Below the pieces are notes generated by a model, which saw only the letters and a program-made list of their open reading frames with translations, searched no databases and was not told the DNA's origin. DNA of 59,155 nucleotides. Origin: Bacteroidota bacterium. GTDB taxonomy: Bacteria > Bacteroidota > Bacteroidia > JABEUT01. Position numbers and translations under genes: made by a program. The stretch is taken from the NCBI GenBank assembly GCA_013285805.1, contig JABDGY010000004.1:1-59155 (forward strand). Direction: 5' to 3'. Positions 1-59,155 of this stretch are shown one piece after another. How positions within the stretch are numbered: position 1 is the stretch's first letter; every line of letters starts with the position of its first letter.

Positions 1-2
1 CG

Positions 3-3000
3 ACAGCCTATTCAGTAACCATTGCTAAGAACTTTACCAACAACGCCACTGCAACCTCTTTTGTACCTGAAACCGGTACTGTAATTATTGGTGGCGCGGC
101 CGCCGCTGTCATTAATGGTTCTGCAGCAATAGCTTTCTATAACCTAACTATTGCAGGTACTACTGCTGTAACCTGTACAACCAATTCCACTACTATAAGC
201 AATAATATGGTAGTGAACGCAGGGGCTATAGCCACCATTAATGGTGGTGGTAAAACAACTACAGTTAACGGAACACTGAATAATTCGGGCTCAGTAACGG
301 TTGGCGCAGCCACGCTTACTGTTTTGGGTAATGTTACCAATGCGGGAAGCGGGGTACTTTCTTTTACTACAGGCAATTTTAATATTGGCGGAAACTTTAG
401 TGATAACGGCATTTTTTCATCAAGTACAAGCACTACTACTTTTAAAGGAGCGGCTAACCAGGCTATTTCAGGCTCTACCGCTGAAACATTTTGTAATCTT
501 ATTATAGCCAATACCGGTGCTGCAGGTTCTAATGTGGTTTCTCCCGGAGGAACGCTAACGGTTACGAATACCCTTACGTTTACCTCAGGCGTTCTTGATG
601 TTACCGCTTCCAATTATGCACTTAACGTTACAAAAAGTATTACCAATAATGTGTCTTCGGCTGCTTTTGTACCTGAAAACGGCACGGTTACTATTGGCGG
701 GGCGGCAGCAGGAGTTATAAATGGCAGCGCAGCTTCCATGACTTTTTATAACCTTACTTTTGGCGGTTCAACTTCTACAACCGCCACTACGTATCCTATA
801 ACTGTTACCAGCAACCTGGTAGTTAATAGTGGTGTTACCATTACCATAACCGGGGGGCTTACAGAAACAGCCGCTATCCTGAATAATTCGGGAACTATTA
901 CAGCAAATGCGAGCACCTTGAATGTTACAGGAACTGCAACGAACAATGCCTCGGGTACAATTAATTTTACCTCCGGAACACTTAGTGTAACAGGCACAAC
1001 AAGCAATAGCGGTACCATTGCTTTCACTACGGGAATATATACGGCTACGGGTACACTAACAAACAATGGAACTATAAGTTTTACTACGGGTACACTTAAT
1101 ATAGGGAGCAGCTTTGTTAATAATTCAACATTTACACAGGGTACCGGTACTGTAGATTATGATGGAACAGCCAACCAATCTATATCCGGTTCAGCGGGAA
1201 CAACATTTTACAACCTGACTATAAACAACACAGGCGCTTCAGGCTCAAACATTGTATCATTGGGCCAGGCAATAACAGTAAGCAATGTGCTTACCCTTAC
1301 TGCAGGAATACTTGATGCATCGGCCTCAAATTACAGCATTACTGCAAATGGTATATGGACCAATAATAATTCTACTGCAGCCTTCAATGCTGAAAATGGT
1401 ACAGTTACTTTCGGAGCAGCAACTACTATCAGCGGAACATCGGGTACTACCTTTTATAATTTGAATATTGCAGGTGGTACAACTACGGCTTCAACTACTA
1501 CGGCCCCTGTTACAGTAAGCGGAACACTTACTATCGGGGCAGGTAATACACTTACTGTTAATGCTAATGCGGTTACCGCCGCCACTGTATCGAATAGCGG
1601 TACAATTACGTTTACCACCGGAATATTTAATGTAACGAACAGCTTTACCAATGCAGGTACAATTAATTTTTCTACAGGAACGTTTAATATGGGTAATAGT
1701 TTAATAGATAATGGAACCGTTGCATTTACAGGAGCAGGAACCTTTAATATTACCGGTAACCTGACAATAGGTGCCGCGGGTACCCTTACTATGGGCGCTG
1801 CCATGAATCTTTATTTAACCGGTAATTTTACCGACAATGGAACGCTTACGGCATTGGGCACTTTTATTTTTGATGGTTCAACAACTCAAACAATAGGTGG
1901 TACAGCTTCTCCTATAGCTTTCAATAAACTTACGCAGGACCAGGGCGCCCAAACCGATACAGTTACGCTTGCACAGCCCATTACCATCAATAGTAACTTT
2001 GCTATTACACAGGGTGTGTTTAACTGCGGTGCAAACCAGGTTACCGGAAGTGCGAACAGCATGACAATGTCAACGGGAGCTACCCTATTGCTTGGCTCAA
2101 CAAGCGTTGCAACAGCAGTTACCTTCCCTACCAATTACACAACCGCGGGCATTGTATTAAATTCAGGAAGCTATGTTATATACCAGGCCAATGCCAGCCA
2201 AACTATATCCGGTACGCCAACTTATGCTAATTTGACTGTTACGGGTGGAAGCGCTTCCACAACCAATACGTTGGCAGCCAATACCACGGTATCAGGTAAC
2301 ATACTTATACAAAACGGTACAGGCACCGTTACACTGGGCCTAAGTACTTTCACACTTTCAGTAGCCGGAAATTATACCGACAATGGTGCGTTGAGCGCCG
2401 GAACAGGCACGGTTAATTTTGATGGCACTGCTTTGCAAACGCTTACTTTCCCTTCAGGTGGCGAGAACTTTTATAATCTTACTTTCAATAATACTTCGGC
2501 CGCGAATCCTAATCTAACGGTATCAGCCAATATAAATGTATCGGGTAATAATACATTTACCAAAGGTTATCTCGACCTGCAAGGGCATAGCTATATAACA
2601 ACAGGCGCTCCAACAGCCACTACCGATACCTATAAAGCAGGTTCAATAACAACCAGCGTTGCGGGAGCAAACTTTACGGTTACCGACCCTTCCAGCACCA
2701 AAATATTCTACATGAAGGGTACAGCATTCGGTAATTCAACCAATGGAATTACTATTAGTGTACAATCGGGCCAGATACAAATAACAAATACAACAGAGTA
2801 CGGCGCTGCGAAATTCATGAAATCATTGAATGTTGATGACGTTTTCGGTGGAGGAAATTATTATCACGGCCCTGTAACATTCAGAGATAGCAGCACCGCA
2901 AGCCGCTGGAGGATGGGCGACAACAATGCTGTTGCAGATACTTTTGTTAACGCCAGTTTTTATGCCAATGCTACGGGAGGAAGCAATAATAACTTTATTA

Positions 3001-5264
3001 TTTGTGCCAACTCAACAGGTAATGCTTTTTATGGTACAACAATTGCCAACTCAACTACTGTAGGTGGTTTTTATATTGGCAGGCAGAATGGAAACGGTAA
3101 CTCATCTTTAACATTCTATGGTCCTGTGGTGGCTACAGTGAGCCTTACAGGTAATATGGCTTTTGCCGATGCAGCAGCAGGCAATTCAAGCACGGTAGTC
3201 TTTGACAGTACTATATCACTTAACTCCACGTCTACATCCACCGGCTTCTTCTATTTCGGAGATAGTAAATACAGTACTATTTTGTTAAATTCCGGGGGCC
3301 AGTTTCTAACGGGTTCAATAAGTGGTCAAACCAATACATATCTTGAAAATGTAACTCAAATTGGCCCTAAAACACAAACTATTAATACATCAGGAAGCAC
3401 AGGCTCACTTTATGTTGGCGGTACCACTACAGCGGCAAGTTCATTGCCTAATACTTTCAACGGCCCCGTTAACCTTGTTGCTGACACTGCGGGTTATATT
3501 ATCGACGCCACTTTCGATGGAGCTACAACCATTACAATTAACCATGCCAATGCAAACGGATACCTTATAAGTGATACTTGCTGGAGTACACTAACTGCAA
3601 CTGTCGGCAAATTGCTTTTTGAAAACAATGAATTTAACGGTGTTACCAGCCTTCAGCACACATCGGGAAACAGCAGTACCGTAAACGGGGGAAACACATT
3701 TAATGCTGCAGCAACTATAATCAATTCGGGAACAGCCAGCCTGTACACCGGTACAAGTGCAGGCGATAACTTTAATGCCAATGTTACTTTTACTGAAAGC
3801 GGAACAGGTGCGGGCAACCTGATTTACGTTGCCCGTACAAACACAAGTAATTTCACAGGAAATATAACTGTTAACGGAAGTAATACCAACCAGGTTACCT
3901 TTGGCAGCAATGCCGGTAATATGAATATTGACGGAAGCGGTACACAGGTATTTGCGACTTCGGGCTCAGCTGTGGCGCCTCTTATTGTAAACATGACCAT
4001 GAACCAGACGGCAGCCGGAACCAACATATTTCAGATTTCCAATTTCTCTCCGTCAGTTAGCGGTACCCTAACATTTAATACCGGTAACACGGGCCTTATT
4101 AATCTGAATAATAATACCCTTACTATTGGTACCAGCAATGCTGCAACGGGCGCTATAAGTTACCCCACCCCGACTACGTTAGCAGGCTGGGTATATGGAG
4201 GAACACTTGCCCGCTGGTACCCATCGGCCACAACAATTCCATTGCCTACCGCCGCGTCGGTTTCTACTATAGGTTTTTACCCGCTGGGTTCGGCTCCTGC
4301 ACAAAACGCTTTTGAGCCTTTCTGGATTGCAACCAATGGTGCGGGAAGTACAAAGGTGGGTAACACTATAAGTTTGTCGCAAGGCTCTACAGCGGCGGGA
4401 AATACCGTGCTGGCATCGCACTACCTTGATGCTAGCTGGGCTACAAATGTGTATGGTATTTCAGTGGCTAACTGGAAAGTAAACCCTAGCACACTCACCA
4501 TAAACGCAGGAACTACCATGCAGGTAATGTTTGGTGGAAATGGTTTTGAGACTTTCCTTACCTCCGATATAAATGCCTCATACGCTACCACAACTGCCGG
4601 CACCTATGTTATTCCTTCACAATTTTACGGCGCCACCGATTTTGAAGTGGAACGTACCGGCCTTACCATAGGACAGGCAACCGGTGTAACCTGGTATGTG
4701 GGTACGTCGAGCCCCGGTGCTTCACCTTTACCTATACAGCTTACTTCATTCACCGCCCAATGCAGCAATTATTATGCCAACCTTCAATGGACTACTGCCA
4801 GCGAAAGCGATAACGACTTCTTTACCATTGAAAAAACACAGGATGGCGTAAACTATGAAACTGTAAGTACCATAAAAGGCGCAGGAACAAGCAGTGAAAC
4901 GCACAATTACTCGCTGGTTGATTTCACACCGCTTACAGGTACCTCATACTACCGCTTGTCGCAAACCGATTTTGATGGTATAACAACCATAGTACAGACC
5001 GATGTTTATCAATCTTGTGAAGGCGACCAACTGATTAATGCCTTTAATGCTAATGGCATTATTAACGCACAAATAGAGTCGAACACTTCAGGCAACTACA
5101 CCTTTACATTAATTAATTCAATGGGGCAAACTGTAATGCAGGCTACAAAAAATGTTTCCCAGGGGCTTAATATTTACAAAATTCCTGCCAACTACACCCA
5201 GGGCGTATATATATTACGAATTACCAATGGTACTGTGGTATACACGAATAAAATGGTGCTATAA
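3..5264 (+). CDS. Giant repetitive secreted surface protein (Thr/Asn/Gly-rich, beta-helix/adhesin-like), 5'-truncated by the window edge, with a T9SS C-terminal sorting domain
   Basis: The frame of ORF 207..5264 stays open back to nt 3. The upstream codons continue the same long repeat (..SAAFVPE(T/N)GTV.IGGAA..FYNLT..), so the true start lies outside the window. The C-terminus has an Ig-like module (LQWTTASESDNDFFTIEKTQDG..YYRLSQTDFDG) followed by a type A T9SS CTD (..GVYILRITNGTVVYTNKMVL). Confidence 0.8.
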   Translation, partial: TAYSVTIAKNFTNNATATSFVPETGTVIIGGAAAAVINGSAAIAFYNLTIAGTTAVTCTTNSTTISNNMVVNAGAIATINGGGKTTTVNGTLNNSGSVTVGAATLTVLGNVTNAGSGVLSFTTGNFNIGGNFSDNGIFSSSTSTTTFKGAANQAISGSTAETFCNLIIANTGAAGSNVVSPGGTLTVTNTLTFTSGVLDVTASNYALNVTKSITNNVSSAAFVPENGTVTIGGAAAGVINGSAASMTFYNLTFGGSTSTTATTYPITVTSNLVVNSGVTITITGGLTETAAILNNSGTITANASTLNVTGTATNNASGTINFTSGTLSVTGTTSNSGTIAFTTGIYTATGTLTNNGTISFTTGTLNIGSSFVNNSTFTQGTGTVDYDGTANQSISGSAGTTFYNLTINNTGASGSNIVSLGQAITVSNVLTLTAGILDASASNYSITANGIWTNNNSTAAFNAENGTVTFGAATTISGTSGTTFYNLNIAGGTTTASTTTAPVTVSGTLTIGAGNTLTVNANAVTAATVSNSGTITFTTGIFNVTNSFTNAGTINFSTGTFNMGNSLIDNGTVAFTGAGTFNITGNLTIGAAGTLTMGAAMNLYLTGNFTDNGTLTALGTFIFDGSTTQTIGGTASPIAFNKLTQDQGAQTDTVTLAQPITINSNFAITQGVFNCGANQVTGSANSMTMSTGATLLLGSTSVATAVTFPTNYTTAGIVLNSGSYVIYQANASQTISGTPTYANLTVTGGSASTTNTLAANTTVSGNILIQNGTGTVTLGLSTFTLSVAGNYTDNGALSAGTGTVNFDGTALQTLTFPSGGENFYNLTFNNTSAANPNLTVSANINVSGNNTFTKGYLDLQGHSYITTGAPTATTDTYKAGSITTSVAGANFTVTDPSSTKIFYMKGTAFGNSTNGITISVQSGQIQITNTTEYGAAKFMKSLNVDDVFGGGNYYHGPVTFRDSSTASRWRMGDNNAVADTFVNASFYANATGGSNNNFIICANSTGNAFYGTTIANSTTVGGFYIGRQNGNGNSSLTFYGPVVATVSLTGNMAFADAAAGNSSTVVFDSTISLNSTSTSTGFFYFGDSKYSTILLNSGGQFLTGSISGQTNTYLENVTQIGPKTQTINTSGSTGSLYVGGTTTAASSLPNTFNGPVNLVADTAGYIIDATFDGATTITINHANANGYLISDTCWSTLTATVGKLLFENNEFNGVTSLQHTSGNSSTVNGGNTFNAAATIINSGTASLYTGTSAGDNFNANVTFTESGTGAGNLIYVARTNTSNFTGNITVNGSNTNQVTFGSNAGNMNIDGSGTQVFATSGSAVAPLIVNMTMNQTAAGTNIFQISNFSPSVSGTLTFNTGNTGLINLNNNTLTIGTSNAATGAISYPTPTTLAGWVYGGTLARWYPSATTIPLPTAASVSTIGFYPLGSAPAQNAFEPFWIATNGAGSTKVGNTISLSQGSTAAGNTVLASHYLDASWATNVYGISVANWKVNPSTLTINAGTTMQVMFGGNGFETFLTSDINASYATTTAGTYVIPSQFYGATDFEVERTGLTIGQATGVTWYVGTSSPGASPLPIQLTSFTAQCSNYYANLQWTTASESDNDFFTIEKTQDGVNYETVSTIKGAGTSSETHNYSLVDFTPLTGTSYYRLSQTDFDGITTIVQTDVYQSCEGDQLINAFNANGIINAQIESNTSGNYTFTLINSMGQTVMQATKNVSQGLNIYKIPANYTQGVYILRITNGTVVYTNKMVL

Positions 5265-5352
5265 CGCAAAAAAACAGGTGTAATTTATTTTGCTGTTCCA
5301 ATAAAAATTATTATATTTGTTATAGTAATTTGTACGCAGAATTTCTGGCAAA

Positions 5353-6057
5353 ATGATAACAAAGCACTCTATATCAGAAACAGAACCTAAAACGTTAAAC
5401 CGGAGAACTCTTCCGGCTTTGCCATTGCTTTTAACTGTTGCAGCAACCATGCTGGCCTTTGCAGCAACTGCAGGAAACGGTAAAAAAAGTATTGATACCA
5501 ATGCTAATGCCTCGCCTTCCGGTGGTTATCCGTTTATACAGTTTTCGGCAGAATGCAATAATTTTTCAGCTGACCTTCAATGGAGTACCATGAATGAAAA
5601 TAAATGCGACCACTTTACAGTTGAGAAAACAGGGGATGGCATTCATTTTGAAACCATAGGGGTAATTAAAGGCGCAGGTACTACGGGCGATCAGCACGAC
5701 TATAAGCTTACCGACTATACACCCTATATTGGATTTTCATTTTACAGGCTTTCAGAAACAGATAATGATGGTAAAACGATCATTTTGCAGAATGAAGTGT
5801 ATGAACCTTGCCTGGCTAACGAGTTTGCAAGCGCATTTACCGCTAACGGCGATATAAACGCCCAAATTCAATCATATACAGCCGATACCTATACCATTAC
5901 CCTTATTAATACTGTGGGCCAAACGGTAATGAAACTGACTAAAAATGTTTCAGAGGGGCTTAATATTTATAAAATTCCTGCTAAGTACCCCGCCGGTGTT
6001 TATGTACTGTGCATTACCAACGGCACAAAAGCCTACACTAATAAGGTGGTGCTGTAA
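5353..6057 (+). CDS. Small secreted protein: a stand-alone copy of the C-terminal Ig-like + T9SS CTD module of the upstream giant protein
   Basis: It has its own hydrophobic N-terminus (LPALPLLLTVAATMLAFAATAG). The next ~170 aa are colinear with the last ~170 aa of ORF 3..5264 (LQWSTMNENKCDHFTVEKTGDG..FYRLSETDNDG..GVYVLCITNGTKAYTNKVVL). Confidence 0.75.
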   Translation: MITKHSISETEPKTLNRRTLPALPLLLTVAATMLAFAATAGNGKKSIDTNANASPSGGYPFIQFSAECNNFSADLQWSTMNENKCDHFTVEKTGDGIHFETIGVIKGAGTTGDQHDYKLTDYTPYIGFSFYRLSETDNDGKTIILQNEVYEPCLANEFASAFTANGDINAQIQSYTADTYTITLINTVGQTVMKLTKNVSEGLNIYKIPAKYPAGVYVLCITNGTKAYTNKVVL

Positions 6058-6072
6058 AAGGCAGCTGTTAAT

Positions 6073-7557
6073 CTACTCGATATACTTATAAATGGTTTGG
6101 CTGCTTTTGCCCGAGGGCGATATTTTAATTTCCTCTTCTAATAACCCATCCTGGCGATAGTAATAGAAATTCCTATCGTAGTAATCCCTCCCTGATTCAG
6201 TAGTTTCTTTAATTGTTACTCCATCCGGGTAATAGGTGTGTGTCAGAATTTTATCTGCATTGCCCGGACAAGAGCTGTATTCAACGCTGCTCAGAAGCCT
6301 TCCTTTTTCATTATAATCCCATACATTCTTTGAATGGCTGGCATATAAACCTCCCCCGGTTTCTTCTTGTTCAATGTGCTTTCCGTCGTCACTATACTTT
6401 GTTATAGTAATGTATATTGACCGCGATGAGTAGAGATAGCTTTTATCGGTAGTAAACTGGGAATCGCAAACCATTTTTCCGTTACTGAAGGTGTATTTAT
6501 GAATTACAATATTCGTATCTGCGCTCTCGCCTGAATGGCTATAGGTTATTCTTGATAATTCATTGTCATCCTTATCGTAAACAGCAACCGATGTTCTTTC
6601 ATTATTACAGGTAGAAGGTTGGCCCGAGCCAAAGATATCGGCAAACATCCGGTGTCTGTTCCATTCCCATTTATATATGCATTCTGTTTCTATGCGGCTG
6701 CTGTCGTTATTATACTTGTTTTCTATATGGTTTGTCAAGACACTGTTCTGGTAATGCTCCTGCAACAGTAATTTATTATTTCCAAATTTCTTTTTAATTA
6801 CAAACGTATCTGTTTTTGTAACTGTGCTGTCCAAAAGCGTATGGCCCGCTTCATCATAAACAAAATATTCCTTTTCAGTGGTGTCCTTAGTGACTATAAT
6901 ACTGTCCTCATAAAAATGGCCCGGGGTATTATGTGAACGCTGGACCTTGCTTTCTTTATTCTGAATATCTATTTTCTTTTCCAAGGTAAGTTTCCCTTTA
7001 TTAAACACATAAAAATGAATGGTTGTTTCTCCATAAGCTACACTCATTTCCCATAGTTTATTATTTGCACTATCATATTTATATTTGACCCAGGCGTAAC
7101 TACTACAAATGAGGGTGCAGTTTTCCCTTCTCCAAACACTGTCTTCAATTATATTGCCTTTATTATCGTAGGTACGGATAGAGTCAAGTTCTTTGTGCAA
7201 GTCGCCCGGGCCATAAACAGTGCCGTAACCTGTTTTTCTCACCCAGTTACCTTCAGCATTGTAAATGTAAATAGTGCTATCGGACAACCGGCCTTCGTCA
7301 TCAGTATTAACCTCCATAAGTTTTCTGCCTGAAGAATTAAATTTTAAAGTGGTTTTTAACCTCATTGTTTTGTCCTTCAATGTGCTGTCAGTTGATTCAT
7401 AGAAATAGGACACTACTGTTTTATACTTTATATTGTTATGCTTATTATCCTCGTAATAACGCACCCGCTCATCATTTATATGCATATGTGGTTGTCCTTT
7501 AAGATTAAGGCAACAACATAAACACACCACAAAGGCGCACAATTTTGTGCAATACAT
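6073..7557 (-). CDS. Secreted or lipoprotein-like protein with degenerate YD/MORN-like repeats
   Basis: The N-terminus is Cys-rich and hydrophobic. The body consists of ~20-aa Y-(D/N)-x-x-G repeats (YDNKGNIIEDSVW, YDEAGHTLLDSTV, YDKDDNELSRITY, YSDDGKHIEQEE, YNEKGRLLSSVEY, YYPDGVTIKETTE). The family call is by eye only. Confidence 0.55.
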   Translation of the reverse strand: MYCTKLCAFVVCLCCCLNLKGQPHMHINDERVRYYEDNKHNNIKYKTVVSYFYESTDSTLKDKTMRLKTTLKFNSSGRKLMEVNTDDEGRLSDSTIYIYNAEGNWVRKTGYGTVYGPGDLHKELDSIRTYDNKGNIIEDSVWRRENCTLICSSYAWVKYKYDSANNKLWEMSVAYGETTIHFYVFNKGKLTLEKKIDIQNKESKVQRSHNTPGHFYEDSIIVTKDTTEKEYFVYDEAGHTLLDSTVTKTDTFVIKKKFGNNKLLLQEHYQNSVLTNHIENKYNNDSSRIETECIYKWEWNRHRMFADIFGSGQPSTCNNERTSVAVYDKDDNELSRITYSHSGESADTNIVIHKYTFSNGKMVCDSQFTTDKSYLYSSRSIYITITKYSDDGKHIEQEETGGGLYASHSKNVWDYNEKGRLLSSVEYSSCPGNADKILTHTYYPDGVTIKETTESGRDYYDRNFYYYRQDGLLEEEIKISPSGKSSQTIYKYIE

Positions 7558-7622
7558 GAATTGAAAATATTTTAAGTGTACACCTATAAACGGGGAAATA
7601 GGGAACTTAGTATGAATAACCT

Positions 7623-7655
7623 AAAAACAAAAAGGCCGCCATTTGGCAGCCTTTT
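7623..7655 (-). terminator. Rho-independent terminator downstream of the 7677..8978 gene
   Basis: The minus-strand reading aaaaggctgccaaatggcggcctttttgttttt gives a GC stem (aaaggc/gccttt plus inner GCC/GGC) followed by a T-run, about 20 nt after the stop codon. Confidence 0.6.
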
Positions 7656-7676
7656 ACAGTTACTGATTTTTAATTT

Positions 7677-8978
7677 TTAATCTTTAATTATTTTCCCGGT
7701 GCTAAGCAGGCTACCATCTGCATTAAGCATACGGTAAATATATATACCACTAGCCTGGGCTGTAATATCAATGTTGGTGCGCAGTGTTGAGAAGGAGTTT
7801 ACATATACCTCTTCGCCAAGCACGTTGTACACTTCAATTTTTACATTGTGATTTTCGGTGCTTTGCTCAATGGTAAACAATCCATTTGATGGGTTAGGGT
7901 AGATGCTAATGCCATTGGCATTGCTTATTGACGCAATACCGGTAGGTGCAGTATATTCTGCAACATTGTTGGCTGAAGTACCGCCAATAGTGCTGAACAT
8001 TTCACCGCCTACATAAAGGTTACCGTTAAATACAATGGTTGAATTTATTTCACTGTACATTGGCGTAGTACCTAATGATGACCATGCGGCGCCGTTCCAG
8101 AACATTACGCTGTCGAAATAACCGCCGGCTACAATTCCGCCGTTATAGGCACACATGGCATATACGGTACTGCTGGTGCCTTTGGCTCCCACCGAATCCC
8201 ATGCCGAACCGTTCCACACAGCAATATTATTGGTGAAGATATGCGGGCCATATTTAGGGCCAACCGAAGCTGAATCGAATTCACCGCCTATATATAGGTT
8301 TGAACCCTGAGTAGCTAAAGCAAAAACGCCCCCACTACCTTTAATACCATGGCTTAACGGGGTCCATTTGGTGCCGTTATAAAGGCCTATTCCGTAAAGG
8401 GTATCGCCTGCCGAACTATAATTCATATAACCGCCAACAGCCAGTTGTCCGTTATAAACAGTCATAGCCTTGGGCCATGAATCTACTTCCACTGCAATTG
8501 AATCCCAAGTTGTTCCGTTGTATGTAATAATGTGCCCGCATTTTTTTCTCGAAGAAGCAGGGCCAATGCTATCCATCCAACCGCCGGCGTATAGCATGTG
8601 GTTATACCAGCAAAGGGCATAACAAGGGTCGTTAATTATGGCCAGTTGCTTTGATGTGGAGCCTATAAGCTGGTAAATACCGTTATCGGTAGCCACGTAA
8701 AGCACTGAATCGAAAGTGGCAAAAGCGTTTACCCCTTGCGTAATACCCGAAACAAGGCCGCTTGAATAGCTGCCGCCATTCCATACGGCTAAGTCAGAAT
8801 AAGGAGAAAAGAAGCCTCCGCCTATATATATATTACCGTTAAACACAGTCATTGCGTATACGCTTCCGCTGGTAATACCGCCACCCATAGCGGTCCATTG
8901 TGCTTTTGTATTAACTGAGAATAATAAAGCCCCGGCACACAGTAAAGTAGCCAGTGATTTAAAGTAATTTGTTTTCAT
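7677..8978 (-). CDS. Secreted beta-propeller (Kelch-like) protein with a T9SS type A CTD
   Basis: It has a signal peptide (ATLLCAGALLFSVNTKAQ). Blades recur with the pattern ..Y.GG.F....G......A.WNG..W (IAVWNGSAWDSVG, LAVWNGGSY, LYNGTKWTPL). The C-terminal CTD reads ISIYPNPSNGLFTIE..VYNVLGEEV..ASGIYIYRM. It is a paralogue of 13298..14569. Confidence 0.8.
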   Translation of the reverse strand: MKTNYFKSLATLLCAGALLFSVNTKAQWTAMGGGITSGSVYAMTVFNGNIYIGGGFFSPYSDLAVWNGGSYSSGLVSGITQGVNAFATFDSVLYVATDNGIYQLIGSTSKQLAIINDPCYALCWYNHMLYAGGWMDSIGPASSRKKCGHIITYNGTTWDSIAVEVDSWPKAMTVYNGQLAVGGYMNYSSAGDTLYGIGLYNGTKWTPLSHGIKGSGGVFALATQGSNLYIGGEFDSASVGPKYGPHIFTNNIAVWNGSAWDSVGAKGTSSTVYAMCAYNGGIVAGGYFDSVMFWNGAAWSSLGTTPMYSEINSTIVFNGNLYVGGEMFSTIGGTSANNVAEYTAPTGIASISNANGISIYPNPSNGLFTIEQSTENHNVKIEVYNVLGEEVYVNSFSTLRTNIDITAQASGIYIYRMLNADGSLLSTGKIIKD

Positions 8979-9070
8979 TTATTGCTTGGTTATTGTTTTT
9001 AGATGCGCAAATGTAGGCATTCCGCACCCCTTGCCTTTTTCAAAATCTCGTAATTATCCCTTTTCTGAAA

Positions 9071-9169
9071 AAGGAGTAGGTAGTATTAAGTATTATGTAT
9101 TAAGATAAAGTTGAGATTCAGCTATAGTAAAAGCGCTTACCCCATTAATTCTTATTTTACTTACTCCTT
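9071..9169. repeat. Word-hairpin element (AGTATTAAG word family)
   Basis: The left arm is aaggagtaggtagtattaagtattatgtattaagat. The right arm cttattttacttactcctt is an imperfect reverse complement of the start of the left arm. Intergenic. Confidence 0.5.
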
Positions 9170-9181
9170 ACAACTATGTAA

Positions 9182-9883
9182 TTAATTCATTCCCAAATCG
9201 TCGAGTACTTTGGGTGGTACTTTGCCGCCATGTTGCTGGGCTTCCTTAAGGTATTTCTTGGCTTTGCTTTTATCGCCCTTCTGGTAATATGAAAGGCCAA
9301 CGTATACTTCGGCGTCGCCAACCAGGTCGGGGTTTTGTTTCTGGTAAAGCTTCATGGCTTTTTCCGCTTCGGGCAGGGCCTTATCGGGCTGATTCTTAAT
9401 CAGGTATATGCGTGCTTCGCCATAATGCCCTTCAGGGTCTTCAGGGTCAAGGTCTACATATTTGGCATATTCATCAAATGCTTCATCATATTTTTCTATC
9501 ATGCTGTAAACTACAGCCAGGTTCATGTGGGCAAGTTTACCGGTAGGCATAGTGCGGATAGATGCTTTGTAGCATAACATGGCTGAGTCTAAAATACCTA
9601 GCTGGCGGTAGCATACGCCGCAGTTATCAAGTGCATCTACATACGTAGAGTCGAGGTGAATGGCCTTGCGGTAATAGCTTACAGCTTTGCGCAGGTCGCC
9701 TTTTTCCGAGGCGCGGTAACCCAGTTCGTAATCCTTACGGGCATCGTCGTTAATTGACGATTTATACAGGCCCACCGGGGCCAGTTCTTTTACTCCTCCT
9801 GCTTTGGTGGTGTCTTTTTTCTGGGCAAACAGTATTCCGTTGCACAAAATAAGGCCTGAAATTAAAGCTGCTTTTGTTTTCAT
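9182..9883 (-). CDS. Secreted TPR-repeat protein
   Basis: It has a signal peptide (LILCNGILFAQ) and consecutive 34-aa TPR-like units (AVSYYRKAIHLDSTYVDALDNCGVCY.., AFDEYAKYVDLDPEDPEGHY..). Confidence 0.8.
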   Translation of the reverse strand: MKTKAALISGLILCNGILFAQKKDTTKAGGVKELAPVGLYKSSINDDARKDYELGYRASEKGDLRKAVSYYRKAIHLDSTYVDALDNCGVCYRQLGILDSAMLCYKASIRTMPTGKLAHMNLAVVYSMIEKYDEAFDEYAKYVDLDPEDPEGHYGEARIYLIKNQPDKALPEAEKAMKLYQKQNPDLVGDAEVYVGLSYYQKGDKSKAKKYLKEAQQHGGKVPPKVLDDLGMN

Positions 9884-9921
9884 GGTTGGTGTGGTTTACG
9901 GTTTATATTATTTGTGGAAAA

Positions 9922-10995
9922 TTATTTGGGCCAGCTATAGGCATCGTTCCATTTATAGAAATCGTCTATATCCTGCTTGTGGTCCTTAATCCACTGGGCC
10001 GCAACTTTAGCATCTGCTTCGGTGTCGCTGGAAAGATAAATAATGTATGCCAGCGTTTTTGTAAACTGCTTGTCGTGCATTTCTAAAAAGTAGGGCACAT
10101 AAAAATCCCAGTAAAAACCTTTGCCGTCTTTTTGTGTCTCCTTCAGCGATGAACACATAATATCCAATGTATTGGCCAGCTTTTCAGGCTCGGTTAATTT
10201 AGCCAGGGTGTCATTCGACATCTGCAATGCGCCCGACATGCCCAATATGAGTTCGGTCGATGAAAAATTATTCTCGGCTTTTTTACCTTTCTTATTGTCA
10301 AGGTCGGCTGGGTCAACATTAATGGTAATGGTATTGTCGCCTGTTTTTTCAGCTCCGCCAGCCGCTATTTTGCCTACATATTTAAAATCATCCGATGCGC
10401 GTTTTGAACCCGGGGACAGTACATAAAACCTGCAAAAAGCCATGAGGGAAGGCACATTATGTTTCTGCACAAGCAGTATGCGGCCCAGTGCATTCTGCGA
10501 ACCGGCATGGGCAGGGTTTAGCTTAGCCGATTTCTGGAAACATTCCAGCGATTCATCAAGCTTATCGTTGCTGGCCAGGCACACACCTTTGTTAAAATAG
10601 CATAGGTAATTATCGGGCGTGGCCTTAATGGCTTTATCGTACTCTTTAATGGCATCGTCGGGCTTATGTTGTGCATCAAGTACGTTGGCATAAGTAAGGT
10701 GCACCATTCCAATCAGTTTATCGTCTTTATGGTTTTTAATTATGTCTTTACAAAGGTCCTCGGCCTTAAAGTTTTCCCCCGAATAAAAAAGAGTTTGCGC
10801 TTTTTCGGCCATAGCTTCCACATTATCCTTGTCAATAGCAAGGGCGGCATCATACTTGGCAATAGCTCCTTTAAAATCGCCGCTGTCGGTCAGGTCGTCG
10901 CCATCCTTAATAAGTTGTGTAACCTTGCCTGCATCTTGTGCATACAGGTTGGTAGTGAACAGGCTAATACATAGCAGTAAGAGTAGTTTTTTCAT
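9922..10995 (-). CDS. Secreted TPR-repeat protein with a C-terminal uncharacterised domain
   Basis: It has a signal peptide (LLLLCISLFTTNLYAQ). N-terminal TPR units are present (AIAKYDAALAIDKDNVEA.., AIKEYDKAIKATPDNYLCYFNKGVCL.., ECFQKSAKLNPAHAGSQNALG). Confidence 0.75.
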   Translation of the reverse strand: MKKLLLLLCISLFTTNLYAQDAGKVTQLIKDGDDLTDSGDFKGAIAKYDAALAIDKDNVEAMAEKAQTLFYSGENFKAEDLCKDIIKNHKDDKLIGMVHLTYANVLDAQHKPDDAIKEYDKAIKATPDNYLCYFNKGVCLASNDKLDESLECFQKSAKLNPAHAGSQNALGRILLVQKHNVPSLMAFCRFYVLSPGSKRASDDFKYVGKIAAGGAEKTGDNTITINVDPADLDNKKGKKAENNFSSTELILGMSGALQMSNDTLAKLTEPEKLANTLDIMCSSLKETQKDGKGFYWDFYVPYFLEMHDKQFTKTLAYIIYLSSDTEADAKVAAQWIKDHKQDIDDFYKWNDAYSWPK

Positions 10996-11041
10996 GGTGG
11001 CGGGTTTATTAATAATTATAAAGATAAGTAAATAAGTTCAA

Positions 11042-13228
11042 CTATACCCGTATTCCGATTATAAGCACATCATCAACTTGTTCAAGGCTACCTTTCCATT
11101 TATCAAACTCAGTTTCTAATTCCTTTTTCTGCTCAACCATTGGCCTGTTGCTGATAGCCAGCAGCTTTTCCTGCAGTTGCTTGTATTTAAATTTTTTGCC
11201 TTTAGGCCCGCCAAACTGGTCGGCATACCCATCGGTAAACAGGTACAGTATATCGCCTTTTTTTAAACTTAATTTGTGCGTGGAAAACTGTTTAGGGTTA
11301 TCTGTTTTACCTATGGGTTGTTTATCGGGTTCCACTTCAATAATGCCTTCGCCTGCAGGAATAATCCATAATGGGTTATAGGCTCCTGCCCAGCTAATGG
11401 CTAATTGCTTTTGGCTAATAGCTACTAATGATATATCCATACCATCCTTCACTTCACTTTCACTTTTATCTCCGAATGGATCCCTATGGGAGAATGTCTC
11501 CAATACAAGTTCCCTTACTTTATCAAGTATTTTACCCGGTTCAGTAATTTTAAATTCCTTCACGGTCCTGTTCAGTGCATTTGAACAAACAACACTTACC
11601 AAAGCGCCAGGAACACCGTGGCCGGTACAGTCGCATGCTGCAATAAGAATAATCTGTTCAGGCATTTCTCCCGACGAAGAATGCCGGGATGTCGTTTCAC
11701 TCCACATCCAGTAAAAATCGCCTGCAACAATATCCTTTGGCTTATACATAACAAACGAATCGGGCAGGTAGGTTTTAATAATGTTCAAAGGCGGCAGTAT
11801 AGCATCCTGTAATCGCTTGGCGTAAATAATAGAATCGAGCACTTCCTTGTTTTTCTCTTCTACTATGGCTTTCTGCCGTTCAATAAGTTCGTTCTGCTTT
11901 TCTACTTCTTCCTTTTGTTTGCTTATTATTATTGTTTTGCGCCTGTTCTGCTGCAAACTACGTGCAATAAAAAAAGCAAAAACAATAACCAGCGCCAGTA
12001 TTCCGCTTATAAAATATATGGTTATACGCTGCTTGCGCGCCTCTACATCGTTCTTTATTTTTATCTTCTCCTCTTCAGCTCTTTGCGCATCCTGTTTTTT
12101 TTCAAACTCGTAATTCATTTCAGCCTCTACCACCTGTTTGGTATTCTCTTCATTCTTCAGGCTGTCGTGCCACTGACGGGCTTTTTCGTAGTTAGCCAGC
12201 GCGCTTTTATAATTCCCCATGCCGCTATCGGCAACTGCCATACACATATAGCCCTCTTCAATATAGTCTTTACTTCCCGATGCCAGCGACTGCATAAGTA
12301 TGGTATCGGCATATATCCTGCCTTTTGCATACTGTTTCATTAAATTATAAATGGTGGAATAGTTAATGAATACCGATTCAAGCCCCCGTTTATAGCCAAC
12401 CTTGCGTTTCAGCACCAATGATTTCCCGACATAATCAAGCGCTTCGTTGTAATTGCCCTTATCCATATATATTTCACCTATGTTGTTATAGGCAATGGCC
12501 ACACCTTCCTGGTCATCGGCCTTCTGTTCCAACTCAATAGTCTTTTTAAAATCATTCAGGGCCTCATCATAATTCTTCATTTTTACATGTATGCCTCCAA
12601 TGTTATTAAGGCTGGCTGTAATGTTGAATTTTTCTTTCACCAATACACTTATATCATAAGCCCTTTGTTCCGTTTTAAGGGCTTCAGCAAAGCGGCCCTG
12701 TTCAGAATATACATTGCCCAGGTTAACAAGGGCAGTTGTCATTCCGACAGAATCTTTCATGTCCTCGCGAATTTTAAGCGCGTTAAGGTTAGCCTGCAAT
12801 GACTGTGGCAGGTTAGCCTGGCGGAAATAAGTAAGCCCTATGCGTGTGTAAAGTGTGGCGGCCTGGCTACTGTCTTTAAGGTTGAGGGATACATTAAGGC
12901 CCATAATAAAATTGCGCAGGGCATCGGCATATTTCAACTTTGAATAGTAAACATTACCAATGCATTTAAATGCTGCAGGTTCGCCAGCCAGGTAATTGAT
13001 ACGGCCACACAGGTCAAGGGCATCAATACCATATTGCATGGCTTTATCTTTCTGGCCCGCCTTATACGTTTTGTCGCTAAGCAACGTAAGTGTGTTTACT
13101 TTGTTGCTGTCATTTTTTTCAACAGCCAGCCTTGTGGTAAGCGAATCTATTATATGTGCCAACGGGCTTTGCGCCCCGGCAATAGAACAGGTAAAAATAA
13201 AGCACACAAAAAGCACTTTGCGAAGCAT
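11042..13228 (-). CDS. TPR sensor - transmembrane - PP2C/SpoIIE-family protein phosphatase
   Basis: The protein has a signal peptide, about 8 TPR units, a coiled coil, one TM helix (ITIYFISGILALVIVFAFFIA) and a PP2C/SpoIIE domain. Domain motifs: DIVAGDFYW, CDCTGHGVPGALVS, DGMDISL, LFTDGYADQFGG, DDVLIIGIRV. It is a paralogue of 29028..31031. Confidence 0.85.
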   Translation of the reverse strand: MLRKVLFVCFIFTCSIAGAQSPLAHIIDSLTTRLAVEKNDSNKVNTLTLLSDKTYKAGQKDKAMQYGIDALDLCGRINYLAGEPAAFKCIGNVYYSKLKYADALRNFIMGLNVSLNLKDSSQAATLYTRIGLTYFRQANLPQSLQANLNALKIREDMKDSVGMTTALVNLGNVYSEQGRFAEALKTEQRAYDISVLVKEKFNITASLNNIGGIHVKMKNYDEALNDFKKTIELEQKADDQEGVAIAYNNIGEIYMDKGNYNEALDYVGKSLVLKRKVGYKRGLESVFINYSTIYNLMKQYAKGRIYADTILMQSLASGSKDYIEEGYMCMAVADSGMGNYKSALANYEKARQWHDSLKNEENTKQVVEAEMNYEFEKKQDAQRAEEEKIKIKNDVEARKQRITIYFISGILALVIVFAFFIARSLQQNRRKTIIISKQKEEVEKQNELIERQKAIVEEKNKEVLDSIIYAKRLQDAILPPLNIIKTYLPDSFVMYKPKDIVAGDFYWMWSETTSRHSSSGEMPEQIILIAACDCTGHGVPGALVSVVCSNALNRTVKEFKITEPGKILDKVRELVLETFSHRDPFGDKSESEVKDGMDISLVAISQKQLAISWAGAYNPLWIIPAGEGIIEVEPDKQPIGKTDNPKQFSTHKLSLKKGDILYLFTDGYADQFGGPKGKKFKYKQLQEKLLAISNRPMVEQKKELETEFDKWKGSLEQVDDVLIIGIRV

Positions 13229-13297
13229 GGCAGTTTTATACTGATTTACAGTATAAAAATAGCAATTTTAAATAGTTACGGATTATATATAGGTGTT

Positions 13298-14569
13298 CTA
13301 CCTCTGCAGAATTAGCTTTCCGCTGCTTATGGATTCACCCTTTCCTGAGGTAATGCGATATAGGTAAATGCCGGCCGGCTGACCGCTAATATCAATTTTT
13401 ATTGAGCTATTAGCTAATGGCCATTGGCTGTTAGCTATTTGCTGGCCTAATACATTATAAACCTCAAGTCGGCTATTAGCTAATAGCCATTGGCTACTAG
13501 CTTGTAGAATAAATACACCGTTGCCCGGGTTAGGATAAACAGTTACAGAATTTGATGAAGAGAGTTCATTAATGCCTGCAGGGTTGGGTGTCCATTGGGC
13601 TATGTTATGGGCGGCAATACCACCCGTGCTGGTAAAATCACCGCCTACATATAATACACTGTCGTATGCTGCAAGGCAGGTAACATTGTTATTTACCCCA
13701 TTGCCTAATGCGCTCCATGCCGAACCGTTCCATGCGGCTATGTAATTGGCGGGTTTACCGCCGGCACTGTCAAATTCCCCGCCCACAATTAGCTGGCCAT
13801 TAAATACAGTCATGGTAAGGACAATAAAATTTACACCACCGCCAACAGGGGCCCAGTTTGTATCGTTCCATACTGCAATATTGCTTGCATATTTACCACC
13901 TGCACTGTCGAAAAAGCCCGCGGCGTATAGCTCTCCATTATACGTAGTAAGGGCGTATATAGAGCCGTTTATGCCACTGCCCACAGTTTCCCACGATGTG
14001 TCGCCCCGCATAGCTATATTATTGGCAACACCGCTTGCCTGGGCAAAATTGCCCCCGGCGTAAAGCGAGCCATTGTAAACTGCAAATGCATATACACTGT
14101 TTATGGCTCCTTTGTCGGCTACCGTCCAGCCATGGCCGGCCCATACTTCAAAGTCAGAAAGGCCACCTGAGTAAAGGTTACCGTTATATTCAACCAATGC
14201 ATTAGTTCCCAGCGTACCGCCGCCCATAGCGTTCCATGCAGTGTCGCCCCATTCGGCAACATTTTGTATAGGAGTACTAAGTGCCCCGCCAATAATTAGG
14301 TTGTTGTTATATATTATAGATGTATTTGCCGATGCGCCCGCTAATCCCGATGTGGTTACCCATGAAGAACCGCTCCATTCAAGCACAGTGGCACGGGGCG
14401 AACAGGCAACCAGGTTACTTACGCCTGCGAATAGTTGGCCATTGTAAATACCCAGGAAAGTGGCATTACCCGGTGCATAGGTTTGCGTACCCACAGCCGA
14501 CCATGTTTGCCCAATCGCTAAGTAAGAAGTAAAAAGTAATAAGTAAAAACTGAGGTATACTTTTCTCAT
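13298..14569 (-). CDS. Secreted beta-propeller (Kelch-like) protein with a T9SS type A CTD
   Basis: It has a signal peptide and repeated blades (IAVWNDTNWAPVGGG, IAAWNGSAWSALGNG, VAEWGDTAWNAMGGG). The CTD reads VTVYPNPGNGVFILQ..VYNVLGQQ..AGIYLYRI. It is a paralogue of 7677..8978. Confidence 0.8.
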   Translation of the reverse strand: MRKVYLSFYLLLFTSYLAIGQTWSAVGTQTYAPGNATFLGIYNGQLFAGVSNLVACSPRATVLEWSGSSWVTTSGLAGASANTSIIYNNNLIIGGALSTPIQNVAEWGDTAWNAMGGGTLGTNALVEYNGNLYSGGLSDFEVWAGHGWTVADKGAINSVYAFAVYNGSLYAGGNFAQASGVANNIAMRGDTSWETVGSGINGSIYALTTYNGELYAAGFFDSAGGKYASNIAVWNDTNWAPVGGGVNFIVLTMTVFNGQLIVGGEFDSAGGKPANYIAAWNGSAWSALGNGVNNNVTCLAAYDSVLYVGGDFTSTGGIAAHNIAQWTPNPAGINELSSSNSVTVYPNPGNGVFILQASSQWLLANSRLEVYNVLGQQIANSQWPLANSSIKIDISGQPAGIYLYRITSGKGESISSGKLILQR

Positions 14570-14703
14570 AGAACAAATGTAGTGATTCCGGCAAACAAAA
14601 CCTAATTGCCCTCTCCATTTATCAGAGAGTGGTAGGGGGAGCGTAGTTCTTCATGATAAACTCATTATGAGTAAAGAAATTTGAATATAAATTAATAACT
14701 GTC

Positions 14704-15168
14704 ATGAAAAAATCACTCATTTTACTTTTGTTCGGATGTTTGCCCTTCGCGGGTTTCAGCCAGTCGAATAATAAGCCCATTGAAACAGTAAAAACCAAAC
14801 CTGCGAAATCGATTGAAGTTAAGGCAGGGACTACCGCTAAATCAAATCCTAAAGAAACCAAAGCACCAACTACTAAGAAGCCGGTTACAAAAACAGGGAA
14901 TAGTACAACTGTCACAAAAGGGGGTAAGGGAGGAGGAAGTGTACATATTCACTATACCTTCCGGTGTCCGAGGGCAGGTTGCGAAAGGGAAAGAGAGTAT
15001 GATGATTTCTACAACTTTAAGGATGAAGAGAATTTGAGGAAAATAGTGGATCTGGCTCATTGGAAATGTAATTCAATGGCCGATACAATGAAATGCCCTA
15101 AACATGGCGTTAAGTTTGAAGGTTCACTTACCTACGATAAAACCTATAATAAAACCTATTATAAGTAG
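14704..15168 (+). CDS. Small secreted protein: K/T/P-rich linker plus a Cys-containing C-terminal domain
   Basis: It has a signal peptide (LLLFGCLPFAGFSQ), a low-complexity KPxxT region, then RCPRAGCERE..HWKCNSMADTMKCPKHG. I recognised no family. Confidence 0.5.
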   Translation: MKKSLILLLFGCLPFAGFSQSNNKPIETVKTKPAKSIEVKAGTTAKSNPKETKAPTTKKPVTKTGNSTTVTKGGKGGGSVHIHYTFRCPRAGCEREREYDDFYNFKDEENLRKIVDLAHWKCNSMADTMKCPKHGVKFEGSLTYDKTYNKTYYK

Positions 15169-15212
15169 TGCAATAAATCTGTACATTTGGCGTTAGTAGG
15201 CATATTTTAAAT

Positions 15213-16187
15213 ATGAAGCTAAGAACGACCATACTTTTATTATTTTTTATTACAGCCTCGCTGCTTAAAGCGCAGGATACCACGCACGCCGTTCAGCCTG
15301 TGGCTGATACTGCAAAGTCGGCTAAAGTGCAGCCTACGGCAGACACGACAAAACTTCAGAAGAAAGAAAAACACAAGCACAAACATTCAGCTGACAGCAC
15401 TAAGGCGCAAACTACCCCAACCGGCCCGACACAATGGACCAATAAGCCTGCAAAAGATACCCTGAAAGATACAGCTAAAAAACTGCGAGTAATTAAATAT
15501 TATCAGACTACCGGTTATGCGGCATATAATATAGGGTATGGTTTCCCAGAGGGTGATTTTGGTAGTGTGGCTTGTGTTTCCAAAGGTAGTTACCGGGCTA
15601 TAAGTGTTGGGTTGCCTGTTCCTAAAAAACGATTGGGCATAGCGGCACAGGTATTGGTGGGCACTAATCCGGTAAATACTGCCGAATTAATTAATCACGA
15701 TTATGGCCTTATGGCCGATGAGAACCTGAAATTCTCGATGGGTAACACCCCTGATAACTATACCTATAAAGCAATGATGACAGGCCTTTACTGGACGTTC
15801 CCTTTTTCGAAGTTTAAACTTGAGAATAAGCTTTCAATTGATGCCCGCGTTATGCTGGGTTGCATGTTTGCCACCGTTCCTGAAACCGATGTGAATGTGA
15901 ATAATACAATTTGGGGCGTTGCTACATCGGGCACTATTACCAATAATGAGGCATCGGGTTCATCTCTCAGTTTCGATATGGGCTTTGGCATACGCTACCT
16001 GGTTATGCCTCATATAACAGTTACCTACAATATCGATTATTATTATGCTAATCCTAAGTTCCAGGCGGTTTCAAGTTCTGTGAACGATAATTCGGGTTAT
16101 CTTTCTCAGAATTCGCCTGTAGTACAGAATTCAAACCAGCATTTCGCCTTGCTTAATATGGGCATTGGCCTGGGCTGGGCGTTCTAA
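15213..16187 (+). CDS. Putative outer-membrane beta-barrel protein with a low-complexity N-terminal region
   Basis: It has a signal peptide (LLFFITASLLKAQ) and an AKxxQPxADT repeat region. Alternating amphipathic strands follow, with a terminal aromatic residue (..MGIGLGWAF), as expected for an OM barrel. Confidence 0.6.
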   Translation: MKLRTTILLLFFITASLLKAQDTTHAVQPVADTAKSAKVQPTADTTKLQKKEKHKHKHSADSTKAQTTPTGPTQWTNKPAKDTLKDTAKKLRVIKYYQTTGYAAYNIGYGFPEGDFGSVACVSKGSYRAISVGLPVPKKRLGIAAQVLVGTNPVNTAELINHDYGLMADENLKFSMGNTPDNYTYKAMMTGLYWTFPFSKFKLENKLSIDARVMLGCMFATVPETDVNVNNTIWGVATSGTITNNEASGSSLSFDMGFGIRYLVMPHITVTYNIDYYYANPKFQAVSSSVNDNSGYLSQNSPVVQNSNQHFALLNMGIGLGWAF

Positions 16188-16222
16188 AATAGTGCGGAGA
16201 GCGAAGAAAGAGTCTGTTTCAT
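16184..16222 (-). pseudogene. 12-codon relic of the 5' end of a third propeller paralogue
   Basis: The minus strand reads atgaaacagactctttcttcgctctccgcactattttag (MKQTLSSLSALF*). This mirrors the MKHTLSIF.. starts of the two upstream paralogues. It is preceded by the same junction, cattgcggcaatttta, that is found at 17605-17620. Confidence 0.45.
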
Positions 16223-17607
16223 TGCGGCAATTTTACTTTCAGCAGGGTTGAGGTGGCTTTATCTAAAATATAAGCAATTCCACTGGCATCATCACTCCAT
16301 AAAATACTGTATTCTGCCTTTTGCACTACAAAATCATTAGGGTTATCGCGGTTTATAAAGTAGGTATACTGGGTTGACGATTTTTTAGCAAATACTTTGT
16401 CTTCCATATTAACTACCAGGAAGTTTTTAAAAAGATGTAAATCATAGAAGGGGTAATCCACATCATGGTCATAGCTCCTTGTCCAATTCACAACCCCGGT
16501 TTTTTCATTAATGCATACAAGCGATGAGCTGCCATTAAGTACAAATGCGTTTCTGCCATCGGCATCAAGCGTAGTATAGGTACTTTTAAGCTGAATGCTT
16601 CTGTCCTGGAAAACCTCCTGGCTTATGGCCCACTTTCGTTTAAATGTTTTTATGTCATAGGCATATAATGAGTCGTTGCGGTTAAATATGGTTGAAGAAT
16701 CGGGTATATTGGTAAAGAGATTTACACTTTGGTCAAAACCCACGTTCAATGTACGAATCTCTTTCCCCGTTTTCCTGTCTACAGATACCAGAAAATAGAT
16801 CAGGTTCGACATGTTTTCTTCTGAAAGGAGCAGCCCATTTTCATTGTTACTTAAAAAACTATAATTGGTCAGGGCCGATTTTTCAAATGGTTTGTATCTC
16901 CATAGTATTTTCAGGCCAGGGATGTTAAAACATGTAATGCCGTTATCAAGCGATATGGCAGTGTCTCCATACTGTGCATCGGGATGGTATTCGCATTGGG
17001 CTGCAATTATTATTTTGCCGTTTCGTGTATCTATTCCCACTAACGACTGCGGAGGCTCCTCAGTATATTTTTCTAAGCGGTTCGATGTTGTACCATCACT
17101 ATTTGTTACCTTTTTCATAAGGTATTGGGGTTGGCAGCTGAAATAAAGAAAGTTGCCTGTGAAGTACGATTCATAATACCTATACATTGCTCCGCCACCG
17201 GGCTTGTCGGCCTTAAGCGCCGAGTCTATATTTACGGTCCATGTGGGTTTTCCCGTATATATGTTATAGCCCGTTATATTGCGTTCGCTCTCGCTTATCA
17301 TAGTACCGTTTTCATAAAAGGTATAATATTTGTTCGCAGGCGTTTTGCGAATCACTTTTCCTGTTTTCGCTGAGAAAACCATTACTTCTCTCTTTTGTCC
17401 CTTATTTACCTGGCTTTTATAAAGCACTACAAGGCTGTCGCACAAATGAATATCGGCGCGCCATATTTCAAGGCTATCGAGCTCAGGAGAACAATATTTC
17501 CATAAAGGGTTTTGTATGGCATTGAAACAATCTTGTGCAGTTGGCTGCTGGGCTGAAGCACAGAGAAAGAGGAACAGAGCGGAGAATATAGAAAGAGTGT
17601 GTTTCAT
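16219..17607 (-). CDS. Secreted PQQ-like/BamB-like beta-propeller repeat protein (tandem paralogue 1)
   Basis: It has a signal peptide (MKHTLSIFSALFLFLCASAQ). Motifs of the form ..G(K/T)..W recur about every 40 aa (TGKPTWTV, GLKILWRY, KRKWAIS, TGVVNWTR). The family call is by eye. Confidence 0.7.
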   Translation of the reverse strand: MKHTLSIFSALFLFLCASAQQPTAQDCFNAIQNPLWKYCSPELDSLEIWRADIHLCDSLVVLYKSQVNKGQKREVMVFSAKTGKVIRKTPANKYYTFYENGTMISESERNITGYNIYTGKPTWTVNIDSALKADKPGGGAMYRYYESYFTGNFLYFSCQPQYLMKKVTNSDGTTSNRLEKYTEEPPQSLVGIDTRNGKIIIAAQCEYHPDAQYGDTAISLDNGITCFNIPGLKILWRYKPFEKSALTNYSFLSNNENGLLLSEENMSNLIYFLVSVDRKTGKEIRTLNVGFDQSVNLFTNIPDSSTIFNRNDSLYAYDIKTFKRKWAISQEVFQDRSIQLKSTYTTLDADGRNAFVLNGSSSLVCINEKTGVVNWTRSYDHDVDYPFYDLHLFKNFLVVNMEDKVFAKKSSTQYTYFINRDNPNDFVVQKAEYSILWSDDASGIAYILDKATSTLLKVKLPQ

Positions 17608-17617
17608 TGCGGCAATT

Positions 17618-19105
17618 TTAAAATCCTCTAATACATCTTAATCTGGTTGAGCTGCTAAAGAACACTATGTCCCCTTCACGGGAGAATCGAAATAAATCAT
17701 CTTTGATTTTTAATATCGCCCTGCGGTTGGTATCGTTTTTATCAATAATAATAAGGTTTGTATTAATACAGTCGCCTTTACGGTTGAAATGAGGATTACT
17801 TAGTAGAATAAAATTGTTGGTTGAGATTACCCTGTCAATCAGGGTATGAAGGTTTATCTTATATATAAGATGTCCTTTATCTTGGCTATAGCAAAATAAT
17901 ATACTATCTATAGAAATATAGTAGTGGTTGCTATCGTCAACATTAATATACATATGTTCTTCGCCGAAACGGGAAGTGTTAATTTTTACAGGACTCACAG
18001 GTAAATCTACTTTCCATTCCTCTTTACATTTTCTTAGGTTAATCTTAGCAATTGTATAAGTACAAGTTGAGTCAGATGAACTGTAGTTACGGTTTATGGT
18101 ATAAAGAAAGCTGTCACCCGTACCTGCATAACGGAAATCGTAAGCTGGAAATGCAGCAAGTATCTTGCCGGTTCTAAAGTTTATTTCATTTAGAGTAGCA
18201 GTTTTTGTGAAGGAAACAAAACCTATTTTAGCTGGTTCACCGCTGAAGCTAAATACAGTATCGCCAAATGGAATCAACGCATGAGCCCTTGATAATTTTA
18301 TGGAATCAGGATTGAATACATTATCATTATCTGTCAGGGGTTTATGTGGGTCAAGCCGTTTGGCTACCAATGAATCCTGCCTGCACTTTAAAGGATAGTA
18401 TGCATTACCCCATGTTTCTTTTACAGCAGCAGGGCCACCCCACAATTCTTTTTCGGTTGTTAAATTATACCAACCAAAACTTAATCCTGAAGAATATGAC
18501 AATATCCTATTGTTTCCTATAAATGAAAGACTGCAATTAAGATATGGGAAATAAATATGCTTTATTATATTCCCGGTATTCGCTTTTAGTTCAAAATAAT
18601 TGCTTCCAATATCATCTGTATTTTTTGTCTCTAAAGTGTCTGATATCATGTAAACAGTAGAATCTCTTATGAAAACATTATCGATATTAAAACTATTCCC
18701 GGGTTTTCTGAAAACCCAAACTCTTTTTCCTGTTGCAGGATTAATGCAAATTAGACTATCTGATAAAGCAAAATAAAGTTTATTATACTGCGTTTCAAAT
18801 GTACAATCTTCAGTGGTGTAATTATAGGGCGAAATCCAGGTAAGTTTACCATTTTTATTATTGAATGCCATTGCACGGGCTGATCCTACAACATTGGATA
18901 AAAAACGGATTTTATAGACATAAACAACACATGCGCTATCCTCTACTTGTAATGACTGTGGCCCTATACCGCTCCAAGTAGTATTACCTTTTATTTTCCA
19001 TAAAGGCTTATTATAACTCTTTACAAAATCTTCGGGCGTTGGCCGCTGTGCGAATGTTCCGAAAAACAGGAACAGGCCAAAAAATATAGAAAGAGTGTGT
19101 TTCAT
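17618..19105 (-). CDS. Secreted PQQ-like/BamB-like beta-propeller repeat protein (tandem paralogue 2)
   Basis: Its signal peptide (MKHTLSIFFGLFLFFGTFAQ) shares a 23-nt exact 5' end (aatatagaaagagtgtgtttcat on the plus strand) with paralogue 1. Repeats include NGKLTWIS, TGKRVWVF, EKELWGG and KEEWKV. Confidence 0.7.
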   Translation of the reverse strand: MKHTLSIFFGLFLFFGTFAQRPTPEDFVKSYNKPLWKIKGNTTWSGIGPQSLQVEDSACVVYVYKIRFLSNVVGSARAMAFNNKNGKLTWISPYNYTTEDCTFETQYNKLYFALSDSLICINPATGKRVWVFRKPGNSFNIDNVFIRDSTVYMISDTLETKNTDDIGSNYFELKANTGNIIKHIYFPYLNCSLSFIGNNRILSYSSGLSFGWYNLTTEKELWGGPAAVKETWGNAYYPLKCRQDSLVAKRLDPHKPLTDNDNVFNPDSIKLSRAHALIPFGDTVFSFSGEPAKIGFVSFTKTATLNEINFRTGKILAAFPAYDFRYAGTGDSFLYTINRNYSSSDSTCTYTIAKINLRKCKEEWKVDLPVSPVKINTSRFGEEHMYINVDDSNHYYISIDSILFCYSQDKGHLIYKINLHTLIDRVISTNNFILLSNPHFNRKGDCINTNLIIIDKNDTNRRAILKIKDDLFRFSREGDIVFFSSSTRLRCIRGF

Positions 19106-19224
19106 TCAGACAAATATAATCGTAACTGTCTTTAAGAAAACGTTTGGCAAGGGTGGGTTAGTATGCTAGCAATAAATTAGTAGCTTTGTTTTACTGCCCC
19201 CTACCATTAACGGGCAGATACATT

Positions 19225-20994
19225 ATGGAAAAAACATATTACCTGGGCCTTTCAATGGCCGGAACTGTTTCGGCAGGAACATACACTGCCGGTTGCCTTA
19301 TTGAACTCGACAACTGGCTTAAAGCATGGCGAAATGCCGCGAACGCTAACCAACCTGTAAAGCTTATTGCACAAGTTGATCATGGCCCTTACAAGAAGCA
19401 TGACATAATAACGCTTGACGCGGCAGAAATTCCTAAGCATGAAGTGAAAATTACTACCATGACGGGCTCATCAGGTGGGGGAGTATCGGCAACGCTGTAT
19501 GCTATTGGGTTAGCCACTGACCAGGTGGAACATTTTTTAAGAGATACGTGGATGGGCTTTGATATTGATGATATGCTGAATACCGGCGATATACAAGGTA
19601 ATGCCCCAAAGGCAGCATCGATACTAAATGTGCTGCCAATAGAGAAAGTGATAAACCAATTGAAGGCGTTGACATGGGGAGCCAATAACCTGCTGAATGT
19701 AGATTATATGACCGACCATATTGAGCTATATCAAACACTGAGCAACTACGAGGCCATACCCTATAACCTGGTATATTATCAAAACCAGAAACATATGCCC
19801 GGCACATTTCACAATCATTTCGACTATGTGCGCTATAGCCTTGCAAAAACTTCGGGGCCATTACCTGATTCCGGAACGCCATACCGTTACGACCTTGAAA
19901 TAAATCCCGGAACAAAACTGGCCAATGATTTAAAATGGCAGGTTATGTTGCAGTCGACTCCTGCAACAGGTGCTTTCCCTATAGGGTTTCGTCCGCGTGA
20001 AGTTGACAGACTCAGGGCCGAATACGATGGCAAAATGTTTTACCTGAAGTATTCCATACCGGGTTCGGAAGTTGACTACGATAAGGTTAACCCGAACTGG
20101 ATTAAGGGCCCGAATACAAGCCTTAAAATGAAATATTTCGATGGTGGCACTTTCGACGATGAACCGCATGATTTGGCAAGGGCATCTATACTCCGCTATT
20201 TGAATAATGTATGCGGTATGAACCTTACACAGTTGCCCAATAAAGGCAACGACACCTTTGCATCTGTTATACTTATTAACCCGTTCCCTACCCACAGAGA
20301 CGCAACAGAGCCGGGTACCGCAGTTCCTGAAATACCCAATTTATTTCAGCAGCCACCGTTGCTTATTGGTGCGCTTATGGATCAGGGCAGGTTTCACCCT
20401 GAGTGGATAGAAAAACTTACCAATGAGCAATATTATTCGCGGTTTCTTATTTCGCCCAGCAGGCCCAATGCCAGCGGCGACAGCAATTATATGCTTGCCG
20501 GTGCCACATTCGGCGCCTTTGGCGGCTTTCTTGACCAGAAATATCGTGAGCACGATTATGAACTGGGGCACTACAATACATACAAGTTCCTTTTCGAAAA
20601 CTTTGCCGTTCCTGAAAATAATGTGGTAGTAGATTATTACCATAATGCCGACCAGCCAACAAAAGATAAATACAGGGCACTGGGGTGGGTTACCGATGAC
20701 ATAATGAAAGATAAGAACGGGAAAGACGAAACAGTAACACATGTGCAGATAATACCCTGTTTTGTGAAGCATGAAGGTATTAACTATAAAGTACCCGATT
20801 GGCCCGTTATGGGTAATACACGTTGGCAATCTATACGGCAGGGTGTACTTACAAGGTCGAAGATGATGATTAAGAACCTGACGGGTATCGGTTCATTGCT
20901 GGAAGATTTGGGTTGGCTGATAATAGGCAAGGAAAAAGTAAATGAAATGCTTGATGCTATGGAAAAAGTTTTGAAAGAAGCAAACCTGTTGTAG
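19225..20994 (+). CDS. Patatin-like phospholipase with a long C-terminal extension
   Basis: Three patatin-type elements are present: a glycine-rich oxyanion region (LGLSMAGTVSAGTYTAG), a nucleophile elbow G-x-S-x-G (MTGSSGGGVSA) and a catalytic Asp motif (YFDGGTFDDEP). I prefer the ATG at 19225 over the TTG at 19186 given by the ORF track. Confidence 0.8.
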   Translation: MEKTYYLGLSMAGTVSAGTYTAGCLIELDNWLKAWRNAANANQPVKLIAQVDHGPYKKHDIITLDAAEIPKHEVKITTMTGSSGGGVSATLYAIGLATDQVEHFLRDTWMGFDIDDMLNTGDIQGNAPKAASILNVLPIEKVINQLKALTWGANNLLNVDYMTDHIELYQTLSNYEAIPYNLVYYQNQKHMPGTFHNHFDYVRYSLAKTSGPLPDSGTPYRYDLEINPGTKLANDLKWQVMLQSTPATGAFPIGFRPREVDRLRAEYDGKMFYLKYSIPGSEVDYDKVNPNWIKGPNTSLKMKYFDGGTFDDEPHDLARASILRYLNNVCGMNLTQLPNKGNDTFASVILINPFPTHRDATEPGTAVPEIPNLFQQPPLLIGALMDQGRFHPEWIEKLTNEQYYSRFLISPSRPNASGDSNYMLAGATFGAFGGFLDQKYREHDYELGHYNTYKFLFENFAVPENNVVVDYYHNADQPTKDKYRALGWVTDDIMKDKNGKDETVTHVQIIPCFVKHEGINYKVPDWPVMGNTRWQSIRQGVLTRSKMMIKNLTGIGSLLEDLGWLIIGKEKVNEMLDAMEKVLKEANLL

Positions 20995-21006
20995 CGTTTC
21001 TAAGGG

Positions 21007-21534
21007 TTACTCAAACCTTCCGGTGCGGTCGTATATCTGTTGGCGCAATTCTGTAGCAGGAAAATCTTCACAATAGTTTCCCAGTTTCTTTGTACTTCCG
21101 TTATATTGAAATGTAAAGCGGACGGGGTTTTTGTAGGTTATACCCAGCAGCCTGCCGCGCCCGAGACTAAAAAAAGTACTTGTTGTTTCGTTTACTGTAA
21201 CAGTCAGGTCCCTCATCTCCGCTAGTTGGTAAACCGTTTTAGTAGGCACACCCATAAAATACCTTACAACGGTCATTGTTTCTTCATCAAGGGTTAAAAC
21301 AACTTTGCCTGTAAGCAGCCACAAAGTTTCAATAAGGGGCTGTACATAAATAAGGGGTATTAATACCAGGAATGGTACGAGCCTCGGGTTCGATTTAATG
21401 GTGTAACTAAGGCTGTTCTCGGTAAAAACAAGAATGATAAGGGCAGTACCCAGCAAAAGCGATGGCAAAGCAAACCACCATAATTTTTTGGCAGGCTTTA
21501 GTGTAATAGAATACGTAGTAATTATTTCATTCAT
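21007..21534 (-). CDS. Membrane protein (2 TM plus a small soluble domain), unknown function
   Basis: It has two hydrophobic helices (WWFALPSLLLGTALIILVF, LVPFLVLIPLIYVQPLI) followed by a ~100-aa beta-rich domain. The start is taken at the internal ATG (MNEII..); the ORF track extends to 21576. Confidence 0.5.
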   Translation of the reverse strand: MNEIITTYSITLKPAKKLWWFALPSLLLGTALIILVFTENSLSYTIKSNPRLVPFLVLIPLIYVQPLIETLWLLTGKVVLTLDEETMTVVRYFMGVPTKTVYQLAEMRDLTVTVNETTSTFFSLGRGRLLGITYKNPVRFTFQYNGSTKKLGNYCEDFPATELRQQIYDRTGRFE

Positions 21535-21592
21535 TAGAGTGGAATTTGGTAAGATAAAGGTAACCAATAATTGCAATTATGCAAACTAAAAA

Positions 21593-22963
21593 TTAACTGC
21601 TTTTATTTTCTTCCGGAGAGCCAATTTTAATGGGCTTTATGTACACCCATTCAATGAATTTAAAATCTTTAACGCTAAGGCTTTCAGCATCAATTCTGGC
21701 AGAGTCTTTGAATTTAAAAAGGGCCACAATCCGGTATTTGTCGTTAAAACGGGTTTTGCCCTTTAGTTTTGTGCTCAGTGCGTACCACTCAAAATGCTGA
21801 TGTTCTTTATCGGTAAATAGCTTTATTATATGAAAAGCTTTATCATTTTCCAGAAAGTATTTTTTCTCAATGAACACCTCTCTGCTTTTTTCAATAAACG
21901 AGTTTTTTGATACCGGGTTTATGGTAAAATATTCCTGGTACAATTTATTCAGGCTGGTTTCGGCAAAAGGCTCGCCTTTCACTATAAAGCCCGACCTGAA
22001 ATATTCGCCGGTGGGGCTGTAGGTATATGAAAACGGAAGTTCAAGCTTCAGTTTTTCCCAGCGACCTTGTATAAGTTTAAAACGGCTTAACCGGGTTATA
22101 ACAATTATTAATATGGGGGCAGTTACAAACACTGTGCCTTCCAGCGATAAAATCGCGCGTTCAGGGCCTTTTTCAGCCGTATTTATGCAATACTGAATAA
22201 AGTATACAATAGCATAATAAATAAGCAAGCGTGTTAACACTTTATCAGAATCAATGTATTTCCTGTATGTAAATTCACTGTCGTTATTTAAACAGTTATT
22301 TAGGATAACGGCAAATAATGAAACAGTGAGCATAAAGAAAAGCACACTCGCAAGGAAACCAAGAAGCGGCCCTCCGTCGAAAACCAGGCAGTCGTATGTG
22401 GCATGGCAAAAAACAGCGAGTGAGAAAAATGCGGGAAGAAGAAGCAATCCGCCTTTTTGCTTTTTGAATTTTATAAGCACAATGGAGTAGGCTATCAGCG
22501 CCGTATAAAACATATGTCCTACGCTGGTTAGCAAGGCCCTTCCTACAATTATGGCTGCATTTTTATCACCAATGAAATAATCTACATCTTCAGCCGCTGC
22601 AAAACCCAGGGCGGAAAAGGAAGCAAAAGCAATATAATCAATAGGCTGCTTGAAATGCTTACGAAACAACAGAAATACTATGGTGAACGGAAGTATTTTA
22701 ACGAACTCTTCGGGTACGGCGACTTTTATAACACAGTATACTAAATCGTTTGCCGCGGTGCCATTTAACGAAATTGGTATATAATGTAACAGGTATTCGT
22801 GGAGAGGCGTAATAAGGAACCCTGATGCAGCACCAAGCAAAAAGGTGGTAATTATTAATGCCGAATTTTTTCTGTCATAAACTTTTATCAGGCGATAATA
22901 ATCTATCCATATCCAGCCTATAAAGCAGGATGTAATAATGACTATTACAAGGTAAAGGCTCAT
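21593..22963 (-). CDS. PrsW-family intramembrane protease-like protein with a C-terminal soluble domain
   Basis: It is a polytopic membrane protein with PrsW-type motifs: E-E-x-x-K (VPEEFVKILP), AAAEDVDYF, and His motifs (VGHMFYTAL, CHATYDCL). About 170 non-membrane residues follow. Confidence 0.65.
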   Translation of the reverse strand: MSLYLVIVIITSCFIGWIWIDYYRLIKVYDRKNSALIITTFLLGAASGFLITPLHEYLLHYIPISLNGTAANDLVYCVIKVAVPEEFVKILPFTIVFLLFRKHFKQPIDYIAFASFSALGFAAAEDVDYFIGDKNAAIIVGRALLTSVGHMFYTALIAYSIVLIKFKKQKGGLLLLPAFFSLAVFCHATYDCLVFDGGPLLGFLASVLFFMLTVSLFAVILNNCLNNDSEFTYRKYIDSDKVLTRLLIYYAIVYFIQYCINTAEKGPERAILSLEGTVFVTAPILIIVITRLSRFKLIQGRWEKLKLELPFSYTYSPTGEYFRSGFIVKGEPFAETSLNKLYQEYFTINPVSKNSFIEKSREVFIEKKYFLENDKAFHIIKLFTDKEHQHFEWYALSTKLKGKTRFNDKYRIVALFKFKDSARIDAESLSVKDFKFIEWVYIKPIKIGSPEENKSS

Positions 22964-22984
22964 AGCGGTGATCCGATTAAAAAG

Positions 22985-23458
22985 TTATGCCTTCTTCTTT
23001 GCTTTTTTCTCGGGCTTTATTTTCTTTAGTGACATCTTCTTTAAATTTATTTCAATAAACTCGTTGGAGTTGATTGTGGTATAAATAAGTGCTGCCATTA
23101 TTAAAAGCACAGGTACATAATAAAACCAGTGCCTAAGCCAGAAACCCATTAATGTGTAAATGCAGGCGCTATCAGGGTCCGATACTTCATAAATTACAGG
23201 TACCTGGGCACGTATAACGTAATAATATTCATCATCGGCCCTGAAGAAGGTGGTGTCGTTTCCGCGGGTGAAAATAATTACAGGTTCATTTGTCTTGTCT
23301 TCATCAGGGTGCCTTTGGTGGTATTCATTAAACAGGTGGGTAACCGTGCCTGTTGCGTAGGCGCTTTTTGATTGATAGATTAATTTGCCGCCGAAATAAT
23401 AGGCGACAAGAAGGAAAAAGAAAATGAAAAATACTTTGTGGTTGGTTAATCGTAACAT
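22985..23458 (-). CDS. Membrane protein, DUF3592-like topology
   Basis: It has an N-terminal TM helix, a ~90-aa beta-rich middle region (ATGTVTHLFNEYH..VIYEVSDP), a C-terminal TM helix and a basic tail. Confidence 0.5.
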   Translation of the reverse strand: MLRLTNHKVFFIFFFLLVAYYFGGKLIYQSKSAYATGTVTHLFNEYHQRHPDEDKTNEPVIIFTRGNDTTFFRADDEYYYVIRAQVPVIYEVSDPDSACIYTLMGFWLRHWFYYVPVLLIMAALIYTTINSNEFIEINLKKMSLKKIKPEKKAKKKA

Positions 23459-23550
23459 AAGTGGGTAATTGAATTATGTGTTGAAAATAAGTGAACGTTT
23501 CCAAAAATAATAAAAAAGACCGAAAAGAGGATTATAACTACTCGTTTTGA

Positions 23551-23615
23551 GGGGGTGTTGAAAACTATATCACATTTATGTTTATTAGTAGTAAACATTG
23601 TGTTTATATTTGCAG
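23551..23615 (+). promoter_or_regulatory. Conserved 65-bp promoter-like motif, copy 1 (upstream of protease-capsid block)
   Basis: The sequence is gggggtgttgaaaactatatcacatttatgtttattagtagtaaacattgtgtttatatttgcag. It matches copy 2 (39599..39663) at 57/65 positions without gaps. It ends with TATATTTG (23605-23612), which fits the Bacteroidetes -7 consensus TAnnTTTG. A TTTA -33-like element lies 20 nt upstream of that box. Confidence 0.6.
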
Positions 23616-23623
23616 AAACAAAT

Positions 23624-23705
23624 AGTATTAAGTACAGGGTATTAAGAATTAAGATAAAAACAACAATTCCCGCTACTTAATACTCACTACTTAATACTTG
23701 ATACT
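23624..23705. repeat. Word-hairpin in the 5' leader of the protease gene (AGTATTAAG family)
   Basis: The left arm is agtattaagtacagggtattaagaattaagat. The right arm is ctacttaatactcactacttaatacttgatact, an imperfect reverse complement. The right arm ends at the ATG of 23706. Confidence 0.6.
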
Positions 23706-24770
23706 ATGACTGCAATACCATTCAAACATTACCCGCTCGACGCTCCCGATGAGCAGTGGGATGCCAATGCCGAAGTGGCAAAGGCCAGTACCGACGATCT
23801 GCGCATTATGTGCACCTGGGACGACCCGACCAAGCCTGAACAGAAGAACAGTTACAAGCTGCCGCACCACAAAGCCGACACCTACCACACCAACCTGAAA
23901 GGTGTTATGGCGGCAGGCAATGCTATTATGGGTGCAAGGGGTGGGGTGGAGATACCTAAATACGACCTGGATGCAGTAAAGGCGCACCTACAAAAACATT
24001 ACCACGAATTTGGCCGAACGGCCCCATGGGAAAGCAAAGCGGAATGGCGGTGGTACCAAACTAAGAACACAGGCGGCAAACTGAAGGATGTTGATACTAC
24101 CGGACGTACTGTATGCGGTTACTTTGCCTCATTCAATACTAAGGACAGCGATGGAGATATGTTTGCGCCCGGCTGCTTTGCCAAAAGTATTGCCGAAAAT
24201 AAAGACCGCATTATGCACCTGTTGCAGCACAATACATTGCAACCTATTGGCAGGCCAACGGTACTGAAAGAAGATGCACAGGGATTATATTTTGAAACTC
24301 CCATAGCCAACACCCAACTGGGCGATGATGTGCTGCAACTTTACCGCGATGGTGTGTACAAAGAACACTCCGTAGGTTTTGAAATGATCAATAGTCATCC
24401 TGAGCCTGCCAGCCCCGAATCCTCGGCGGTCGAAGCCTATGTGAATGTGATTAAAGAAGCTAAGCTATGGGAAGGCTCGACGGTAACATGGGGAGCGAAT
24501 AGCAATACACCCTTTATTGGTGTAAAGACGCGAGGCATCGCGTCTCAACAAACAGCGGCAAATATCCTGGATGAGGCCCTGGAGCGCAGTACACTTATTT
24601 ATAAGCAACTGCACCGCGGCAATTTACATGATGATACTTATACACTTCTCGAAATAGAACTTAAGCAACTGCAGGCGCTTCTGGCAGCAAGGCCGTGCGA
24701 TAACACCTTGCCCGCAACTGATGATGCCGGCTTGTCGGTGCTTAGGTCAATTAATAATTTATTCAAATAA
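23706..24770 (+). CDS. HK97-family prohead (capsid maturation) protease with N- and C-terminal extensions
   Basis: The core reads GYFASFNTKDSDGDMFAPGCFAKSI..RIMHLLQHN..PIG..GLYFE..LGDDVLQLYRDGVYKEHSVGF, which matches the S78 prohead protease pattern. It lies immediately upstream of the major capsid gene. Confidence 0.85.
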   Translation: MTAIPFKHYPLDAPDEQWDANAEVAKASTDDLRIMCTWDDPTKPEQKNSYKLPHHKADTYHTNLKGVMAAGNAIMGARGGVEIPKYDLDAVKAHLQKHYHEFGRTAPWESKAEWRWYQTKNTGGKLKDVDTTGRTVCGYFASFNTKDSDGDMFAPGCFAKSIAENKDRIMHLLQHNTLQPIGRPTVLKEDAQGLYFETPIANTQLGDDVLQLYRDGVYKEHSVGFEMINSHPEPASPESSAVEAYVNVIKEAKLWEGSTVTWGANSNTPFIGVKTRGIASQQTAANILDEALERSTLIYKQLHRGNLHDDTYTLLEIELKQLQALLAARPCDNTLPATDDAGLSVLRSINNLFK

Positions 24771-24776
24771 TAGTCG

Positions 24777-24850
24777 AAAGTTCATAAAGTTATAAAGTTC
24801 ATAAAGTAAAACGGACTTTATAAACTTTACAAACTTTCAGACTTTAAAAA
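24777..24850. repeat. Word-hairpin between protease and capsid genes (AAGTTCATAAAGT family)
   Basis: The sequence aaagttcataaagttataaagttcataaagt / aaaacgg / actttataaactttacaaactttcagactt has both arms built of tandem ~10-nt words. Confidence 0.7.
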
Positions 24851-24860
24851 CTAAAGAAAC

Positions 24861-26087
24861 ATGGAAAACAAACAGGTGGATGCTATCGTAAAAGAAATAA
24901 GCGATAACATAAACACCATAAAAACAAAGGGCGAAGCGCAAGATGCGCAACTGAAAGCCCTCGACGCCAAAATAGCGGCCAACCAATGGCAGCTGGGCGA
25001 CAAATATGAAGCTCTGCGTAAGGACTTCGACCAGATGACAGCCATGCTGAAAAAAGGCAGGCTGTTTGGTACAGCCGACCGTGGCATGACCGTAAAGGAT
25101 ATGCTGATAGCGCAAAGAGAAGGGCTGGCAAGCCTTAAAAACAAAGCCGGTATACCGGTGAGCCTCTCGCTGAAAGCCTACCAGCTATTTACCAAATCGG
25201 CAGGTAATATAACAGAAGGTGGCAACTTATTAGGCACCGACCCTATTCCGCCTACAAGGCTGGCAGGCATTTATGCTGACCCCTTAAGGCCTGTGCACCT
25301 GCGCCAGTTTATGAACAGCACCGCTACCGACAGTAACCAGATTCTGTTTAACAAGCTTACCGGTGAAAACGATGGCAGCAGCACAACGGCTGAAGGAACC
25401 AGTGCTACACAAAGCGATTTTACCATTACCGCCGAAGAAGTAATTGTGCGCAAGCTCAATACCTACCTCACCATTTCAAAAGAAATGATGGAAGATGCCG
25501 ATTTTGTAGACAACTACATTAATACGCACGTGGCAGGCAGGTTGCTTATGCAGGAGGATACACAAATACTGAACGGTAACAACACCGCGCCAAACCTGCA
25601 GGGTATTAACCCCATTGCGGCAGCGTATCTTAATCCGGTTATACCCGGAGCCTCATCGAGCAGTATAAACTACTACGATGTGTTGCACCAGGCAGTAACA
25701 CAGGCACGTGTGTCTTACTACCAGCCCAATTACATAATTATTAACCCGAACGATTACAACGCGTTGGTGTTAAGTCGCGACAGCTACGGACGTTACCAGT
25801 TCCCGCAAATGATTAGCGGAGCACCGGGTACATTCTTCATCAATGGCGCGCAGGTAATTTCAAACACCACCCAGGCACAGGGCTACTTTACCGTAGGCGA
25901 TTTCCAACTGGGCGCAACCCTTGCGTATCGCGACGAAATTAACGTTACCTTCAGTAACCAGCACGTAGACAACTTTGTGAAAGGTTTCATTACCGTGCTT
26001 GTTGAAGAGCGTATAGCGAATGTTGTATACAGGCCCAATGCATTTGTATATGGCAACTTTGCACAAGCAGAAGCGAGCGGTTCATAG
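24861..26087 (+). CDS. HK97-fold major capsid protein with an N-terminal coiled-coil (delta/scaffold-like) region
   Basis: An N-terminal coiled coil of ~100 aa is followed by a typical Phage_capsid pattern (FTITAEEVIVRKLNTYLTISKEMMEDADFVDNYINTHVAGRLLMQEDTQILNG..APNLQGI..). It sits downstream of the prohead protease. Confidence 0.9.
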   Translation: MENKQVDAIVKEISDNINTIKTKGEAQDAQLKALDAKIAANQWQLGDKYEALRKDFDQMTAMLKKGRLFGTADRGMTVKDMLIAQREGLASLKNKAGIPVSLSLKAYQLFTKSAGNITEGGNLLGTDPIPPTRLAGIYADPLRPVHLRQFMNSTATDSNQILFNKLTGENDGSSTTAEGTSATQSDFTITAEEVIVRKLNTYLTISKEMMEDADFVDNYINTHVAGRLLMQEDTQILNGNNTAPNLQGINPIAAAYLNPVIPGASSSSINYYDVLHQAVTQARVSYYQPNYIIINPNDYNALVLSRDSYGRYQFPQMISGAPGTFFINGAQVISNTTQAQGYFTVGDFQLGATLAYRDEINVTFSNQHVDNFVKGFITVLVEERIANVVYRPNAFVYGNFAQAEASGS

Positions 26088-26093
26088 AACCGC

Positions 26094-26187
26094 AATTAAA
26101 AATTAAAGATTAAAAATGAAAGGTTTACGTTGTTTATAAAAATGGGGTTCTTGAATCTTTAATCCGTAATTTGTAATCTTTAATTAG
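26094..26187. repeat. Word-hairpin downstream of the capsid gene (ATTAAAGATTAAAAAT family)
   Basis: The left arm is aattaaaaattaaagattaaaaatg. The right arm, atctttaatccgtaatttgtaatctttaatt, is its imperfect reverse complement. Confidence 0.65.
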
Positions 26188-26193
26188 AAAGAC

Positions 26194-26230
26194 CCGGAGC
26201 GTAGTGTAAAAGCTGCCTCCGGTTTATTTT
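26194..26230 (+). terminator. Rho-independent terminator after the capsid gene
   Basis: The stem is ccggag (26194-26199) paired with ctccgg (26217-26222), followed by tttatttt. Confidence 0.6.
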
Positions 26231-26237
26231 ACTTGTG

Positions 26238-26285
26238 CCTGTTGAAAACTCATCTGAAATGGTAACATTCATTCTTTGTTTTTGC
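26238..26285 (+). promoter_or_regulatory. TGTTGAAAAC box plus TTTG-containing promoter-like region upstream of 26314
   Basis: The sequence gcctgttgaaaactcatctgaaatggtaacattcattctttgtttttgcc contains the exact decamer TGTTGAAAAC at 26240-26249. The same decamer occurs in the 65-bp motif copies, but the spacing to the TTTGC element here is about 12 nt shorter. Confidence 0.35.
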
Positions 26286-26313
26286 CCTATTTTTATGTTT
26301 CAAAACCCCGGTT

Positions 26314-26736
26314 ATGCGCACATATAGAATAATAATACTCTTAATCTTAATAGGGTTTGTTCATAGTGGCTTTTCACAAACTGATATTCAGAAGGACACT
26401 TTAATAGAGTTGTTTACCTATAAGGGAATACCCTTGCAGAACTTTTACGGTAAAAAGGTAAAGGAGTTTATTGCAGAAGTAAAAAAAGGAAAAGATTCTA
26501 TTTCAAAATCTATAGGTTGGTATGAACCGCGTGGAAATATTATCGGGCTCAGGATTATAATAAGCGATTCGACCAGTTCATTAATGATTTATTTTAAAGA
26601 TACATTTATGTACAGGGTTCCGAAAGATATGCCCGCCTGCGATGATAAAAAAGTGGGCAATGCTGTGATAAGCAGGTTTGCCGTACGCTATAGAAAAGGA
26701 TATGTGATTGACGTCGCTCCTAAAAGCGCATGGTGA
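26314..26736 (+). CDS. Small secreted protein, unknown family (paralogue A)
   Basis: It has a signal peptide (IILLILIGFVHSGFSQ). It shares the motif FTY(K/H)G(I/V)PLQ(N/Q)FYGK with 26834..27274. Confidence 0.6.
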   Translation: MRTYRIIILLILIGFVHSGFSQTDIQKDTLIELFTYKGIPLQNFYGKKVKEFIAEVKKGKDSISKSIGWYEPRGNIIGLRIIISDSTSSLMIYFKDTFMYRVPKDMPACDDKKVGNAVISRFAVRYRKGYVIDVAPKSAW

Positions 26737-26740
26737 AACC

Positions 26741-26774
26741 ATTTAAGAATTCAGATTTAAGAATTAAGATTTAG
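26741..26774. repeat. Single word arm (TTAAGAATT/AGATTTAAG words)
   Basis: The sequence is atttaagaattcagatttaagaattaagatttag. It is a run of tandem degenerate words with no obvious partner arm. Confidence 0.45.
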
Positions 26775-26833
26775 CAAAAGCGCTTCATATTTCCCGATTT
26801 ATATCGTATATTTAGTAATTCAAATTACCCTCA

Positions 26834-27274
26834 ATGCCAAAGTTTAGGTATTTCTTATTGTGTACTCTTTTATTAATAAACTTGCATTCCCTGGCACAGA
26901 ATACTATTGTTTCAAGTCAAGGTGAGTTGGAGCATACAAGTGATACATTCACTTATCATGGAGTGCCGCTTCAGCAATTTTATGGAAAAACAACTGGAGA
27001 GATTATTAATGCGCTAAAGAATAATGCGAAGATTGTTGATTGTGATAGGATGCTTGTTGAATGGACTGATTCAGTTTGTGGTATACGTGTCAATTTTAAG
27101 GGTAATAGTAGTTGGGATGATTTGAATATTTACTTTAAAAACAGTTTTCAATACAATTACCTGAAGGGCACCTCTGTTTGCGGTAACAGTGACGTACTTA
27201 GTGCCATTATAAAGTGCTTTAGGGTAGTAGGTCATGATTACTGCTATTGGCGGATTGCCCCTAAAAACGAATGA
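26834..27274 (+). CDS. Small secreted protein, unknown family (paralogue B)
   Basis: It has a signal peptide (LLCTLLLINLHSLAQ). It is colinear with 26314..26736 (DTFTYHGVPLQQFYGKTTGEIINALKNN; ..IYFKNSFQY..). Confidence 0.6.
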   Translation: MPKFRYFLLCTLLLINLHSLAQNTIVSSQGELEHTSDTFTYHGVPLQQFYGKTTGEIINALKNNAKIVDCDRMLVEWTDSVCGIRVNFKGNSSWDDLNIYFKNSFQYNYLKGTSVCGNSDVLSAIIKCFRVVGHDYCYWRIAPKNE

Positions 27275-27398
27275 TGAAGACTTTACACAAGTTCCGGTAC
27301 CGGTGTAAAAAAGTGTAAAGCAAAAATTTATTATTAATGAAACTACTATATAAATCAATTAGTAATTATTAATTAGCAATTACTAATTTTAATGGAAT

Positions 27399-27447
27399 GG
27401 GGGAGGGGGTGTATAATTGCCATTTTCCGCCAAAAACCGCCATTAAG
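27399..27447. repeat. G-box plus three 10-bp CCGCCA words
   Basis: The sequence is gggggagggggtgtataattgccattttccgccaaaaaccgccattaag. The same architecture occurs on the opposite strand at 52711..52751. The GGGAGGGGGTGT start is shared with the 5' edge of motif copy 2 (39595-39606). Confidence 0.5.
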
Positions 27448-27470
27448 ATTAATTAGAAACTTCTTTAAAT

Positions 27471-27551
27471 ATCTGTGAAAATCCTGTATTATCTGTGGTG
27501 AATTGTTTTAAGAACTCACCACAGATTGCACAGATTAAAAACAACACAGAT
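27471..27551. repeat. Word-hairpin (ATCTGTG/CACAGAT family) in the leader of 27569
   Basis: A perfect 11-bp stem joins atctgtggtga (27491-27501) and tcaccacagat (27516-27526). Extra atctgtg and cacagat words flank it. Confidence 0.65.
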
Positions 27552-27568
27552 TAGAACAAAAATAATAT

Positions 27569-28975
27569 ATGAAACTCTCAATACTGATTTGCAGCGTGCA
27601 AAAGCGGCTGCATAAGTTTGCTCAATTAGCTGAGCATTTAGAAAAACAGGCCCAGAACAAGCCCGTTGAAATATTGTGGCTAGGCGATAACAAAAGCATG
27701 ACGGTAGGCGAGAAGCGGAACAAATTGCTGAGCCTGGCTAAAGGCCAATACGTCTGTTTTGTTGACGATGACGATTGGGTTGCAGATGACTATATTGATG
27801 AACTGCTGAAAGGAACAGAATCGGGCGCAGATGTAATTTGTTTTAATGCACTGTACCGCAACCTTGCAACATGCGAGGAGCAACCCGTCAGCTTTGATAT
27901 GGGCAACCTGAATGTGAATGAAAAGCTTACATTAAGCATATGCATTGATACTCCTTTATTTAATGGAGCATCCATTCAGGCATGCATTTTTAATGCTCGT
28001 TGTTTCCCTGTAAATGGTAAAATGAAACTGGTAATAGATACAGCAATTCACATTTCAAGCATCGTCGCCGATAGTGCCGCTATTATTAGTGGAGATACAC
28101 TTATATGGAATTTCGATAGTTTGTCGGACTTAAAGAACGTTGGATGCGTTAGTATGAAAGGTACTGTTGATTCATTACATGCCCCAGACAGTGTGTTTGT
28201 TACCTTACTGGCTACGCCAATTGCAGGAGACTCCATTCCATCAAATAACAATATTACATATTGGGTTAAACCGTTCCCCAATAATTGTGTAGGACTCCCA
28301 TTCGATCCGAATGAAAAAAGCGTATATCCTGCAGGAGATATTTCCTCGACACAGAAACTAACATATACAATCCACTTCCAGAATACTGGTACTGCTGCAG
28401 CACGCGATGTGGCAGTAATTGATTCATTAAGCCCGTACTTAGACCCCACTACGTTAGATGTAATATCAAGTAGCAGCCCTGTTTCTGTGGCAATGTCATC
28501 CGGGAATGTTGTTCAGTTTACATTCAGTAATATAAACCTCCCCGATACAGCGGCAAGTAAAACTGCCAGCGTTGGGGTAGTTGAATATACGATTATACCA
28601 AAAACAAGTGTTGTGGTCGGAGACATAATAAAGAATAAGGCTGGAATTTATTTCGATTCGAACCCTGAAATTGTGACAAATACAACGATGAATAAAATTA
28701 GTAGTGCAGTGGCAGGGCTTCAGGAGATTCAAAAGCCGATGAATATAGCCTGTTTCCCCAATCCGTTTACAACAGTAACAACAATAGTGTTTAATACAAA
28801 TGGCAAGCATTACCTTGAACTTACTGATTTAGCAGGCCGCACCATACGTAGTATACAATGCAGAGGTAATCAATATGAACTAAGCCGTGAGGGCCTTGCT
28901 TCTGGTGTATATTTTATAAAAGCCTATGATGAAGGGCAGAAGTATATGGCTGTGAGTAAGTTAGTTGTGGAGTAG
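27569..28975 (+). CDS. Chimeric ORF: truncated GT2-type glycosyltransferase N-terminus fused to a secreted repeat domain with a T9SS type A CTD
   Basis: Residues 1-~95 look like a cytoplasmic family-2 glycosyltransferase (MKLSILICSV..; VCFVDDDDWVADDYI) with no signal peptide. The remainder is a cell-surface conserved-repeat domain (KLTYTIHFQNTGTAAARDVAVIDSL..LD.TTL) plus a CTD (CFPNPFTTVTTIVF..ASGVYFIKAYD..). Confidence 0.7.
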   Translation: MKLSILICSVQKRLHKFAQLAEHLEKQAQNKPVEILWLGDNKSMTVGEKRNKLLSLAKGQYVCFVDDDDWVADDYIDELLKGTESGADVICFNALYRNLATCEEQPVSFDMGNLNVNEKLTLSICIDTPLFNGASIQACIFNARCFPVNGKMKLVIDTAIHISSIVADSAAIISGDTLIWNFDSLSDLKNVGCVSMKGTVDSLHAPDSVFVTLLATPIAGDSIPSNNNITYWVKPFPNNCVGLPFDPNEKSVYPAGDISSTQKLTYTIHFQNTGTAAARDVAVIDSLSPYLDPTTLDVISSSSPVSVAMSSGNVVQFTFSNINLPDTAASKTASVGVVEYTIIPKTSVVVGDIIKNKAGIYFDSNPEIVTNTTMNKISSAVAGLQEIQKPMNIACFPNPFTTVTTIVFNTNGKHYLELTDLAGRTIRSIQCRGNQYELSREGLASGVYFIKAYDEGQKYMAVSKLVVE

Positions 28976-29027
28976 TTAGCACGTACTACTGCTTCTCTTT
29001 TCGGTGTTTTGCTATATTTGAGTAAAC

Positions 29028-31031
29028 ATGCACTGCATTAGAGAGTTAAAAGCCTATCAAGTTTGTAAAGTTCATAAAGTTGTATTGGTCTGCTTTATAA
29101 CTTTTTGCTTTATAACCTTTCCGCTTATTGCCCAGCACCATAAAATAGATTCGCTGATGGCATTGGTGAAAAGCGATAAGGACGATACGGATAAAGTAAA
29201 CCACCTCAACGGCCTCAGCTCTTTATATAAAACATTGGGTAACCTTGATACATCAATGTATTATGTTACCAATGGCATGAAGCTTTCAAAGCAATTGAAT
29301 TTTACCCGTGGTATTGCCAAATGCTATAATATAATGGGTAACGTATATGTAGACAGGGGCGATTATCCTAATGCACTCGACAATTATTTTAAGGCTAAAA
29401 AAGTAAATGAAGATGCCGGCAATAGATCAGAGGTGGCAAAAAACCTCAGCAATATCGGCTCGGCATACAAAGGCATGGGCGATTATAAAAAGGCGCTCGA
29501 CTACGATTTCCAGGCATTGAAAATATACGAAGATATTGGAAGCGATTGGGGCATTGCCAATACCAGTGGTAATATTGGTAATATATACGACAATGAGGGT
29601 ATTTACAAAGATGCCCTGGACTATGATATGAAATCGCTGGTAATGTTCGAAAAGATAGGAGATAAAACAAGCATAGCCAGGAACACGGGCAACATAGGTA
29701 ATGTGTACGATGATTTGGGAAAATATGATGAAGCCCTTGAATATGATTTTAAATCGCTTGAAATGTATAAGGCATTAAACGATGAGCATGGAATAGCGCT
29801 AAACATTGGTAACATTGGTAATGTTTATTCTAAAACAGGGAAATACGCTGAAGCCGAAAAGTATCTTACAAGGGCAATTGCGCTTTGCGACAGCATACAT
29901 TTTTTAAGCACAGGGAAAGAATATAACCTTAGTCTTAGCAAATTATATGTGAAAACGGGGCAATGGCAAAAGGCATACAATACATATATTGTTTATACAA
30001 CTGAAAAAGATAGCCTGGTAAACCTGGAAAAAAGTAAGCAACTTGGCCGTGTTGAGGCTAAGGCCGATTATGACAAACAACTGGCGCTTCAACAGGCCGA
30101 CGATGAAAAGAAAATTGAACTGGCTAATGCAAATGCCAAGCGCGAGAAGATATTGATTGCATTTGTGGCGGCAATTGCGCTGGCTGTAACCATTATTGCG
30201 CTGATCATTTCAAGGGCTTTACAGGTAACACGCAGGCAGAAAACAACTATAGAAATAAAAAGTAAAGAGATAAACGACAGTATTGCATACGCAAAACGAT
30301 TGCAGGATGCTATTTTGCCGCCAGTGGGCCTTATTGAAAAACACCTTTCGGAATCATTTGTGTTGTACAAGCCAAAAGATATAGTGGCCGGCGATTTTTA
30401 CTGGCTGGAAAGAGTGGGCGATAAGATACTTATTGCGGCCGCCGATTGTACCGGACATGGTGTACCCGGTGCATTGGTTAGCGTGGTTTGCTCAAATGTA
30501 TTAAACAGGGCGGTGAATGAATTTCATTTAACCGAGCCTGGGAAAATATTAGATAAAGCAAGGGAGTTATTGCTGGATACTTTTTCCCAAAGGGATACAT
30601 TCGGGGAAAAAAGCGCAGGCGATATAATGGATGGTATGGACATATCTCTCGTCGCTATTAGCCTTCAGCCATTAACTGTTAGTTGGAGCGGGGCATATAA
30701 CCCATTGTGGTATATACAAGCCGGAGAAATGAAAGAGATTACGGCTGATAAACAACCGGTAGGTAAATATGAGGCAAGCAGGCCATTTACTACAACTACT
30801 CTTAATTTAAATAAGGGCGATATATTGTACCTGTTTACCGACGGCTATGCCGACCAGTTTGGCGGCCCGAAGGGAAAGAAATTTAAGTATAAGCAGTTCC
30901 AGGAAAAGCTATTGGCCATTAGCCAAAAACCATTAGCTGAACAAGCAAGGTTACTGAACGAAACATTTGAAAACTGGAAAGGAAAAAATGAGCAGACAGA
31001 TGATGTTTGTATAATAGGAGTGAGGGTGTAA
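29028..31031 (+). CDS. TPR sensor - transmembrane - PP2C/SpoIIE-family protein phosphatase
   Basis: It has the same architecture as 11042..13228. The phosphatase domain is about 70% identical by eye (DIVAGDFYW, ADCTGHGVPGALVSVVCSN, DGMDISLVAIS, LFTDGYADQFGGPKGKKFKYKQ, DDVCIIGVRV). Confidence 0.85.
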   Translation: MHCIRELKAYQVCKVHKVVLVCFITFCFITFPLIAQHHKIDSLMALVKSDKDDTDKVNHLNGLSSLYKTLGNLDTSMYYVTNGMKLSKQLNFTRGIAKCYNIMGNVYVDRGDYPNALDNYFKAKKVNEDAGNRSEVAKNLSNIGSAYKGMGDYKKALDYDFQALKIYEDIGSDWGIANTSGNIGNIYDNEGIYKDALDYDMKSLVMFEKIGDKTSIARNTGNIGNVYDDLGKYDEALEYDFKSLEMYKALNDEHGIALNIGNIGNVYSKTGKYAEAEKYLTRAIALCDSIHFLSTGKEYNLSLSKLYVKTGQWQKAYNTYIVYTTEKDSLVNLEKSKQLGRVEAKADYDKQLALQQADDEKKIELANANAKREKILIAFVAAIALAVTIIALIISRALQVTRRQKTTIEIKSKEINDSIAYAKRLQDAILPPVGLIEKHLSESFVLYKPKDIVAGDFYWLERVGDKILIAAADCTGHGVPGALVSVVCSNVLNRAVNEFHLTEPGKILDKARELLLDTFSQRDTFGEKSAGDIMDGMDISLVAISLQPLTVSWSGAYNPLWYIQAGEMKEITADKQPVGKYEASRPFTTTTLNLNKGDILYLFTDGYADQFGGPKGKKFKYKQFQEKLLAISQKPLAEQARLLNETFENWKGKNEQTDDVCIIGVRV

Positions 31032-31039
31032 ATAAGTAA

Positions 31040-31164
31040 GAGTTGAGAATTAGGAATTAAAAATTAAAAACCTGGTCAAGAAAGTATTTCCCGGGTCTTA
31101 TATCCCAAGGCTTAAACCGTAACATTAAATCTTAAATCTCATTTCTTAAATCCTAAATTTAATG
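31040..31164. repeat. Word-hairpin downstream of 29028..31031 (AATTAAAAATT / TTAAATCTTAAAT words)
   Basis: The left arm is gagttgagaattaggaattaaaaattaaaaacc. The right arm is cattaaatcttaaatctcatttcttaaatcctaaatttaatg. Complementarity between them is imperfect. Confidence 0.5.
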
Positions 31165-31322
31165 CTCGCTTAATAATAAGGGAATATACGTAGTATATGT
31201 TTGCACCATAATCCTACCAACAAATTCTCCCCAATCCTACCTTAATCGCTTTATTTTTTCTCTCGTCGCCAGAGAAAAAGGGGAGAGTTGGTTTAATTAA
31301 AAGACGAATTGTGCGGTTAAAT

Positions 31323-31352
31323 AAAAAAGCCCCCTGAGTATAGGAGGCTTTT
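31323..31352 (-). terminator. Rho-independent terminator downstream of 31372..32154
   Basis: The minus strand reads aaaagcctcctatactcagggggctttttt: a GC stem followed by a T-run, 20 nt after the stop codon. Confidence 0.65.
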
Positions 31353-31371
31353 ACTGTAAGGGAAAAAACTA

Positions 31372-32154
31372 TTACAGGTTAAATGCTATACCAACAGTAG
31401 CTGTAAGTAAGCTTGTTGACATAGTTGATTTAAGTGTAGTGTTGGTATAGGTAGAGTTTCCAAGAGAGCCGCTGCCTGTTTCAGTGTAACCTGTGTAGGA
31501 AATACTTGCACCGGTATAGGCAAGGTTAAATGTAAGCCCCATTTTATCGTTGAAGTTATATTTAATACCTGCGCCGAAGTGGTAGCCGAACCCGCTTCCA
31601 CCATTACCCGAAGAGGTATATGTTTGTGAAGCTGAACCTGCTGATTCAGTTTCAGTTTCGGTAGGTGTGTTTGCAGTTACTAAACCAAACAGCACGCGGA
31701 TATCTATTTTTAATTTATCGCCTGCAGGAAGAGATACAAAAGGGCCTACAAGGTATTGGCCAACGTAGTAGCTTTTTGCTGAATAGGTAACAGTTACCCC
31801 GCCTGAGCTTTTTACGTCGTTAACTGTTTGGTAGGTTGAAGCATCGAAGGAGTTCATGTTTCCACCGATAAGAACCATAGCGCCAATGTTGCTTGAGAAA
31901 AGGTAGCCTGCAGTTACATCAAAATGGAAGCCGGTGCTGGCATATCCATTTTGCCTGTGTGTACTGTCCATCCGTACTGCGGTAGTGGTGTCAGTATTCT
32001 TGCTTCCGTAAGCGCCCATAGGAATGGCTGCACCTACAGATACACCAATACTGAATTTGCTGTCGTTCCCACCGCTCATAGTGGTATTCAAGTCACCTGC
32101 TTTCAGGGTAAAAGCAGCCATAACCGCTGTAATAACTAAAATACTTTTTTTCAT
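31372..32154 (-). CDS. Outer-membrane beta-barrel protein (small porin/OmpA-barrel-like)
   Basis: It has a signal peptide (MKKSILVITAVMAAFTLKAG), alternating amphipathic strands and G/S/T-rich loops. The terminal strand ends in an aromatic-type motif (VGIAFNL). The start is taken at the internal MKKS; the ORF track extends to 32187. Confidence 0.7.
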   Translation of the reverse strand: MKKSILVITAVMAAFTLKAGDLNTTMSGGNDSKFSIGVSVGAAIPMGAYGSKNTDTTTAVRMDSTHRQNGYASTGFHFDVTAGYLFSSNIGAMVLIGGNMNSFDASTYQTVNDVKSSGGVTVTYSAKSYYVGQYLVGPFVSLPAGDKLKIDIRVLFGLVTANTPTETETESAGSASQTYTSSGNGGSGFGYHFGAGIKYNFNDKMGLTFNLAYTGASISYTGYTETGSGSLGNSTYTNTTLKSTMSTSLLTATVGIAFNL

Positions 32155-32267
32155 TTGTTTGTGTTTTGGATTAATTTTATGAGGCAAATATATGGTAATA
32201 ATTATCTATTGGTTCAGTCGTAAGCGTTAAGGGTTACCTTTGTCACATTAAATATCTATCTTTTCGA

Positions 32268-32387
32268 ATGGTTAAGGTTTTAAAGATTATTGTAATTACT
32301 ATTGCGTCGTTGCTTATAGGCAGTGTTCTGCTAAGTATATTAACCTTTATTGGCATGGTTATTTACCACTTTTTCCAGGCCATGTAA
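32268..32387 (+). CDS. Possible 39-aa hydrophobic micro-protein
   Basis: The product is MVKVLKIIVITIASLLIGSVLLSILTFIGMVIYHFFQAM, which has a single TM-like helix. A TTTG..TATCTTTT promoter-like sequence lies just upstream. There is no homology evidence. Confidence 0.25.
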   Translation: MVKVLKIIVITIASLLIGSVLLSILTFIGMVIYHFFQAM

Positions 32388-32701
32388 ACAGAAAGTAAGT
32401 TTTTGGAAATCTAAAAGGGAGAAGGACCCCATACCTCCCCCCGTTTTAGTGCGCATTTGCCAGGCTTGCGCCCAGAACTGCAACATCAGAATATGTTAAT
32501 TAACCTGTTATGACCCTGAATATAGGGGTACCAGTGGCCATAAAATTTAAGTTTCGCTTATCCTCTCGTCTGCAAAGAAAAAAAATAGCTCAGGTATAAA
32601 AGATGATTTAAGTCAGTTTTTTCTGAATCCCTTTAAAATAGCTGTAAATCAACTATAAAAAAAATACTTTTTTCTTCTACAGGTTCTTTTACAGGTATGT
32701 T

Positions 32702-32815
32702 TTACCTGATAAAGAAAGCCTCAGCTACAAGGGCCGCTGCAGCTATTGATGTGAAAATAAGGGTGTAGATAAACAAAAAGTAACCAACTGTGTGTCCTTG
32801 CTCTTGTGTGCTCAT
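32702..32815 (-). CDS. Possible 37-aa hydrophobic micro-protein
   Basis: The product is MSTQEQGHTVGYFLFIYTLIFTSIAAAALVAEAFFIR, with a single TM-like helix. It is co-directional with, and downstream of, the DUF2071-like gene. There is no homology evidence. Confidence 0.3.
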   Translation of the reverse strand: MSTQEQGHTVGYFLFIYTLIFTSIAAAALVAEAFFIR

Positions 32816-32904
32816 AATCTTTAAATTTTATTAAGAGCAAAATAACAGCAAGCACAAGCCCTGCAGTATGACTTTGGTTAGCCCGGGAAATGATTTATAT
32901 CAAC

Positions 32905-33642
32905 CTAGGCGACGAGTACCTTGTTCAGTTTTTTCTTATCAAGTACCCTTATTTCCGAGCCATCGGCAAGGAAAACAGATTTAGGCTTTGCCGTATTCAT
33001 GAAAGCGAAATCAGCGCCATATACTTTATCGAAAGGGCAGCGTACGGTATAATGAAGTACTTTATGCATGCGCCATTGAGGGTGCTCAACTTCATATTCG
33101 GTGGTTACCCCGTGCTTATCTTTAGTGTAGCCGAAATAATGTTCGCAAATAAACTCTTCTTCCGAGGCCTTGGCAGGGTACCTGGCAAGGCCTTCAGCTG
33201 TTGCGGTTACCCAGTTAAGTTGGTTACCGTGCCTCCACATATATTCCACACTTAATCTTTCCGGTTCAGGAAACGACCATAGGTGGCGCATATCACTGGC
33301 TTCATAGTTCTCTCCGAAAACCTTATTTGCCACCAGGGCTATAAGTTTTTTAGGCACTATTTCTTTTATAAACACCACGCCTCTTTTCCATTTTCCATTT
33401 TGCCAGCTGCGTACATAAAAACGAAGGTTTATTTCTTCGAAGGTGCGGTGAAAAGGAACAATAACACCTTTTACGCGGGTATCTTTAAATAAAAAACCTA
33501 CAAGGCTAACATAGTGTATGCCGTTAAAAGTGTCTAATTCAGTATTGGGGGGCAGATACTTTGCAAGTATACCGGGATTAACCTCGTAGTTCATAAACAC
33601 AAGGTTCCTCCATTCTGCTTTTAAAAAAACCGATGCACTCAT
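32905..33642 (-). CDS. YqjF/DUF2071-family protein
   Basis: The N-terminus FLKAEWRNLVFMNYEVNP..L..LP.....DTFNG..YVSLVGF.F matches my recollection of the DUF2071 pattern. Confidence 0.7.
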   Translation of the reverse strand: MSASVFLKAEWRNLVFMNYEVNPGILAKYLPPNTELDTFNGIHYVSLVGFLFKDTRVKGVIVPFHRTFEEINLRFYVRSWQNGKWKRGVVFIKEIVPKKLIALVANKVFGENYEASDMRHLWSFPEPERLSVEYMWRHGNQLNWVTATAEGLARYPAKASEEEFICEHYFGYTKDKHGVTTEYEVEHPQWRMHKVLHYTVRCPFDKVYGADFAFMNTAKPKSVFLADGSEIRVLDKKKLNKVLVA

Positions 33643-33793
33643 ATACCGTTTATAATGGTACTATACTAACTTGTGATGGAGGTCACAAAATTAGGCATTA
33701 ATCATTAAAAACCGGTTACCTGAATGATAACTTTTCGCCTATTTATATGTTTTAGGAGATGAAGTGAAGGTTAACACTTACGAAATCAATGAA

Positions 33794-34270
33794 TTATTCG
33801 TCGGCATTAATTTGCAGCCCGGAAAGTTTGTTGTCAGTAAGGTCATATTCTATTTTCCAGTAGCTTGAACCGCCACCATCAACCACTACCATTTGCGAGA
33901 GCCACTTTGTGTTATATGACTTGTCGTCCCAGAAAAGATTGATAAGCAATATCTTATGACCGTCTTTATTGGTGAAGCCAAAATACTGGCGTTTGTATTT
34001 TTTCAAATGCCTGTAAATATCGGGCAGGCGTTTGGTTGTGTCGCGTTGCAGCAGAAGCTGCTCAAGCATAGCATGTTCCGCCTTGTCAATATCGCCAAAG
34101 CCAGGGGTAAAGGTTTTACCCGTATGTAAGTAGTCAACATAGGCCATGGGGAATATGGCACAATCATAATTATCTGTTTTATAGTGCCATGCATCGGTTG
34201 AGTCCTTCGCTTGTGCAAATATGGCTAACGATATAAACAGGAATGCTGCTGATAGTAAAGCTTTTTTCAT
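33794..34270 (-). CDS. Small secreted protein, unknown family
   Basis: It has a signal peptide (AAFLFISLAIFAQA). The C-terminal half (YKRQYFGFTNKDGHKILLINLFWDD..VVVDGGGSSYWKIEYDLTDNKL) is homologous to the C-terminus of 34357..35190. Confidence 0.6.
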   Translation of the reverse strand: MKKALLSAAFLFISLAIFAQAKDSTDAWHYKTDNYDCAIFPMAYVDYLHTGKTFTPGFGDIDKAEHAMLEQLLLQRDTTKRLPDIYRHLKKYKRQYFGFTNKDGHKILLINLFWDDKSYNTKWLSQMVVVDGGGSSYWKIEYDLTDNKLSGLQINADE

Positions 34271-34356
34271 GGTAAAAAATTGTAAATTATCTCCTCTGAT
34301 AAATTAATGTTAACAAAAATAGAAAAATAATTGAGACTTGAAAGGGGTTAAGTATC

Positions 34357-35190
34357 TCAGGCATACCCATTCGTGTAAAAACTAATGAACTTTCCTTCCG
34401 TAAGGTCATATTCAGCCCGCCAGAAATATTCACCACCATCATTTACTGCAACATCTGTCTGTAGCCAATAGCTAAACTCATCAGGTTCGGTGTTGTCTAT
34501 CCAAAAGCTGTTTATGTAAATAATTTTATGCCCGTTGCTGTCAATGTATCCAAAGTATTGTTTGCGGTAACCTGCCATTAAAGGTATAGTCTTATAGAAA
34601 TTACGGAATTGTTTCTTCAGTTCTGAAGTATCGGTCCTCAGTAGGAATTCAATTTTATCGACCTCTGCATGGGTAGGGGTAAACTTCCGTACGTGAGGAT
34701 GCAGTATTTCACTTGCCATTTGATTGGCTGAGAATAGTGCATCGTCATATTCCGATGTTTTGTATTGTTCCGCGGGAGTATCATTTTCCGCACAAACATT
34801 TTGGGCTGCCCTTATAATACTTTCCTTTGCCCATTGCCCGTTGCGGGCTTCAATGGCAGAATCCATTCGCTGCATATAGCACCGCATGGGGTTAAAGCCC
34901 GAAAAGCCCAATATGCGTTCGGGGATAAAGAAGTATGTGAAATTGTATTTCTTGCATTCCTGCGGCATATACCTGTAGTACTTGGGAGTATCAACCAGCA
35001 CTTCAATAAAATATAGTTTGTTCTTTTGTAAATCCTGCATGGCGCGTTTACGTTCAATATTGCAAAATCTGTCTATGTGCGGGTCGTCGAACATAATGCT
35101 ATCATATATAGGAACTGTTGGCAAGCTGTCGCTCTGGCTGAAACCACTAAGTGAACTAAGGCTTAGAAGAATAAGAAGAGATATTCTCAT
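34357..35190 (-). CDS. Secreted protein with a C-terminal domain paralogous to 33794..34270
   Basis: It has a signal peptide (LLILLSLSSLSGFSQ). The C-terminus reads YRKQYFGYIDSNGHKIIYINSFWID..VAVNDGGEYFWRAEYDLTEGKF. Confidence 0.6.
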   Translation of the reverse strand: MRISLLILLSLSSLSGFSQSDSLPTVPIYDSIMFDDPHIDRFCNIERKRAMQDLQKNKLYFIEVLVDTPKYYRYMPQECKKYNFTYFFIPERILGFSGFNPMRCYMQRMDSAIEARNGQWAKESIIRAAQNVCAENDTPAEQYKTSEYDDALFSANQMASEILHPHVRKFTPTHAEVDKIEFLLRTDTSELKKQFRNFYKTIPLMAGYRKQYFGYIDSNGHKIIYINSFWIDNTEPDEFSYWLQTDVAVNDGGEYFWRAEYDLTEGKFISFYTNGYA

Positions 35191-35197
35191 TTAATGG

Positions 35198-35683
35198 CTA
35201 TTTAAAGTCTTCGTATTTATATACCATATCATACAATTTCATTAAGAGAGAATCTTCTCTCATTCCATAATCGACTATTTTATAAGTTTTCTTAGTTGTG
35301 TAAATAATTGTTGTGGAAGTGGGCTGGTCTGTCCCTCCGGAATGGTAATTCTCTTTTAATTTAGTTAAGTCAGCATGTTTCAATAAGGCCAAAATTCCCT
35401 GAATTTCATTTTTGTGCAGTACATATGTCGATGGTTTAATATCAGGATTGTAATAAGAACGATGAACAACAATACTATCGGCCGTAAAATCAATATTCAC
35501 ATCAATAGTAGGGGCGTAATCAGATTCAACACCAAAAGCGCTTAAGTGCATTTCAAGCCCTGTAACAGTATTGGTAGTATCTGTTGCAACTGGTTTATTT
35601 AAAGGGGTTGAATTATTTTCCGGCTGGCTAATACAGTTTGAAAAAGTGAATAAGACAGTGATATAGATTAAGAGTAGCTTCAT
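35198..35683 (-). CDS. Small secreted or lipoprotein-like protein, unknown function
   Basis: The signal peptide ends in FSNC (lipobox-like). I recognised no motifs. Confidence 0.55.
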   Translation of the reverse strand: MKLLLIYITVLFTFSNCISQPENNSTPLNKPVATDTTNTVTGLEMHLSAFGVESDYAPTIDVNIDFTADSIVVHRSYYNPDIKPSTYVLHKNEIQGILALLKHADLTKLKENYHSGGTDQPTSTTIIYTTKKTYKIVDYGMREDSLLMKLYDMVYKYEDFK

Positions 35684-35708
35684 ATATCAAAGATAAAAAT
35701 AATACAGT

Positions 35709-35805
35709 AGTTTATAAAGGCTGTAAAGTTCAATAAGTCGGAAATTGCCGTTATACAATTGCGTCGTTACTTTATAAACTTTCTGCTTTAAGAACTTTAC
35801 AGACT
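35709..35805. repeat. Word-hairpin (AAGTTCATAAAGT family) between divergent genes
   Basis: The left arm is agtttataaaggctgtaaagttcaataagt. The right arm is tactttataaactttctgctttaagaactttacagact. Confidence 0.6.
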
Positions 35806-35847
35806 GAAAATATTCCTACATTTAACCTACCCTAAAGAATTACAGGA

Positions 35848-36837
35848 ATGACAAGCAGAAGAGACTTTATAAAGAAATCGGCCCTGGCCTCGGCATTGGT
35901 GCTGGGCGGAAATAAATTGCTTAGAGCAGAGAAAGAGAGCGGAGAAAGAGTGCAAGGTGATGGCAAGAAACCAATAGTGCTTTCTACATGGTCGCATGGC
36001 ATACCTGCCAACGATGCAGCATGGAAAATACTTTCTGCAAACGGCAAAGCATTAGATGCAGTGGAGCAAGGCGTAATGGTTCCTGAATCTGACCCTAAAA
36101 ACCGCAGTGTGGGCCTGGGTGGACTGCCTGACCGCGACGGACACGTAACGCTCGATGCTTGCATAATGGATGAAAAAGGGAATTGTGGTTCGGTTGCTTT
36201 CCTGGAAGGTATATTGCATCCTATATCGGTTGCTCGTAAGGTAATGGAGAAAACCCCGCATGTAATGCTGGTAGGCGATGGTGCTTTGCAATTTGCGCTG
36301 GAAAATGGCTTTACAAAAAACGATTATATAATAACCCCGGAAGCCAAAGAAGCCTGGGAGAAGTGGAAGAAGGAAAATAATTATAACCCGAAGGGAGATA
36401 AGGCTAACCACGACACCATTGGTTTAATAGCTATTGATGCAGCAGGTGACTTGTCGGGTGCATGCACTACAAGTGGACTGGCATGGAAGTATCATGGACG
36501 TGTGGGCGATTCGCCTATTATAGGCGATGGCCTTTTTGTAGATAATGAAGTGGGTGCCGCCTGCACCACAGGCAAAGGCGAGGCGGTAATGAAAATATGC
36601 GGCTCAATTGTGGTAGTAGAAATGATGCGAAATGGCAAAACACCTCAGCAAGCTTGTGAAGAGATGATAAAGCGTATGGCTAAAAAGCAAAGCGACTGGA
36701 AAGATTTCCAGGTGGGCGTGCTGGCGCTGAACAGTAACGGAGAACACGGGGCATTTGCTTTGCAAAAAGGATTTCAGTACGCGCTGGCCGTTGATGGAGA
36801 GAATAAGTTATATGATTCTGATTACTTAAATAAATAG
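35848..36837 (+). CDS. Glycosylasparaginase / N4-(beta-N-acetylglucosaminyl)-L-asparaginase (Ntn hydrolase), Tat-type signal
   Basis: It has a twin-arginine leader (MTSRRDFIKKSALASALVLGG). The autoproteolytic site HDT|IGLIAID and the motifs GRVGDSPIIGDG and ACTTGKGEAVMK are typical of the asparaginase_2 family. Confidence 0.85.
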   Translation: MTSRRDFIKKSALASALVLGGNKLLRAEKESGERVQGDGKKPIVLSTWSHGIPANDAAWKILSANGKALDAVEQGVMVPESDPKNRSVGLGGLPDRDGHVTLDACIMDEKGNCGSVAFLEGILHPISVARKVMEKTPHVMLVGDGALQFALENGFTKNDYIITPEAKEAWEKWKKENNYNPKGDKANHDTIGLIAIDAAGDLSGACTTSGLAWKYHGRVGDSPIIGDGLFVDNEVGAACTTGKGEAVMKICGSIVVVEMMRNGKTPQQACEEMIKRMAKKQSDWKDFQVGVLALNSNGEHGAFALQKGFQYALAVDGENKLYDSDYLNK

Positions 36838-36994
36838 TAGTAACTATTGGGTATTAAGTATTAGGACGGTGGAAATTTCCTATAAAATAAAATAGTGTTT
36901 ACAAATTTTTAAGCTGATTTTCAGTACGTTTTTAAGGCGGTTGAAAAATAGTGGGTGAAATACTTGACAACGGCTCCTTCATACTATAGATTAG

Positions 36995-37225
36995 CATAAA
37001 TATTTTCAGAGAGCTCCGAAAATACAAATTGAGTTCTAACAAATAATCTACCTGGAGCAAAGGCTTCGGGAAAGTTTACCGGAAGACCCGACGGGGAATT
37101 ACGGAAGAAACAGGGCCGATAACCGCAAAGGCGGTGTTACCTGCAGGCCAGTGAAAAGAAAAGCAGGTACAACTTATTAAAAACAACTGTGAGGGCTATC
37201 CCGTAAGGTGGCCCTTATTTTATTA
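36995..37225 (+). ncRNA. Candidate small RNA of unknown class in a convergent intergenic gap
   Basis: The 460-bp gap between convergent genes has no ORF. It contains several GC hairpins (ccgcaaaggcgg; acctgc..gcaggt). It ends in a hairpin (gggctatcc cgta aggtggccc, 37193-37214) followed by ttattttatt. The 5' end is undefined. I could not match it to SRP, 6S, tmRNA, RNase P or riboswitch consensus sequences. Confidence 0.25.
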
Positions 37226-37230
37226 AAACG

Positions 37231-37296
37231 ATTTGATAATTTGATGATGTGCCAATTTGATAATGGACCAAACTTGAATTATCAAATCATCAAATT
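37231..37296. repeat. Word-hairpin (ATTTGATAAT/ATCAAATCATCAAAT family)
   Basis: The sequence is atttgataatttgatgatgtgccaatttgataatggaccaaacttgaattatcaaatcatcaaatt. It abuts the stop codon of 37297..38052. Confidence 0.6.
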
Positions 37297-38052
37297 CTAA
37301 TAAGCAATATTCGGGGTCATTTTGCCGAAGGTGTAAACAAGGCTGCCGGTGAGGTTGCCGTAAAACAGAACCGAGCGCATGTAAATTACCTGGTTACTTA
37401 CCGAATTATTATCAATCGCGCTCATAGTGGTATGATATTCAAATTCTGCAATAAGCATATCGGCATTGGCCATTAAAGCCCAATGATTTGAAAGTATATA
37501 GCCAAGCCCTATTCCGGGGCCAAAGCCCAAAGCAGCCGTATTAGCCCTGTATATGGTTTCCGATATTGTATTTGCAGGCGGATAAGTACTATATGAATAG
37601 TTTATGTCGCTTTGGTTCAAAAAAACAGGGCCAAACATAATCCGTAGCTCTATAGCAAATGGGGTAGTGCGCTGCGGCAGTTTTATATTGAGTCCCGTCA
37701 TGAAGTAATATACATGGTATATATTCACCCCGCTTGCCTGGTAAGGGTAATTACTGCTGTCTCCGTAAAACCCCAGGTATTGCGATATGTTGAACTTAGG
37801 GGATAGGTAACCTGCTACAAATGGTATTCCGAAATAAGTCGACTTTAAAGCCAGCAAGCCCGATAATGAAAATTCAGGAGTGTTTTCGCCCCAGAAAGGG
37901 TAAGCGTATTTGGTGTTTGAGGCAGGGCGCAGGTTTATACCATACCCGGCATTTACCGATACGAATGAATGCATATAATGAACGGTATCTTTCTGCGCGC
38001 TGGTAAAGCGCAGGCCTAAAACGAACATTAGTATAGTTAACCGGTATTTCAT
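37297..38052 (-). CDS. Outer-membrane beta-barrel protein, unknown family
   Basis: It has a signal peptide (MKYRLTILMFVLGLRFTSAQ) and Y/G/N-rich alternating strands. The C-terminal strand reads LTGSLVYTFG. The start is taken at the internal MKYR; the ORF track extends to 38082. Confidence 0.6.
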   Translation of the reverse strand: MKYRLTILMFVLGLRFTSAQKDTVHYMHSFVSVNAGYGINLRPASNTKYAYPFWGENTPEFSLSGLLALKSTYFGIPFVAGYLSPKFNISQYLGFYGDSSNYPYQASGVNIYHVYYFMTGLNIKLPQRTTPFAIELRIMFGPVFLNQSDINYSYSTYPPANTISETIYRANTAALGFGPGIGLGYILSNHWALMANADMLIAEFEYHTTMSAIDNNSVSNQVIYMRSVLFYGNLTGSLVYTFGKMTPNIAY

Positions 38053-38084
38053 TTTGCCGTACGGAGAAAGCAATTCATACAAAA

Positions 38085-38119
38085 GTAGTATTAAGTACTA
38101 AGTATTAGGTATTAAGTGG
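38085..38119. repeat. Single word arm (AGTATTAAGTA family)
   Basis: The sequence is agtagtattaagtactaagtattaggtattaagtgg: four tandem degenerate words. Confidence 0.5.
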
Positions 38120-38211
38120 TGAGATTTGAGACTAACAGCCAAGCCTTCATTCAGAATTTACAATACGATTTCCCTTCTTTTTATTATTCTTGTAGTATAA
38201 ACTCTGTTGTA

Positions 38212-39003
38212 ATGAGAACACTTGCCGCTTTTATTTCTTTTTTACTTATTGTTATAACATACTCATGCAATAATGCAGGTGTGAGTAACAGTAATGGCAA
38301 TAGGGCCGATACAGGCAAAGTGAAAGTTGTGTCAAGGACGTCGACCCCGATGGAAAGACTGCTTAGCCACTTCAATGAGACTAATAAATTTCCCCTGATA
38401 GTAGATTCAGTATATATAGCGAATATTGATAAGAGTGATTCGCTTGGCACCAATGAATTGAAGATGCTGGCGGCCCACTGGATGAAGGATAGCCTGATAG
38501 ATGGAATAGATTATACAATGAAGAATTTTTATACGATTGATTCTGCAAAAGCCAAGCACGCATTTGATAAATGGGCCGAAAAGCTTGATATAGGAATGAT
38601 GAAGTTTGCTAATGCTTATGGGTTGAAAAGTATAAAACTTGATGATAGTACAAACCTGCTTATCTGGGCGCTGCATTGTTCGAGTTATGAGGCCGATCCG
38701 TTCTTTGTGTTTACTGATATTTACTTTACCATTGTTTATAACGGCACAATAGGCAAAACCTTTTTACTGGGTGAGGATTATGCCGGTGGCGACCCGCCAA
38801 GTATGGGTAACACGCGGATTAATGGTACACTTTATAAAGATGGTAAACTGGCACTGGACTGGACTAATCTTATTGTGGATATAGATTCAGATTCGGGCGA
38901 GCTTAGCCATGTGCAATATGAATACGCTATTAAAAGCGGACAGATAATAAAGAAGGCTGAAAAAATTGATGATGTGAAGGAGTTAAAAGTTAAGAGTGAA
39001 TAA
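38212..39003 (+). CDS. Lipoprotein, unknown function
   Basis: The internal start MRTLAAFISFLLIVITYSC gives a lipoprotein-type signal. The upstream part of ORF 38116.. overlaps the word repeat and is probably non-coding. Confidence 0.55.
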   Translation: MRTLAAFISFLLIVITYSCNNAGVSNSNGNRADTGKVKVVSRTSTPMERLLSHFNETNKFPLIVDSVYIANIDKSDSLGTNELKMLAAHWMKDSLIDGIDYTMKNFYTIDSAKAKHAFDKWAEKLDIGMMKFANAYGLKSIKLDDSTNLLIWALHCSSYEADPFFVFTDIYFTIVYNGTIGKTFLLGEDYAGGDPPSMGNTRINGTLYKDGKLALDWTNLIVDIDSDSGELSHVQYEYAIKSGQIIKKAEKIDDVKELKVKSE

Positions 39004-39506
39004 TGGAGAATGAGGAGCCCGGTTTTTTTCCGGGAATAAATAAGCTGGTAGAGAAGCAATCTCCTGAAGTGGAGGTGAAGGAAAGTGCCACTGCAACTAA
39101 AAGAGTTTATGGGACACTTGGCCAACGGATTATTGCAGGCCTTATAGACGCATGTATCGTGGGGATTCCCTTGCTGTTTATAAATGCCCTGCTTGCTGCT
39201 GGTGACGGCATGAGGGGCCGTTCCGCCGGGCTTGATTTATTGTACACTGCTGTGTATACACTCTATTATGGGCTGACGGAAAGTTCGGACAAACAAGCTT
39301 CGGTGGGTAAAAGGGCCATGTTCTTAAAAGTGATTGATGAAAGAGGAAATAGACTGACATTTAAAAAAGCGGCATTGCGTTACCTGGCAAAAATTATTTC
39401 AATAATACCGCTTGGTTTTGGTATATGGGCCATTGACGGGGACAAAAAAGGCCAAAGCTGGCACGACATGCTTATGGGCACATACGTAATAAGGGAAAAA
39501 AACTGA
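39003..39506 (+). CDS. RDD-family membrane protein
   Basis: The RDD-domain pattern is present (QRIIAGLIDACIVGIPLLF..; ..GKRAMFLKVIDERGNRLTFKKAALRYLAKIIS..; SWHDMLMGTYV). The start codon overlaps the stop of the upstream gene (taATGg). Confidence 0.75.
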   Translation: MENEEPGFFPGINKLVEKQSPEVEVKESATATKRVYGTLGQRIIAGLIDACIVGIPLLFINALLAAGDGMRGRSAGLDLLYTAVYTLYYGLTESSDKQASVGKRAMFLKVIDERGNRLTFKKAALRYLAKIISIIPLGFGIWAIDGDKKGQSWHDMLMGTYVIREKN

Positions 39507-39598
39507 CGAGGATTAATCTCCGCTTACAAAGTATTTCGTAATCCTGCCAATTGCCCGCCGCTCTTACTTCTTACATATTACTTTTTACTTCATAGGGA

Positions 39599-39663
39599 GG
39601 GGGTGTTGAAAACTATATCACTATTTTGTTTAATAATATTAAACAATGTGTTTATATTTGCAT
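39599..39663 (+). promoter_or_regulatory. Conserved 65-bp promoter-like motif, copy 2 (upstream of connector-to-chaperone block)
   Basis: The sequence is gggggtgttgaaaactatatcactattttgtttaataatattaaacaatgtgtttatatttgcat. It is 57/65 identical to copy 1 with no gaps. The TATATTTG -7 box lies at 39653-39660. Confidence 0.6.
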
Positions 39664-39670
39664 TGTATTT

Positions 39671-39760
39671 AATTTGATAATTCGGCCATTTGGTTATTTG
39701 ATGATGAAAGCAGTATAATCTGACAATTATCAAATTACCAAATCATCAAATTACCAAATT
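39671..39760. repeat. Word-hairpin in the 5' leader of the connector gene (ATTTGATAAT family)
   Basis: The left arm is aatttgataattcggccatttggttatttgatgatg. The right arm is aattatcaaattaccaaatcatcaaattaccaaatt. About 27 of 36 positions are complementary. Confidence 0.65.
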
Positions 39761-39783
39761 GTAAACACTCAAAATTAAATGAC

Positions 39784-40392
39784 ATGGCCCTCACAGAGAT
39801 AAAAGTAGTAACGCCTCCGGCGACAGAACTAAGCCTGAGCACAGTAAAAAGCTACCTGCGTATAGATTTCACCGACGACGATGCACTCATCACTACACTT
39901 ATACAGTCGGCTCGGGAACGCGCAGAGCAATATTGTAACCGCTCATTCATCACTCAAACGCTGGAGGCATACTACGATAAAATTGAAAAGAACTTTACCC
40001 TGCCACGCTCACCTATACAAAGCGTAAGCACGGTAAAGCTTATTTACCTTAATGAGGTAAGTGTACTTACCCAGAATGCCGATTACTATGTAATGGGTAA
40101 CCAGGACCAGTGGATTACTATTACGGCCACCACCTATAACCTGCCTCCCGGTTTTTCTCCGGGCGATGACCTCAGCCGCTACCACTTGGATGTAACATAT
40201 ACTTCGGGTTACGGCAGTTCATGGACCAATGTGCCTATGGGAATACAGGAGGCCATTATGAAAATGGTAGGAGCGGCTTATGAGGTACGCGAAGATGTGG
40301 CCCAATTAAGCACAAAAGGCATCAGCAACCTGATGGTAATACCTAACGACGCAAAGAGCCTGCTCAATGCCTATAGAGTAATTCCACTATAA
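39784..40392 (+). CDS. Phage gp6-like head-tail connector (adaptor) protein
   Basis: The N-terminus LSLSTVKSYLRIDFTDDDALITTLIQSARERAEQYCNRSFITQT is the classic gp6-like (Phage_connect_1) signature. Confidence 0.8.
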   Translation: MALTEIKVVTPPATELSLSTVKSYLRIDFTDDDALITTLIQSARERAEQYCNRSFITQTLEAYYDKIEKNFTLPRSPIQSVSTVKLIYLNEVSVLTQNADYYVMGNQDQWITITATTYNLPPGFSPGDDLSRYHLDVTYTSGYGSSWTNVPMGIQEAIMKMVGAAYEVREDVAQLSTKGISNLMVIPNDAKSLLNAYRVIPL

Positions 40393-40394
40393 AC

Positions 40395-40480
40395 GATGAA
40401 TTATGAATGATGAGTTATAAGTGACAAAAAAACTGTATGTCAATTCATAAATCTTAATTCATAATTCTTAAATCTTAAAT
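40395..40480. repeat. Word-hairpin between connector and head-closure genes (GAATTATGAAT / AATTCATAA family)
   Basis: The left arm gatgaattatgaatgatgagttataagtgac and the right arm aattcataaatcttaattcataattcttaaatcttaaat are imperfect complements. Confidence 0.55.
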
Positions 40481-40485
40481 GGAAC

Positions 40486-40824
40486 ATGATTGGTTCAATG
40501 CGATATAAACTAAATATAGAACAACTCTCCACCACACCCGATGGCGCCGGAGGTACATCCGCAACCTGGAGCACGCTTAAAACAATGTTTGCCTTTGTCG
40601 AGGTAAACACCTCCGGCCGCCTTTTTATACAGGGCCAGGAATATGTGGGAACATATTATACAATTAACTGCAGGTATAACTCTTTCAAGTATACAGCACC
40701 AATTGAGAACTATCGTTTGGTTGTTGACCCCGACGGAGTGAACCGCAGCTTGAAAATATTAACTATAAATAATCCCGACCTGCTGAAAGTGTATTTAACT
40801 ATAACAGCAATTGATAACGGGTAA
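40486..40824 (+). CDS. Phage head-closure / head-tail joining protein
   Basis: It is 112 aa and reads ..PDGAGGTSATWSTLKTMFAFVEV.SGRLF..GQE....Y.I..RY... Both the position and the pattern fit the SPP1 gp16/HK97 head-tail joining family. Confidence 0.7.
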   Translation: MIGSMRYKLNIEQLSTTPDGAGGTSATWSTLKTMFAFVEVNTSGRLFIQGQEYVGTYYTINCRYNSFKYTAPIENYRLVVDPDGVNRSLKILTINNPDLLKVYLTITAIDNG

Positions 40825-40826
40825 CA

Positions 40827-40857
40827 TTAATTAAGAATTAAAAATTAAAGATTAAAA
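40827..40857. repeat. Single word arm (ATTAAAGATTAAAAAT family)
   Basis: The sequence is ttaattaagaattaaaaattaaagattaaaa. It fills the whole 33-nt spacer between two phage genes. Confidence 0.5.
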
Positions 40858-41280
40858 ATGTTTTCATTGAAGATAGAAGGAGTGGATGATTTGTTGAATA
40901 AGTATCAACAGGCAACAGATGCATTAGCAGAGCAAGTAAAGGTGGCTGTGGCAGAAACAGCAGAGACTATAGCCGATAATGCAAGGCAAAATTGTAGGGG
41001 AAAACTTAAAGATTCTATTGCAGTAAATATAGCTGATGACAGGATGAGTGCAGTAATAAGCGCAGACCACCCGGATGCAGCCTTTATAGAATACGGTGTT
41101 AGAATTCCTGAAATACATACGAAAGATGCAAAGACATTACACTGGAAAGAAGATGGCAAGGATGTCTTTGCGAAATCGGCAAAAGGACATGAAATGGCCC
41201 CACGGCCCTTTATGAATCCTGCATTTGAAGAAAATGCACAAAAATTACTAGATACCTTAAGCGATATTACAGGACAATGA
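40858..41280 (+). CDS. HK97 gp10-like tail/neck component
   Basis: It is 140 aa, with GKLKDSI.., AAFIEYGV.. and APRPFMNPAFEEN as in HK97-gp10_like proteins. Confidence 0.7.
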   Translation: MFSLKIEGVDDLLNKYQQATDALAEQVKVAVAETAETIADNARQNCRGKLKDSIAVNIADDRMSAVISADHPDAAFIEYGVRIPEIHTKDAKTLHWKEDGKDVFAKSAKGHEMAPRPFMNPAFEENAQKLLDTLSDITGQ

Positions 41281-41723
41281 AAGACTCAAGCAAAATAATA
41301 CGTACTGCATACTATAACGCATTGAATAATGTGGTGCAGTTTAACTCAGCCGGTGTGCCGCTATACGATTCGGTGCCATCGAACGCAGCATACCCTTACA
41401 TATATGTGTCAGATTACACTGCAGTTGAAGAAACTACAAAAGACTTCTTCGGGCAGAATGTAACTATAACGCTGGTTGTCGCCATGAAGTACCCGGCCAA
41501 CTATGGCGGGCAGAATGATATTGATGGCATTGTAAGCCAGGTAACAGGTATTGTACGTGGCACCATAACCACATCGCAACCACTTTCATTCACGCCCGAT
41601 TTTCAAAACATAATAACACAGGTTGACCAATCGAACTACTTTAAACAGGAAGTGGCCGATGGCATTGTATATTACAGAACAATAAAATTCAGGCACCGCA
41701 TTACACAAATAACGAATGGATAA
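41277..41723 (+). CDS. Tail terminator/completion-like protein (DUF3168-like)
   Basis: It overlaps the upstream stop by 4 nt. The pattern ..VPLYDSVPSNAAYPYIYVSDYT.. resembles the vYd.vP....PYv motif of DUF3168. It lies immediately before the tube gene. Confidence 0.6.
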   Translation: MKDSSKIIRTAYYNALNNVVQFNSAGVPLYDSVPSNAAYPYIYVSDYTAVEETTKDFFGQNVTITLVVAMKYPANYGGQNDIDGIVSQVTGIVRGTITTSQPLSFTPDFQNIITQVDQSNYFKQEVADGIVYYRTIKFRHRITQITNG

Positions 41724-41757
41724 CTTTCAACTTTATAAACTTTACAAACTTTAAACT
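41722..41757. repeat. Single word arm (ACTTTATAAACTT family)
   Basis: The sequence is aactttcaactttataaactttacaaactttaaact. It lies in the spacer between two tail genes. Confidence 0.5.
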
Positions 41758-41765
41758 AAAATAAC

Positions 41766-42191
41766 ATGGGAAAAATTAATGGAACTAACCTGCTTGTATA
41801 TGTAAATACCGGCAGCGGAGGAATTGAACCCTGCAGCTATTCGCAGGATTGCAAACTTAGCATTGACATGGGCACAGCTAATGCCACCACCAAAGACAGC
41901 GGAGGCTGGGATGAAATTATTGCCACCAATGGCAAATGGACAATGGATACTAGCGGCCTGGTTGATTTCCACCCTAGTGGAGCACATAATGTAGCTGATT
42001 TGTTTACGTCCATGACAGCCAAAAGCACAGTGAATGTATATTTTCAGCTAAGTGACCCTGTAACGGGCGATAAAGGCTGGACAGGCACCGCATATATTAC
42101 CAAGCTGGAACAAGATGCCAAAGACAAAGATGTGGTAAGCTATTCGGTGACTTTTGAAGGCACAGGCGCGCTTACTATGGCAACATCATAA
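41766..42191 (+). CDS. Major tail (tube) protein, TP901-1/RcGTA g9-like
   Basis: It is 141 aa and reads GTNLLVYVN..; ..ATTKDSGGWDEIIATNGKWTMDTSGLVDF..; ..YSVTFEGTGAL. Size, position and pattern fit the TP901-1-type major tail family. Confidence 0.75.
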   Translation: MGKINGTNLLVYVNTGSGGIEPCSYSQDCKLSIDMGTANATTKDSGGWDEIIATNGKWTMDTSGLVDFHPSGAHNVADLFTSMTAKSTVNVYFQLSDPVTGDKGWTGTAYITKLEQDAKDKDVVSYSVTFEGTGALTMATS

Positions 42192-42208
42192 TATCAAATT
42201 AGCAGACT

Positions 42209-42598
42209 ATGGTTTTTGTAACAATAGGTGGCAAACAACGCCCGTTTAAGTTTGGCTTCAATGCCATAGATATTTTTTGCCGTGAGCATAATATAGGTAT
42301 AAGCGAGTTTGGCGAGCGCTTTGCTAAAATAGGTAAAGGAAATGCCACCATAGGCGAACTGCGCGATATAATATTCGCCGGCCTGGCCGGAGGTGCCCTG
42401 ACAAGCGGAGAACAAATTGACTTTACTTCTTTCCATGTAGGTGATTGGATGGATGAACTTCCACAAGGCGAATTGGCCAAAATGATGGAAGCGATTACCC
42501 AGTCTGTTAATGTACCGGGTAAAAAAAAATTACCGCAGGCAACCCCGGCCAAAGTGGCGGGGACGAAGAAAGAGAAGGTAGTAGGGAAGAGGCCCTGA
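42209..42598 (+). CDS. Tail assembly chaperone (G-like, zero-frame product)
   Basis: It lies directly after the tube gene. The pattern VTIGGKQRPFKFGFNAIDIF..IGELRDIIFAGLAGG resembles the GTA/phage TAC (g10-like) family. A slippery A9 run lies near the 3' end. Confidence 0.7.
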   Translation: MVFVTIGGKQRPFKFGFNAIDIFCREHNIGISEFGERFAKIGKGNATIGELRDIIFAGLAGGALTSGEQIDFTSFHVGDWMDELPQGELAKMMEAITQSVNVPGKKKLPQATPAKVAGTKKEKVVGKRP

Positions 42599-42915
42599 CC
42601 TGGAGCGAACTGCTCATTCATAGCTCACGCGCGGGTGTATCGTATTCCGATTTCTGGAAAATGGCACCCTGCGAGTGGGCTTTTTATATGGAAGGCTACC
42701 GGCAGCGTGAAGAGGAGGCATGGCTGCGCACCAGAACCATATATACATTAATGTACAATATAAATGTCGACAAGCACCACCAGATGTCGCCGGCTGAACT
42801 TATGCCATTACCTTGTGATGAGAGGAATGAAAAGCACAGGGAAGCCGGGAAAGCAAAATATCTGACTGATGAAGAGAGGGAGAAAATCATTGCGTTGTAC
42901 AAAGCCAGGTGCTAA
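42209..42915 (+). CDS. Predicted -1 frameshift fusion chaperone (GT-like product)
   Basis: A slip at 42523-42529 joins about 107 aa of the G-like ORF to 129 aa of the -1 frame (..ITAGNPGQSGGDEEREG..SYSDFWKMAPCEWAFYMEGY..). The FW..tP.E motif resembles phage TAC_6/RcGTA g10.1-type proteins. The annotated ORF 42661..42915 is the distal part of this frame. Confidence 0.6.
42523..42529 (+). promoter_or_regulatory. A AAA AAA slippery heptamer for programmed -1 ribosomal frameshifting
   Basis: The zero frame reads GGU AAA AAA AAA UUA (A-run 42521-42529). The -1 frame has its last stop at 42520-42522 and is then open from 42523 through to 42915. Confidence 0.65.
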
Positions 42916-42993
42916 AAATTATAGCAACTTGCTCTATGAATATCCTACTTTCTTAAAAATGCCGTAATATTGCTTTACCATTAAAATAACCTT

Positions 42994-44376
42994 ATGAAGT
43001 CCCTGGCCGGAAAAATATGTTTAGTAGTATTCATTCTGAGTAACTCTGTTTGTTTTTCGCAACAAGGTAAATCTAAGGTGTCTGCTACGGGAATGCATGA
43101 TACAACTGGCTCCAAATGGAAATACGAAGAAAAGGAAGATAAGATGTCGCCTGAGAAAAAGTATTTTGCTGAAGTGTTATCAGATGACAGTATTGATGGC
43201 GGCATTCTTTCTGAAAAATACCAGCATGTAACATTATGCATAAGGAATGAGGAGGGCAAGTCGGAAGTGATGCTATATACCGATAATATACTGTTTGATT
43301 GTGATGCTGAGAAGGGAACGACCTACAGAATGCGTTTCGACAATGAGGAACCATCGCAATATCTTTTCACTCCGGCCACTGAAGGGCAATTAAATGCAGC
43401 ATTCATAAACCCAGCATCTGAGGTAATTGAAAAAATCAAGCACGCTGAGAAGCTGGTGGTCGAAGTAAGTTTTCTTTTGAAAGGTACCTATCAGCTTACT
43501 TTCGATGTGCATGGCCTTGTCTGGAACCATGCCGATAAATCGGCAGAGAATTCAAATGATTTGAAGGTAACCGACGCGATGAAGCACTGGCAGTATTTCG
43601 ATACTACTGATGCAATGACTTCAGAAAAGCAATATGATGTGCTTGTTTATTCTAAGGCCCCTATGGAGTATAAGCCTGCATATAATACAGAAGCATATGC
43701 TTCTTTTTTTCTTTATTATAATGGTAGTGAAAATTACTTTTCTGTTAGATTAGATAAAGGCGCTTTTAATACCAAAGATGATAGTTGCCGTGTGCGGTTT
43801 GATAATAACAAGCCTGCATATTATAAGGTATATTTTCGCGGCTCGGAATACTACTATATCATGGGGTTTTATAAGAAAGATACTTTAATAAGCTTGTTGA
43901 AGAAGGCAAAGAAAATGTTAATTGAAGTGGATATTGATAAGGTTGGGAAGCGCTTGCTTGAGTTTGATGTTGAAGGCCTGAAATGGAATCATAAAAATAT
44001 AAACACAGGCAAGACATTTTCAGGTAGTGCTCCGGTGAAGAAACCCACAAATAATCAAACACCTTTTTATGTTCATAATTCTACTGCAAACCCACCAGAT
44101 TCTTCGTCGGCTTCCGGTAATGATTTTAAAGTATTGAGTACTGATGAAGAAGTAGATATTAATGACGACAACGTTACCCTTGTTTGTAAATGCAGGAATA
44201 CCGGTAAGGGCGAGAAGAGCGTTAAAATTAAAGGTTATTTCATGGATGATACCGGTAAAGTACTTTCAATAAAGGAAGTGTCGGTGGAATGTACCGGGAA
44301 TATGAGCCTTACTACCAGGTTAACGGCCTCAGGCATAGCGAGAAGTTATAAAAAATTCAAGATTGAAATTGAATAA
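42994..44376 (+). CDS. Secreted protein with an internally duplicated domain, inserted between the chaperone and tape-measure genes
   Basis: It has a signal peptide (ICLVVFILSNSVCFSQQ). Two homologous modules end in ..KLVVEVSFLLKGTYQLTFDVHGLVWNH and ..KMLIEVDIDKVGKRLLEFDVEGLKWNH. It has its own TAATATTG promoter-like box upstream. I found no phage structural motif. Confidence 0.65.
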   Translation: MKSLAGKICLVVFILSNSVCFSQQGKSKVSATGMHDTTGSKWKYEEKEDKMSPEKKYFAEVLSDDSIDGGILSEKYQHVTLCIRNEEGKSEVMLYTDNILFDCDAEKGTTYRMRFDNEEPSQYLFTPATEGQLNAAFINPASEVIEKIKHAEKLVVEVSFLLKGTYQLTFDVHGLVWNHADKSAENSNDLKVTDAMKHWQYFDTTDAMTSEKQYDVLVYSKAPMEYKPAYNTEAYASFFLYYNGSENYFSVRLDKGAFNTKDDSCRVRFDNNKPAYYKVYFRGSEYYYIMGFYKKDTLISLLKKAKKMLIEVDIDKVGKRLLEFDVEGLKWNHKNINTGKTFSGSAPVKKPTNNQTPFYVHNSTANPPDSSSASGNDFKVLSTDEEVDINDDNVTLVCKCRNTGKGEKSVKIKGYFMDDTGKVLSIKEVSVECTGNMSLTTRLTASGIARSYKKFKIEIE

Positions 44377-44438
44377 ACAGGAACGGCTATCCTGCTGAAT
44401 CCTGTCCTGACTAAATAAAGTCCTTTACCCCGAATTAA

Positions 44439-44500
44439 GGGGTTGTTAATAAAATAGTAAACATAAAATATATTATAGTAAATATAAAGTATATATTTGC
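44439..44500 (+). promoter_or_regulatory. Weak third copy of the promoter-like motif (upstream of tape-measure block)
   Basis: The sequence is ggggttgttaataaaatagtaaacataaaatatattatagtaaatataaagtatatatttgc. It has the same 62-nt end-to-end spacing from GGGG.TGTT to TATATTTGC as copies 1 and 2. Only about 38/62 positions are identical, in AT-rich sequence. Confidence 0.35.
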
Positions 44501-44522
44501 TTTAATTAAATAACACCACTCT

Positions 44523-45311
44523 ATGACTGACGTTTCCGCACTAAGTGTAAGTATTGAGGTAGACATGTCTGCCTTTATGGAGGCTATGGAAGAAGTTACT
44601 GCTATGCTTATAGCTACAGCAGAAATGTTCGACGAAGTAGCCCGGGATATTTCAAAGGCATTATCGGGTATAAGCGAATCGGGAGGCGAAACCCAGAGCA
44701 CCTTGGAAAAAATTATAAAATTTATTATTGAGGCTGTAGATATATTTAAAACGCTGAAAGAAATAATAAATGGCGTTATAGATGTTTTTAAATTTCTGGG
44801 CCTGGCAGAAGAAGACGCTACGGCAACCACTATTCTTGCTTCATTCCTGGAATTTATGGGTGTGGCTGCAGAATTGGCTACTCCCATTGGCTGGGTAATG
44901 CTGGGGCTAACTTCCATAGCATTGGCCTATTTAGCCTTGCATGATTCAGGAGGGAAGGCGAATGAGGCATTAAGCGATACAAATGATAATGTTAAAGTTA
45001 CCGGCGACAGCATAGAAAATGCTACAGGGAAAGTAATTGAATTTAATAACGCTTTAAACGATACTAACAATATACAATTATCTGCTAAAGAGCCCCCGCC
45101 CGGGGCTGCAATTCATGCAAAGGTTAATGATAATAACGTACCTGTTGATAATGGTACAATTTATTTTAATCAGCAACAGGGCATTATTAATCAAGGTAGC
45201 CAACCCGGCTTAACACAGGGTAGCAGCCTTAGTTCAGGCAGCAATACAAATCCGGATTCATCGGAATCGGATAAACCCATGCAGAATATTGCTGAAAAGT
45301 TTAATGGGTAG
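44523..45311 (+). CDS. Short tape-measure-like protein
   Basis: It occupies the tape-measure position. The N-terminal half is A/E/I/L/M-rich and helical. A hydrophobic segment follows (ATPIGWVMLGLTSIALAYLAL), then an N/Q/S/G/P low-complexity tail. It is only 262 aa. Confidence 0.5.
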   Translation: MTDVSALSVSIEVDMSAFMEAMEEVTAMLIATAEMFDEVARDISKALSGISESGGETQSTLEKIIKFIIEAVDIFKTLKEIINGVIDVFKFLGLAEEDATATTILASFLEFMGVAAELATPIGWVMLGLTSIALAYLALHDSGGKANEALSDTNDNVKVTGDSIENATGKVIEFNNALNDTNNIQLSAKEPPPGAAIHAKVNDNNVPVDNGTIYFNQQQGIINQGSQPGLTQGSSLSSGSNTNPDSSESDKPMQNIAEKFNG

Positions 45312-45368
45312 CCTATATGGATTTTGATAAATTTGCAACCTTATCGGTGATTTTAACCCCAAGTAAGT

Positions 45369-46049
45369 ATGTTGAATAAACTAAGATTAAGAATAGCATT
45401 TGAGCGCTTGAAGGCCCGTTTAGGTCGGCTACCAAATAACCTTAATGGAGAGCAGTTAATGGCTTTTGTATTTTCGAAGGAGGGCAGCTTAATAGAACCT
45501 TGGCAATTTAAGGAGGAACTTTCGCAGTTACTGAAGTTATATGAAGGGAAGAAATTTAAAACCGTACTGGAAATAGGCACTGCAAATGGAGGTATGTTGT
45601 TTCTTCATGCAAGGCTTGCAGCTGATGATGCTTTAATTATGAGCATTGATTTGCCTGGTGGGAAATTTGGTGGAGGATACCCGGAATGGAAGGTGCCGGT
45701 ATATAAAAAGTTTATAAGGCCAGGACAAAGAATAGAGCTTTTAAGGGCAAATTCGCATGAAGAGTCAACTGTAAATAAAGTGAAGGAGATTCTAAAGGGA
45801 AAGAAATTAGATTATTTATTTATTGACGGAGATCATACGTATGAAGGGGTTAAAAAGGATTTTCAAATGTATAGCGAGTTAGTTGGGAGTGGAGGAATGA
45901 TAGTTTTCCATGATATTGCTCCTCATCCTAAGTCTTCGTGTGTAGTAGACCAATTCTGGAATGAAGTGAAACAAAATTTTACCTTTAAAGAGTTTATAAA
46001 ACAGCCAATTGAAAATAAATTTGGAATAGGCGTTTTATTTAAGCAATAG
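45369..46049 (+). CDS. Class I SAM-dependent methyltransferase (Methyltransf_24/CmcI-like)
   Basis: It carries SAM-binding motif I (VLEIGTANGGMLFL), a post-I acidic residue (IMSIDL) and ..DYLFIDGDHTYEGVKKDFQMY..GGMIVFHDI. Confidence 0.7.
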   Translation: MLNKLRLRIAFERLKARLGRLPNNLNGEQLMAFVFSKEGSLIEPWQFKEELSQLLKLYEGKKFKTVLEIGTANGGMLFLHARLAADDALIMSIDLPGGKFGGGYPEWKVPVYKKFIRPGQRIELLRANSHEESTVNKVKEILKGKKLDYLFIDGDHTYEGVKKDFQMYSELVGSGGMIVFHDIAPHPKSSCVVDQFWNEVKQNFTFKEFIKQPIENKFGIGVLFKQ

Positions 46050-46141
46050 GATAATACGAAACCACAATACAGGTAAATACCTGGCACAGATAAAATAGTT
46101 TTAACATAAATGCCCTAATGGGCATTTAATACCACTTTAAT

Positions 46142-46396
46142 ATGATGAATACCGAACATATTCAGCATGAGGACCCTCGTGTAATATTCCTTATGCTTAT
46201 TACGCTTTTATGCGGCTCGGCCGGAAGGATGCTGGGCGATTTAAAACCACTAATAGATGGCATAGTGCTATTGGGCACTGCCAAAACTGCCTTTCATTAT
46301 ACTATGGAAGTAACACAATGGCTTTGCTATGTTACCTCGTTTATAGTGGGGCTAATAACGATTTATAAATTTTTTAACAGAAAAAATGGACATTAA
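46142..46396 (+). CDS. Holin-like small membrane protein
   Basis: It is 84 aa with 2-3 hydrophobic helices and a basic C-terminus (FFNRKNGH). It overlaps the start of the lysin gene by 11 nt. Confidence 0.5.
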   Translation: MMNTEHIQHEDPRVIFLMLITLLCGSAGRMLGDLKPLIDGIVLLGTAKTAFHYTMEVTQWLCYVTSFIVGLITIYKFFNRKNGH

Positions 46397-46868
46397 TAAA
46401 GCATTTACTATCCTCCTTGGTTTTGAAGGAGGAATATCAAATAACCCCAATGACAAAGGAGGGTTGACAAAGTATGGAATCAGCAAGGCTTCTTACCCTG
46501 ATGTGGATATAGCCAACCTGACAGAAGAAAAGGCAAAAGACATATATACAACTGATTATTGGGAAGCAGCAGGCTGCGATCTTGTGAAAGATGAGCTCCG
46601 GTATGCTTTGTTTGATACTGCTGTAAACATGGGGGTAAAAGAAGCCATTAAATTGCTTCAGCAGGCTTGCGGGGCAGCAATAGATGGTGCATTAGGTGCA
46701 GAAACCCTCGGTAAAAGCAATACTATAACTATTGCTGACTACCTGCTATGCAGGCTTTTACGGTATAACGCAATAATGGATGCGAATACATCGCAAATTG
46801 TCTTTCGCAAAGGATGGACAAGCAGGGTTGCAGCCATATATAATATGCAGAAGCAAGGTCAGGTATAA
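46386..46868 (+). CDS. GH108-family lysozyme with a peptidoglycan-binding domain (endolysin-like)
   Basis: The N-terminus FTILLGFEGGISNNPNDKGGLTKYGIS has the catalytic EGG..D.GG.T.yGI signature of GH108. The C-terminal part reads LFDTAVNMGVKEAIKLLQQACGAAIDGALGAETL (PG_binding_3-like). Confidence 0.85.
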   Translation: MDINKAFTILLGFEGGISNNPNDKGGLTKYGISKASYPDVDIANLTEEKAKDIYTTDYWEAAGCDLVKDELRYALFDTAVNMGVKEAIKLLQQACGAAIDGALGAETLGKSNTITIADYLLCRLLRYNAIMDANTSQIVFRKGWTSRVAAIYNMQKQGQV

Positions 46869-46999
46869 TGGCTATTTTGGGCATTATTTACGTTAATTGT
46901 GTGGTTATAAGGGGTAATTACTGTCAAAAACCAGAAAAAATAGCTTGGAAATGAAAACTTATTATACTTTTACAGCATAATTAATTTAAAATTTTCCCA

Positions 47000-47494
47000 A
47001 TGAAAACTAAAAAACTTATTCTGTTAACTGTAATTCTCTGTGCTGCTTTTTTTGCCTATAATTGTGGTAGCGGTGGCGCCAGCAAAATGATTGCTAAAAA
47101 ATGGCAATTTGAATCAATGAAGAGCGATGCCATGGACAAACAAATGGCTGCCGTTAAGCAACAAATGGACACAACCAAGGACAGCGCTACCAGGGCAATG
47201 CTTCAAAGCAATTTGAAAATGGTAGATGAAATGATGTCGAGCATGAAAAGCATGACCCTTGAGTATAAAGCTGATGGTACATATGAAGAAGCTGCAACAG
47301 CAATGGGCCAAAGCCAAACAGAAAAAGGTAAATGGTCAGTTTCTGCTGATGGAAAGAAGCTTATGCAAACTCCTGATGGCAAAGATAAAACCGATACTCT
47401 TGATATCAATACAATTTCTGACGATCAATTAGTTCTGGGCCACAAAGAACAAACCGGCGGAAATATGTCGATGACAATGAAGGCAGTTAAGTAA
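47000..47494 (+). CDS. Lipocalin-like lipoprotein (paralogue A)
   Basis: It has a lipoprotein signal (LCAAFFAYNCGSG). The pattern KKWQFESMKSDAMDKQMA..TLEYKADGTY..GKWSVSADGKKL is colinear with 47594..48073. Confidence 0.65.
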   Translation: MKTKKLILLTVILCAAFFAYNCGSGGASKMIAKKWQFESMKSDAMDKQMAAVKQQMDTTKDSATRAMLQSNLKMVDEMMSSMKSMTLEYKADGTYEEAATAMGQSQTEKGKWSVSADGKKLMQTPDGKDKTDTLDINTISDDQLVLGHKEQTGGNMSMTMKAVK

Positions 47495-47515
47495 TAAGTT
47501 TTGCTTATATACTAT

Positions 47516-47550
47516 AAAAAAAAGCCCCGTATCAGGGGCTGTTTTTATTT
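47516..47550 (+). terminator. Rho-independent terminator
   Basis: The sequence aaaaaaaagccccgtatcaggggctgtttttattt has the stem agcccc/ggggct followed by a T-run. Confidence 0.75.
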
Positions 47551-47593
47551 GTAGTAATTCATATATATTTGCGGTAGTTCAAATTAAAAACTA

Positions 47594-48073
47594 ATGAAAA
47601 CCAAAGTACTTTTTATTGCCGTATGCTCAGTTATAGCGCTGTATAGTTGCTCAGGGAGCCTTAACCCGGCAAAGCTGTTTACAAAGAAATGGCAACTGGA
47701 ATCAATTAAAAGCAAGGCCATGGATGACCGCATGGCACAGCTTAAAATGGAGGCAGATACAACCAAAGACAGTACCATGAAGGCAATGGACCTTCAGCAA
47801 ATACAGTCGCAGGGAGCTATGACTGAAATGCTGAAGAATATGACCTTTGAATACCGTGGCGACGGTACTTACCAGACTTCGGTTTCGGTATTCGGGCAAA
47901 CGCAAAACTCGAATGGCAAATGGACTTTAATAGCTGACGGCAAAAAGGTAATTACTACCGACGATAAAGGGAAAATAGATACAATGACCATAAATAAAAT
48001 GACCAGCGATACACTTATTGTAAGTTCATCAGATAACACAATAAGTATGACATTTAAGCCGGCAAAGTCATAG
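47594..48073 (+). CDS. Lipocalin-like lipoprotein (paralogue B)
   Basis: It has a lipoprotein signal (VIALYSCSGS). The pattern reads KKWQLESIKSKAMDDRMA..TFEYRGDGTY..GKWTLIADGKKV. Confidence 0.65.
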   Translation: MKTKVLFIAVCSVIALYSCSGSLNPAKLFTKKWQLESIKSKAMDDRMAQLKMEADTTKDSTMKAMDLQQIQSQGAMTEMLKNMTFEYRGDGTYQTSVSVFGQTQNSNGKWTLIADGKKVITTDDKGKIDTMTINKMTSDTLIVSSSDNTISMTFKPAKS

Positions 48074-48094
48074 TATTGGATATATTATTAAGTT

Positions 48095-48132
48095 AAGCCT
48101 TCCTGTTGATTGCAGGGAGGCTTTCCTGTTTT
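48095..48132 (+). terminator. Rho-independent terminator
   Basis: The stem is aagccttcctg / ttgattg / cagggaggctt, followed by tcctgtttt. Confidence 0.65.
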
Positions 48133-48236
48133 ATAAGGGCCCCGAAGTTCATGATAACCATCATCTCATGGGTTGACTTCAGTCATTGAAAAGCGGGCGT
48201 CCTTAGGGTACCTTTACAATTATAAAAAGAGAAGGT

Positions 48237-48443
48237 ATGAAAACACGTATTAGCATATTAATGATAGTGACGCTGATGGTTTCAATGACTTTTACTAAGC
48301 CGGTAATAGCGCAGCAAAAGAGCACCCAGAACAGTGAACAACTAAAAAAGGAGAAAAAGGAAGAAGAAAAGAGGCAAAAGCAGGAAGAAAAGAGGAATAA
48401 AAAGGCTGCAAAGGGATTAAGAAATGACAATCCATATTATTGA
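48237..48443 (+). CDS. Small secreted K/E-rich protein
   Basis: It has a signal peptide (ILMIVTLMVSMTFTKPVIAQQ) followed by a highly charged KKEKKEEEKRQKQEEKR tail. The coding status is uncertain. Confidence 0.4.
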   Translation: MKTRISILMIVTLMVSMTFTKPVIAQQKSTQNSEQLKKEKKEEEKRQKQEEKRNKKAAKGLRNDNPYY

Positions 48444-48567
48444 GAGGCTTATAAGTTATTGGAGATTATTGTAAGGTAGCGGAAGGCGGTTAAAATTGCC
48501 ATTCCGCTTCTTTATTTATAGGTTCCTTAACGGAATATTCAGTATAATTGAGGGGTAAAAATGAGCT

Positions 48568-49530
48568 ATGGAAGAACCTTATCCATCAAAAGATATTATT
48601 GAGGAAGCTGCGAGGCGAATAGTGCCTTTTGTCCACCGAACCCCCATTATGACCAGTAGCAGCATTAATGCTATAACAGGTTTACAGCTATTCCTGAAGT
48701 GTGAGAATTTTCAAAAGGTGGGGGCATTTAAATACCGCGGAGCTACCAATGCGGTTTTGACACTAAGCGAAGCTGAGAAGAAGAACGGAGTTGCCACACA
48801 TTCATCGGGTAATCATGCCCAGGCATTGGCACTGGCAGCACGGAATAATGGTATAAAGGCATATATTGTAATGCCTGAGAACTCCACTGCCGTGAAGATG
48901 GAAGCCGTAAGAGGATATGGAGCTGAAGTGATTACTTGTGTTCCTACTCAAAAGGCCCGTGAAGACACTCTGGCAGAAGTAGTTAAAAGAACCGGCGCGA
49001 CCTTTATACATCCTTATAACAATTACCGTATTATTGCGGGACAGGCAACCGCTGCTAAAGAGCTTATAGAAGAAGTAAAAGACCTTGATATAGTAATGGC
49101 TCCGGTTGGAGGAGGAGGATTGTTGAGCGGAACCGCTTTATCAACGCATTACTTTGCACCTTCTGCGACTGTTATAGCCGGAGAGCCTGCTAATGCCGAC
49201 GATGCATATCGCTCCTTACAGAAAGGTGAGATGCAGGAAGCCGTGCCGCCTAACACCATTGCCGATGGACTGCTTACTTCGCTTGGCGATAAGACTTTTG
49301 CCATAATACAGAAGCATGTAAAGGAGATTGTGACCGTTACTGAAGAGGAGATAATTGCCGCTATGCGTTTGGTATGGGAGCGGATGAAGATAATTATTGA
49401 ACCTTCGAGCGCGGTGCCTGTGGCTGCAGCTATAAAAATTAAAGAACATTTAAAAGGAAAGAGAATAGGCATAATAATAAGCGGCGGAAATGTAGATTTG
49501 ACAAACCTTCCATTTAAAAAACACATATAA
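48568..49530 (+). CDS. PLP-dependent threonine/serine dehydratase (serine racemase-like fold type II enzyme)
   Basis: It has the PLP-lysine motif LKCENFQKVGAFKYRGATNA, plus HSSGNHAQALALAA and the glycine loop APVGGGGLLSG. Confidence 0.8.
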   Translation: MEEPYPSKDIIEEAARRIVPFVHRTPIMTSSSINAITGLQLFLKCENFQKVGAFKYRGATNAVLTLSEAEKKNGVATHSSGNHAQALALAARNNGIKAYIVMPENSTAVKMEAVRGYGAEVITCVPTQKAREDTLAEVVKRTGATFIHPYNNYRIIAGQATAAKELIEEVKDLDIVMAPVGGGGLLSGTALSTHYFAPSATVIAGEPANADDAYRSLQKGEMQEAVPPNTIADGLLTSLGDKTFAIIQKHVKEIVTVTEEEIIAAMRLVWERMKIIIEPSSAVPVAAAIKIKEHLKGKRIGIIISGGNVDLTNLPFKKHI

Positions 49531-49533
49531 TAT

Positions 49534-49956
49534 ATGAACAACATCAGGCCGTTTCATGTAGCATTCCCGGTTAATAATTTAGAAGCTACACGCAGTTTTT
49601 ATGCCATTGTGCTGGGCTGCAAAGTAGGACGCAGTGCCGAGCGCTGGATAGACTTCGACCTATATGGCCACCAGATTTCGGCACATTTGGTTGATGAGGA
49701 CCGTAAAGCCGCCGCTACCAATGCAGTCGATGGCAAGAATGTGCCTGTACTGCACTGGGGCGTTATACTGGAATGGGGCCAGTGGGATACCCTTGCTGAG
49801 CGCCTGAAACAACATGGTATTAAATTCGTGATTGAGCCATATATAAGGTTTAAAGGTGAAGTAGGTGAGCAGGCTACTATGTTTTTCCTCGACCCAAGCG
49901 GCAATGCCCTTGAATTTAAGTCGTTCAAGAATGATGCCTCTATATTCGCAACTTAG
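49534..49956 (+). CDS. VOC (glyoxalase/bleomycin-resistance/dioxygenase) family protein
   Basis: [23 protein letters not shown] and ..[13 protein letters not shown] are typical VOC beta-alpha-beta-beta-beta modules. Confidence 0.7.
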
Positions 49957-49959
49957 TTA

Positions 49960-50060
49960 AAAGTTCATAAAGTTTATAAAGTCTAAAGGTTGCGGAGATT
50001 GAGTGTATTAAATAGTAGTGGTAACTTTTAGCTTTAAGAACTTTAGAAACTTTACAAACT
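49960..50060. repeat. Word-hairpin (AAGTTCATAAAGT family) between convergent genes
   Basis: The left arm is aaagttcataaagtttataaagtctaaaggt. The right arm is aacttttagctttaagaactttagaaactttacaaact. Confidence 0.65.
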
Positions 50061-51769
50061 CACTTAGCGTATTTCTCTTTACGTATCCACGCCCATACCA
50101 TACCCAGTAACATAATTAGGGCAACGGGTATAACCATATTTATTACCTGCCATTGGGTGCGGTATGTAGCTGCCTTAACTCCGTCGAGCATGCGGAGCTG
50201 CAACTGCTTGGTGCGTATGGTAAGCAGGGCGCTGTCGCCGCAGAGGTAATTCATAGCATTAACTATAAAATCTTTGTTGCCAAATTGTTGTTTGGTGTAA
50301 ATATCATATCCCAGCGGGTAGGCGAATTTCTCGCCATCTTTTACATTTGCATTGTTGGCTATTACATCACCATCGCCCACTACTATCATAGCCGTCTGGG
50401 CGCCATCGTAAACAGGATTCAGTACTCTTAATGAATCGGGGTTCATTGCTATACGGCCTTTGTAAGCCGAGGTAAATTTGCCTTCGAGCAATACCGCTAC
50501 AGGCTGAAAATGCTGTGTAAATTCCCGCTGGTCAGGCTGGTCGAGGGCCATGGCCAGGGCAATACGCACAGGGGCGTTGAGCAGCCTTGTGAATTTTGAG
50601 GTACGTAATAATATGGTTTTCTTAATACCCGGTTTTGCTATAGTGTCAACCGTTGCGGCAATATTAAGTTCCACATAATTCAGGTTCTTAACTATAGGGT
50701 TGTCACTATTTGATGATATAAGCGGTTCAAACAGCCAGGGTTTTAGTTCCCACTTAGGTTCCTGGCCTCTGAATGCAGTATTCATAGGTATTGCAGACGA
50801 CTGCGCATCGAGAATTACGTTGTTGTTAACCCTAACACCATACCTGAAAAGCTGGTCCTCGAGATTCAGGTTGTTAGGGAACGCCATGGTAATACCATTC
50901 ATAGCAAGGCTATCCATAGGGGTGTAAAGCGGGTCAATAAGCCACATTACCTTTCCGCCGTGCATAATAAACTGGTCAATTATATAAGCATCTTTATCAT
51001 CAATGGGCATAGTTGGCTTGGCAATAATAATTGCCTTGCACATTTGCAATCCTTTCAGCATGTGGTTTATGTGCAGCAGTCGCACGTCGTAATATTCCGA
51101 TAAGGCTCCTATGGCCCCGGCAAGGTGTATTGAATCAAGCTCGCCCTGGCCCTGTATAAAGGCTACAACGGGTTTGGTGTTAAGGTCAATTTTATGTATG
51201 GCGTTATCAATATCATATTCCAGGGCTTCAATGGAATTGTTCAACTGTGTCTGAGGGTTGGCATCCATTTTCCTTTCCATAAGGTTAATGGGCATTTGCC
51301 GCCCCTTATAGGATAACAGAGCTCCCGGCCATATAATGCTTTCTGAATTGCCGCTACTCTGTTTTACGTGCAGGTCCAATGGTTCAAGCCCGTTCTCATA
51401 AAGCTGGTGAAACAAAGCCTCCTTATTGGCAGGGTCAGCAGAAGGGTTTATAAATTCGTATTGTACATTATTGTTTGAATAGGCCTTAAACTCATCCAGC
51501 ATCTCTTTCGTTTCATCGCGTAGGTGCACAAAACCGGCGGGCAAATCTTTACCATCGAGATAAACCTTGAAGAAGGCGACATCCTTCATGTTCTTAGCAA
51601 TCTCCTTCGATTGGGGTGAAAGCGTATAGCGGTTTTCCGATGTCAGGTCGAAGCGGTGAAATACAAACGAACCTACAATGTTACAAAGCACCAATGCAAC
51701 CACACTCAGGGCAAGGCGCATAATATCGCGTCGCTTATTCATGCGGTTATGTGTGGCTTCCTTTACCAT
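50060..51769 (-). CDS. gldG: Gliding-motility ABC transporter auxiliary component GldG-like
   Basis: It has an N-terminal TM helix, then FDLTSENRYTLSPQSKEI.., a large periplasmic domain and a C-terminal TM anchor (VINMVIPVALIMLLGMVWAWI). It overlaps the stop of the upstream gldF-like permease. An alternative start lies at 51742. Confidence 0.75.
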   Translation of the reverse strand: MVKEATHNRMNKRRDIMRLALSVVALVLCNIVGSFVFHRFDLTSENRYTLSPQSKEIAKNMKDVAFFKVYLDGKDLPAGFVHLRDETKEMLDEFKAYSNNNVQYEFINPSADPANKEALFHQLYENGLEPLDLHVKQSSGNSESIIWPGALLSYKGRQMPINLMERKMDANPQTQLNNSIEALEYDIDNAIHKIDLNTKPVVAFIQGQGELDSIHLAGAIGALSEYYDVRLLHINHMLKGLQMCKAIIIAKPTMPIDDKDAYIIDQFIMHGGKVMWLIDPLYTPMDSLAMNGITMAFPNNLNLEDQLFRYGVRVNNNVILDAQSSAIPMNTAFRGQEPKWELKPWLFEPLISSNSDNPIVKNLNYVELNIAATVDTIAKPGIKKTILLRTSKFTRLLNAPVRIALAMALDQPDQREFTQHFQPVAVLLEGKFTSAYKGRIAMNPDSLRVLNPVYDGAQTAMIVVGDGDVIANNANVKDGEKFAYPLGYDIYTKQQFGNKDFIVNAMNYLCGDSALLTIRTKQLQLRMLDGVKAATYRTQWQVINMVIPVALIMLLGMVWAWIRKEKYAK

Positions 51770-52509
51770 TTCCTGCTTTCTAATGATGTCCGGCTCATGA
51801 GCAGGAACAGGGTTGATATGCTTACGAAATAAATAACGTCGCGGGTATCAATAACACCACGGCTCATAGACGCGTAATGCGCGCTTATGCCCAGCTGTCC
51901 AATAAAGTTACCGGCAGTACCCGACGATAACAGGCTTCCGCCTATATAACCAAAACCGGCATAGCAGAAGAAGCATAATATTACCGCTACAATAAACGAT
52001 ATTACCTGGTTGCCCGTAATGGCAGAGGCGAAAACGCCTATAGATACAAAGCCACTGGCCAAAAATAAAAGCCCCAGGTATGAGCCCCATGTGCGTCCCA
52101 CATCAAGGTTTCCGGGCGGGTTACCTAATTTATAAACTGAATAATAGTATACCAGTGTAGGCAGCAGGGCCAGTACCACCAGCAGCACACAGGCCAGGAA
52201 TTTGGCAAGGGTTATCTGCAAATCGCTTATGGGGCGGGTGAGGAGCAACTCTATGGTCCCTGTCTTTTTTTCTTCGGCGAAGGAACGCATGGTTACCCCG
52301 GGAATAAGAAATAGAAACACCCAGGGAGCCATTACAAAAAGGGCATCAATACCGGCATAGCCGCCATCGAGTATGTTGGAGTCCATAGGCAGCACCCACA
52401 TGCAAAGCCCTATGGCAACCAGAAACACGCTTATTACAATATAGCCTATAAGCGAACTGAGGAATACCGATATTTCTTTCTTTAATAAAGCCAGCATAGT
52501 GAAGGACAA
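51763..52509 (-). CDS. gldF: Gliding-motility ABC-2 type permease GldF-like
   Basis: It has six hydrophobic helices. The N-terminus MLALLKKEISVFLSSLIGYIVISVFL matches the GldF pattern. The probable true start is at 52497. Confidence 0.75.
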   Translation of the reverse strand: MSFTMLALLKKEISVFLSSLIGYIVISVFLVAIGLCMWVLPMDSNILDGGYAGIDALFVMAPWVFLFLIPGVTMRSFAEEKKTGTIELLLTRPISDLQITLAKFLACVLLVVLALLPTLVYYYSVYKLGNPPGNLDVGRTWGSYLGLLFLASGFVSIGVFASAITGNQVISFIVAVILCFFCYAGFGYIGGSLLSSGTAGNFIGQLGISAHYASMSRGVIDTRDVIYFVSISTLFLLMSRTSLESRKW

Positions 52510-52513
52510 AGGT

Positions 52514-52554
52514 AATTTAAGATTTAAGATTTATGAAATAAGATTCAGGAATTT
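52514..52554. repeat. Word arm (TTAAGATTTAAGA family)
   Basis: The sequence is aatttaagatttaagatttatgaaataagattcaggaattt, immediately upstream of the gldF start. Confidence 0.45.
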
Positions 52555-52710
52555 ATTGAATGGTGGTTGTTAGTTAGTAAATGGTGGTTATTCTTTAGGG
52601 TAAGGAGTAAGCCGGTATCATATAATTGAGGCACTTTTTGCATTTTTATCTATTCCCTCTGTATCCCTATCTGGTATTAGTTTACAGCCGGTAATTCCTG
52701 TTTTTATAAT

Positions 52711-52751
52711 GGCGGTAATTGGCGGTAGATGGCGGTTATCGCCCCTCCCCC
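52711..52751. repeat. Three 10-bp GGCGGTA words plus a C-box (reverse-strand copy of the 27399 element)
   Basis: The sequence is ggcggtaatt ggcggtagat ggcggttatc gcccctccccc. Its reverse complement, gggggaggggcgataaccgccatctaccgccaattaccgcc, parallels 27399..27447. Confidence 0.5.
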
Positions 52752-52880
52752 TTTTTCTTGAATAAAAAGTAAGAAGTAATGGGTAAAAATTAAAATGGTG
52801 CCGGTACTAAGTGGTTTCATATATTTTCAAAAACTATGCTCATAAAATTACTACATAATTGTCATTTCTTCAAGTGAAAA

Positions 52881-52903
52881 GTGATGATGTTTTCAACAGC
52901 CCC
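52881..52903 (-). promoter_or_regulatory. TGTTGAAAAC box on the minus strand, upstream of the gldF-gldG operon
   Basis: The minus strand reads ggggctgttgaaaacatcatcac, versus gggggtgttgaaaactatatcac in motif copies 1 and 2. The rest of the 65-bp motif is not conserved here. Confidence 0.3.
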
Positions 52904-52911
52904 GTAAGAGC

Positions 52912-52960
52912 AGAAAGTAAAAAGTAATAGTTCCGACAATTAATACTTTTTACCTGTTAC
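52912..52960. repeat. Word-hairpin (GTAAAAAGTA family), likely a terminator of 52964..55264
   Basis: A perfect 10-bp stem joins gtaaaaagta (52916-52925) and tactttttac (52944-52953). It lies a few nt after the stop of the minus-strand gene. Confidence 0.6.
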
Positions 52961-52963
52961 GTA

Positions 52964-55264
52964 TTATCTAACAAGCGTAATGTTGCCTTTTTTGTTAATG
53001 GTGGTACCATCAAACAAGGTTGCCTGCAGGTAATATATATAAGTGCCGGTGTTCATAGGCTCGCCTTTAAAAGTGCCATCCCAACCTGTATTAACATCGT
53101 TGCTTTCAAACATTTTGTTTCCCCAGCGGTCGTAAATCATTAACGTCATTTGTTTTATACAGTAATCGTGCACAAGGAAAACATCGTTGTGGCCGTCACC
53201 GTTTGGTGAAAATGCATCAGGGATATATAATTCGGCGCAAATAATGTCGATAGTTACAAAAGCCATAGCCGTGCAACCATTGCTGTCGATAACTGTAACC
53301 GTATATGTGGTTGCCATTGTGGGTGCCACATTTATATTGCTTCCCGAAGAATTGTTGCTCCACTGGTAGGAATAGGGCGGGGTGCCTCCGCTGGCTGTAG
53401 CTGTTAAGGCAGTATTTGCGCCAGCCGTAATAGTTATGTTTGGTGAAACGCTCAACGTTAGCACAGCAGGTTGTGTAATGGTTACGGTTGCAATTGCGCC
53501 GCATCCGTTTGAATCGGATGTGGAAACAGTATAAGTACCCGGTGCAAGATTATTTATGGTTGCGCTGGTTTGCCCGTTTGGTAGCCAGTAATATGTGTAA
53601 GGGGGCTTGCCACCGGAGTCAACTGCAGTTACGCTGCCATTATTGTCGTTATAGCAACTTACATTTTGTATGTTCGTAGCTGGTATGCTTACAGCGGGAT
53701 CGGCTAACGCAGTAATAGTAATGGTGTCGTAATACGCAGTATCGGCATAGCCGGCAATATAAAGCACATATTTACCAGGGCATAGGTTGGTTAAATAGTT
53801 TGTAGTGTCGCCATTGCTCCACAAATATTTGTACATACCTGCATTGGCTCCGGTAAGTGTTGCCAGGGCCGTGCCATTGCACCCTGAACATGAATTTGTG
53901 CTTATTACAGTAAGTTTGGGTGGGGTAGGTACAAAGCACAAAACAGTATCGGGAGTGTTGTTTGTATTTTCAATGCCGCCGCTGTCAATAGTTCCCTGGT
54001 TAATGCTTGTAGCTGTAAATAAATGGCCTACACGGCCGCTGTCGTAACTTGTAATGGTTCCCCCTGTAAGGTAAGGCTGGCAAAAATCGCCTGTAGAATC
54101 GAGTTTGGCTGCATATAATTGATACCCGTGAGTGCTATATGCATCTGTATATCCTGCCACAAGGTATCCATGGTCTTTACTTTGCATGGCCCAACCGGCA
54201 CCATCGACTCCCTTTTTTCCGTAAACACTGGTCCATTGAATTTTTCCCACCGAGTCTATTTTAACTAAGTACGATTCGTAGGTACCGGGGCCGTATGAAT
54301 TGGTTTGCCCGGCAATAATATATCCTTTGTCGCTGCACTCTTTTATACAATTTGCATTATCATTATTTGTTCCTCCAATAGTTTCTGTCCATTTTACATT
54401 GCCGTTAGCATCTAGTTTTATAACATACACATTGCTTTTGCCGGCACCAAACGAAGTGCTGTATCCTGCAACAATATAACCACCGTCGCTGCATATGCAT
54501 ACAGAATTGCCCTCGTCGTCGCCTTTGCCGCCAATGGTTGTTGTCCACTGCACATTGCCTGCGGAATCGAGTTTGCTTACATACACATCAGAATCGCCGG
54601 GGCTCACTACCGAGTATCCTGCCATTATGTAACCATGGTCGGCGGTTTGTTTTATGTCGAACCCAATACTCCAGCTGTTGCCCGAATAGGTTTTGGTCCA
54701 CATTACGCTGCCTGCTGCATTGGTTTTTACCAGGTAGCTATTGTACATCCACCAGCCTGCGGTAGAACCGGTTCCGTAGGAACTGGTCCAACCCGTTATA
54801 GCAAATCCACCATCGGCAGTTTGAATTATACATGCTGCACCGTCGTTTCCTATGCCGCCAACGGTAAGGGTCCATAGTAAATTACCGGTAGAACTGAGCT
54901 TTACTGCATACACATCGCCACCAATGGTGGTGATAACACCATACGAATCGGTCCACCCTGCCAGGGCATAACCACCATCGCTGCAGTACGTCATGGAATT
55001 GCCGTAATCGCCCAGCTTTCCACCCACAGAACGTGCCCACTGTACATTAAAAAGCGAGTCAAGTTTTGTAAGGTATAAATCGTTTTGCCCTGCGCCAAAA
55101 GAACTGGTAGTACCGCTAATGGCATATCCACCATCTGTTGTAGGGGTAAGTATGCTTATGCCGTCGTTGCTGTAACCGCGCATAATAGCCATGCCCTGTT
55201 TTATTTGCCCATAGACAGAAAATACAATAGCAATAAAAAATATGGTGGTAAATATGCGTTTCAC
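52964..55264 (-). CDS. Large secreted protein: SBBP-like beta-propeller repeats, SprB-type repeats and a T9SS type B (gliding-associated) C-terminal domain
   Basis: It has a signal peptide and about 8 repeats of ..DGG(Y/F)..AG.T.S.G.G..D.Y..KLD..GN..W. SprB-like modules follow (CYNDNNGSVTA..GGKPPYTYYW..GTYTVSTSDSNGC). The C-terminus reads IPDAFSPNGDGHNDVF..YDRWGN..WDG. Confidence 0.8.
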   Translation of the reverse strand: MKRIFTTIFFIAIVFSVYGQIKQGMAIMRGYSNDGISILTPTTDGGYAISGTTSSFGAGQNDLYLTKLDSLFNVQWARSVGGKLGDYGNSMTYCSDGGYALAGWTDSYGVITTIGGDVYAVKLSSTGNLLWTLTVGGIGNDGAACIIQTADGGFAITGWTSSYGTGSTAGWWMYNSYLVKTNAAGSVMWTKTYSGNSWSIGFDIKQTADHGYIMAGYSVVSPGDSDVYVSKLDSAGNVQWTTTIGGKGDDEGNSVCICSDGGYIVAGYSTSFGAGKSNVYVIKLDANGNVKWTETIGGTNNDNANCIKECSDKGYIIAGQTNSYGPGTYESYLVKIDSVGKIQWTSVYGKKGVDGAGWAMQSKDHGYLVAGYTDAYSTHGYQLYAAKLDSTGDFCQPYLTGGTITSYDSGRVGHLFTATSINQGTIDSGGIENTNNTPDTVLCFVPTPPKLTVISTNSCSGCNGTALATLTGANAGMYKYLWSNGDTTNYLTNLCPGKYVLYIAGYADTAYYDTITITALADPAVSIPATNIQNVSCYNDNNGSVTAVDSGGKPPYTYYWLPNGQTSATINNLAPGTYTVSTSDSNGCGAIATVTITQPAVLTLSVSPNITITAGANTALTATASGGTPPYSYQWSNNSSGSNINVAPTMATTYTVTVIDSNGCTAMAFVTIDIICAELYIPDAFSPNGDGHNDVFLVHDYCIKQMTLMIYDRWGNKMFESNDVNTGWDGTFKGEPMNTGTYIYYLQATLFDGTTINKKGNITLVR

Positions 55265-55404
55265 TTTAGTGGAGCATTTAATTCAAAGATAAGCATTAAA
55301 GAAAGTTAAAACTAATAAGTTAAAGGTAATAGTTACGGTAATTATTGCCTGGCTTTAACGGGAATAATTGTATTTTCATGCCAGTAAATTTATTTTAAAC
55401 TTCC

Positions 55405-56460
55405 ATGAAGTATTCACTCAGACAAATAGTATACGGCATTATTTTATTAGTTTGTTTTTATAGCTGCGGGCTTATACATAAGCCCCGCACAGGGCCACAT
55501 GCCATAATTGTATTGGCTATGGATACTACCGGGTTTTACAAGCAAAATAATAATGGCGCAGTAATGAACCTGCAACTACTCGGAAAAAAAGATTCGGCTG
55601 TTGTAATGAAACGGTTAACTAAAATAGGGATTGATGAAAGCCAGGCCGACGTTTCAGTTAAAGACAACAGGATTACAGTTAAACTGTGGGGAATAATTGA
55701 GCCCGGGTTTGACATGGTGAATATCCGTAATTTGCTGCAGTCAGAAGGTGATTTGAGTTTCTGGGAAACATTTAACGCCAGTGAAATGGCCGACAGGCTT
55801 GTGCTGGCTAATAAAACAATAGCGGGCCTTATGCCGAAGGATTCGGGAAATGGTAATTCAATACACAATACACTTGTAAATGCCGATCCGTTGTTTAAAG
55901 TATTGCGAGTAAGAATAAATGATGAAACCGGGCGTATAATTACATACAGCAAGGGCGCGGAATTGGGTGATGCCCTTGCGGAAGATACGGCAAAGGTTGA
56001 CGAATACCTTAGGATGCCGGAGGTAAGGGTGATTTTTCCGCAAGATTCAAAATTTTTATGGGAGCGGCCCCGTGATAAAAATGAGCCGTTTTACCAGCTT
56101 GTTGCTGTAAGGTTGCCATTGGGTACAAGGCAGGCGCCCCTTTCGGGAGATATTATTACCGATGCAAGGCTGGAATACTATGATGGTGGAGGCTCTCATC
56201 CGCAAATATCGCTGACCATGAATCCTGTTGCTGCGCATGTGTGGGCAAACCTCACCTCGAATAATGTGGGCCGCTGTATTGCCATAGAATTTAATGGCAT
56301 AATCTATTCAGCGCCTATAGTGGAAAGCCAGATATCAGGAGGACGGTCATCTATTACAGGGAATTTTGACCCTATAGAAGCGAGGCAACTGGTGGCTATT
56401 CTCAGTGCCGGTTATATGCCTGTGCCGCTGAAAATAGTGGAGGAGAAAAGAGAGGAGTAA
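55405..56460 (+). CDS. SecD periplasmic (P1) domain-only protein with a single N-terminal anchor
   Basis: LQSEGDLSFWETF and ..VGRCIAIEFNGIIYSAPIVESQISGGRSSITGNFDPIEARQLVAILSAGYMPVPLKIVEE match the SecD P1 head/base pattern. The ORF ends before any of the 12 SecDF TM helices. Confidence 0.6.
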   Translation: MKYSLRQIVYGIILLVCFYSCGLIHKPRTGPHAIIVLAMDTTGFYKQNNNGAVMNLQLLGKKDSAVVMKRLTKIGIDESQADVSVKDNRITVKLWGIIEPGFDMVNIRNLLQSEGDLSFWETFNASEMADRLVLANKTIAGLMPKDSGNGNSIHNTLVNADPLFKVLRVRINDETGRIITYSKGAELGDALAEDTAKVDEYLRMPEVRVIFPQDSKFLWERPRDKNEPFYQLVAVRLPLGTRQAPLSGDIITDARLEYYDGGGSHPQISLTMNPVAAHVWANLTSNNVGRCIAIEFNGIIYSAPIVESQISGGRSSITGNFDPIEARQLVAILSAGYMPVPLKIVEEKREE

Positions 56461-56477
56461 GCATAAGCCACAACCAC

Positions 56478-57272
56478 ATGAAATTTACCGAATATTTAAA
56501 AAGGCAACTTACCGATTTTGTCGACGTGTATAAGCGGTACTTTAAAACCACCTATGGCGCGGCGCTGATACTTACCATATTCATGTTTATTATTTCGGCT
56601 GTGCTCATGAAGTTCAGTTCTTTCGATAGATCGGTTGAGGGTAAACTGTTAAGCATGATAAGTAATTTTGTTACACGATATAGCTTCAACGGAATATACA
56701 GCATTGTAGACCTTACCAAAACCATATTCCTTTATTTTATTTCGTTGTTTTCAGTGGCAGTATCACGCATTAAGCGGCCCCTGGCCGAGGGTGAAGACAG
56801 GGATAGTTTTGTATTGAGGCTCATACATGGCGAGGAAATTATTATCCTACTCATTCCGCTTGTGCTGTCGTGTGCTTTCGATGTTGGGGTCTACTATCTT
56901 GAATATCTGCTTAGAGATACGGGTGATTATACAAACTGGATATACGCCCTGTGTTTCGATTTCCGTGTTTATGTTCCAATATTGTTGTTTTCACTTTTTA
57001 TTTACCGCATACGGAGCGGAAAACTACTAAAGCTGAATTTTAAAAAGATAGTCTTCCTGTTGGCTTCATTCTGGATATTCAATGAATTCGCCTACGAGTT
57101 TATTCTCTTAATAAGGCATGTAGTTATGCGGTTATTCATTGCTATTTTCAAGGTCGATTTTTATTTCATACTCGAAACCGTAATGTTCATACCGGTAATG
57201 GCTTTTCTTTTCCTGGGTTATCATTCGGCTATGAGCACTTCAGCAGAATTGCTGAGCGAAGAAAAAGAGTAG
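56478..57272 (+). CDS. Polytopic membrane protein, unknown function
   Basis: It has 6-7 hydrophobic helices and no motif I recognised. Confidence 0.55.
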   Translation: MKFTEYLKRQLTDFVDVYKRYFKTTYGAALILTIFMFIISAVLMKFSSFDRSVEGKLLSMISNFVTRYSFNGIYSIVDLTKTIFLYFISLFSVAVSRIKRPLAEGEDRDSFVLRLIHGEEIIILLIPLVLSCAFDVGVYYLEYLLRDTGDYTNWIYALCFDFRVYVPILLFSLFIYRIRSGKLLKLNFKKIVFLLASFWIFNEFAYEFILLIRHVVMRLFIAIFKVDFYFILETVMFIPVMAFLFLGYHSAMSTSAELLSEEKE

Positions 57273-57278
57273 CAGGGT

Positions 57279-57791
57279 TTATTTCCTCCACACCAGGCAG
57301 TCGGCCATCATGTCGTGCAGCCCTTGTTTTCTTTCGGTAACACCTGCCATAATATAACCAATGCCAAATAGTGCGCCTGAAACCATCTTGCCAAAAAACC
57401 TGCCTGTAGCCTTGGTAAATGATATGCGGTTTCCATTGCTGTCGGTTACATAAATGCCCAATATCCATTTACCTACCGTGGCGCGTAAGGGTGAAGATTC
57501 CATGCCTGCAAAGTACATCCAGCTTATAAGAAAACCCATAAAAACAAGGTAATAATACATTATGGTGCCTATAATAAGGTACTTCAATTCATAGTCGGCT
57601 GAGCCAGTTAATGTAAAATGCGATTCAATAGATTTTAACAGGTCGGGGTGCGAATCAAGAAAATCGGTAAGTTGTTCGCGCATAAGCCAGTTAGAGTGCA
57701 GAACGAGGAATGCCAAAATGGCGCCATCGATAAAATAGGCAGCGGTCCTTGCCCAGAAACCCGCGTAACTGTCTGTTATAGTTGTTTCCAT
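57279..57791 (-). CDS. RDD-family membrane protein
   Basis: YAGFWARTAAYFIDGAILAF.., ..ATVGKWILGIYVTDSNGNRISFTKATGRFFGK.. and GLHDMMADCLV follow the RDD-domain pattern. Confidence 0.75.
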   Translation of the reverse strand: METTITDSYAGFWARTAAYFIDGAILAFLVLHSNWLMREQLTDFLDSHPDLLKSIESHFTLTGSADYELKYLIIGTIMYYYLVFMGFLISWMYFAGMESSPLRATVGKWILGIYVTDSNGNRISFTKATGRFFGKMVSGALFGIGYIMAGVTERKQGLHDMMADCLVWRK

Positions 57792-57836
57792 GAATTGCTT
57801 TTTACAAACATAATGAAATATGGAAATAAGCCAACC

Positions 57837-58424
57837 CTAACTCATCCACACAATGAAGGAGTAAATAATACCCCATTTCCCTTCCAGTTTACGGTAGTAA
57901 TACACTGTGCCCTGCCCGCATAGGTCGCCGCACAGCCAGTCTTCAAAAAATACGCAGGTATTAAGGTCCTTTGAAAATATGGGCACCGATATTCTGAAAA
58001 ACCCTGCCCTGTTATATTTCGTTCCGAAAGCCTCCCATCCGCGAAAATGGGATTTAAAAAGCGAGTCAATGGTTTTATGATCGATTAAAGTGACGCTTTT
58101 TAGCTGCCCTGTTTTCCATGTATACCCGTCCGACTGATTTATCTGTGAAAGTATAAAGCTGCTGTCGGCCATACTGAAAATGGTATCGAATACTCCGTGG
58201 GTGCGGCCGGGGGTAGTCATGGCACTAAAGAAGTTCATAATATCGCTATCCATTTTAAAGCCGGCGCAGTTTTCCAGTAAATATGTGCCTGTATCATCAG
58301 GAAGAACCTGGTTCATTACATTGAGGTAATCCTTTTCGGTGACCTTAGGATTTTCTGTTTGCGCATTTGCATTAACCATGCACCACAGGCAAATAGTAAA
58401 AAGCAATATGAGTTTTTTCATCAT
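57837..58424 (-). CDS. Secreted protein, unknown function
   Basis: The internal start MMKKLILLFTICLWCMVNANAQ gives a clean signal peptide and removes the overlap with the upstream gene. The ORF track extends to 58472. Confidence 0.55.
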   Translation of the reverse strand: MMKKLILLFTICLWCMVNANAQTENPKVTEKDYLNVMNQVLPDDTGTYLLENCAGFKMDSDIMNFFSAMTTPGRTHGVFDTIFSMADSSFILSQINQSDGYTWKTGQLKSVTLIDHKTIDSLFKSHFRGWEAFGTKYNRAGFFRISVPIFSKDLNTCVFFEDWLCGDLCGQGTVYYYRKLEGKWGIIYSFIVWMS

Positions 58425-58434
58425 GGGAGTGCTA

Positions 58435-58965
58435 TTATGCCAGCAGTTTAATAAATAATTCAGGCAGGCCAACTGCTACTCCAATGCCATAGGCAAAGTC
58501 GAGCCAGACAAAAGAGCCAATGGCGCCAAGGTAAATAAGGCCGACTATTGGCGCCACCAAGATGCGTTTAAAAAGGTTGCCATGTTTTTCAAAATGGTTC
58601 CATATGCTTTTGGCATCACCTACGCTGGGGAAGGCGTGCATGGCAATAGATACTCCGAGGTAAATAAGCAGGTAATCGGCCGGGTCGCCCTGGTTGAACT
58701 TAACAAGCGGGATGGAAGCGGGGAAGGCAATAAGGAAGCCCACAATGGTGTTTACAAAAAACGGGCCAATGCTAATCATAAGGCTTTGCCAGTTTTGTTT
58801 GGGCGTTTCATGAAGAACATAGCCTGCAGGGTTGCCGACGCGGAAGTAACAAACTTTAAACACAGGAACTTTAAATAGCCTGCAGAAAAGCTGGTGAGCA
58901 AATTCATGCACTATAATACCCGGACAGGTTAGTATGGAAATTATAAAGCCGGGAATGAAAAACAT
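58435..58965 (-). CDS. Membrane-embedded putative zinc metalloprotease (HExxH, DUF3267-like)
   Basis: It carries the HEFAH motif (IIVHEFAHQLFC) within a 4-5 TM protein. Confidence 0.6.
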   Translation of the reverse strand: MFFIPGFIISILTCPGIIVHEFAHQLFCRLFKVPVFKVCYFRVGNPAGYVLHETPKQNWQSLMISIGPFFVNTIVGFLIAFPASIPLVKFNQGDPADYLLIYLGVSIAMHAFPSVGDAKSIWNHFEKHGNLFKRILVAPIVGLIYLGAIGSFVWLDFAYGIGVAVGLPELFIKLLA

Positions 58966-58983
58966 AGTTCTATTCGTTAAGGG

Positions 58984-59154
58984 TTACCTGAAAATAGTTT
59001 TGCCGGTTAATATATTATCAAGGCGGTTATACACTACAGAGTCTTCGGGATTGCCGTCTTGTTTTATCCTGGTCAATAATCCGTTGGCCTGGGCCTGTTT
59101 GTTGCTGTAATAGTACACCATGGCAAGGGCTTCCAGCGACAATGCATTTGAAGA
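58984..59154 (-). CDS. 3' end of a TPR-like protein gene (5' part outside the window)
   Basis: The minus-strand frame is open from the window edge to TAA at 58984-58986. It encodes SSNALSLEALAMVYYYSNKQAQANGLLTRIKQDGNPEDSVVYNRLDNILTGKTIFR. It is not in the ORF track because it has no start codon in the window. Confidence 0.5.
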   Translation of the reverse strand, partial: SSNALSLEALAMVYYYSNKQAQANGLLTRIKQDGNPEDSVVYNRLDNILTGKTIFR

Positions 59155-59155
59155 A

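Follow-up and report, generated by a model that had tools for sequence, protein, structure and literature searches.

Dispersed HK97-type head, tail and lysis genes behind a common promoter motif in a Bacteroidota genome: a possible gene-transfer-agent-like system

Phage-derived genes in the window

The stretch of DNA analysed here, called the window, is 59,155 nucleotides long. Genes were called by Pfam and PHROGs profile searches, and all phage-derived genes and motif copies described below lie on the forward strand; loci of relatives are given as L numbers. The first phage-derived block consisted of an intact prohead serine protease of the S78 family (354 aa, 23706–24770; PF04586 Peptidase_S78, E 1.5e-22) and an intact HK97-fold major capsid protein (408 aa, 24861–26087; PF05065 Phage_capsid, E 2.8e-35), as the original prediction had stated. 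The N-terminus of the capsid protein is a delta-like region, and the protein matched HK97 gp5 structures at ~1e-37. The protease shared 81–88% identity with relatives and 58–60% with contiguous phage relatives, whose capsid protein was ~49% identical to that of the window.

Downstream of the capsid gene, host-type genes occupied both strands, and the connector gene started only after ~13.5–13.7 kb. This interval had been described as ~13.5 kb of cellular genes, but it also included the remnant of a phage-type family-2 glycosyltransferase (GT2; 27569–27907). The remnant comprised the first ~100–113 aa and continued in frame into a DUF7619/T9SS protein, of which the C-terminal 356 aa were present, giving a chimeric ORF at 27569–28975. 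Its identity was 65% with the phage L005 GT2 and 80% with that of L004, where intact GT2 and DUF7619/T9SS genes stand side by side. The GT2 was also intact in L100 and L101, and in the phage relatives its gene comes after the capsid gene.

The second block began with a gp6-like head-tail connector (39784–40392; PF05135 Phage_connect_1, E 6.5e-15), followed by a head completion (head closure) protein (40486–40824; PF05521 Phage_HCP, E 1.6e-10), an HK97 gp10-like tail component (40858–41280; PF04883 HK97-gp10_like, E 1e-6), a tail terminator (41277–41723; PHROG 176, E 1.8e-10, with a weak Pfam Tail_completion_gp17 match) and a tail tube protein (41766–42191; PF06199 Phage_tail_2, E 1.5e-14). The profile searches thus supported each of the five genes predicted here, the terminator mainly through its PHROG match. 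Compared with L018, the connector was 90% identical (dN/dS 0.04), the head completion protein 82%, the gp10-like protein 54% and the tube protein 72%, a value that the tube protein also reached with phage L007. Two tail assembly chaperones were encoded next, G (42209–42598) and G-T (42209–42915); G gave a weak Phage_TAC_11 match and a PHROG tail protein match at 1.4e-5. The predicted slip site was found as a run of nine A at 42521–42529, with the −1 (T) frame open at 42523–42915, and the A9/A10 run was kept in relative L018 and in phage relatives L005 and L007. The G-T chaperone is predicted to be made through a −1 frameshift at this site.

An inserted gene (42994–44376) encoded a secreted protein whose signal peptide and two ~150-aa internal repeats were visible in the translation. 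Its sole family match was PHROG 1848, which has no assigned function, and L085 carried a homologue in the opposite orientation. The gene does not encode a tape measure and was missing from the phage relatives.

The third block opened with a truncated tape measure (44523–45311), which had weak PHROG tape-measure matches. Its N-terminal ~135 aa were homologous to a full tape measure, with 41% identity to residues 2–128 of a 518-aa protein of L085, the C-terminus of which matched the tape measure of phage L005. The conserved C-terminal half (~270 aa) was absent from the window's version. The short tape-measure-like protein of the original prediction is therefore a true tape-measure homologue, but it retains merely this N-terminal part. 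The next gene was identified by profile search as a host-type SAM-dependent methyltransferase (Methyltransf_24; 45369–46049). L026 and L099 had no methyltransferase at the matching position, and the gene is probably a host-type insertion where fuller blocks carry distal tail genes. The block ended with a small holin-like membrane protein (84 aa, 46142–46396) and a GH108 endolysin (46386–46868; PF05838, E 1e-23). The hydrophobic stretches of the former, possible membrane spans, were judged by eye in the translation, without a transmembrane predictor, and the protein was weakly similar to a 77-aa ORF preceding GH108 in L026. The lysin was 49–59% identical to the block-ending lysins of L026, L050 and L099. 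The expected PG_binding_3 domain was not detected in the window lysin.

Terminase, portal, Mu-F, distal tail, integrase and replication genes were found in the window neither by Pfam searches of all large ORFs nor by tblastn with proteins of the phage relatives, and no tRNA was found there; these results agreed with the original prediction. Word-repeat families D5, D11–13, D16, D17 and D19 occurred in the spacers of both phage-derived and host genes, as had also been noted before.

A motif shared by the three blocks

Each of the three phage-gene blocks was located behind a copy of one ~65-nt promoter-like motif, confirming the earlier observation. Copy 1 (23549–23614) contained the upstream element GGGGGTGTTGAAAACT and the Bacteroidota-type −7 box TATATTTG, with TGTTTA / TAAACA-N3-TGTTTA half-sites. 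Its sequence was also found 5' of the protease gene in L004, L019, L039 and L101. Copy 2 (39597–39662) was 89% identical to copy 1 and was conserved upstream of the connector genes in L018, L026, L061, L085 and others. Copy 3 (~44439–44500; GGGGTTGTTAA...TAGTAAATATAAAGTATATATTTG) was divergent, with the spacing of its two landmark elements within one base of that in copy 1. Equivalents of copy 3 preceded the orthologous gene in L018 and L085, and it was similar to the promoter that L050 has ahead of its distal-tail/lysis block. The chance expectation in the window was 0 for each motif half.

A census of soil metagenomes indicated that 22 of ~34 genuine motif copies were directly 5' of phage-derived genes: 10 at connector-type blocks, 3 at the protease, 5 at TerS/TerL and 4 at the GTA_holin_3TM holin. 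The association with phage genes was strong but not exclusive: in some genomes the motif also occurred upstream of an HTH protein family, recF, gdhA and pgm. In those parts of the phage relatives that were sampled, no copy of the motif was detected.

Conservation, packaging genes and selection in relatives

The isolated protease-capsid pair recurred amid host genes in many lineages, with capsid identities of 69–95%. In L004, L019 and L039, the pair had upstream host genes in common, and the window and L026 agreed in the host genes that flank the connector block. The absence from close relatives that the original prediction had named as counter-evidence was not observed. In contiguous phage relatives, which occurred in the same soil samples, the order was TerS-TerL-portal-MuF-protease-capsid-GT2-...-connector-...-tube-G/GT-tape measure-distal tail. 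The window genes followed this order, consistent with the colinearity originally proposed, and the phage arrangement is the ancestral one.

The evidence for portal, terminase and distal tail genes comes only from relatives. The packaging genes expected elsewhere were seen there: TerS-TerL, the portal and the 3TM holin each stood by themselves in host DNA, in most cases preceded by the same motif. TerS-TerL stood in this way in L054, and portals in L050, L052 and L053, the L053 portal block lying behind a motif copy. TerL and capsid protein records had equal longest-contig sizes three times (336171, 135911 and 102580), and a protease-capsid block and one TerL are very probably carried by a single contig of 336 kb. 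The MAG holding the L053 portal very probably also carries a ~89% identical capsid protein; such assignments of blocks to genomes are weak, relying in part on matching contig sizes and neighbouring accession numbers. Precomputed Pfam labels revealed no integrase or replication genes in the relatives' loci, where many ORFs had no Pfam match.

The phage-derived genes are under purifying selection. Overall dN/dS was 0.04–0.15 with intact ORFs in many species, at dS from 0.25 to saturation, far from the value near 1 or the disrupted frames that the original prediction had named as counter-evidence. The dN/dS was 0.04–0.06 for the capsid (0.04 at dS 0.25 for L004 vs L019), 0.07–0.12 for the protease and 0.04–0.25 for the tail genes. 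Between L004 and L019, the dS of neighbouring host genes (0.5–0.9 vs 0.25–0.5) was in a similar range.

A gene-transfer-agent-like reading and its alternatives

With moderate confidence, we consider the best explanation to be a vertically inherited, dispersed and co-regulated siphovirus (HK97-type) gene set that would operate like a gene transfer agent. The set would have been kept, split into blocks and put block by block behind one promoter/operator in a clade of uncultured soil Bacteroidia. Across the clade it comprised TerS-TerL, the portal, protease-capsid, the capsid-associated glycosyltransferase, the connector-to-tape-measure genes with the G/GT chaperones, distal tail genes, the 3TM holin and the GH108 lysin. 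From these gene identities, their dispersal and conservation, the selection on them, the common motif and the packaging genes of relatives, we infer that the blocks are induced together, that particles assemble, and that these package random DNA and transfer it. One regulator would bind the half-sites, which overlap a sigma-A type −7 box, and switch on all blocks together. The protease would mature an HK97-type prohead, TerS/TerL would load it through the portal with any available DNA, and the connector, completion, terminator and tube proteins would assemble a non-contractile tail; the holin and lysin would then free the particles. Because the gene set extends over tens to hundreds of kb and exceeds any head, such particles could not propagate their own genes. 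The resemblance to a gene-transfer-agent-type system lies in the fact that relatives also retain DNA-packaging genes as separate blocks. No gene transfer agent described for Bacteroidota was found.

The host-controlled particle originally proposed was thus partly supported. As far as the data reach, the relatives, dN/dS, packaging genes and motif gave none of the four refuting outcomes named for it, but the state of the tail module did not fit. In the window, distal tail genes were absent from the locus, and the tape measure and glycosyltransferase were both truncated; since this copy is partly eroded, its genome may make tail-less heads or heads with defective tails. Several lineages had differing, independently arisen in-frame deletions removing the head-completion to tape-measure genes, leaving connector::LamG fusions (L026, L063, L066, L094), a connector::T fusion (L073) or a connector stub (L068). 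The in-frame fusions were themselves kept across species (L026, L063 and L066, and L094 at ~70%). In L004 and L019, the head genes were still strongly selected after deletion of the tail module, suggesting that the conserved function may not need this tail. Such repeated loss with continued selection on the capsid and protease would not be expected in a classical tailed gene transfer agent. It would fit domestication for a role other than transfer, a tentative alternative with a minor share of the probability, in which related phages would be blocked or exploited or tail-less capsids would serve another cellular role. Possible modes are assembly poisoning, helper-phage tail piracy as in capsid-forming satellites, and abortive lysis. 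The conserved fusions, the window's want of a working tape measure or distal tail, and the related contiguous phages in the same soil samples fit this role. However, intact TerS, TerL and portal indicate DNA packaging and not mere decoys, blocks with a full tail and lysis set remain in some members (L085, L099), and the sharing of a promoter by every block favours a single, jointly assembled particle. The satellite hallmarks of integrase, replication genes and a compact island were also missing.

It is unlikely that the genes are the pieces of an ancient defective prophage, fragmented by genome rearrangement and slowly decaying without current function. The lineage-specific deletions and truncations, the host and secreted-protein genes inserted into the former operon and the incomplete set in the window are what such decay would leave. 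The low dN/dS with intact frames over this range of dS speaks against it, and the same isolated blocks were present in lineages with capsids just ~70% identical. Neutral decay would also not produce a homologous promoter ahead of each block at high identity.

An intact inducible temperate phage with large moron insertions, or a phage-host assembly chimera, is very improbable. In its favour, the structural genes are undisrupted and follow the order of the phage relatives. Against it, terminase, portal, integrase, repressor and replication genes were all missing from the window, the head block is set apart from the tail block by 13.5 kb of host-type genes on both strands, and many species have the same split. 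Three independent assemblies from the same species gave identical junctions between the protease-capsid block and the flanking host DNA, and the connector block was reproduced at 99–100% in L061, so an artefact of assembly does not explain the layout.

Phage-derived genes of the window and their truncations

The original prediction had called a protease, a capsid protein, a series running from connector to chaperone, and a lysin, and these calls were confirmed by profile searches. Pfam matches were obtained for an S78 prohead protease (23706-24770), an HK97-fold capsid protein (24861-26087; HK97 gp5 structures matched at approximately 1e-37), a gp6-like connector (39784-40392), a head completion protein (40486-40824), a gp10-like protein (40858-41280) and a tube protein (41766-42191). 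The tail terminator (41277-41723) was recognized by PHROG 176, tail chaperone G (42209-42598) by a weak Pfam match together with a PHROG, and the GH108 lysin (46386-46868) by a profile search. The 84-aa protein encoded 5' of the lysin had hydrophobic stretches and a membrane-spanning look when its translation was read by eye. A run of nine A residues was located inside the chaperone gene (42521-42529), with the -1 frame open from the run to 42915, and was also present in one related genome and two phage relatives. The phage-derived set of the window thus consisted of head, proximal tail and lysin genes only; its tape measure was truncated, and its distal tail was absent. The remaining window was Bacteroidota chromosome, encoding T9SS-sorted proteins, SprB/CHU_C, gldF/gldG-like ABC components, asparaginase, cysteine synthase and TPR-SpoIIE phosphatases. 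As predicted, Pfam analysis of all large ORFs found no terminase, portal, integrase or replication gene in the window, and no module for integration, replication or lysogeny control; a tRNA was likewise absent. The same modules were absent among the precomputed Pfam labels flanking the blocks of relatives, where many ORFs carried no Pfam label. Rfam searches of the window, and of the regions 3' of motif-like hits found in other genomes, gave no match.

The nearest complete relatives were uncultured phages, whose capsid, protease and tube proteins were approximately 49%, approximately 58-60% and up to 72% identical to those of the window. In these phages the order was contiguous: TerS, TerL, portal, Mu-F, protease, capsid, small ORF, family-2 glycosyltransferase (GT2), two ORFs, and connector through tape measure to distal tail. 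A BLAST search of the capsid protein against cultured phages returned only matches below 30% identity, indicating that there was no named phage relative. Related loci from MAGs, metagenomes and phages are designated here by L-numbers. In the window, two paralogous small ORFs (26314-26736 and 26834-27274), 31% identical to each other, separated the capsid gene from the glycosyltransferase remnant; no homologues were found in L004, L018, L019, L026, L039, L045, L047-L049, L073, L100 and L101.

The spacer between the first two blocks had been described as cellular. Most of its genes were indeed of host type, but it included a phage-derived remnant: the first approximately 100 aa of ORF 27569-28975 were 65% identical to the GT2 found 3' of the capsid gene in phage relatives, and the rest was the C-terminal part of a DUF7619/T9SS protein. 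In L004, a relative on a 336-kb contig, both genes were intact and adjoining, showing that a deletion in the window lineage has fused them. Relatives whose capsid proteins were 95% and 92% identical had an intact glycosyltransferase.

A second set of truncations affected the tail. The gene at 42994-44376 was rejected as a tape measure on the basis of its signal peptide, its internal repeats, its absence from phage relatives and its inverted orientation in L085 (a relative with a connector-type block), where the homologue (3799-4347, minus strand) had one repeat. It was identified as an inserted secreted-protein gene with two repeats of approximately 150 aa, located between the chaperone and tape-measure genes and matching PHROG 1848, a family with no annotated function. 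The following ORF (44523-45311) had been taken for a short tape measure; its tape-measure origin held, but it was only a remnant, matching the first approximately 130 residues of the 518-aa L085 tape measure. The C-terminal half of that protein and the phage L005 tape measure shared 39% identity. The full layout was found on the 11.8-kb contig L099: connector, completion, gp10, terminator, tube, chaperones and tape measure, followed by a distal tail protein of approximately 890 aa, LamG proteins, two small proteins and GH108. In the window, the whole stretch from the middle of the tape measure to a point just before the holin has disappeared, and a methyltransferase gene was gained there. With its tape measure truncated, its locus free of distal tail genes and its glycosyltransferase destroyed, the window copy may be partly defective.

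Conservation, packaging genes and tail loss among relatives

The same species was present in three independent assemblies with identical junctions. In relatives whose capsid proteins were 88-95% identical (L004, L019, L100 and L101) or 69-72% identical (L045, L047 and L048/49), each capsid gene adjoined a protease gene, and host genes occupied the side where a phage portal would be. Two host genes 5' of the protease were common to L004, L019 and L039, and the host genes flanking the L026 connector block on either side corresponded to those of the window, at only approximately 48% identity. Comparison of L004 with L019 gave a capsid dN of 0.010, dS of 0.249 and dN/dS of 0.04, and the protease dN/dS among L004, L019 and L039 was 0.07-0.12. 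Between the window and relatives, dS of the head and tail genes was saturated, with dN/dS of 0.04-0.25. The neighbouring host genes of L004 and L019 had dS values in a similar range (0.5-0.9) and dN/dS of 0.13-0.20. This pattern looks like in-place vertical inheritance under constraint. The original prediction could have failed through absence of the genes from relatives or through disrupted ORFs with dN/dS near 1. Many lineages carried the genes, their capsid proteins being 69-95% identical, and the head, connector and proximal tail genes were intact, with dN/dS of at most 0.25; decay was confined to GT2, tape measure and distal tail of the window and to the tail modules of some relatives. 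Two local features were also observed. In L101, whose capsid protein was 92% identical, a 72% identical protease (8967-9803) started right after the motif without the N-terminal approximately 95 residues and kept the S78 domain; in L039, one related MAG, a gene with the competence-regulator domain TfoX_N (4520-4870) lay approximately 2 kb upstream of the protease block.

The relatives supplied TerS, TerL, portal, holin and full tail blocks, spread over several genomes, none of which was complete. A search with phage-portal profiles detected portals of 410-426 aa on long host contigs. In L050 and L053 the portal stood alone amid host genes, and the CHU_C genes of L052 surrounded an isolated TerL, a gene on the reverse strand, a small ORF and a portal. 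The L053 portal was preceded by a motif copy and an 85-aa HTH ORF, homologous to the TerS-like gene 5' of TerL in L062. This portal came from MAG GCA_052325425.1, and an approximately 89% identical capsid protein had an NCBI accession 1,999 away from that of the portal, from which we infer that both belong to this MAG. The TerL profile search yielded many terminases of approximately 400 aa from long contigs of Bacteroidia MAGs, which NCBI labels PBSX-family in this clade; three TerLs and capsid proteins reported identical longest-contig sizes (336171, 135911 and 102580). TerS-TerL and portal lay more than 10 kb from the other blocks or on other contigs. The prediction that portal and terminase genes would sit behind further motif copies was matched among relatives by the L053 portal and by five TerS or TerS-TerL loci. 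In L054, TerS-TerL had no other phage-derived genes beside it; an ECF sigma gene cluster lay on one side and efflux genes on the other, and the promoter-proximal motif half was present upstream. The L080 TerS-TerL contig and a 99-100% identical connector contig derive from one metagenome, and L080 shares the species-specific GGGTGTTG variant, which is suggestive of membership in the window's species; no full-length TerL match tying L080 to that species was found.

Loss of the tail was graded among relatives. The connector block was full or nearly full in the window, L061, L018, L085 and L099. In L026/L076, L063 (which shares its 336-kb contig with L004), L066 and L094 (approximately 70% identity), the first approximately 60 connector residues continued in frame into a LamG distal-tail protein, a fusion in which the genes between were deleted. 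The connector start was joined to the T part of the chaperone in L073, on a contig carrying a 92% identical capsid protein, and L068 had a connector stub beside the lysin. Both the L004 and L019 genomes had the LamG fusion, and the constraint on their capsid genes (dS 0.25, dN/dS 0.04) indicated that head genes stayed constrained after the tail deletion.

Promoter motif and comparison with known systems

The 66-nt sequence at 23549-23614 was repeated at 39597-39662 with 89% identity, and each motif half was found at these two window sites only, with zero occurrences expected by chance. A motif copy for every block had been noted before; three copies were present, the third of which (approximately 44439-44500) was divergent, with its leading G run and TATATTTG box spaced within one base of copy 1. 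The motif comprised TGTTTA / TAAACA-N3-TGTTTA half-sites, with a GGGtTGTTGAAAACT element upstream, and its end, TAnnTTTG, is the -7 box of Bacteroidota promoters. Scans of the blocks for sigma-70 promoters and terminators gave no information, as expected for Bacteroidota. The shared motif of approximately 65 nt ahead of the blocks is a candidate element for common, host-integrated control.

A census with a stricter pattern over soil metagenomes gave 44 loci, comprising 10 unrelated sequences and 34 with an extended consensus. Downstream of the motif lay connector-type blocks (10 loci), TerS or TerS-TerL (5), a 161-aa GTA_holin_3TM holin (4; E 1.3e-13), a 174-188-aa HTH family next to parAB (4), protease (and capsid; 3), recF (2), gdhA or pgm after repeat DNA (2) and unclassified ORFs (L060 and L070); in L059 and L097 the downstream sequence was too short to call. 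The scan of the genome collection gave 36 hits, mostly chance or unclear matches and none of them in the window's own genome, and only the two MAGs with hits at phage genes (L018/L039 and L019/L026) were counted as genuine. The motif was thus tied to phage-derived genes strongly, but not exclusively. The possibility raised earlier, of a ubiquitous element unrelated to phage genes, was not borne out: phage-derived genes followed 22 of about 34 genuine copies.

The motif was searched for in the available parts of the phage relatives as a test for an inherited late promoter and was absent; the corresponding genes there were packed without intergenic promoters. The absence of the motif suggested that the promoter copies seem to have been added after fragmentation. 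Such addition before separate blocks would be hard to explain without selection for co-expression.

The best fit to these observations is a putative phage particle system, domesticated, dispersed and co-regulated. Judged from the layout, the encoding genes would not be transferable as a unit by one particle, since the blocks span 23.3 kb with host genes between. RcGTA is described as phage-like particles unable to carry all genes for their own production, with a multi-locus 'genome' (PMC5026251); the present set would likewise exceed its putative particle and is multi-locus. It also resembles RcGTA (R. capsulatus and alphaproteobacterial relatives) in its HK97-type protease and capsid, gp6-like connector, head completion, gp10-like, terminator, tube, G/GT and tape-measure genes, arranged in equal order, in the absence of integrase and replication genes, in vertical inheritance under purifying selection, and in a holin of Pfam family GTA_holin_3TM, here found in relatives. 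Lysis genes are at separate loci in RcGTA, as they are here. Unlike RcGTA, in which TerS through tape measure form one operon of approximately 15 kb, the present terminase, portal, protease-capsid and connector-tail genes are separate, each behind a copy of one promoter. In addition, the origin is independent, the nearest relatives being Bacteroidia siphophages and the closest cultured-phage capsids being below 30% identical, a phage glycosyltransferase belongs to the set, and tail modules are often deleted.

The FpGTA of Faecalibacterium is encoded by two operons approximately 125 kb apart (PMC12946183), and split layouts therefore have precedent. Like BaGTA, VSH-1, Dd1, VTA, PBSX and FpGTA, the present system would be host-encoded and phage-derived; none of those is from Bacteroidota, and none is reported to have five or six dispersed blocks, each preceded by a repeat of one promoter cassette. 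A 2026 paper listing known GTA systems describes the non-alphaproteobacterial examples as very few. In agreement with the original prediction, the literature searched contained no description of a GTA in Bacteroidota.

A GTA-like mechanism would be the simplest account of the joint retention of protease, capsid, portal, TerS and TerL. We tentatively suggest, as a possible reading, an independently evolved Bacteroidota GTA of at least six single-promoter blocks (TerS-TerL, portal, protease-capsid, connector-tail, tape measure-lysis and holin) under one operator, with its head and packaging core selected despite tail loss. Selection on the core of tail-less lineages would then imply use for tail-less DNA-filled capsids or tails in trans. 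In the LamG-fusion genomes, either the tail genes moved elsewhere or the conserved function needs no such tail; a role other than gene transfer, such as anti-phage interference or tail piracy, is conceivable but unlikely. Slow neutral decay appeared improbable. The set does resemble cryptic or defective prophage remnants in its incompleteness, its GT2 and tape-measure truncations and its lineage-specific deletions, but it differs from them in occupying the same loci across species, in strongly constrained coding sequence and in the duplicated promoters kept. The conservation, the packaging genes of relatives, the motif census and the tail-loss patterns argue against neutral decay and equally against an intact prophage or assembly chimera, which we consider extremely improbable.

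GTAs are known from few lineages, each a separate domestication of a phage. A Bacteroidota GTA would bring them to a new phylum, one dominant in soils, oceans and guts, and would offer an unusually clear picture of domestication, with ancestral contiguous phages, an operon cut up, the same promoter at each block and graded tail loss. The regulon defined by the promoter motif would be searchable in genome sequences. Dispersed viral structural genes kept under selection are also known from the bracoviruses of parasitoid wasps, where these genes are co-expressed and the particles are unable to carry them. This likeness is an analogy only, since bracoviruses are eukaryotic, nudivirus-derived and serve another biological purpose. 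Capsid-forming phage-inducible chromosomal islands have their own HK97-type head and packaging genes and are tail-less. They are compact, mobile and self-packaging, with integrase and replication genes, whereas the genes described here lie scattered in synteny with host genes and include no mobility functions. A phage satellite (PICI or capsid-forming PICI) was rejected because there was no integrase or replication gene and the genes were scattered among host genes.

Intergenic repeats and genes beside the motif

Several spacers consisted of repeated short words (for example, 23617-23700, 26094-26118, 39672-39750, 40836-40860 and 41722-41750), including GTATTAAG, AATTAAAAATTAAAG, AACTTTC/AAACTTTAC and ATTTGATAA. 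The earlier observation that the same word families flank host and phage-derived genes was upheld; the words often seemed hairpin-forming, as judged by eye in the few spacers read. A REP-like palindromic repeat, GCCCCAAACCCCTAAAGGGGCTT, occurred in the intergenic DNA of L054 (9140-9400), L045 (approximately 2050-2200) and L052 (approximately 9820-9930), and some of its sites adjoined motif copies. L014 and L032, from MAG bin_46 (the same MAG as the L053 portal block), carried motif-like sequences at contig ends with repeat DNA alone downstream, and this repeat differed from GCCCCAAACCCCTAAAGGGGCTT.

Genuine motif copies were also located 5' of recF, and of gdhA and pgm after repeat DNA (L091/L093, L064, L089 and L098), and one copy in this set preceded a lone TerS-like gene beside mnmG. 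In many bacteria, recF, mnmG and parAB lie near the replication origin. The 174-188-aa HTH family, which had no Pfam match, was encoded directly 3' of a motif copy in L065, L074, L083 and L086; in L065 and L074, the two with downstream sequence, an MBL-fold gene and parA followed, with parB also in L065. This family may act as the motif's regulator, or it may represent a further TerS-like protein. TPR-SpoIIE (PP2C) phosphatase genes were found near phage-derived blocks in the window (11042-13228, minus strand; 29028-31031, plus strand) and in L004, L050 and L052. Motif-like hits by such genes in four Mucilaginibacter genomes (L021, L027, L031 and L043) were not counted, the family being large, with two copies in the window alone. 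The proximity of these genes to blocks and motif-like sites may be due to chance, though a regulatory link is conceivable.

Elsewhere in the window, a 1685-aa ORF (207-5264) without a Pfam match contained many internal repeats, with periods of approximately 57, 390 and 600 nt. Three neighbouring genes at 16188-19119 had very similar 5' ends and upstream sequences (window repeat families D7 and D10), which suggests tandem duplication of secreted or lipoprotein genes.

Follow-up and report, generated by a model that had tools for sequence, protein, structure and literature searches.

Phage structural genes lie in three blocks in the chromosome of an uncultured soil Bacteroidia, and a sequence of about 65 bp precedes two of these blocks, with a weaker copy before the third. 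What does this sequence do, and what does its repetition say about the phage genes? The question was examined in a stretch of 59,155 nucleotides (the window; Bacteroidota bacterium, assembly GCA_013285805.1, contig JABDGY010000004.1, positions 1 to 59,155, forward strand). The motif is likely to be a promoter combined with regulator sites, placed in front of each scattered fragment of an old, domesticated tailed-phage gene set; this would make the fragments one co-regulated, gene-transfer-agent-like (GTA-like) regulon. Literature searches found no description of such an element in this phylum. The original prediction, made from the sequence alone, was that the motif is a regulon tag. The repeat it described is real, apart from the spacing of the third copy; its reading of the repeat as a regulon tag is supported and can be extended.

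The features discussed below are as follows; numbers beginning with L denote loci of related genomes and phages.

23551-23615 (+): motif copy 1, with the distal box GGGGG-TGTTGAAAAC-T (23551-23566), the −33-region half-site TGTTTA (23579-23584), TAAACA (23592-23597), TGTTTA (23601-23606) and the −7 box TATATTTG (23605-23612); predicted transcription start about 23617, leader 89 nt.
23624-23698 (+): leader hairpin downstream of copy 1; its counterpart after copy 2 lies at 39670-39759.
23706-26087 (+): block 1, S78 prohead protease (23706-24770) and HK97-type major capsid protein (24861-26087).
27569-28975 (+): glycosyltransferase (GT2) remnant, fused to DUF7619 and a type IX secretion (T9SS) sorting domain; possibly still read from copy 1.
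39599-39663 (+): motif copy 2, with TGTTGAAAAC (39604-39613), TGTTTA (39627-39632), TAAACA (39640-39645), TGTTTA (39649-39654) and the −7 box (39653-39660); predicted transcription start about 39665, leader 119 nt.
39784-44376 (+): block 2, gp6-like adaptor, head completion protein, HK97 gp10-like protein, tail terminator, tail tube, tail assembly chaperone, an 84-aa ORF and a 460-aa ORF (phrog_1848).
44439-44500 (+): motif copy 3, a divergent member of the 34-nt spacing class, with the distal box GGGGT-TGTTAATAAA (44439-44453), TAAATA (44479-44484) and the −7 box TATATTTG (44492-44499); predicted transcription start about 44504, leader 19 nt.
44523-46868 (+): block 3, 262-aa tape-measure-like protein, methyltransferase, 84-aa membrane protein (holin-like by position and hydrophobicity) and GH108 endolysin.

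Copies 1 and 2 align without gaps at 57/65 identity and both end in TATATTTG(C). The 30 nt on either side match at only 7/30 and 8/30, which is chance level; conservation does stop abruptly at both edges, as predicted. The first 23 nt, GGGGGTGTTGAAAACTATATCAC, are identical in the two copies and occur exactly twice in the window, against 0 in 100 shuffles. Copy 3 is 38/62 identical only when its GGGG is aligned with the 2nd-5th G of copy 1. The original prediction gave copy 3 the same spacing as the other copies; however, the distance from TGTT to the −7 box is 48 nt rather than 49, so the spacing is 1 nt shorter. Copy 3 is still far above chance: a two-box weight matrix built from 33 distinct family members scores it at 31.1 bits, while copies 1 and 2 score 66.3 and 66.0 bits and the maximum over 30 shuffled windows is 4.0.

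The distal half of the motif had been described as perfectly conserved. Between genomes, only GGG(G/T)-TGTTGAAAAC-T is conserved; the following 8 nt, TATATCAC, are identical in copies 1 and 2 but occur in no other genome. The distal half of copy 1 is also closer to copy 2 (24/26) than to its orthologue in L004 (18/26). This suggests local homogenisation within this genome, and explains why the 23-mer appeared perfect. Two further exact TGTTGAAAAC boxes lie at 26240-26249 (+) and at 52898 (−). The second, within 52903-52881 (−), reads GGGGCTGTTGAAAACATCATCAC, which is 19/23 identical to the distal half of copies 1 and 2. Neither has a proximal box at the family spacing, and both are left unexplained. 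One precedes the 140-aa ORF after the capsid gene, while the other follows the SprB-like gene, upstream of gldF/gldG. Four occurrences of this 10-mer in 59 kb is far above chance.

The window is a Bacteroidota chromosome; it carries SprB and CHU_C proteins, T9SS sorting domains, GldF/GldG-like ABC components and metabolic genes. All phage-like genes are on the + strand; those of block 1 were identified by Pfam. Blocks 1 and 2 are separated by about 12 kb of cellular genes, including TPR-SpoIIE, outer membrane proteins, DUF2071, asparaginase and an RDD protein. The blocks are flanked by gliding, T9SS and metabolic genes, and the window contains no integrase or repressor, as expected for a GTA. 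It also contains no terminase, portal or candidate regulator; completeness of the element in this organism is therefore not shown. A class I SAM methyltransferase (Methyltransf_24/CmcI-like; 45369-46049) lies inside block 3, between the tape-measure-like gene and the lysis genes; no counterpart was seen in the fetched parts of the related phages.

The capsid protein has 88-95% identical homologues on long contigs of genomes assembled from metagenomes (MAGs). There too the protease-capsid pair stands alone among host genes, with recurring neighbours (patatin, TPR-SpoIIE, GT2). Upstream of these orthologous protease genes (L004, L005 and L007), which were found through capsid homology rather than through the motif pattern, the same gap-free architecture appears: [GGGT]TGTTGAAAAC(T), about 26 variable nt with a T-run, and TAAACA-N3-TGTTTA-NN-TTTG(CA). 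Orthologous adaptor-block promoters are found in L041, L048, L131, L138 and L145. The copy-3 variant recurs upstream of the tape-measure-like orthologues in two distant relatives, L131 and L107, and its distal box resembles that of L004. Two spacing classes exist, with 34 or 35 nt between TGTTGAAAAC and TGTTTA.

Aligned family members hold 1.6-1.7 bits per position in the two boxes, against 0.17-0.20 bits in the flanks. Several of these columns were fixed by the search patterns, so only the unforced positions and the homology-found orthologues are free of ascertainment bias; the unforced conserved positions are the GGGT before the distal box, the T after it, the TTTTG run and TA.TAAA. Synonymous sites between these genomes are saturated (dS 1.1-2.3), while the coding genes are under strong purifying selection. 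dN/dS is 0.05-0.06 for the capsid, 0.07-0.09 for the protease, 0.03-0.04 for the adaptor and 0.10 for the tube (0.03-0.13 overall); there are no stop codons in the orthologues for which dN/dS could be estimated, and one stop in the 26%-identity alignment of the 460-aa ORF with L132. Recency therefore cannot explain conservation of a non-coding 60-mer.

A genome scan had been named in advance as the test of the regulon reading, which would fail if tens of copies turned up with no enrichment near phage-like genes. The reading passed: in public metagenomes and genomes the motif is confined to one lineage of uncultured Bacteroidia. The strict pattern TGTTGAAAAC-N26-29-AAYA-N3-TGTTTA-N2-TTTG was scanned against one genome for each of 185,579 species and gave 26 loci. 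Of these, 24 lie in six related uncultured Bacteroidia MAGs (JBKQUY 9, JABDCA 5, JABCZW 3, JABCZY 3, DATHNG 2 and JABDHI 2), and the other two are singletons in other taxa which look like chance. These were exact-pattern scans; the weight matrix was not run over complete assemblies. A looser metagenome scan, which was not exhaustive, added more members from forest-soil metagenomes; about half of its hits were background Bacteroidetes promoters.

By tally, 37 of 43 distinct copies precede phage-derived genes or lineage-specific helix-turn-helix (HTH) genes. The downstream genes are small and large terminase (in L128 also portal, PF04860), protease and capsid, the adaptor-to-tail block, a GTA_holin_3TM holin (PF11351; L146 and L035), GH108/lipocalin genes, a GT2 gene (L005), a DUF5681-like small protein, and HTH proteins of 174-199 aa restricted to this lineage (the HTH185 family). 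JBKQUY carries two terminase large-subunit genes and four motif-preceded small-terminase-like genes (L142 and L148, also L137 and L143), while JABDCA has two small-terminase-like and two HTH185 paralogues, each with its own motif; this reflects either paralogue expansion or a mixed bin. Portal loci in two further genomes gave no matrix hit, only diverged look-alikes.

The remaining six distinct copies are orphans, with no recognisable gene within 450-1000 nt downstream (L129, L130, L141 and L152 in JBKQUY; L153/L029 in JABCZW; L050). The non-coding DNA that follows them is rich in repeated modules, namely AAAATGGCACAC...GTGTGCCATTTT hairpins, TGCTAA..TTAGCA palindromes, and GGGTTGACACGGGTTGACAC with an inverted partner. 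Housekeeping genes (gatB, yidC, groES, gdhA) come next. These regions might encode motif-driven small RNAs.

More distant capsid homologues (49% identity) lie in contiguous phage genomes (L154, L156 and L157). Their gene order is holin ... terminase, portal, MuF, protease, capsid, GT2, x, adaptor, head completion, gp10-like, terminator, tube, chaperone, tape measure (657 aa) and further genes. The window's genes map onto this order. This includes the N-terminus of the GT2 gene at 27569, which is 62-65% identical over about 110 residues to the GT2 gene that follows the capsid gene in these phages. A GT2 gene accompanies the capsid locus in most relatives, and in L005 it has its own motif copy. 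The contiguous phages carry no motif; their best matrix scores are below 0. A 71%-identity relative (L158) keeps only the proximal box, and a 52% relative (L160) has neither box. The exact 23-mer has no match in IMG/VR, and a capsid-based scan of viral contigs gave one near-identical short contig. Among isolated phages, the INPHARED collection has no motif, and the nearest capsid, from Flavobacterium siphophages, is 29.6% identical. GC and GC3 of the phage-derived genes equal those of host genes. The window therefore shows a long-resident, fragmented and selectively maintained derivative of such a phage rather than a prophage, and the motif is a feature of the fragmented state.

The promoter part of the original prediction fits. 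Every family member has TA[ACT][ACT]TTTG, the −7 element TAHHTTTG of Bacteroidetes sigma-A (sigma-ABfr) promoters as defined in PMC6847099; the copy-3-type promoter upstream of the L131 tape-measure-like gene, which lies outside that set, reads GATATTTG. All copies point at the downstream genes and lie 19-119 nt upstream of start codons. In the numbering of F. johnsoniae promoters (T−12, A−11, T−8, T−7, T−6, G−5; start 4-5 nt after the box; PMC6847099), copy 1 has GGGGG at −66 to −62, TGTTGAAAAC at −61 to −52, TGTTTA at −38 to −33, TAAACA at −25 to −20, TGTTTA at −16 to −11 and TATATTTG at −12 to −5. The starts are predictions; no transcript data are available. A −33 element (TTTG about 19-21 nt upstream of the −7 box) is less clear: a conserved T-run (TTTTG) lies 23-24 nt upstream, and the predicted TTTA, part of the TGTTTA half-site, lies 20 nt upstream in the 35-nt spacing class only. 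This element is weakly defined in general (PMC6847099), and the match could not be called either way. Of 42 TAHHTTTG sites in the window, only the three copies carry TAAAYA at −25 to −20, and only two have TGTT before the TA; the proximal box is therefore not a generic promoter feature. As RNA, the motif does not fold better than shuffled sequence (z −0.4 and −0.7).

The best explanation is that the motif is a dedicated transcriptional control cassette, which combines a Bacteroidetes primary-sigma promoter (−7 box TAHHTTTG and a T-rich −33 region) with two regulon-specific sites. These are a distal box, GGGT-TGTTGAAAAC-T, at about −65 to −51 (centred near −57), and a proximal box, TAAAYA-N3-TGTTTA, at about −25 to −11 (centred near −18), which overlaps the −7 box. 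In this view, one copy stands in front of each fragment of an ancient siphovirus-like late operon which has been broken up and fixed in the chromosome. A lineage-specific trans-acting factor would bind the distal box, an activator position, and the proximal box, either an operator or the site of a spacer-bound activator, and switch all fragments on together, so that heads, tails, the packaging machinery and lysis proteins are made at the same time, as in a gene transfer agent. The sequence conservation, gene association, purifying selection, fragmentation relative to intact phage relatives and absence of the motif from those phages rest directly on the data; promoter activity and transcription start, the existence and identity of the binding protein, the activating or repressing sign of the sites, and particle production are inferences, for which no expression or binding data exist. 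The probability of this model is about 0.75; that the motif is a functional shared cis-regulatory cassette of a phage-derived regulon is at least as likely. That the regulon is a working GTA-like particle system is about as likely as not, and that it transfers genes is no more than a tentative suggestion.

All nine JBKQUY copies have T in TAAA[C/T]A, while 12 of 12 copies in JABDCA, JABCZY, DATHNG and JABDHI have C; this is expected if the sites track one trans-acting factor, although concerted evolution would also fit. The small HTH proteins whose own genes carry the motif are candidates only. They have no Pfam domain and form only ten lineage-restricted clusters, profile hits in the PDB to TetR-type HTH motifs are at E ≥ 0.05, and the AlphaFold model of HTH185 (pLDDT 55.6) is too poor for a fold search, so none was run. 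TPR-SpoIIE (PP2C) phosphatase genes lie next to the protease-capsid locus in several genomes (window 29028-31031 and 11042-13228; L005 13159-15375; L133), and in L005 a response-regulator-SpoIIE and histidine-kinase cluster lies upstream. This could be a lead to the signalling input, or it could be coincidence, since the family has several paralogues.

The rival that survives best, although it is less likely than the main model, differs from it only in the sign of control: the proximal palindrome would mainly be an operator for a repressor of the prophage CI or LexA type, which keeps the regulon silent, and the distal box would be secondary. TAAACA-N3-TGTTTA spans −25 to −11 and overlaps the −7 box, a typical repressor position. 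In copies 1 and 2, TGTTTA-N7-TAAACA adds a second inverted repeat over the −33 region, and its outer base covaries (A...T in copy 1, T...A in copy 2). However, in JBKQUY the left half is TAAATA while the right half stays TGTTTA, so strict dyad symmetry is not maintained; copy 3 lacks the right-hand TGTT; and the distal box is conserved at least as well as the palindrome.

It is unlikely that the copies are simply strong constitutive housekeeping-type promoters, with generic UP-like or AT-rich elements and no dedicated regulator. The −7 box is canonical, AT-rich elements near −18 and −28 are common in Flavobacterium promoters and general in Bacteroidetes (PMC6847099), and TGTTTAnnTTTG also turns up in unrelated Bacteroidetes promoters in the loose metagenome scan; part of the proximal box could therefore be generic promoter strength. 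Against this stand the rarity of TAAAYA among the −7-like sites of the window and the distal box, which occurs only in this lineage and almost only before phage-derived genes. In addition, constitutive expression of holin, endolysin and terminase would be lethal or costly.

A functionless relic of recent duplication or gene conversion between copies 1 and 2 is very unlikely: some homogenisation is suggested by TATATCAC, but the boxes are conserved at orthologous sites in genomes with saturated synonymous sites, identity ends exactly at the motif edges, and copy 3 and its orthologues keep the boxes despite low overall identity. Equally improbable is a generic interspersed repeat (REP or MITE-like), a recombination scar or a structured RNA leader, since, although these genomes are rich in intergenic repeats and hairpins and the motif lies at the 5' borders of two blocks, there are only three copies in 59 kb and 2-9 exact-pattern copies per MAG, all in the gene-proximal orientation and without terminal inverted repeats or target duplications, copy 3 lies between two phage genes with no host insertion, no Rfam family matches the window or ten related loci, and conservation is positional, not compensatory. 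An ECF-sigma reading (GAAAAC as a −35 element) was rejected because nothing is conserved 16-17 nt downstream.

Compared with ordinary Bacteroidetes primary-sigma promoters (−33 TTTG/−7 TAnnTTTG; Bayley et al., Chen et al., PMC6847099), the copies have the exact TAHHTTTG box, a T-rich −33 region (TTTTGTTTA at −41 to −33) and leader distances from start codons; they differ in carrying two additional, highly conserved and lineage-specific boxes (−65 to −51 and −25 to −13) which ordinary promoters in the same window lack. Phage late promoters with a dedicated activator site or sigma factor (for example P2 Ogr/P4 Delta sites near −55, Mu C and PBSX Xpf) likewise repeat one cis motif before every late transcription unit, with an upstream site about 55-60 nt before the transcription start. 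There is no sequence similarity to those sites and no homologue of those activators was identified. A P2-Ogr-like TGT-N13-ACA is present only in copy 1 (copy 2 ends in ACT) and is not conserved in other genomes. Since related intact phages lack the motif, it does not look like an inherited phage late promoter.

The multi-locus 'genome' of the Rhodobacter capsulatus GTA (RcGTA), with its GafA/CtrA-controlled promoters, looks functionally similar. In both, phage-derived head, tail, terminase and lysis genes are fixed in the chromosome at several loci, vertically inherited under purifying selection and presumably co-regulated through shared upstream sites; a GTA_holin_3TM holin is present in relatives, and the tape-measure-like protein is short. 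At least six species-level MAGs carry the genes, consistent with vertical inheritance, and terminase, portal and holin are found at other loci in related MAGs. The element is not a member of the RcGTA clade: its ancestor is a different phage, its nearest relatives are Bacteroidia phage contigs (about 49% capsid identity), isolated phages reach at most 30%, and the only GTA-named Pfam hits are a sub-threshold GTA-gp10 match and the holin in relatives; no phylogeny was made. It also differs in phylum, in promoter type (−7/−33) and in its much greater fragmentation, because even the head-tail module is split. A shared cis motif at every block is consistent with host-integrated regulation through a common regulator, but with neither the regulator nor the signal identified this does not decide the matter. 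Particle formation and DNA packaging, the defining GTA properties, are untested; GTA particles package random host DNA, and less of it than is needed to encode the element.

GTAs are well characterised almost only in Alphaproteobacteria and a few other groups. Literature searches found them described in Alphaproteobacteria, Brachyspira, Desulfovibrio, Methanococcus, Bacillus (PBSX) and Faecalibacterium, but none in Bacteroidota. The motif offers a crisp cis-regulatory signature which identifies all members of a scattered phage-derived regulon from sequence alone. It shows how a fragmented late operon can stay coordinated, because each fragment has its own copy of one control cassette, and it gives direct handles for finding the regulator and for testing particle production in abundant but uncultured forest-soil bacteria. 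A more far-reaching possibility, doubtful at present but not excluded, is that soil Bacteroidia of this lineage make a previously undescribed gene transfer agent whose genome is shattered into at least six chromosomal loci. A newly evolved promoter/operator cassette, absent from the ancestral phage type, would re-synchronise these loci and be read by lineage-specific autoregulated HTH proteins; the motif may also drive small non-coding transcripts at the orphan copies.

The leader hairpins downstream of copies 1 and 2 (z −5.6 and −4.0) are probably the generic intergenic hairpin of this genome and not part of the motif, since copy 3 and some orthologues, such as L007, have none. Most intergenic regions of the window carry a long hairpin (24782-24837, 26094-26185, 37214-37304, 40396-40467, 49962-50060 and 13405-13487, besides the two leaders) whose arms are built from short tandem 7-9-nt low-complexity units, for example GTATTAAG, AATTAAAG, ACTTTATAA and GCTATTAGC. 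Each hairpin has its own sequence, and orthologous positions in relatives have hairpins of unrelated sequence; this may be a lineage-specific terminator or insulator style.

Other repeats were also observed. A GC-richer intergenic element of about 75-130 nt (...AGGGATTGTAGTGGAAAACCCGCAG...GTAAAGCCCGAC...) sits in leaders and in the protease-capsid spacer of relatives (L158 2050-2185, 3766-3792 and 5448-5508; L161 6818-6914; L005 9821-9893; L139 2380-2442; L004 1330-1393); it has no Rfam match and is absent from the window. A shared G-run/CCGCCA element (GGGGGAGGGG.G..ATAA..GCCAT....CCGCCAA.AACCGCCATTA) occurs in two unrelated intergenic regions of the window, at 27399-27450 (+) and about 52745-52690 (−), and similar G-rich patches lie near motif copies in relatives (L004, L007, L129 and L130). 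Finally, C-terminal T9SS sorting-domain coding segments are duplicated at 5040-5264 and 5833-6057 (72% identity), and three neighbouring minus-strand genes share a conserved start region (…GTGTGTTTCATTGCGGCAATTTTA) at 16188-16235, 17573-17620 and 19071-19118; these are paralogous gene starts and promoters unrelated to the motif.

Follow-up and report, generated by a model that had tools for sequence, protein, structure and literature searches.

The flagged element occupies positions 24777-24852 of the window (the whole 59,155-nt stretch of DNA analyzed) and lies between two genes of a phage-like operon, beginning 6 nt past the stop codon of a protease gene and ending 8 nt short of the ATG of a capsid gene. 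TRF resolves it into AAAGTTCAT x3.6 at 24777-24807 and ACTTTACAA x4.3 at 24815-24852. Its predicted RNA fold reaches -20.7 kcal/mol on the plus strand (z = -5.9) and -24.6 kcal/mol on the minus strand (z = -6.7), with the final ~20 nt unpaired. TRF, inverted-repeat search, and folding all recover the element as a preliminary description of this DNA had presented it. Its 3' arm (24815-24837) recurs exactly, as a 23-mer, at 41730-41752.

The preliminary description had listed many further sites with the same architecture. Two-armed structures are indeed found at 9071, 23624, 24777, 26094, 27471, 31040 (weak, 19/24), 35709, 37231, 39671, 40395, 49960, and 52912 (Table 1). The CCGCCA sites at 27417 and 52711 form no local hairpins and are parts of an ~85-nt composite module present as two inverted copies 25 kb apart. 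The sites described as having one arm (26741, 38085, 40827, and 41722) do have one, as does 52514. At 36850 an array exists but comprises merely ~2 words; we looked for a partner arm to this array and found none. One additional instance, at 29059-29126, was absent from the earlier list and falls within a coding region. The elements adjoin phage-like as well as host genes, as had been stated. At 38085 and 52515 the predicted -7 box is downstream of the array, which may therefore fall outside the transcript of the gene concerned.

Table 1. Word arrays and hairpins of the window, with the evidence for each and its surroundings
Element	Coordinates	Strand	Evidence	Setting and matches
Two-armed hairpin, AGTATTA/AGGAGTA words	9071-9169		Inverted repeat 9071-9082/9158-9169, 11/12; TRF AGTATTA at 9082-9104; fold -23.5 kcal/mol, z = -2.6	Past stop of minus-strand gene 9182-9883; upstream of gene 7677-8978 promoter
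5'-leader hairpin, AGTATTA / TACTTAA	23624-23705	+	Inverted repeat 23624-46/23676-98, 20/23; z = -5.7	12 nt beyond TATATTTG -7 box (23605-23612); 7 nt to prohead-protease ATG
Intercistronic hairpin (flagged), words AAAGTTCAT / ACTTTACAA, period 9	24777-24852	+	See text	See text
Hairpin, AATTAAA / TCTTTAA	26094-26185	+	Inverted repeat 26101-17/26169-85, 16/17	6 nt past capsid stop, then canonical terminator 26195-26240; 25-mer 26094-26118 = 40836-40860 exactly
Single G-type array, ATTTAAG/AATTAAG	26741-26773	+	TRF period 7/14, score 59	4 nt past stop of gene 26314-26736; 89% complementary to 40448-40482
Small self-folding array, AATTAGT/AATTACT	27357-27388		Inverted repeat 11/11; z = -3.8/-5.3	Belongs to composite upstream module 27362-27445, homologous to reverse complement of 52707-52793
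Leader hairpin, ATCTGTG / CACAGAT	27471-27551	+	Fold -27.0 kcal/mol, z = -5.1	17 nt upstream of ATG 27569; GC-rich REP-like element instead in relative L023
In-CDS word hairpin, AAAGTTCAT family	29059-29126	+	Fold -17.5 kcal/mol; matches 41728-51, 24815-36	Signal peptide of TPR-SpoIIE gene; paralogue alignment starts at residue 15
Weak two-armed hairpin, AATTAGG/AATTAAA ... TTAAATC	31037-31162		Inverted repeat 19/24; z = -2.2; TRF at 31055-70 and 31125-62	Convergent spacer, past stop of gene 29028-31031
Hairpin, AAAGTTCAT family	35709-35812		Inverted repeat 35718-31/35792-805, 13/14	Divergent spacer; family D16
Short G-type array, GGTATTAAGTATTAGG, ~2 words	36850-36865	+	Families D9/D14	13 nt past asparaginase gene stop
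Hairpin, ATTTGATA / AATCATCA, period 8	37231-37295		Inverted repeat 16/18; z = -3.0, both strands	1 nt from stop of minus-strand gene 37297-38052; directly beyond plus-strand gene's terminator
Single AGTATTA array	38085-38117		TRF score 48	C-type on minus strand; abuts -7 box 38087-38080 of gene 37297-38052
5'-leader hairpin, ATTTGATA / AATTACCA	39671-39760	+	Inverted repeat 17/18; z = -5.1	~10 nt past -7 box in second copy of 66-nt promoter element (duplicate D12); 23 nt upstream of connector-gene ATG
Intercistronic hairpin, ATGAATT / AATTCAT, TAAATCT	40396-40480	+	Inverted repeat 18/21; z = -3.3/-4.5	3 nt past stop; 5 nt to following ATG
Single AATTAAA/AATTAAG array	40829-40859	+	TRF score 48	Occupies entire 33-nt spacer; final word runs into ATG of gp10-like gene
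Single C-type array, AACTTTACA	41722-41753	+	TRF	Leader of tail-tube gene (ATG 41766); resemblance to 24815-24837 region extends through to ATG
Hairpin, AAAGTTCAT family	49960-50060		Inverted repeat 18/21; fold -29.3 kcal/mol, z = -5.3	Convergent spacer filled stop codon to stop codon
ATTTAAG array, then 21-nt-period AATGGTGGTT array	52515-52598		TRF	C-type on minus strand; abuts -7 box 52514-52507 of gene 51763-52497; 90% complementary to 40442-40480
AATGGCGGTA x2.9 array	52708-52736		TRF; no local hairpin	Inverted copy of CCGCCA words 27417-27440, inside composite upstream module
Small hairpin, GTAAAAAGTA ...	52917-52953		Inverted repeat 14/16; z = -4.8/-3.8	10 nt past stop of minus-strand gene 52964-55192

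The spacers of the window contain 29 tandem arrays, which cover 935 of 6888 intergenic bp, compared to 2.73±1.62 arrays (maximum 8) in 200 dinucleotide shuffles; its coding DNA contains 20 arrays in 52 kb. Intergenic inverted repeats with a score of at least 11 number 13, compared to 0.62±0.80 (maximum 4) in 100 shuffles and 0.37 in size-matched coding segments. A fold z-score of -3 or lower on at least one strand was obtained for 10 of the 13 elements folded. In the shuffle test that the preliminary description had proposed, both arrays and inverted arms are thus commoner than in shuffled spacers, and the recurring word-hairpin architecture it reported is genuine and well beyond chance. A search of the whole window against Rfam at gathering thresholds gave no matches, and no tRNA or tmRNA genes were found in the window. 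Scans for sigma-70 promoters and terminators gave counts near the shuffle expectation and are uninformative for a Bacteroidetes. The total count of TAnnTTTG -7 boxes is not enriched, and only gene-adjacent boxes were read.

Repeat unit, polarity, and fold

Across all loci surveyed (the window and its relatives), the period is 7 nt in 137 of the 218 intergenic TRF arrays, and the unit length of 8-11 bp originally reported does not hold for most of them. Period-7 words identified by TRF in the window are AGTATTA, AATTAAA, TTAAGAA, AATTAGT, and ATGAATT; periods of 8 (ATTTGATA), 9 (AAAGTTCAT), and 10 (AATGGCGGTA) form a minority. The word vocabularies had been regarded as unrelated, but they have a TTAnnAn template in common, and identical 23-25-nt arms occur at distant loci. 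The information content of the heptamers around this template is 3.36 bits, compared to 2.59±0.05 for shuffled words, and TAA is found in the C-type orientation in 61% versus an expected 39±3%. A three-letter alphabet is used by 65% of arms and by 9% of random segments. We rejected three-letter purity as a separate feature, as by our estimate roughly every second array built from one repeated AT-rich heptamer would show it anyway; the strand purity of the arms is mostly a by-product of repeating one such heptamer. The idea that the post-stop arm is an all-frame stop array was also dropped, with stop-containing G-type words at 86% versus 84% by composition.

The arrays have a fixed polarity relative to genes. 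G-type arrays contain G and little C and start a few nt past stop codons, and C-type arrays contain C and little G and end a few nt ahead of start codons. Within 30 nt past a stop codon we counted 31 sense-G and 8 sense-C arrays, while within 30 nt ahead of a start codon there are 31 sense-C and 4 sense-G arrays. G-type arrays lie toward the left spacer boundary and C-type arrays toward the right (Fisher p = 1.1e-6), and AT-rich inverted repeats are G-first in 26 cases and C-first in 2. Placement depends on gene orientation: stems start a median of 12 nt past the stop codon, with 27 of 42 within 20 nt and a tight 5-14-nt spacing, and they end a median of 114 nt from start codons. C-type arrays contain 0.7 start codons per 100 nt, compared to 6.8 in G-type arrays, and G is depleted at positions -20 to -1 of leaders even with the arrays masked. 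Translation-initiation regions of Flavobacterium johnsoniae are rich in A and poorly structured between -20 and +20 (PMC6847099).

About half of the arrays form cognate inverted pairs consisting of a G-arm, an ~30-nt loop, and a C-arm. The AT-rich hairpins have arms with a GC fraction of 0.20 and a median loop length of 30 nt; cognate arms score 12.9 and non-cognate arms 6.3. Long loops disfavor the kinetics of cruciform extrusion, and the 30-nt loop argues against extrusion and for a hairpin in RNA or single-stranded DNA. A T-tract is present in just 1 of 45 AT-rich hairpins on the plus strand and 3 of 45 on the minus strand, which bears out the earlier remark that most elements lack a U-tract. 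Looking for a strand-specific G-U signature, we found 13 sense G-U versus 15 A-C mismatches, a small sample that displays no such bias, and folding energy shows no difference between the sense and antisense strands (Wilcoxon p = 0.99).

Orthologous spacers in relatives

The comparison of orthologous spacers that the preliminary description had suggested reveals that the hairpin is kept while the words differ. A word hairpin follows the capsid stop codon in 13 of 17 distinct genomes, built from ~9 word sets. In this capsid-3' slot, 90.5% of cells pair, compared to 50.2% with partners shuffled, and both-side changes are seen in all 14 pairs. Aligned with the relative L008, the window shows ~98% identity in the arms, ~50% in the loop, and 87% in coding DNA. 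The window arms match L008 and not the closer relative L023, and arm similarity follows no phylogenetic pattern.

Strains that are 96-97% identical, as well as a 92% pair, have entire cassettes swapped in the same spacers, with no step changes. We found no 7-nt step indels in the near-identical pairs L006/L015 (10 kb) and L007/L017 (4.6 kb). L008 has the protease gene and promoter as in the window, but the leader hairpin corresponding to that at 23624 is absent. GC-rich REP-like elements fill the same slots in relatives, an observation compatible either with a slot in which any hairpin will do or with an insertion hot spot. Repeats shared between distant loci include an exact 25-mer, an exact 23-mer, and 35-39-nt matches at 86-90% identity. 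Word families are also shared with genomes whose capsids have just 52% identity, but there they occupy other slots. An array in the tail-tube leader of L019 was rejected as an orthologue because the word family occupies a different slot there. Overall, heptamer arrays are present throughout one soil Bacteroidetes clade.

Known repeat families

The arrays are intergenic heptanucleotide SSRs, kin to the cyanobacterial STRR, Xanthomonas GGGAATC, and Beggiatoaceae TAACTGA repeats. Reports that tandem heptamers are over-represented in bacterial genomes date back to 1990-2007 (as cited in PMC4692102 and PMC4679880). Cyanobacterial STRR and bacterial 5-11-nt long SSRs (Mazel 1990 and Mrazek 2007, as cited in the same two papers) share heptamer bias and intergenic enrichment with the arrays described here. 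Their abundance is lineage-specific, and polymerase slippage has been proposed as their source; the 7-nt unit of our arrays matches the heptamer bias of long SSRs that, as those papers cite it, Mrazek (2007) ascribed to slippage. As relayed there, this literature describes them without cognate inverted arms, stop/start polarity, or slot-wise turnover.

Nearest to our arrays among known repeats are the Xanthomonas GGGAATC arrays. Together with Nostoc GGGGA(C/T)T, these are intergenic tandem heptamers like ours (Rehm et al. 2015, PMC4692102) and obey the same positional rule, lying nearer the 5'-neighboring ORF; array length and sequence differ widely among close species, as they do here (PMC4692102). 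Xanthomonas genomes each contain 70-75 cases of two convergent arrays, which are potential stem-loops (PMC4692102) comparable to our inverted pairs. Xanthomonas belongs to another phylum than this Bacteroidetes clade and uses a single G-rich word with G-quadruplex (G4) potential and a preference for four units (PMC4692102), whereas our words are AT-rich and exist in dozens of variants. Since G4 potential (at least four GGG or CCC runs) was found in 0 of 165 intergenic arrays, the polarity and pairing common to both cannot depend on G-quadruplexes.

The TAACTGA repeats of Beggiatoaceae, cyanobacteria, and five Bacteroidetes (MacGregor 2015, PMC4679880) are similarly placed: they keep one orientation and stop a few nt short of start codons, with occasional reversed copies just past a stop codon. 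They carry stop codons in all three frames, and their strain differences are 7-nt-step indels (PMC4679880). That work concerns one word with inverted pairs nearly absent (one case), in contrast to the many words, about half of them paired, seen here; additional heptamer repeats were reported in spacers of Flexibacter, Gramella, and Aequorivita (PMC4679880). Tandem TAACTGA does not explain our arrays, as no doublet was found in the window or any other locus and the window contains 4 singletons.

REP, BIME, and REPIN elements also resemble the arrays in being intergenic, hairpin-forming, strain-variable, and frequent past stop codons and between convergent or co-directional genes. They are thought to stabilize upstream mRNA. 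A REP unit, however, is by itself an imperfect palindrome of 20-40 nt that bears a conserved GTAG or CGTC head, and its copies within a genome are highly conserved (PMC3733652). The arms described here are non-palindromic tandem arrays with no GTAG or CGTC head at their ends by reading, and their loops are long and unrelated. The MITE class was likewise rejected, as hairpins with the same words (24777, 35709, 49960, and one in L002) have unrelated loops, and loop identity between the window and L008 is ~50% compared to ~98% for the arms. With non-palindromic arms and no conserved internal sequence, the elements are not REP, BIME, or MITE, in line with the original remark that they are not typical of these families.

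Origin and possible role

The best reading, which we favor with slightly less than even confidence, is that slippage- and copying-driven repeats serve as sequence-independent mRNA punctuation. Replication slippage in 7-nt steps would make and remodel the arrays, and arm sequences would be copied between the two arms and among loci. Such a process would keep arms complementary, place identical 23-25-nt arms at unrelated loci, and change the word set of a spacer between near-identical strains. Transcribed arrays could punctuate mRNAs regardless of sequence and hence be tolerated or kept. Hairpins at 5' ends, between cistrons, and past stop codons may shield mRNA segments from exonucleases and separate cistrons; a role as RNA stabilizers, already raised in the preliminary description, fits their positions because stems begin a median of 12 nt past stop codons. 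A G-poor array next to a start codon may supply a weakly structured leader devoid of start codons, of the sort that the Shine-Dalgarno-independent ribosomes of Bacteroidetes need. This reading is weakened by the missing G-U signature and sense/antisense energy difference, by the leader hairpin that is dispensable in L008, by the perhaps untranscribed arrays at 38085 and 52515, and by the sharing of slots with REP-like elements. The lack of 7-nt step polymorphism in the two near-identical pairs also counts against it, differences between strains 96-97% identical being whole-cassette replacements, and so does the strand purity that is mostly a by-product of the repetition.

Alternatively, the arrays could be selfish or neutral dispersed repeats, small non-autonomous elements without function that pile up at gene ends, where an insertion is fairly harmless. 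They would spread by REPIN- or MITE-like transposition of single-stranded hairpins or by ectopic gene conversion. We consider this possibility somewhat unlikely. Exact 23-25-nt arms and 35-39-nt matches at unrelated loci, shared word families in different slots of genomes with divergent capsids, cassette replacement between close strains, arm similarity that ignores phylogeny, REP-like repeats in the same slots, the missing G-U strand bias, and an orthologous leader with no hairpin would all be expected of such elements. However, only single arms recur and same-word loops are unrelated, so that whole-element transposition is not seen. Inspection of the boundaries revealed no target-site duplications, although AT-rich flanks make short ones hard to exclude, and Pfam scanning of the 50 window ORFs detected no transposase, including no RAYT (Y1 transposase) gene. 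The 5-14-nt stop spacing and the 13/17 slot occupancy also exceed what passive tolerance would produce.

Readings that invoke binding or termination fare less well. A single-strand RNA-binding protein (ribosomal protein S1, one with a cold-shock domain, or some other oligomeric binder) or a DNA-binding protein might read TTAnnAn / nTnnTAA every 7 nt, with the partner arm masking or unmasking the site. The retention of one template by differing words and the enrichment of TAA in the C-type orientation are consistent with this proposal, as are arrays that abut start codons like the Beggiatoaceae TAACTGA repeats, which have been proposed to bind S1, Csp, or CsrA (PMC4679880), and the role suggested for S1 in Bacteroidetes initiation (PMC6847099). 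We nevertheless find it quite improbable, given that the template is low in information (~4 semi-conserved positions), that some arrays have periods of 8, 9, or 10, and that arrays are found equally after stop codons and in convergent spacers. The hairpins had also been suggested to be U-tract-independent terminators, and as terminators or attenuators they would halt or pause RNA polymerase without a U-run; the short distance from stop codon to stem, the missing U-tracts, and convergent spacers filled from stop to stop (49960 and 37231) are compatible with this. Constitutive termination is very unlikely, as hairpins at 23624 and 39671 stand directly past promoters and those at 24777 and 40396 separate cistrons of phage-like operons. 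Moreover, in most relatives as in the window a canonical terminator stands behind the capsid 3' hairpin, stems with ~20% GC and 30-nt loops are weak for termination, and the genome uses ordinary intrinsic terminators, with canonical examples (GC hairpin plus T-run) elsewhere in the window. Intrinsic (Rho-independent) termination, which needs a GC-rich stem, a short loop, and a U-tract, was rejected, the hairpins having AT-rich stems, long loops, and a T-tract in at most 3 of 45 cases per strand. Finally, helically phased curved DNA or a phased duplex protein-binding site, as inferred earlier from an apparent ~10-bp period, is barely conceivable. The A/T-rich words do contain short A-tracts, but the main period of 7 bp, not ~10.5, puts these out of helical phase, and cognate inverted arms play no part in such a model.

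A broader reading, which we regard as unlikely, is that one general G4-independent rule governs bacterial heptamer arrays and arises from a conserved expression-linked constraint. Under this rule, which would be common to Xanthomonas, Nostoc, and this Bacteroidetes clade, the G strand would follow stop codons, the C strand would precede start codons, and hairpins would present the G-arm before the C-arm. One possibility is that, with the G-arm always transcribed first, Rho would never find the C-rich, G-poor arm open for loading, and the arm beside the start codon would remain free of start codons. Slots at gene ends would have to hold some hairpin and might be quickly refilled from a genome-wide pool of interchangeable cassettes.

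The heptamer repeats of Xanthomonas and Nostoc were interpreted in terms of G-quadruplex formation. The AT-rich arrays of this clade separate the stop/start rule from the G4 idea and provide a natural comparison set, and because the hairpin in a given slot is replaced so fast, selection on structure can be tested directly. Leader structure matters particularly in Bacteroidetes, whose translation is Shine-Dalgarno-independent. For annotation, the arrays flag gene ends and can mislead ORF callers, RNA-motif searches, and assemblers.

Heptamer arrays and hairpins in the spacers

Word hairpins, in which two intergenic arrays of short tandem-repeat units (words) pair as inverted arms, are real, occur clade-wide, and are overwhelming in statistical terms. 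Of the window DNA, 11.6% lies in spacers, where 29 tandem arrays cover 935 of 6888 bp, compared with 2.73 ± 1.62 arrays in dinucleotide shuffles of the spacers (maximum 8 in 200 shuffles) and 20 in 52 kb of coding DNA. Strong inverted repeats with loops of at most 100 nt number 13 in the spacers, 0.62 ± 0.80 in the shuffles, and 0.37 in equal-size coding segments. The recurring architecture noted in the preliminary description is confirmed. The element singled out there folds with −20.7 kcal/mol (z = −5.9) on the plus strand and −24.6 kcal/mol (z = −6.7) on the minus strand. Among the sites it listed, this one included, the tally is 12 two-armed hairpins and five single arms, with the site at 36850 marginal. 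No hairpin exists at the CCGCCA sites, which instead represent two inverted copies of a composite upstream module; the module combines an AATTAGT-type array with a GGGGGAGGGG run and 10-mers of CCGCCA type. One word hairpin sits inside, or was recruited into, the coding sequence of a TPR-SpoIIE gene, where its words encode an N-terminal signal peptide (KVHKV ... CFITFCFITF).

Coordinates of the features discussed (window positions unless a locus is named)
Feature	Position	Details
Singled-out word hairpin	24777-24807; 24815-24852	AAAGTTCAT x3.6, 7-nt loop, ACTTTACAA x4.3
Composite upstream module (~85 nt)	27362-27445; 52707-52793	inverted, 25 kb apart; each copy faces its downstream gene
Word hairpin in TPR-SpoIIE gene	29059-29126	AAAGTTCAT-family words; period 15 nt (five codons)
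Exact 25-nt arm match	26094-26118; 40836-40860	unrelated loci
Exact 23-nt arm match	24815-24837; 41730-41752	similarity runs on to ATG
Hairpins directly after promoters	23624; 39671	
Hairpins between cistrons of phage-like operons	24777; 40396	
Capsid stop-codon GC hairpin	26077-26093	GCGGTTC-ATA-GAACCGC
AGAAAGACCCGGAGCG... block	~26186-26240	
Phage-like block 1	23706-26087	protease 23706, capsid 24861
Phage-like block 2	39784-~46900	connector 39784, head completion 40486, gp10-like 40858, tail tube 41766, GH108 lysozyme 46386
66-nt element	23549-23614; 39597-39662	89% identity
Third GAGGGGGTGT	27403-27412	upstream of gene 27569
TPR-SpoIIE paralogues	11042-13228 (-); 29028-31031 (+)	inverted, ~18 kb apart
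51-nt tandem duplication	L019 18339-18390	polymorphic versus L020
GC-rich palindromic repeats	L005 ~9850-10000; L020 17850-18010	examples

Across 21 non-identical sequences (the window and 20 of the loci from relatives' genomes and metagenome contigs, L001–L025), 137 of 218 intergenic arrays have a period of 7. Most of the words first read as 8–11 nt long resolve into heptamers or pairs of heptamers, and periods of 8, 9, and 10 are minorities; with a period of 7, this is not the helically phased DNA suggested at that stage. Rotated into a common register, 166 heptamer consensus words follow T-T/G-A-n-n-A-n (consensus TTAAGAA), with an information content of 3.36 bits versus 2.59 ± 0.05 for letter-shuffled words. 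Nor are the vocabularies unrelated, since the heptamers fit one template and distant loci have arm sequences in common. Besides the exact matches in the table, several between-locus matches extend over 35–39 nt at 86–90% identity, and the same word families occur in genomes with capsids only 52% identical, though in other slots (orthologous spacer positions).

Arrays at the left end of spacers are G-containing and C-poor (G-type), and those at the right end are C-containing and G-poor (C-type; 36/12 versus 17/44, Fisher p = 1.1e-6). AT-rich inverted repeats place the G-arm before the C-arm in 26 cases and the reverse in 2. Relative to the mRNA (sense) strand of the adjoining gene, 31 sense-G and 8 sense-C arrays lie within 30 nt past stop codons, versus 4 sense-G and 31 sense-C arrays within 30 nt ahead of start codons. 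Repetition of a single AT-rich heptamer would by itself account for most of the strand purity of the arms. With arrays masked, positions −20 to −1 of the genes in these loci remain poor in G and rich in A, in agreement with the A-rich, low-structure initiation regions of Bacteroidetes (PMC6847099).

Stems of paired hairpins start a median of 12 nt past the stop codon (27 of 42 within 20 nt) and end a median of 114 nt from the start codon, so that hairpins lie nearer stops than starts. The stems are about 20% GC, with a median arm of 19 nt and a median loop of 30 nt. T-tracts occur at 1 and 3 of 45 hairpins on the two strands, consistent with the earlier remark that most lack a U-tract. No array checked has G-quadruplex potential.

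Cassette replacement at orthologous slots

Directly 3′ of the capsid stop, 13 of 17 distinct genomes carry a word hairpin, built from about nine word sets (AATTAAA, GTGAAAA, AAAGTTCAT, AATTAGG, ATTTAAG, AATTTTG, AACGATG/AACTATA, AGTTATG, and GATGACGCT); the other occupants are GC-rich palindromic elements (2), a REP-like block composite (1), and a terminator only (1). Comparison of these orthologous spacers, as proposed in the preliminary description, reveals that the hairpin is kept while the words differ. In an alignment of the outermost 14 nt per arm from 12 of these orthologous hairpins, 90.5% of cells paired versus 50.2% with partners shuffled among genomes; since an inverted-repeat search had pre-selected the arms, it is the partner-shuffle control that is informative. 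All 14 pairs have changed on both sides, and cognate arms score 12.9 versus 6.3 for non-cognate arms.

Immediately 5′ of the word hairpin, the last capsid codons and stop codon form a small GC hairpin, kept in orthologues (L001–L024) by paired changes (TCAGGCTC-TTAA-GAGCCTGA, TCTGGCTC-GTAA-GAGCCAGA, and CCGGTTC-GTA-GAACCGG). Farther on, 3′ of the word hairpin and ahead of the next gene (about 100–170 nt past the capsid stop), most of these relatives have a conserved block, TTTTCATGGTTGGTTTGGCCGGG...CCGGCTTTTTT, holding a terminator and a conserved motif ahead of it; the window and L008 carry AGAAAGACCCGGAGCG... in its place.

Turnover of cassettes, the arrays or hairpins that occupy slots, is very fast and does not track phylogeny. 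Genes of L019 and L020 are 96–97% identical, yet at least five shared spacers hold wholly different cassettes. Between L023 and the window, identity is ~92% up to the capsid end and ~95% across the terminator, yet the word hairpin lying between differs; in addition, L023 has a GC-rich REP-like element in place of the window's CACAGAT hairpin. In L008, a more distant relative (87%), the arms match those of the window at ~98% identity and the loop at ~50%; its protease operon retains the 66-nt promoter element but has no leader hairpin.

Larger-unit duplication also occurs besides word-level repeats, as a 51-nt tandem duplication inside a AAAGTTCAT-family spacer is polymorphic between L019 and L020 (strains ~95% identical). 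Several GC-rich palindromic dispersed-repeat families (for example GAGATTGCYTCGYKCCTCGCAATGAC, AGATTCTTCGCTTCACTCAGAATGAC, GGGCGTTCCCC...GGGTCGGGCTTTACGCTRCAAGTCCTCGC, and GTCATGCTGAACTYGTTTCAGCATC) share spacer slots with word hairpins in L001, L002, L005, L008, L010, L012, L018, L020, and L023; none was seen in the window sequence as read or among its repeat families.

Candidate roles and origins

The elements lack the palindromic unit with a conserved head that defines REP, BIME, and REPIN elements and the conserved internal sequence that defines MITEs, and no Rfam family matches in the window; the preliminary description had likewise set them apart from REP/BIME and MITE families. A stand-alone terminator without a U-tract, also suggested initially, is made unlikely by hairpins directly after promoters, between cistrons of phage-like operons, and 5′ of a canonical GC-hairpin and T-run terminator that follows the capsid hairpin; ordinary terminators are in use elsewhere in the window. 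Loops of about 30 nt make cruciform extrusion improbable, so the elements are probably not duplex cruciforms and the folding species would be RNA or single-stranded DNA. Their architecture, period, polarity, stop proximity, cognate pairing, arm sharing between loci, and rapid replacement are all shown by the sequences. They are classified descriptively, and with high confidence, as heptamer-SSR hairpins.

Slippage in 7-nt steps could create and change the arrays, and copying between arms and between loci could keep arms complementary and spread them. Once transcribed, the hairpins may serve as sequence-independent punctuation, with stem-loops that would be protective at 5′ ends, between cistrons, and past stops, and a G-poor array would give a weakly structured leader without start codons. 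We advance this punctuation role tentatively, as a reading that falls somewhat short of probable. Several results argue against a purely RNA-level account: G-U and A-C mismatches are unbiased (13 versus 15), sense and antisense folding energies do not differ, one orthologous leader (L008) can dispense with the hairpin, two of the arrays precede predicted −7 boxes, and unrelated GC-rich repeats also fill these slots. The chief rival reading is therefore that the repeats form a selfish or neutral dispersed system, which we consider rather unlikely.

The GGGAATC arrays of Xanthomonas and the TAACTGA arrays of Beggiatoaceae are the same kind of object. The former make 70–75 convergent inverted pairs per genome, follow the same positional rule as here, vary greatly from one close species to another, and lack a known function (PMC4692102); the latter, also found in cyanobacteria and a few Bacteroidetes, end a few nucleotides 5′ of start codons in fixed orientation, and other heptamer repeats have been noticed in Bacteroidetes spacers (PMC4679880). 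Work cited in both papers attributes a heptamer bias of long bacterial SSRs to polymerase slippage. To those reports the present case adds four points: many AT-rich words share one template, G-quadruplex potential is absent, arrays often pair into hairpins, and cassettes are replaced slot by slot. Heptamer arrays are a known but unexplained kind of repeat, and the present case detaches the rule that governs such arrays from the idea of G-quadruplex formation and makes selection on structure alone amenable to testing.

Phage-like genes and their putative promoter element

The window is chromosomal DNA (41% GC) of an uncultured Bacteroidetes, with TAnnTTTG −7 boxes of Bacteroidetes type upstream of genes. 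Type IX secretion cargo, TPR-SpoIIE proteins, and outer-membrane proteins are the products of many of its genes. Its nearest relatives are MAGs labelled "Bacteroidetes/Bacteroidia bacterium" and contigs from soil metagenomes. A phage-like set of head and tail genes forms two blocks with 13 kb of host-type genes between them, and no integrase or replication genes are in view. The capsid is conserved at 52–95% amino-acid identity in many genomes among L001–L025, on chromosomal contigs of up to 628 kb, and the gene order is partly conserved (L019). Rather than a prophage, these genes may represent a domesticated particle cluster resembling a gene-transfer agent. The 66-nt element (GAGGGGGTGTTGAAAACTATATC...GTTTAnnnnnnnTAAAC...TATATTTGCA), which includes a palindrome and a Bacteroidetes −7 box, stands once ahead of the protease-capsid block and once ahead of the connector-tail block. 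It is conserved in L008 too and looks like a shared regulated promoter of the phage-like genes; its GAGGGGGTGT occurs a third time. The two TPR-SpoIIE phosphatase paralogues share 41% amino-acid identity, with 72–80% nucleotide identity in patches.
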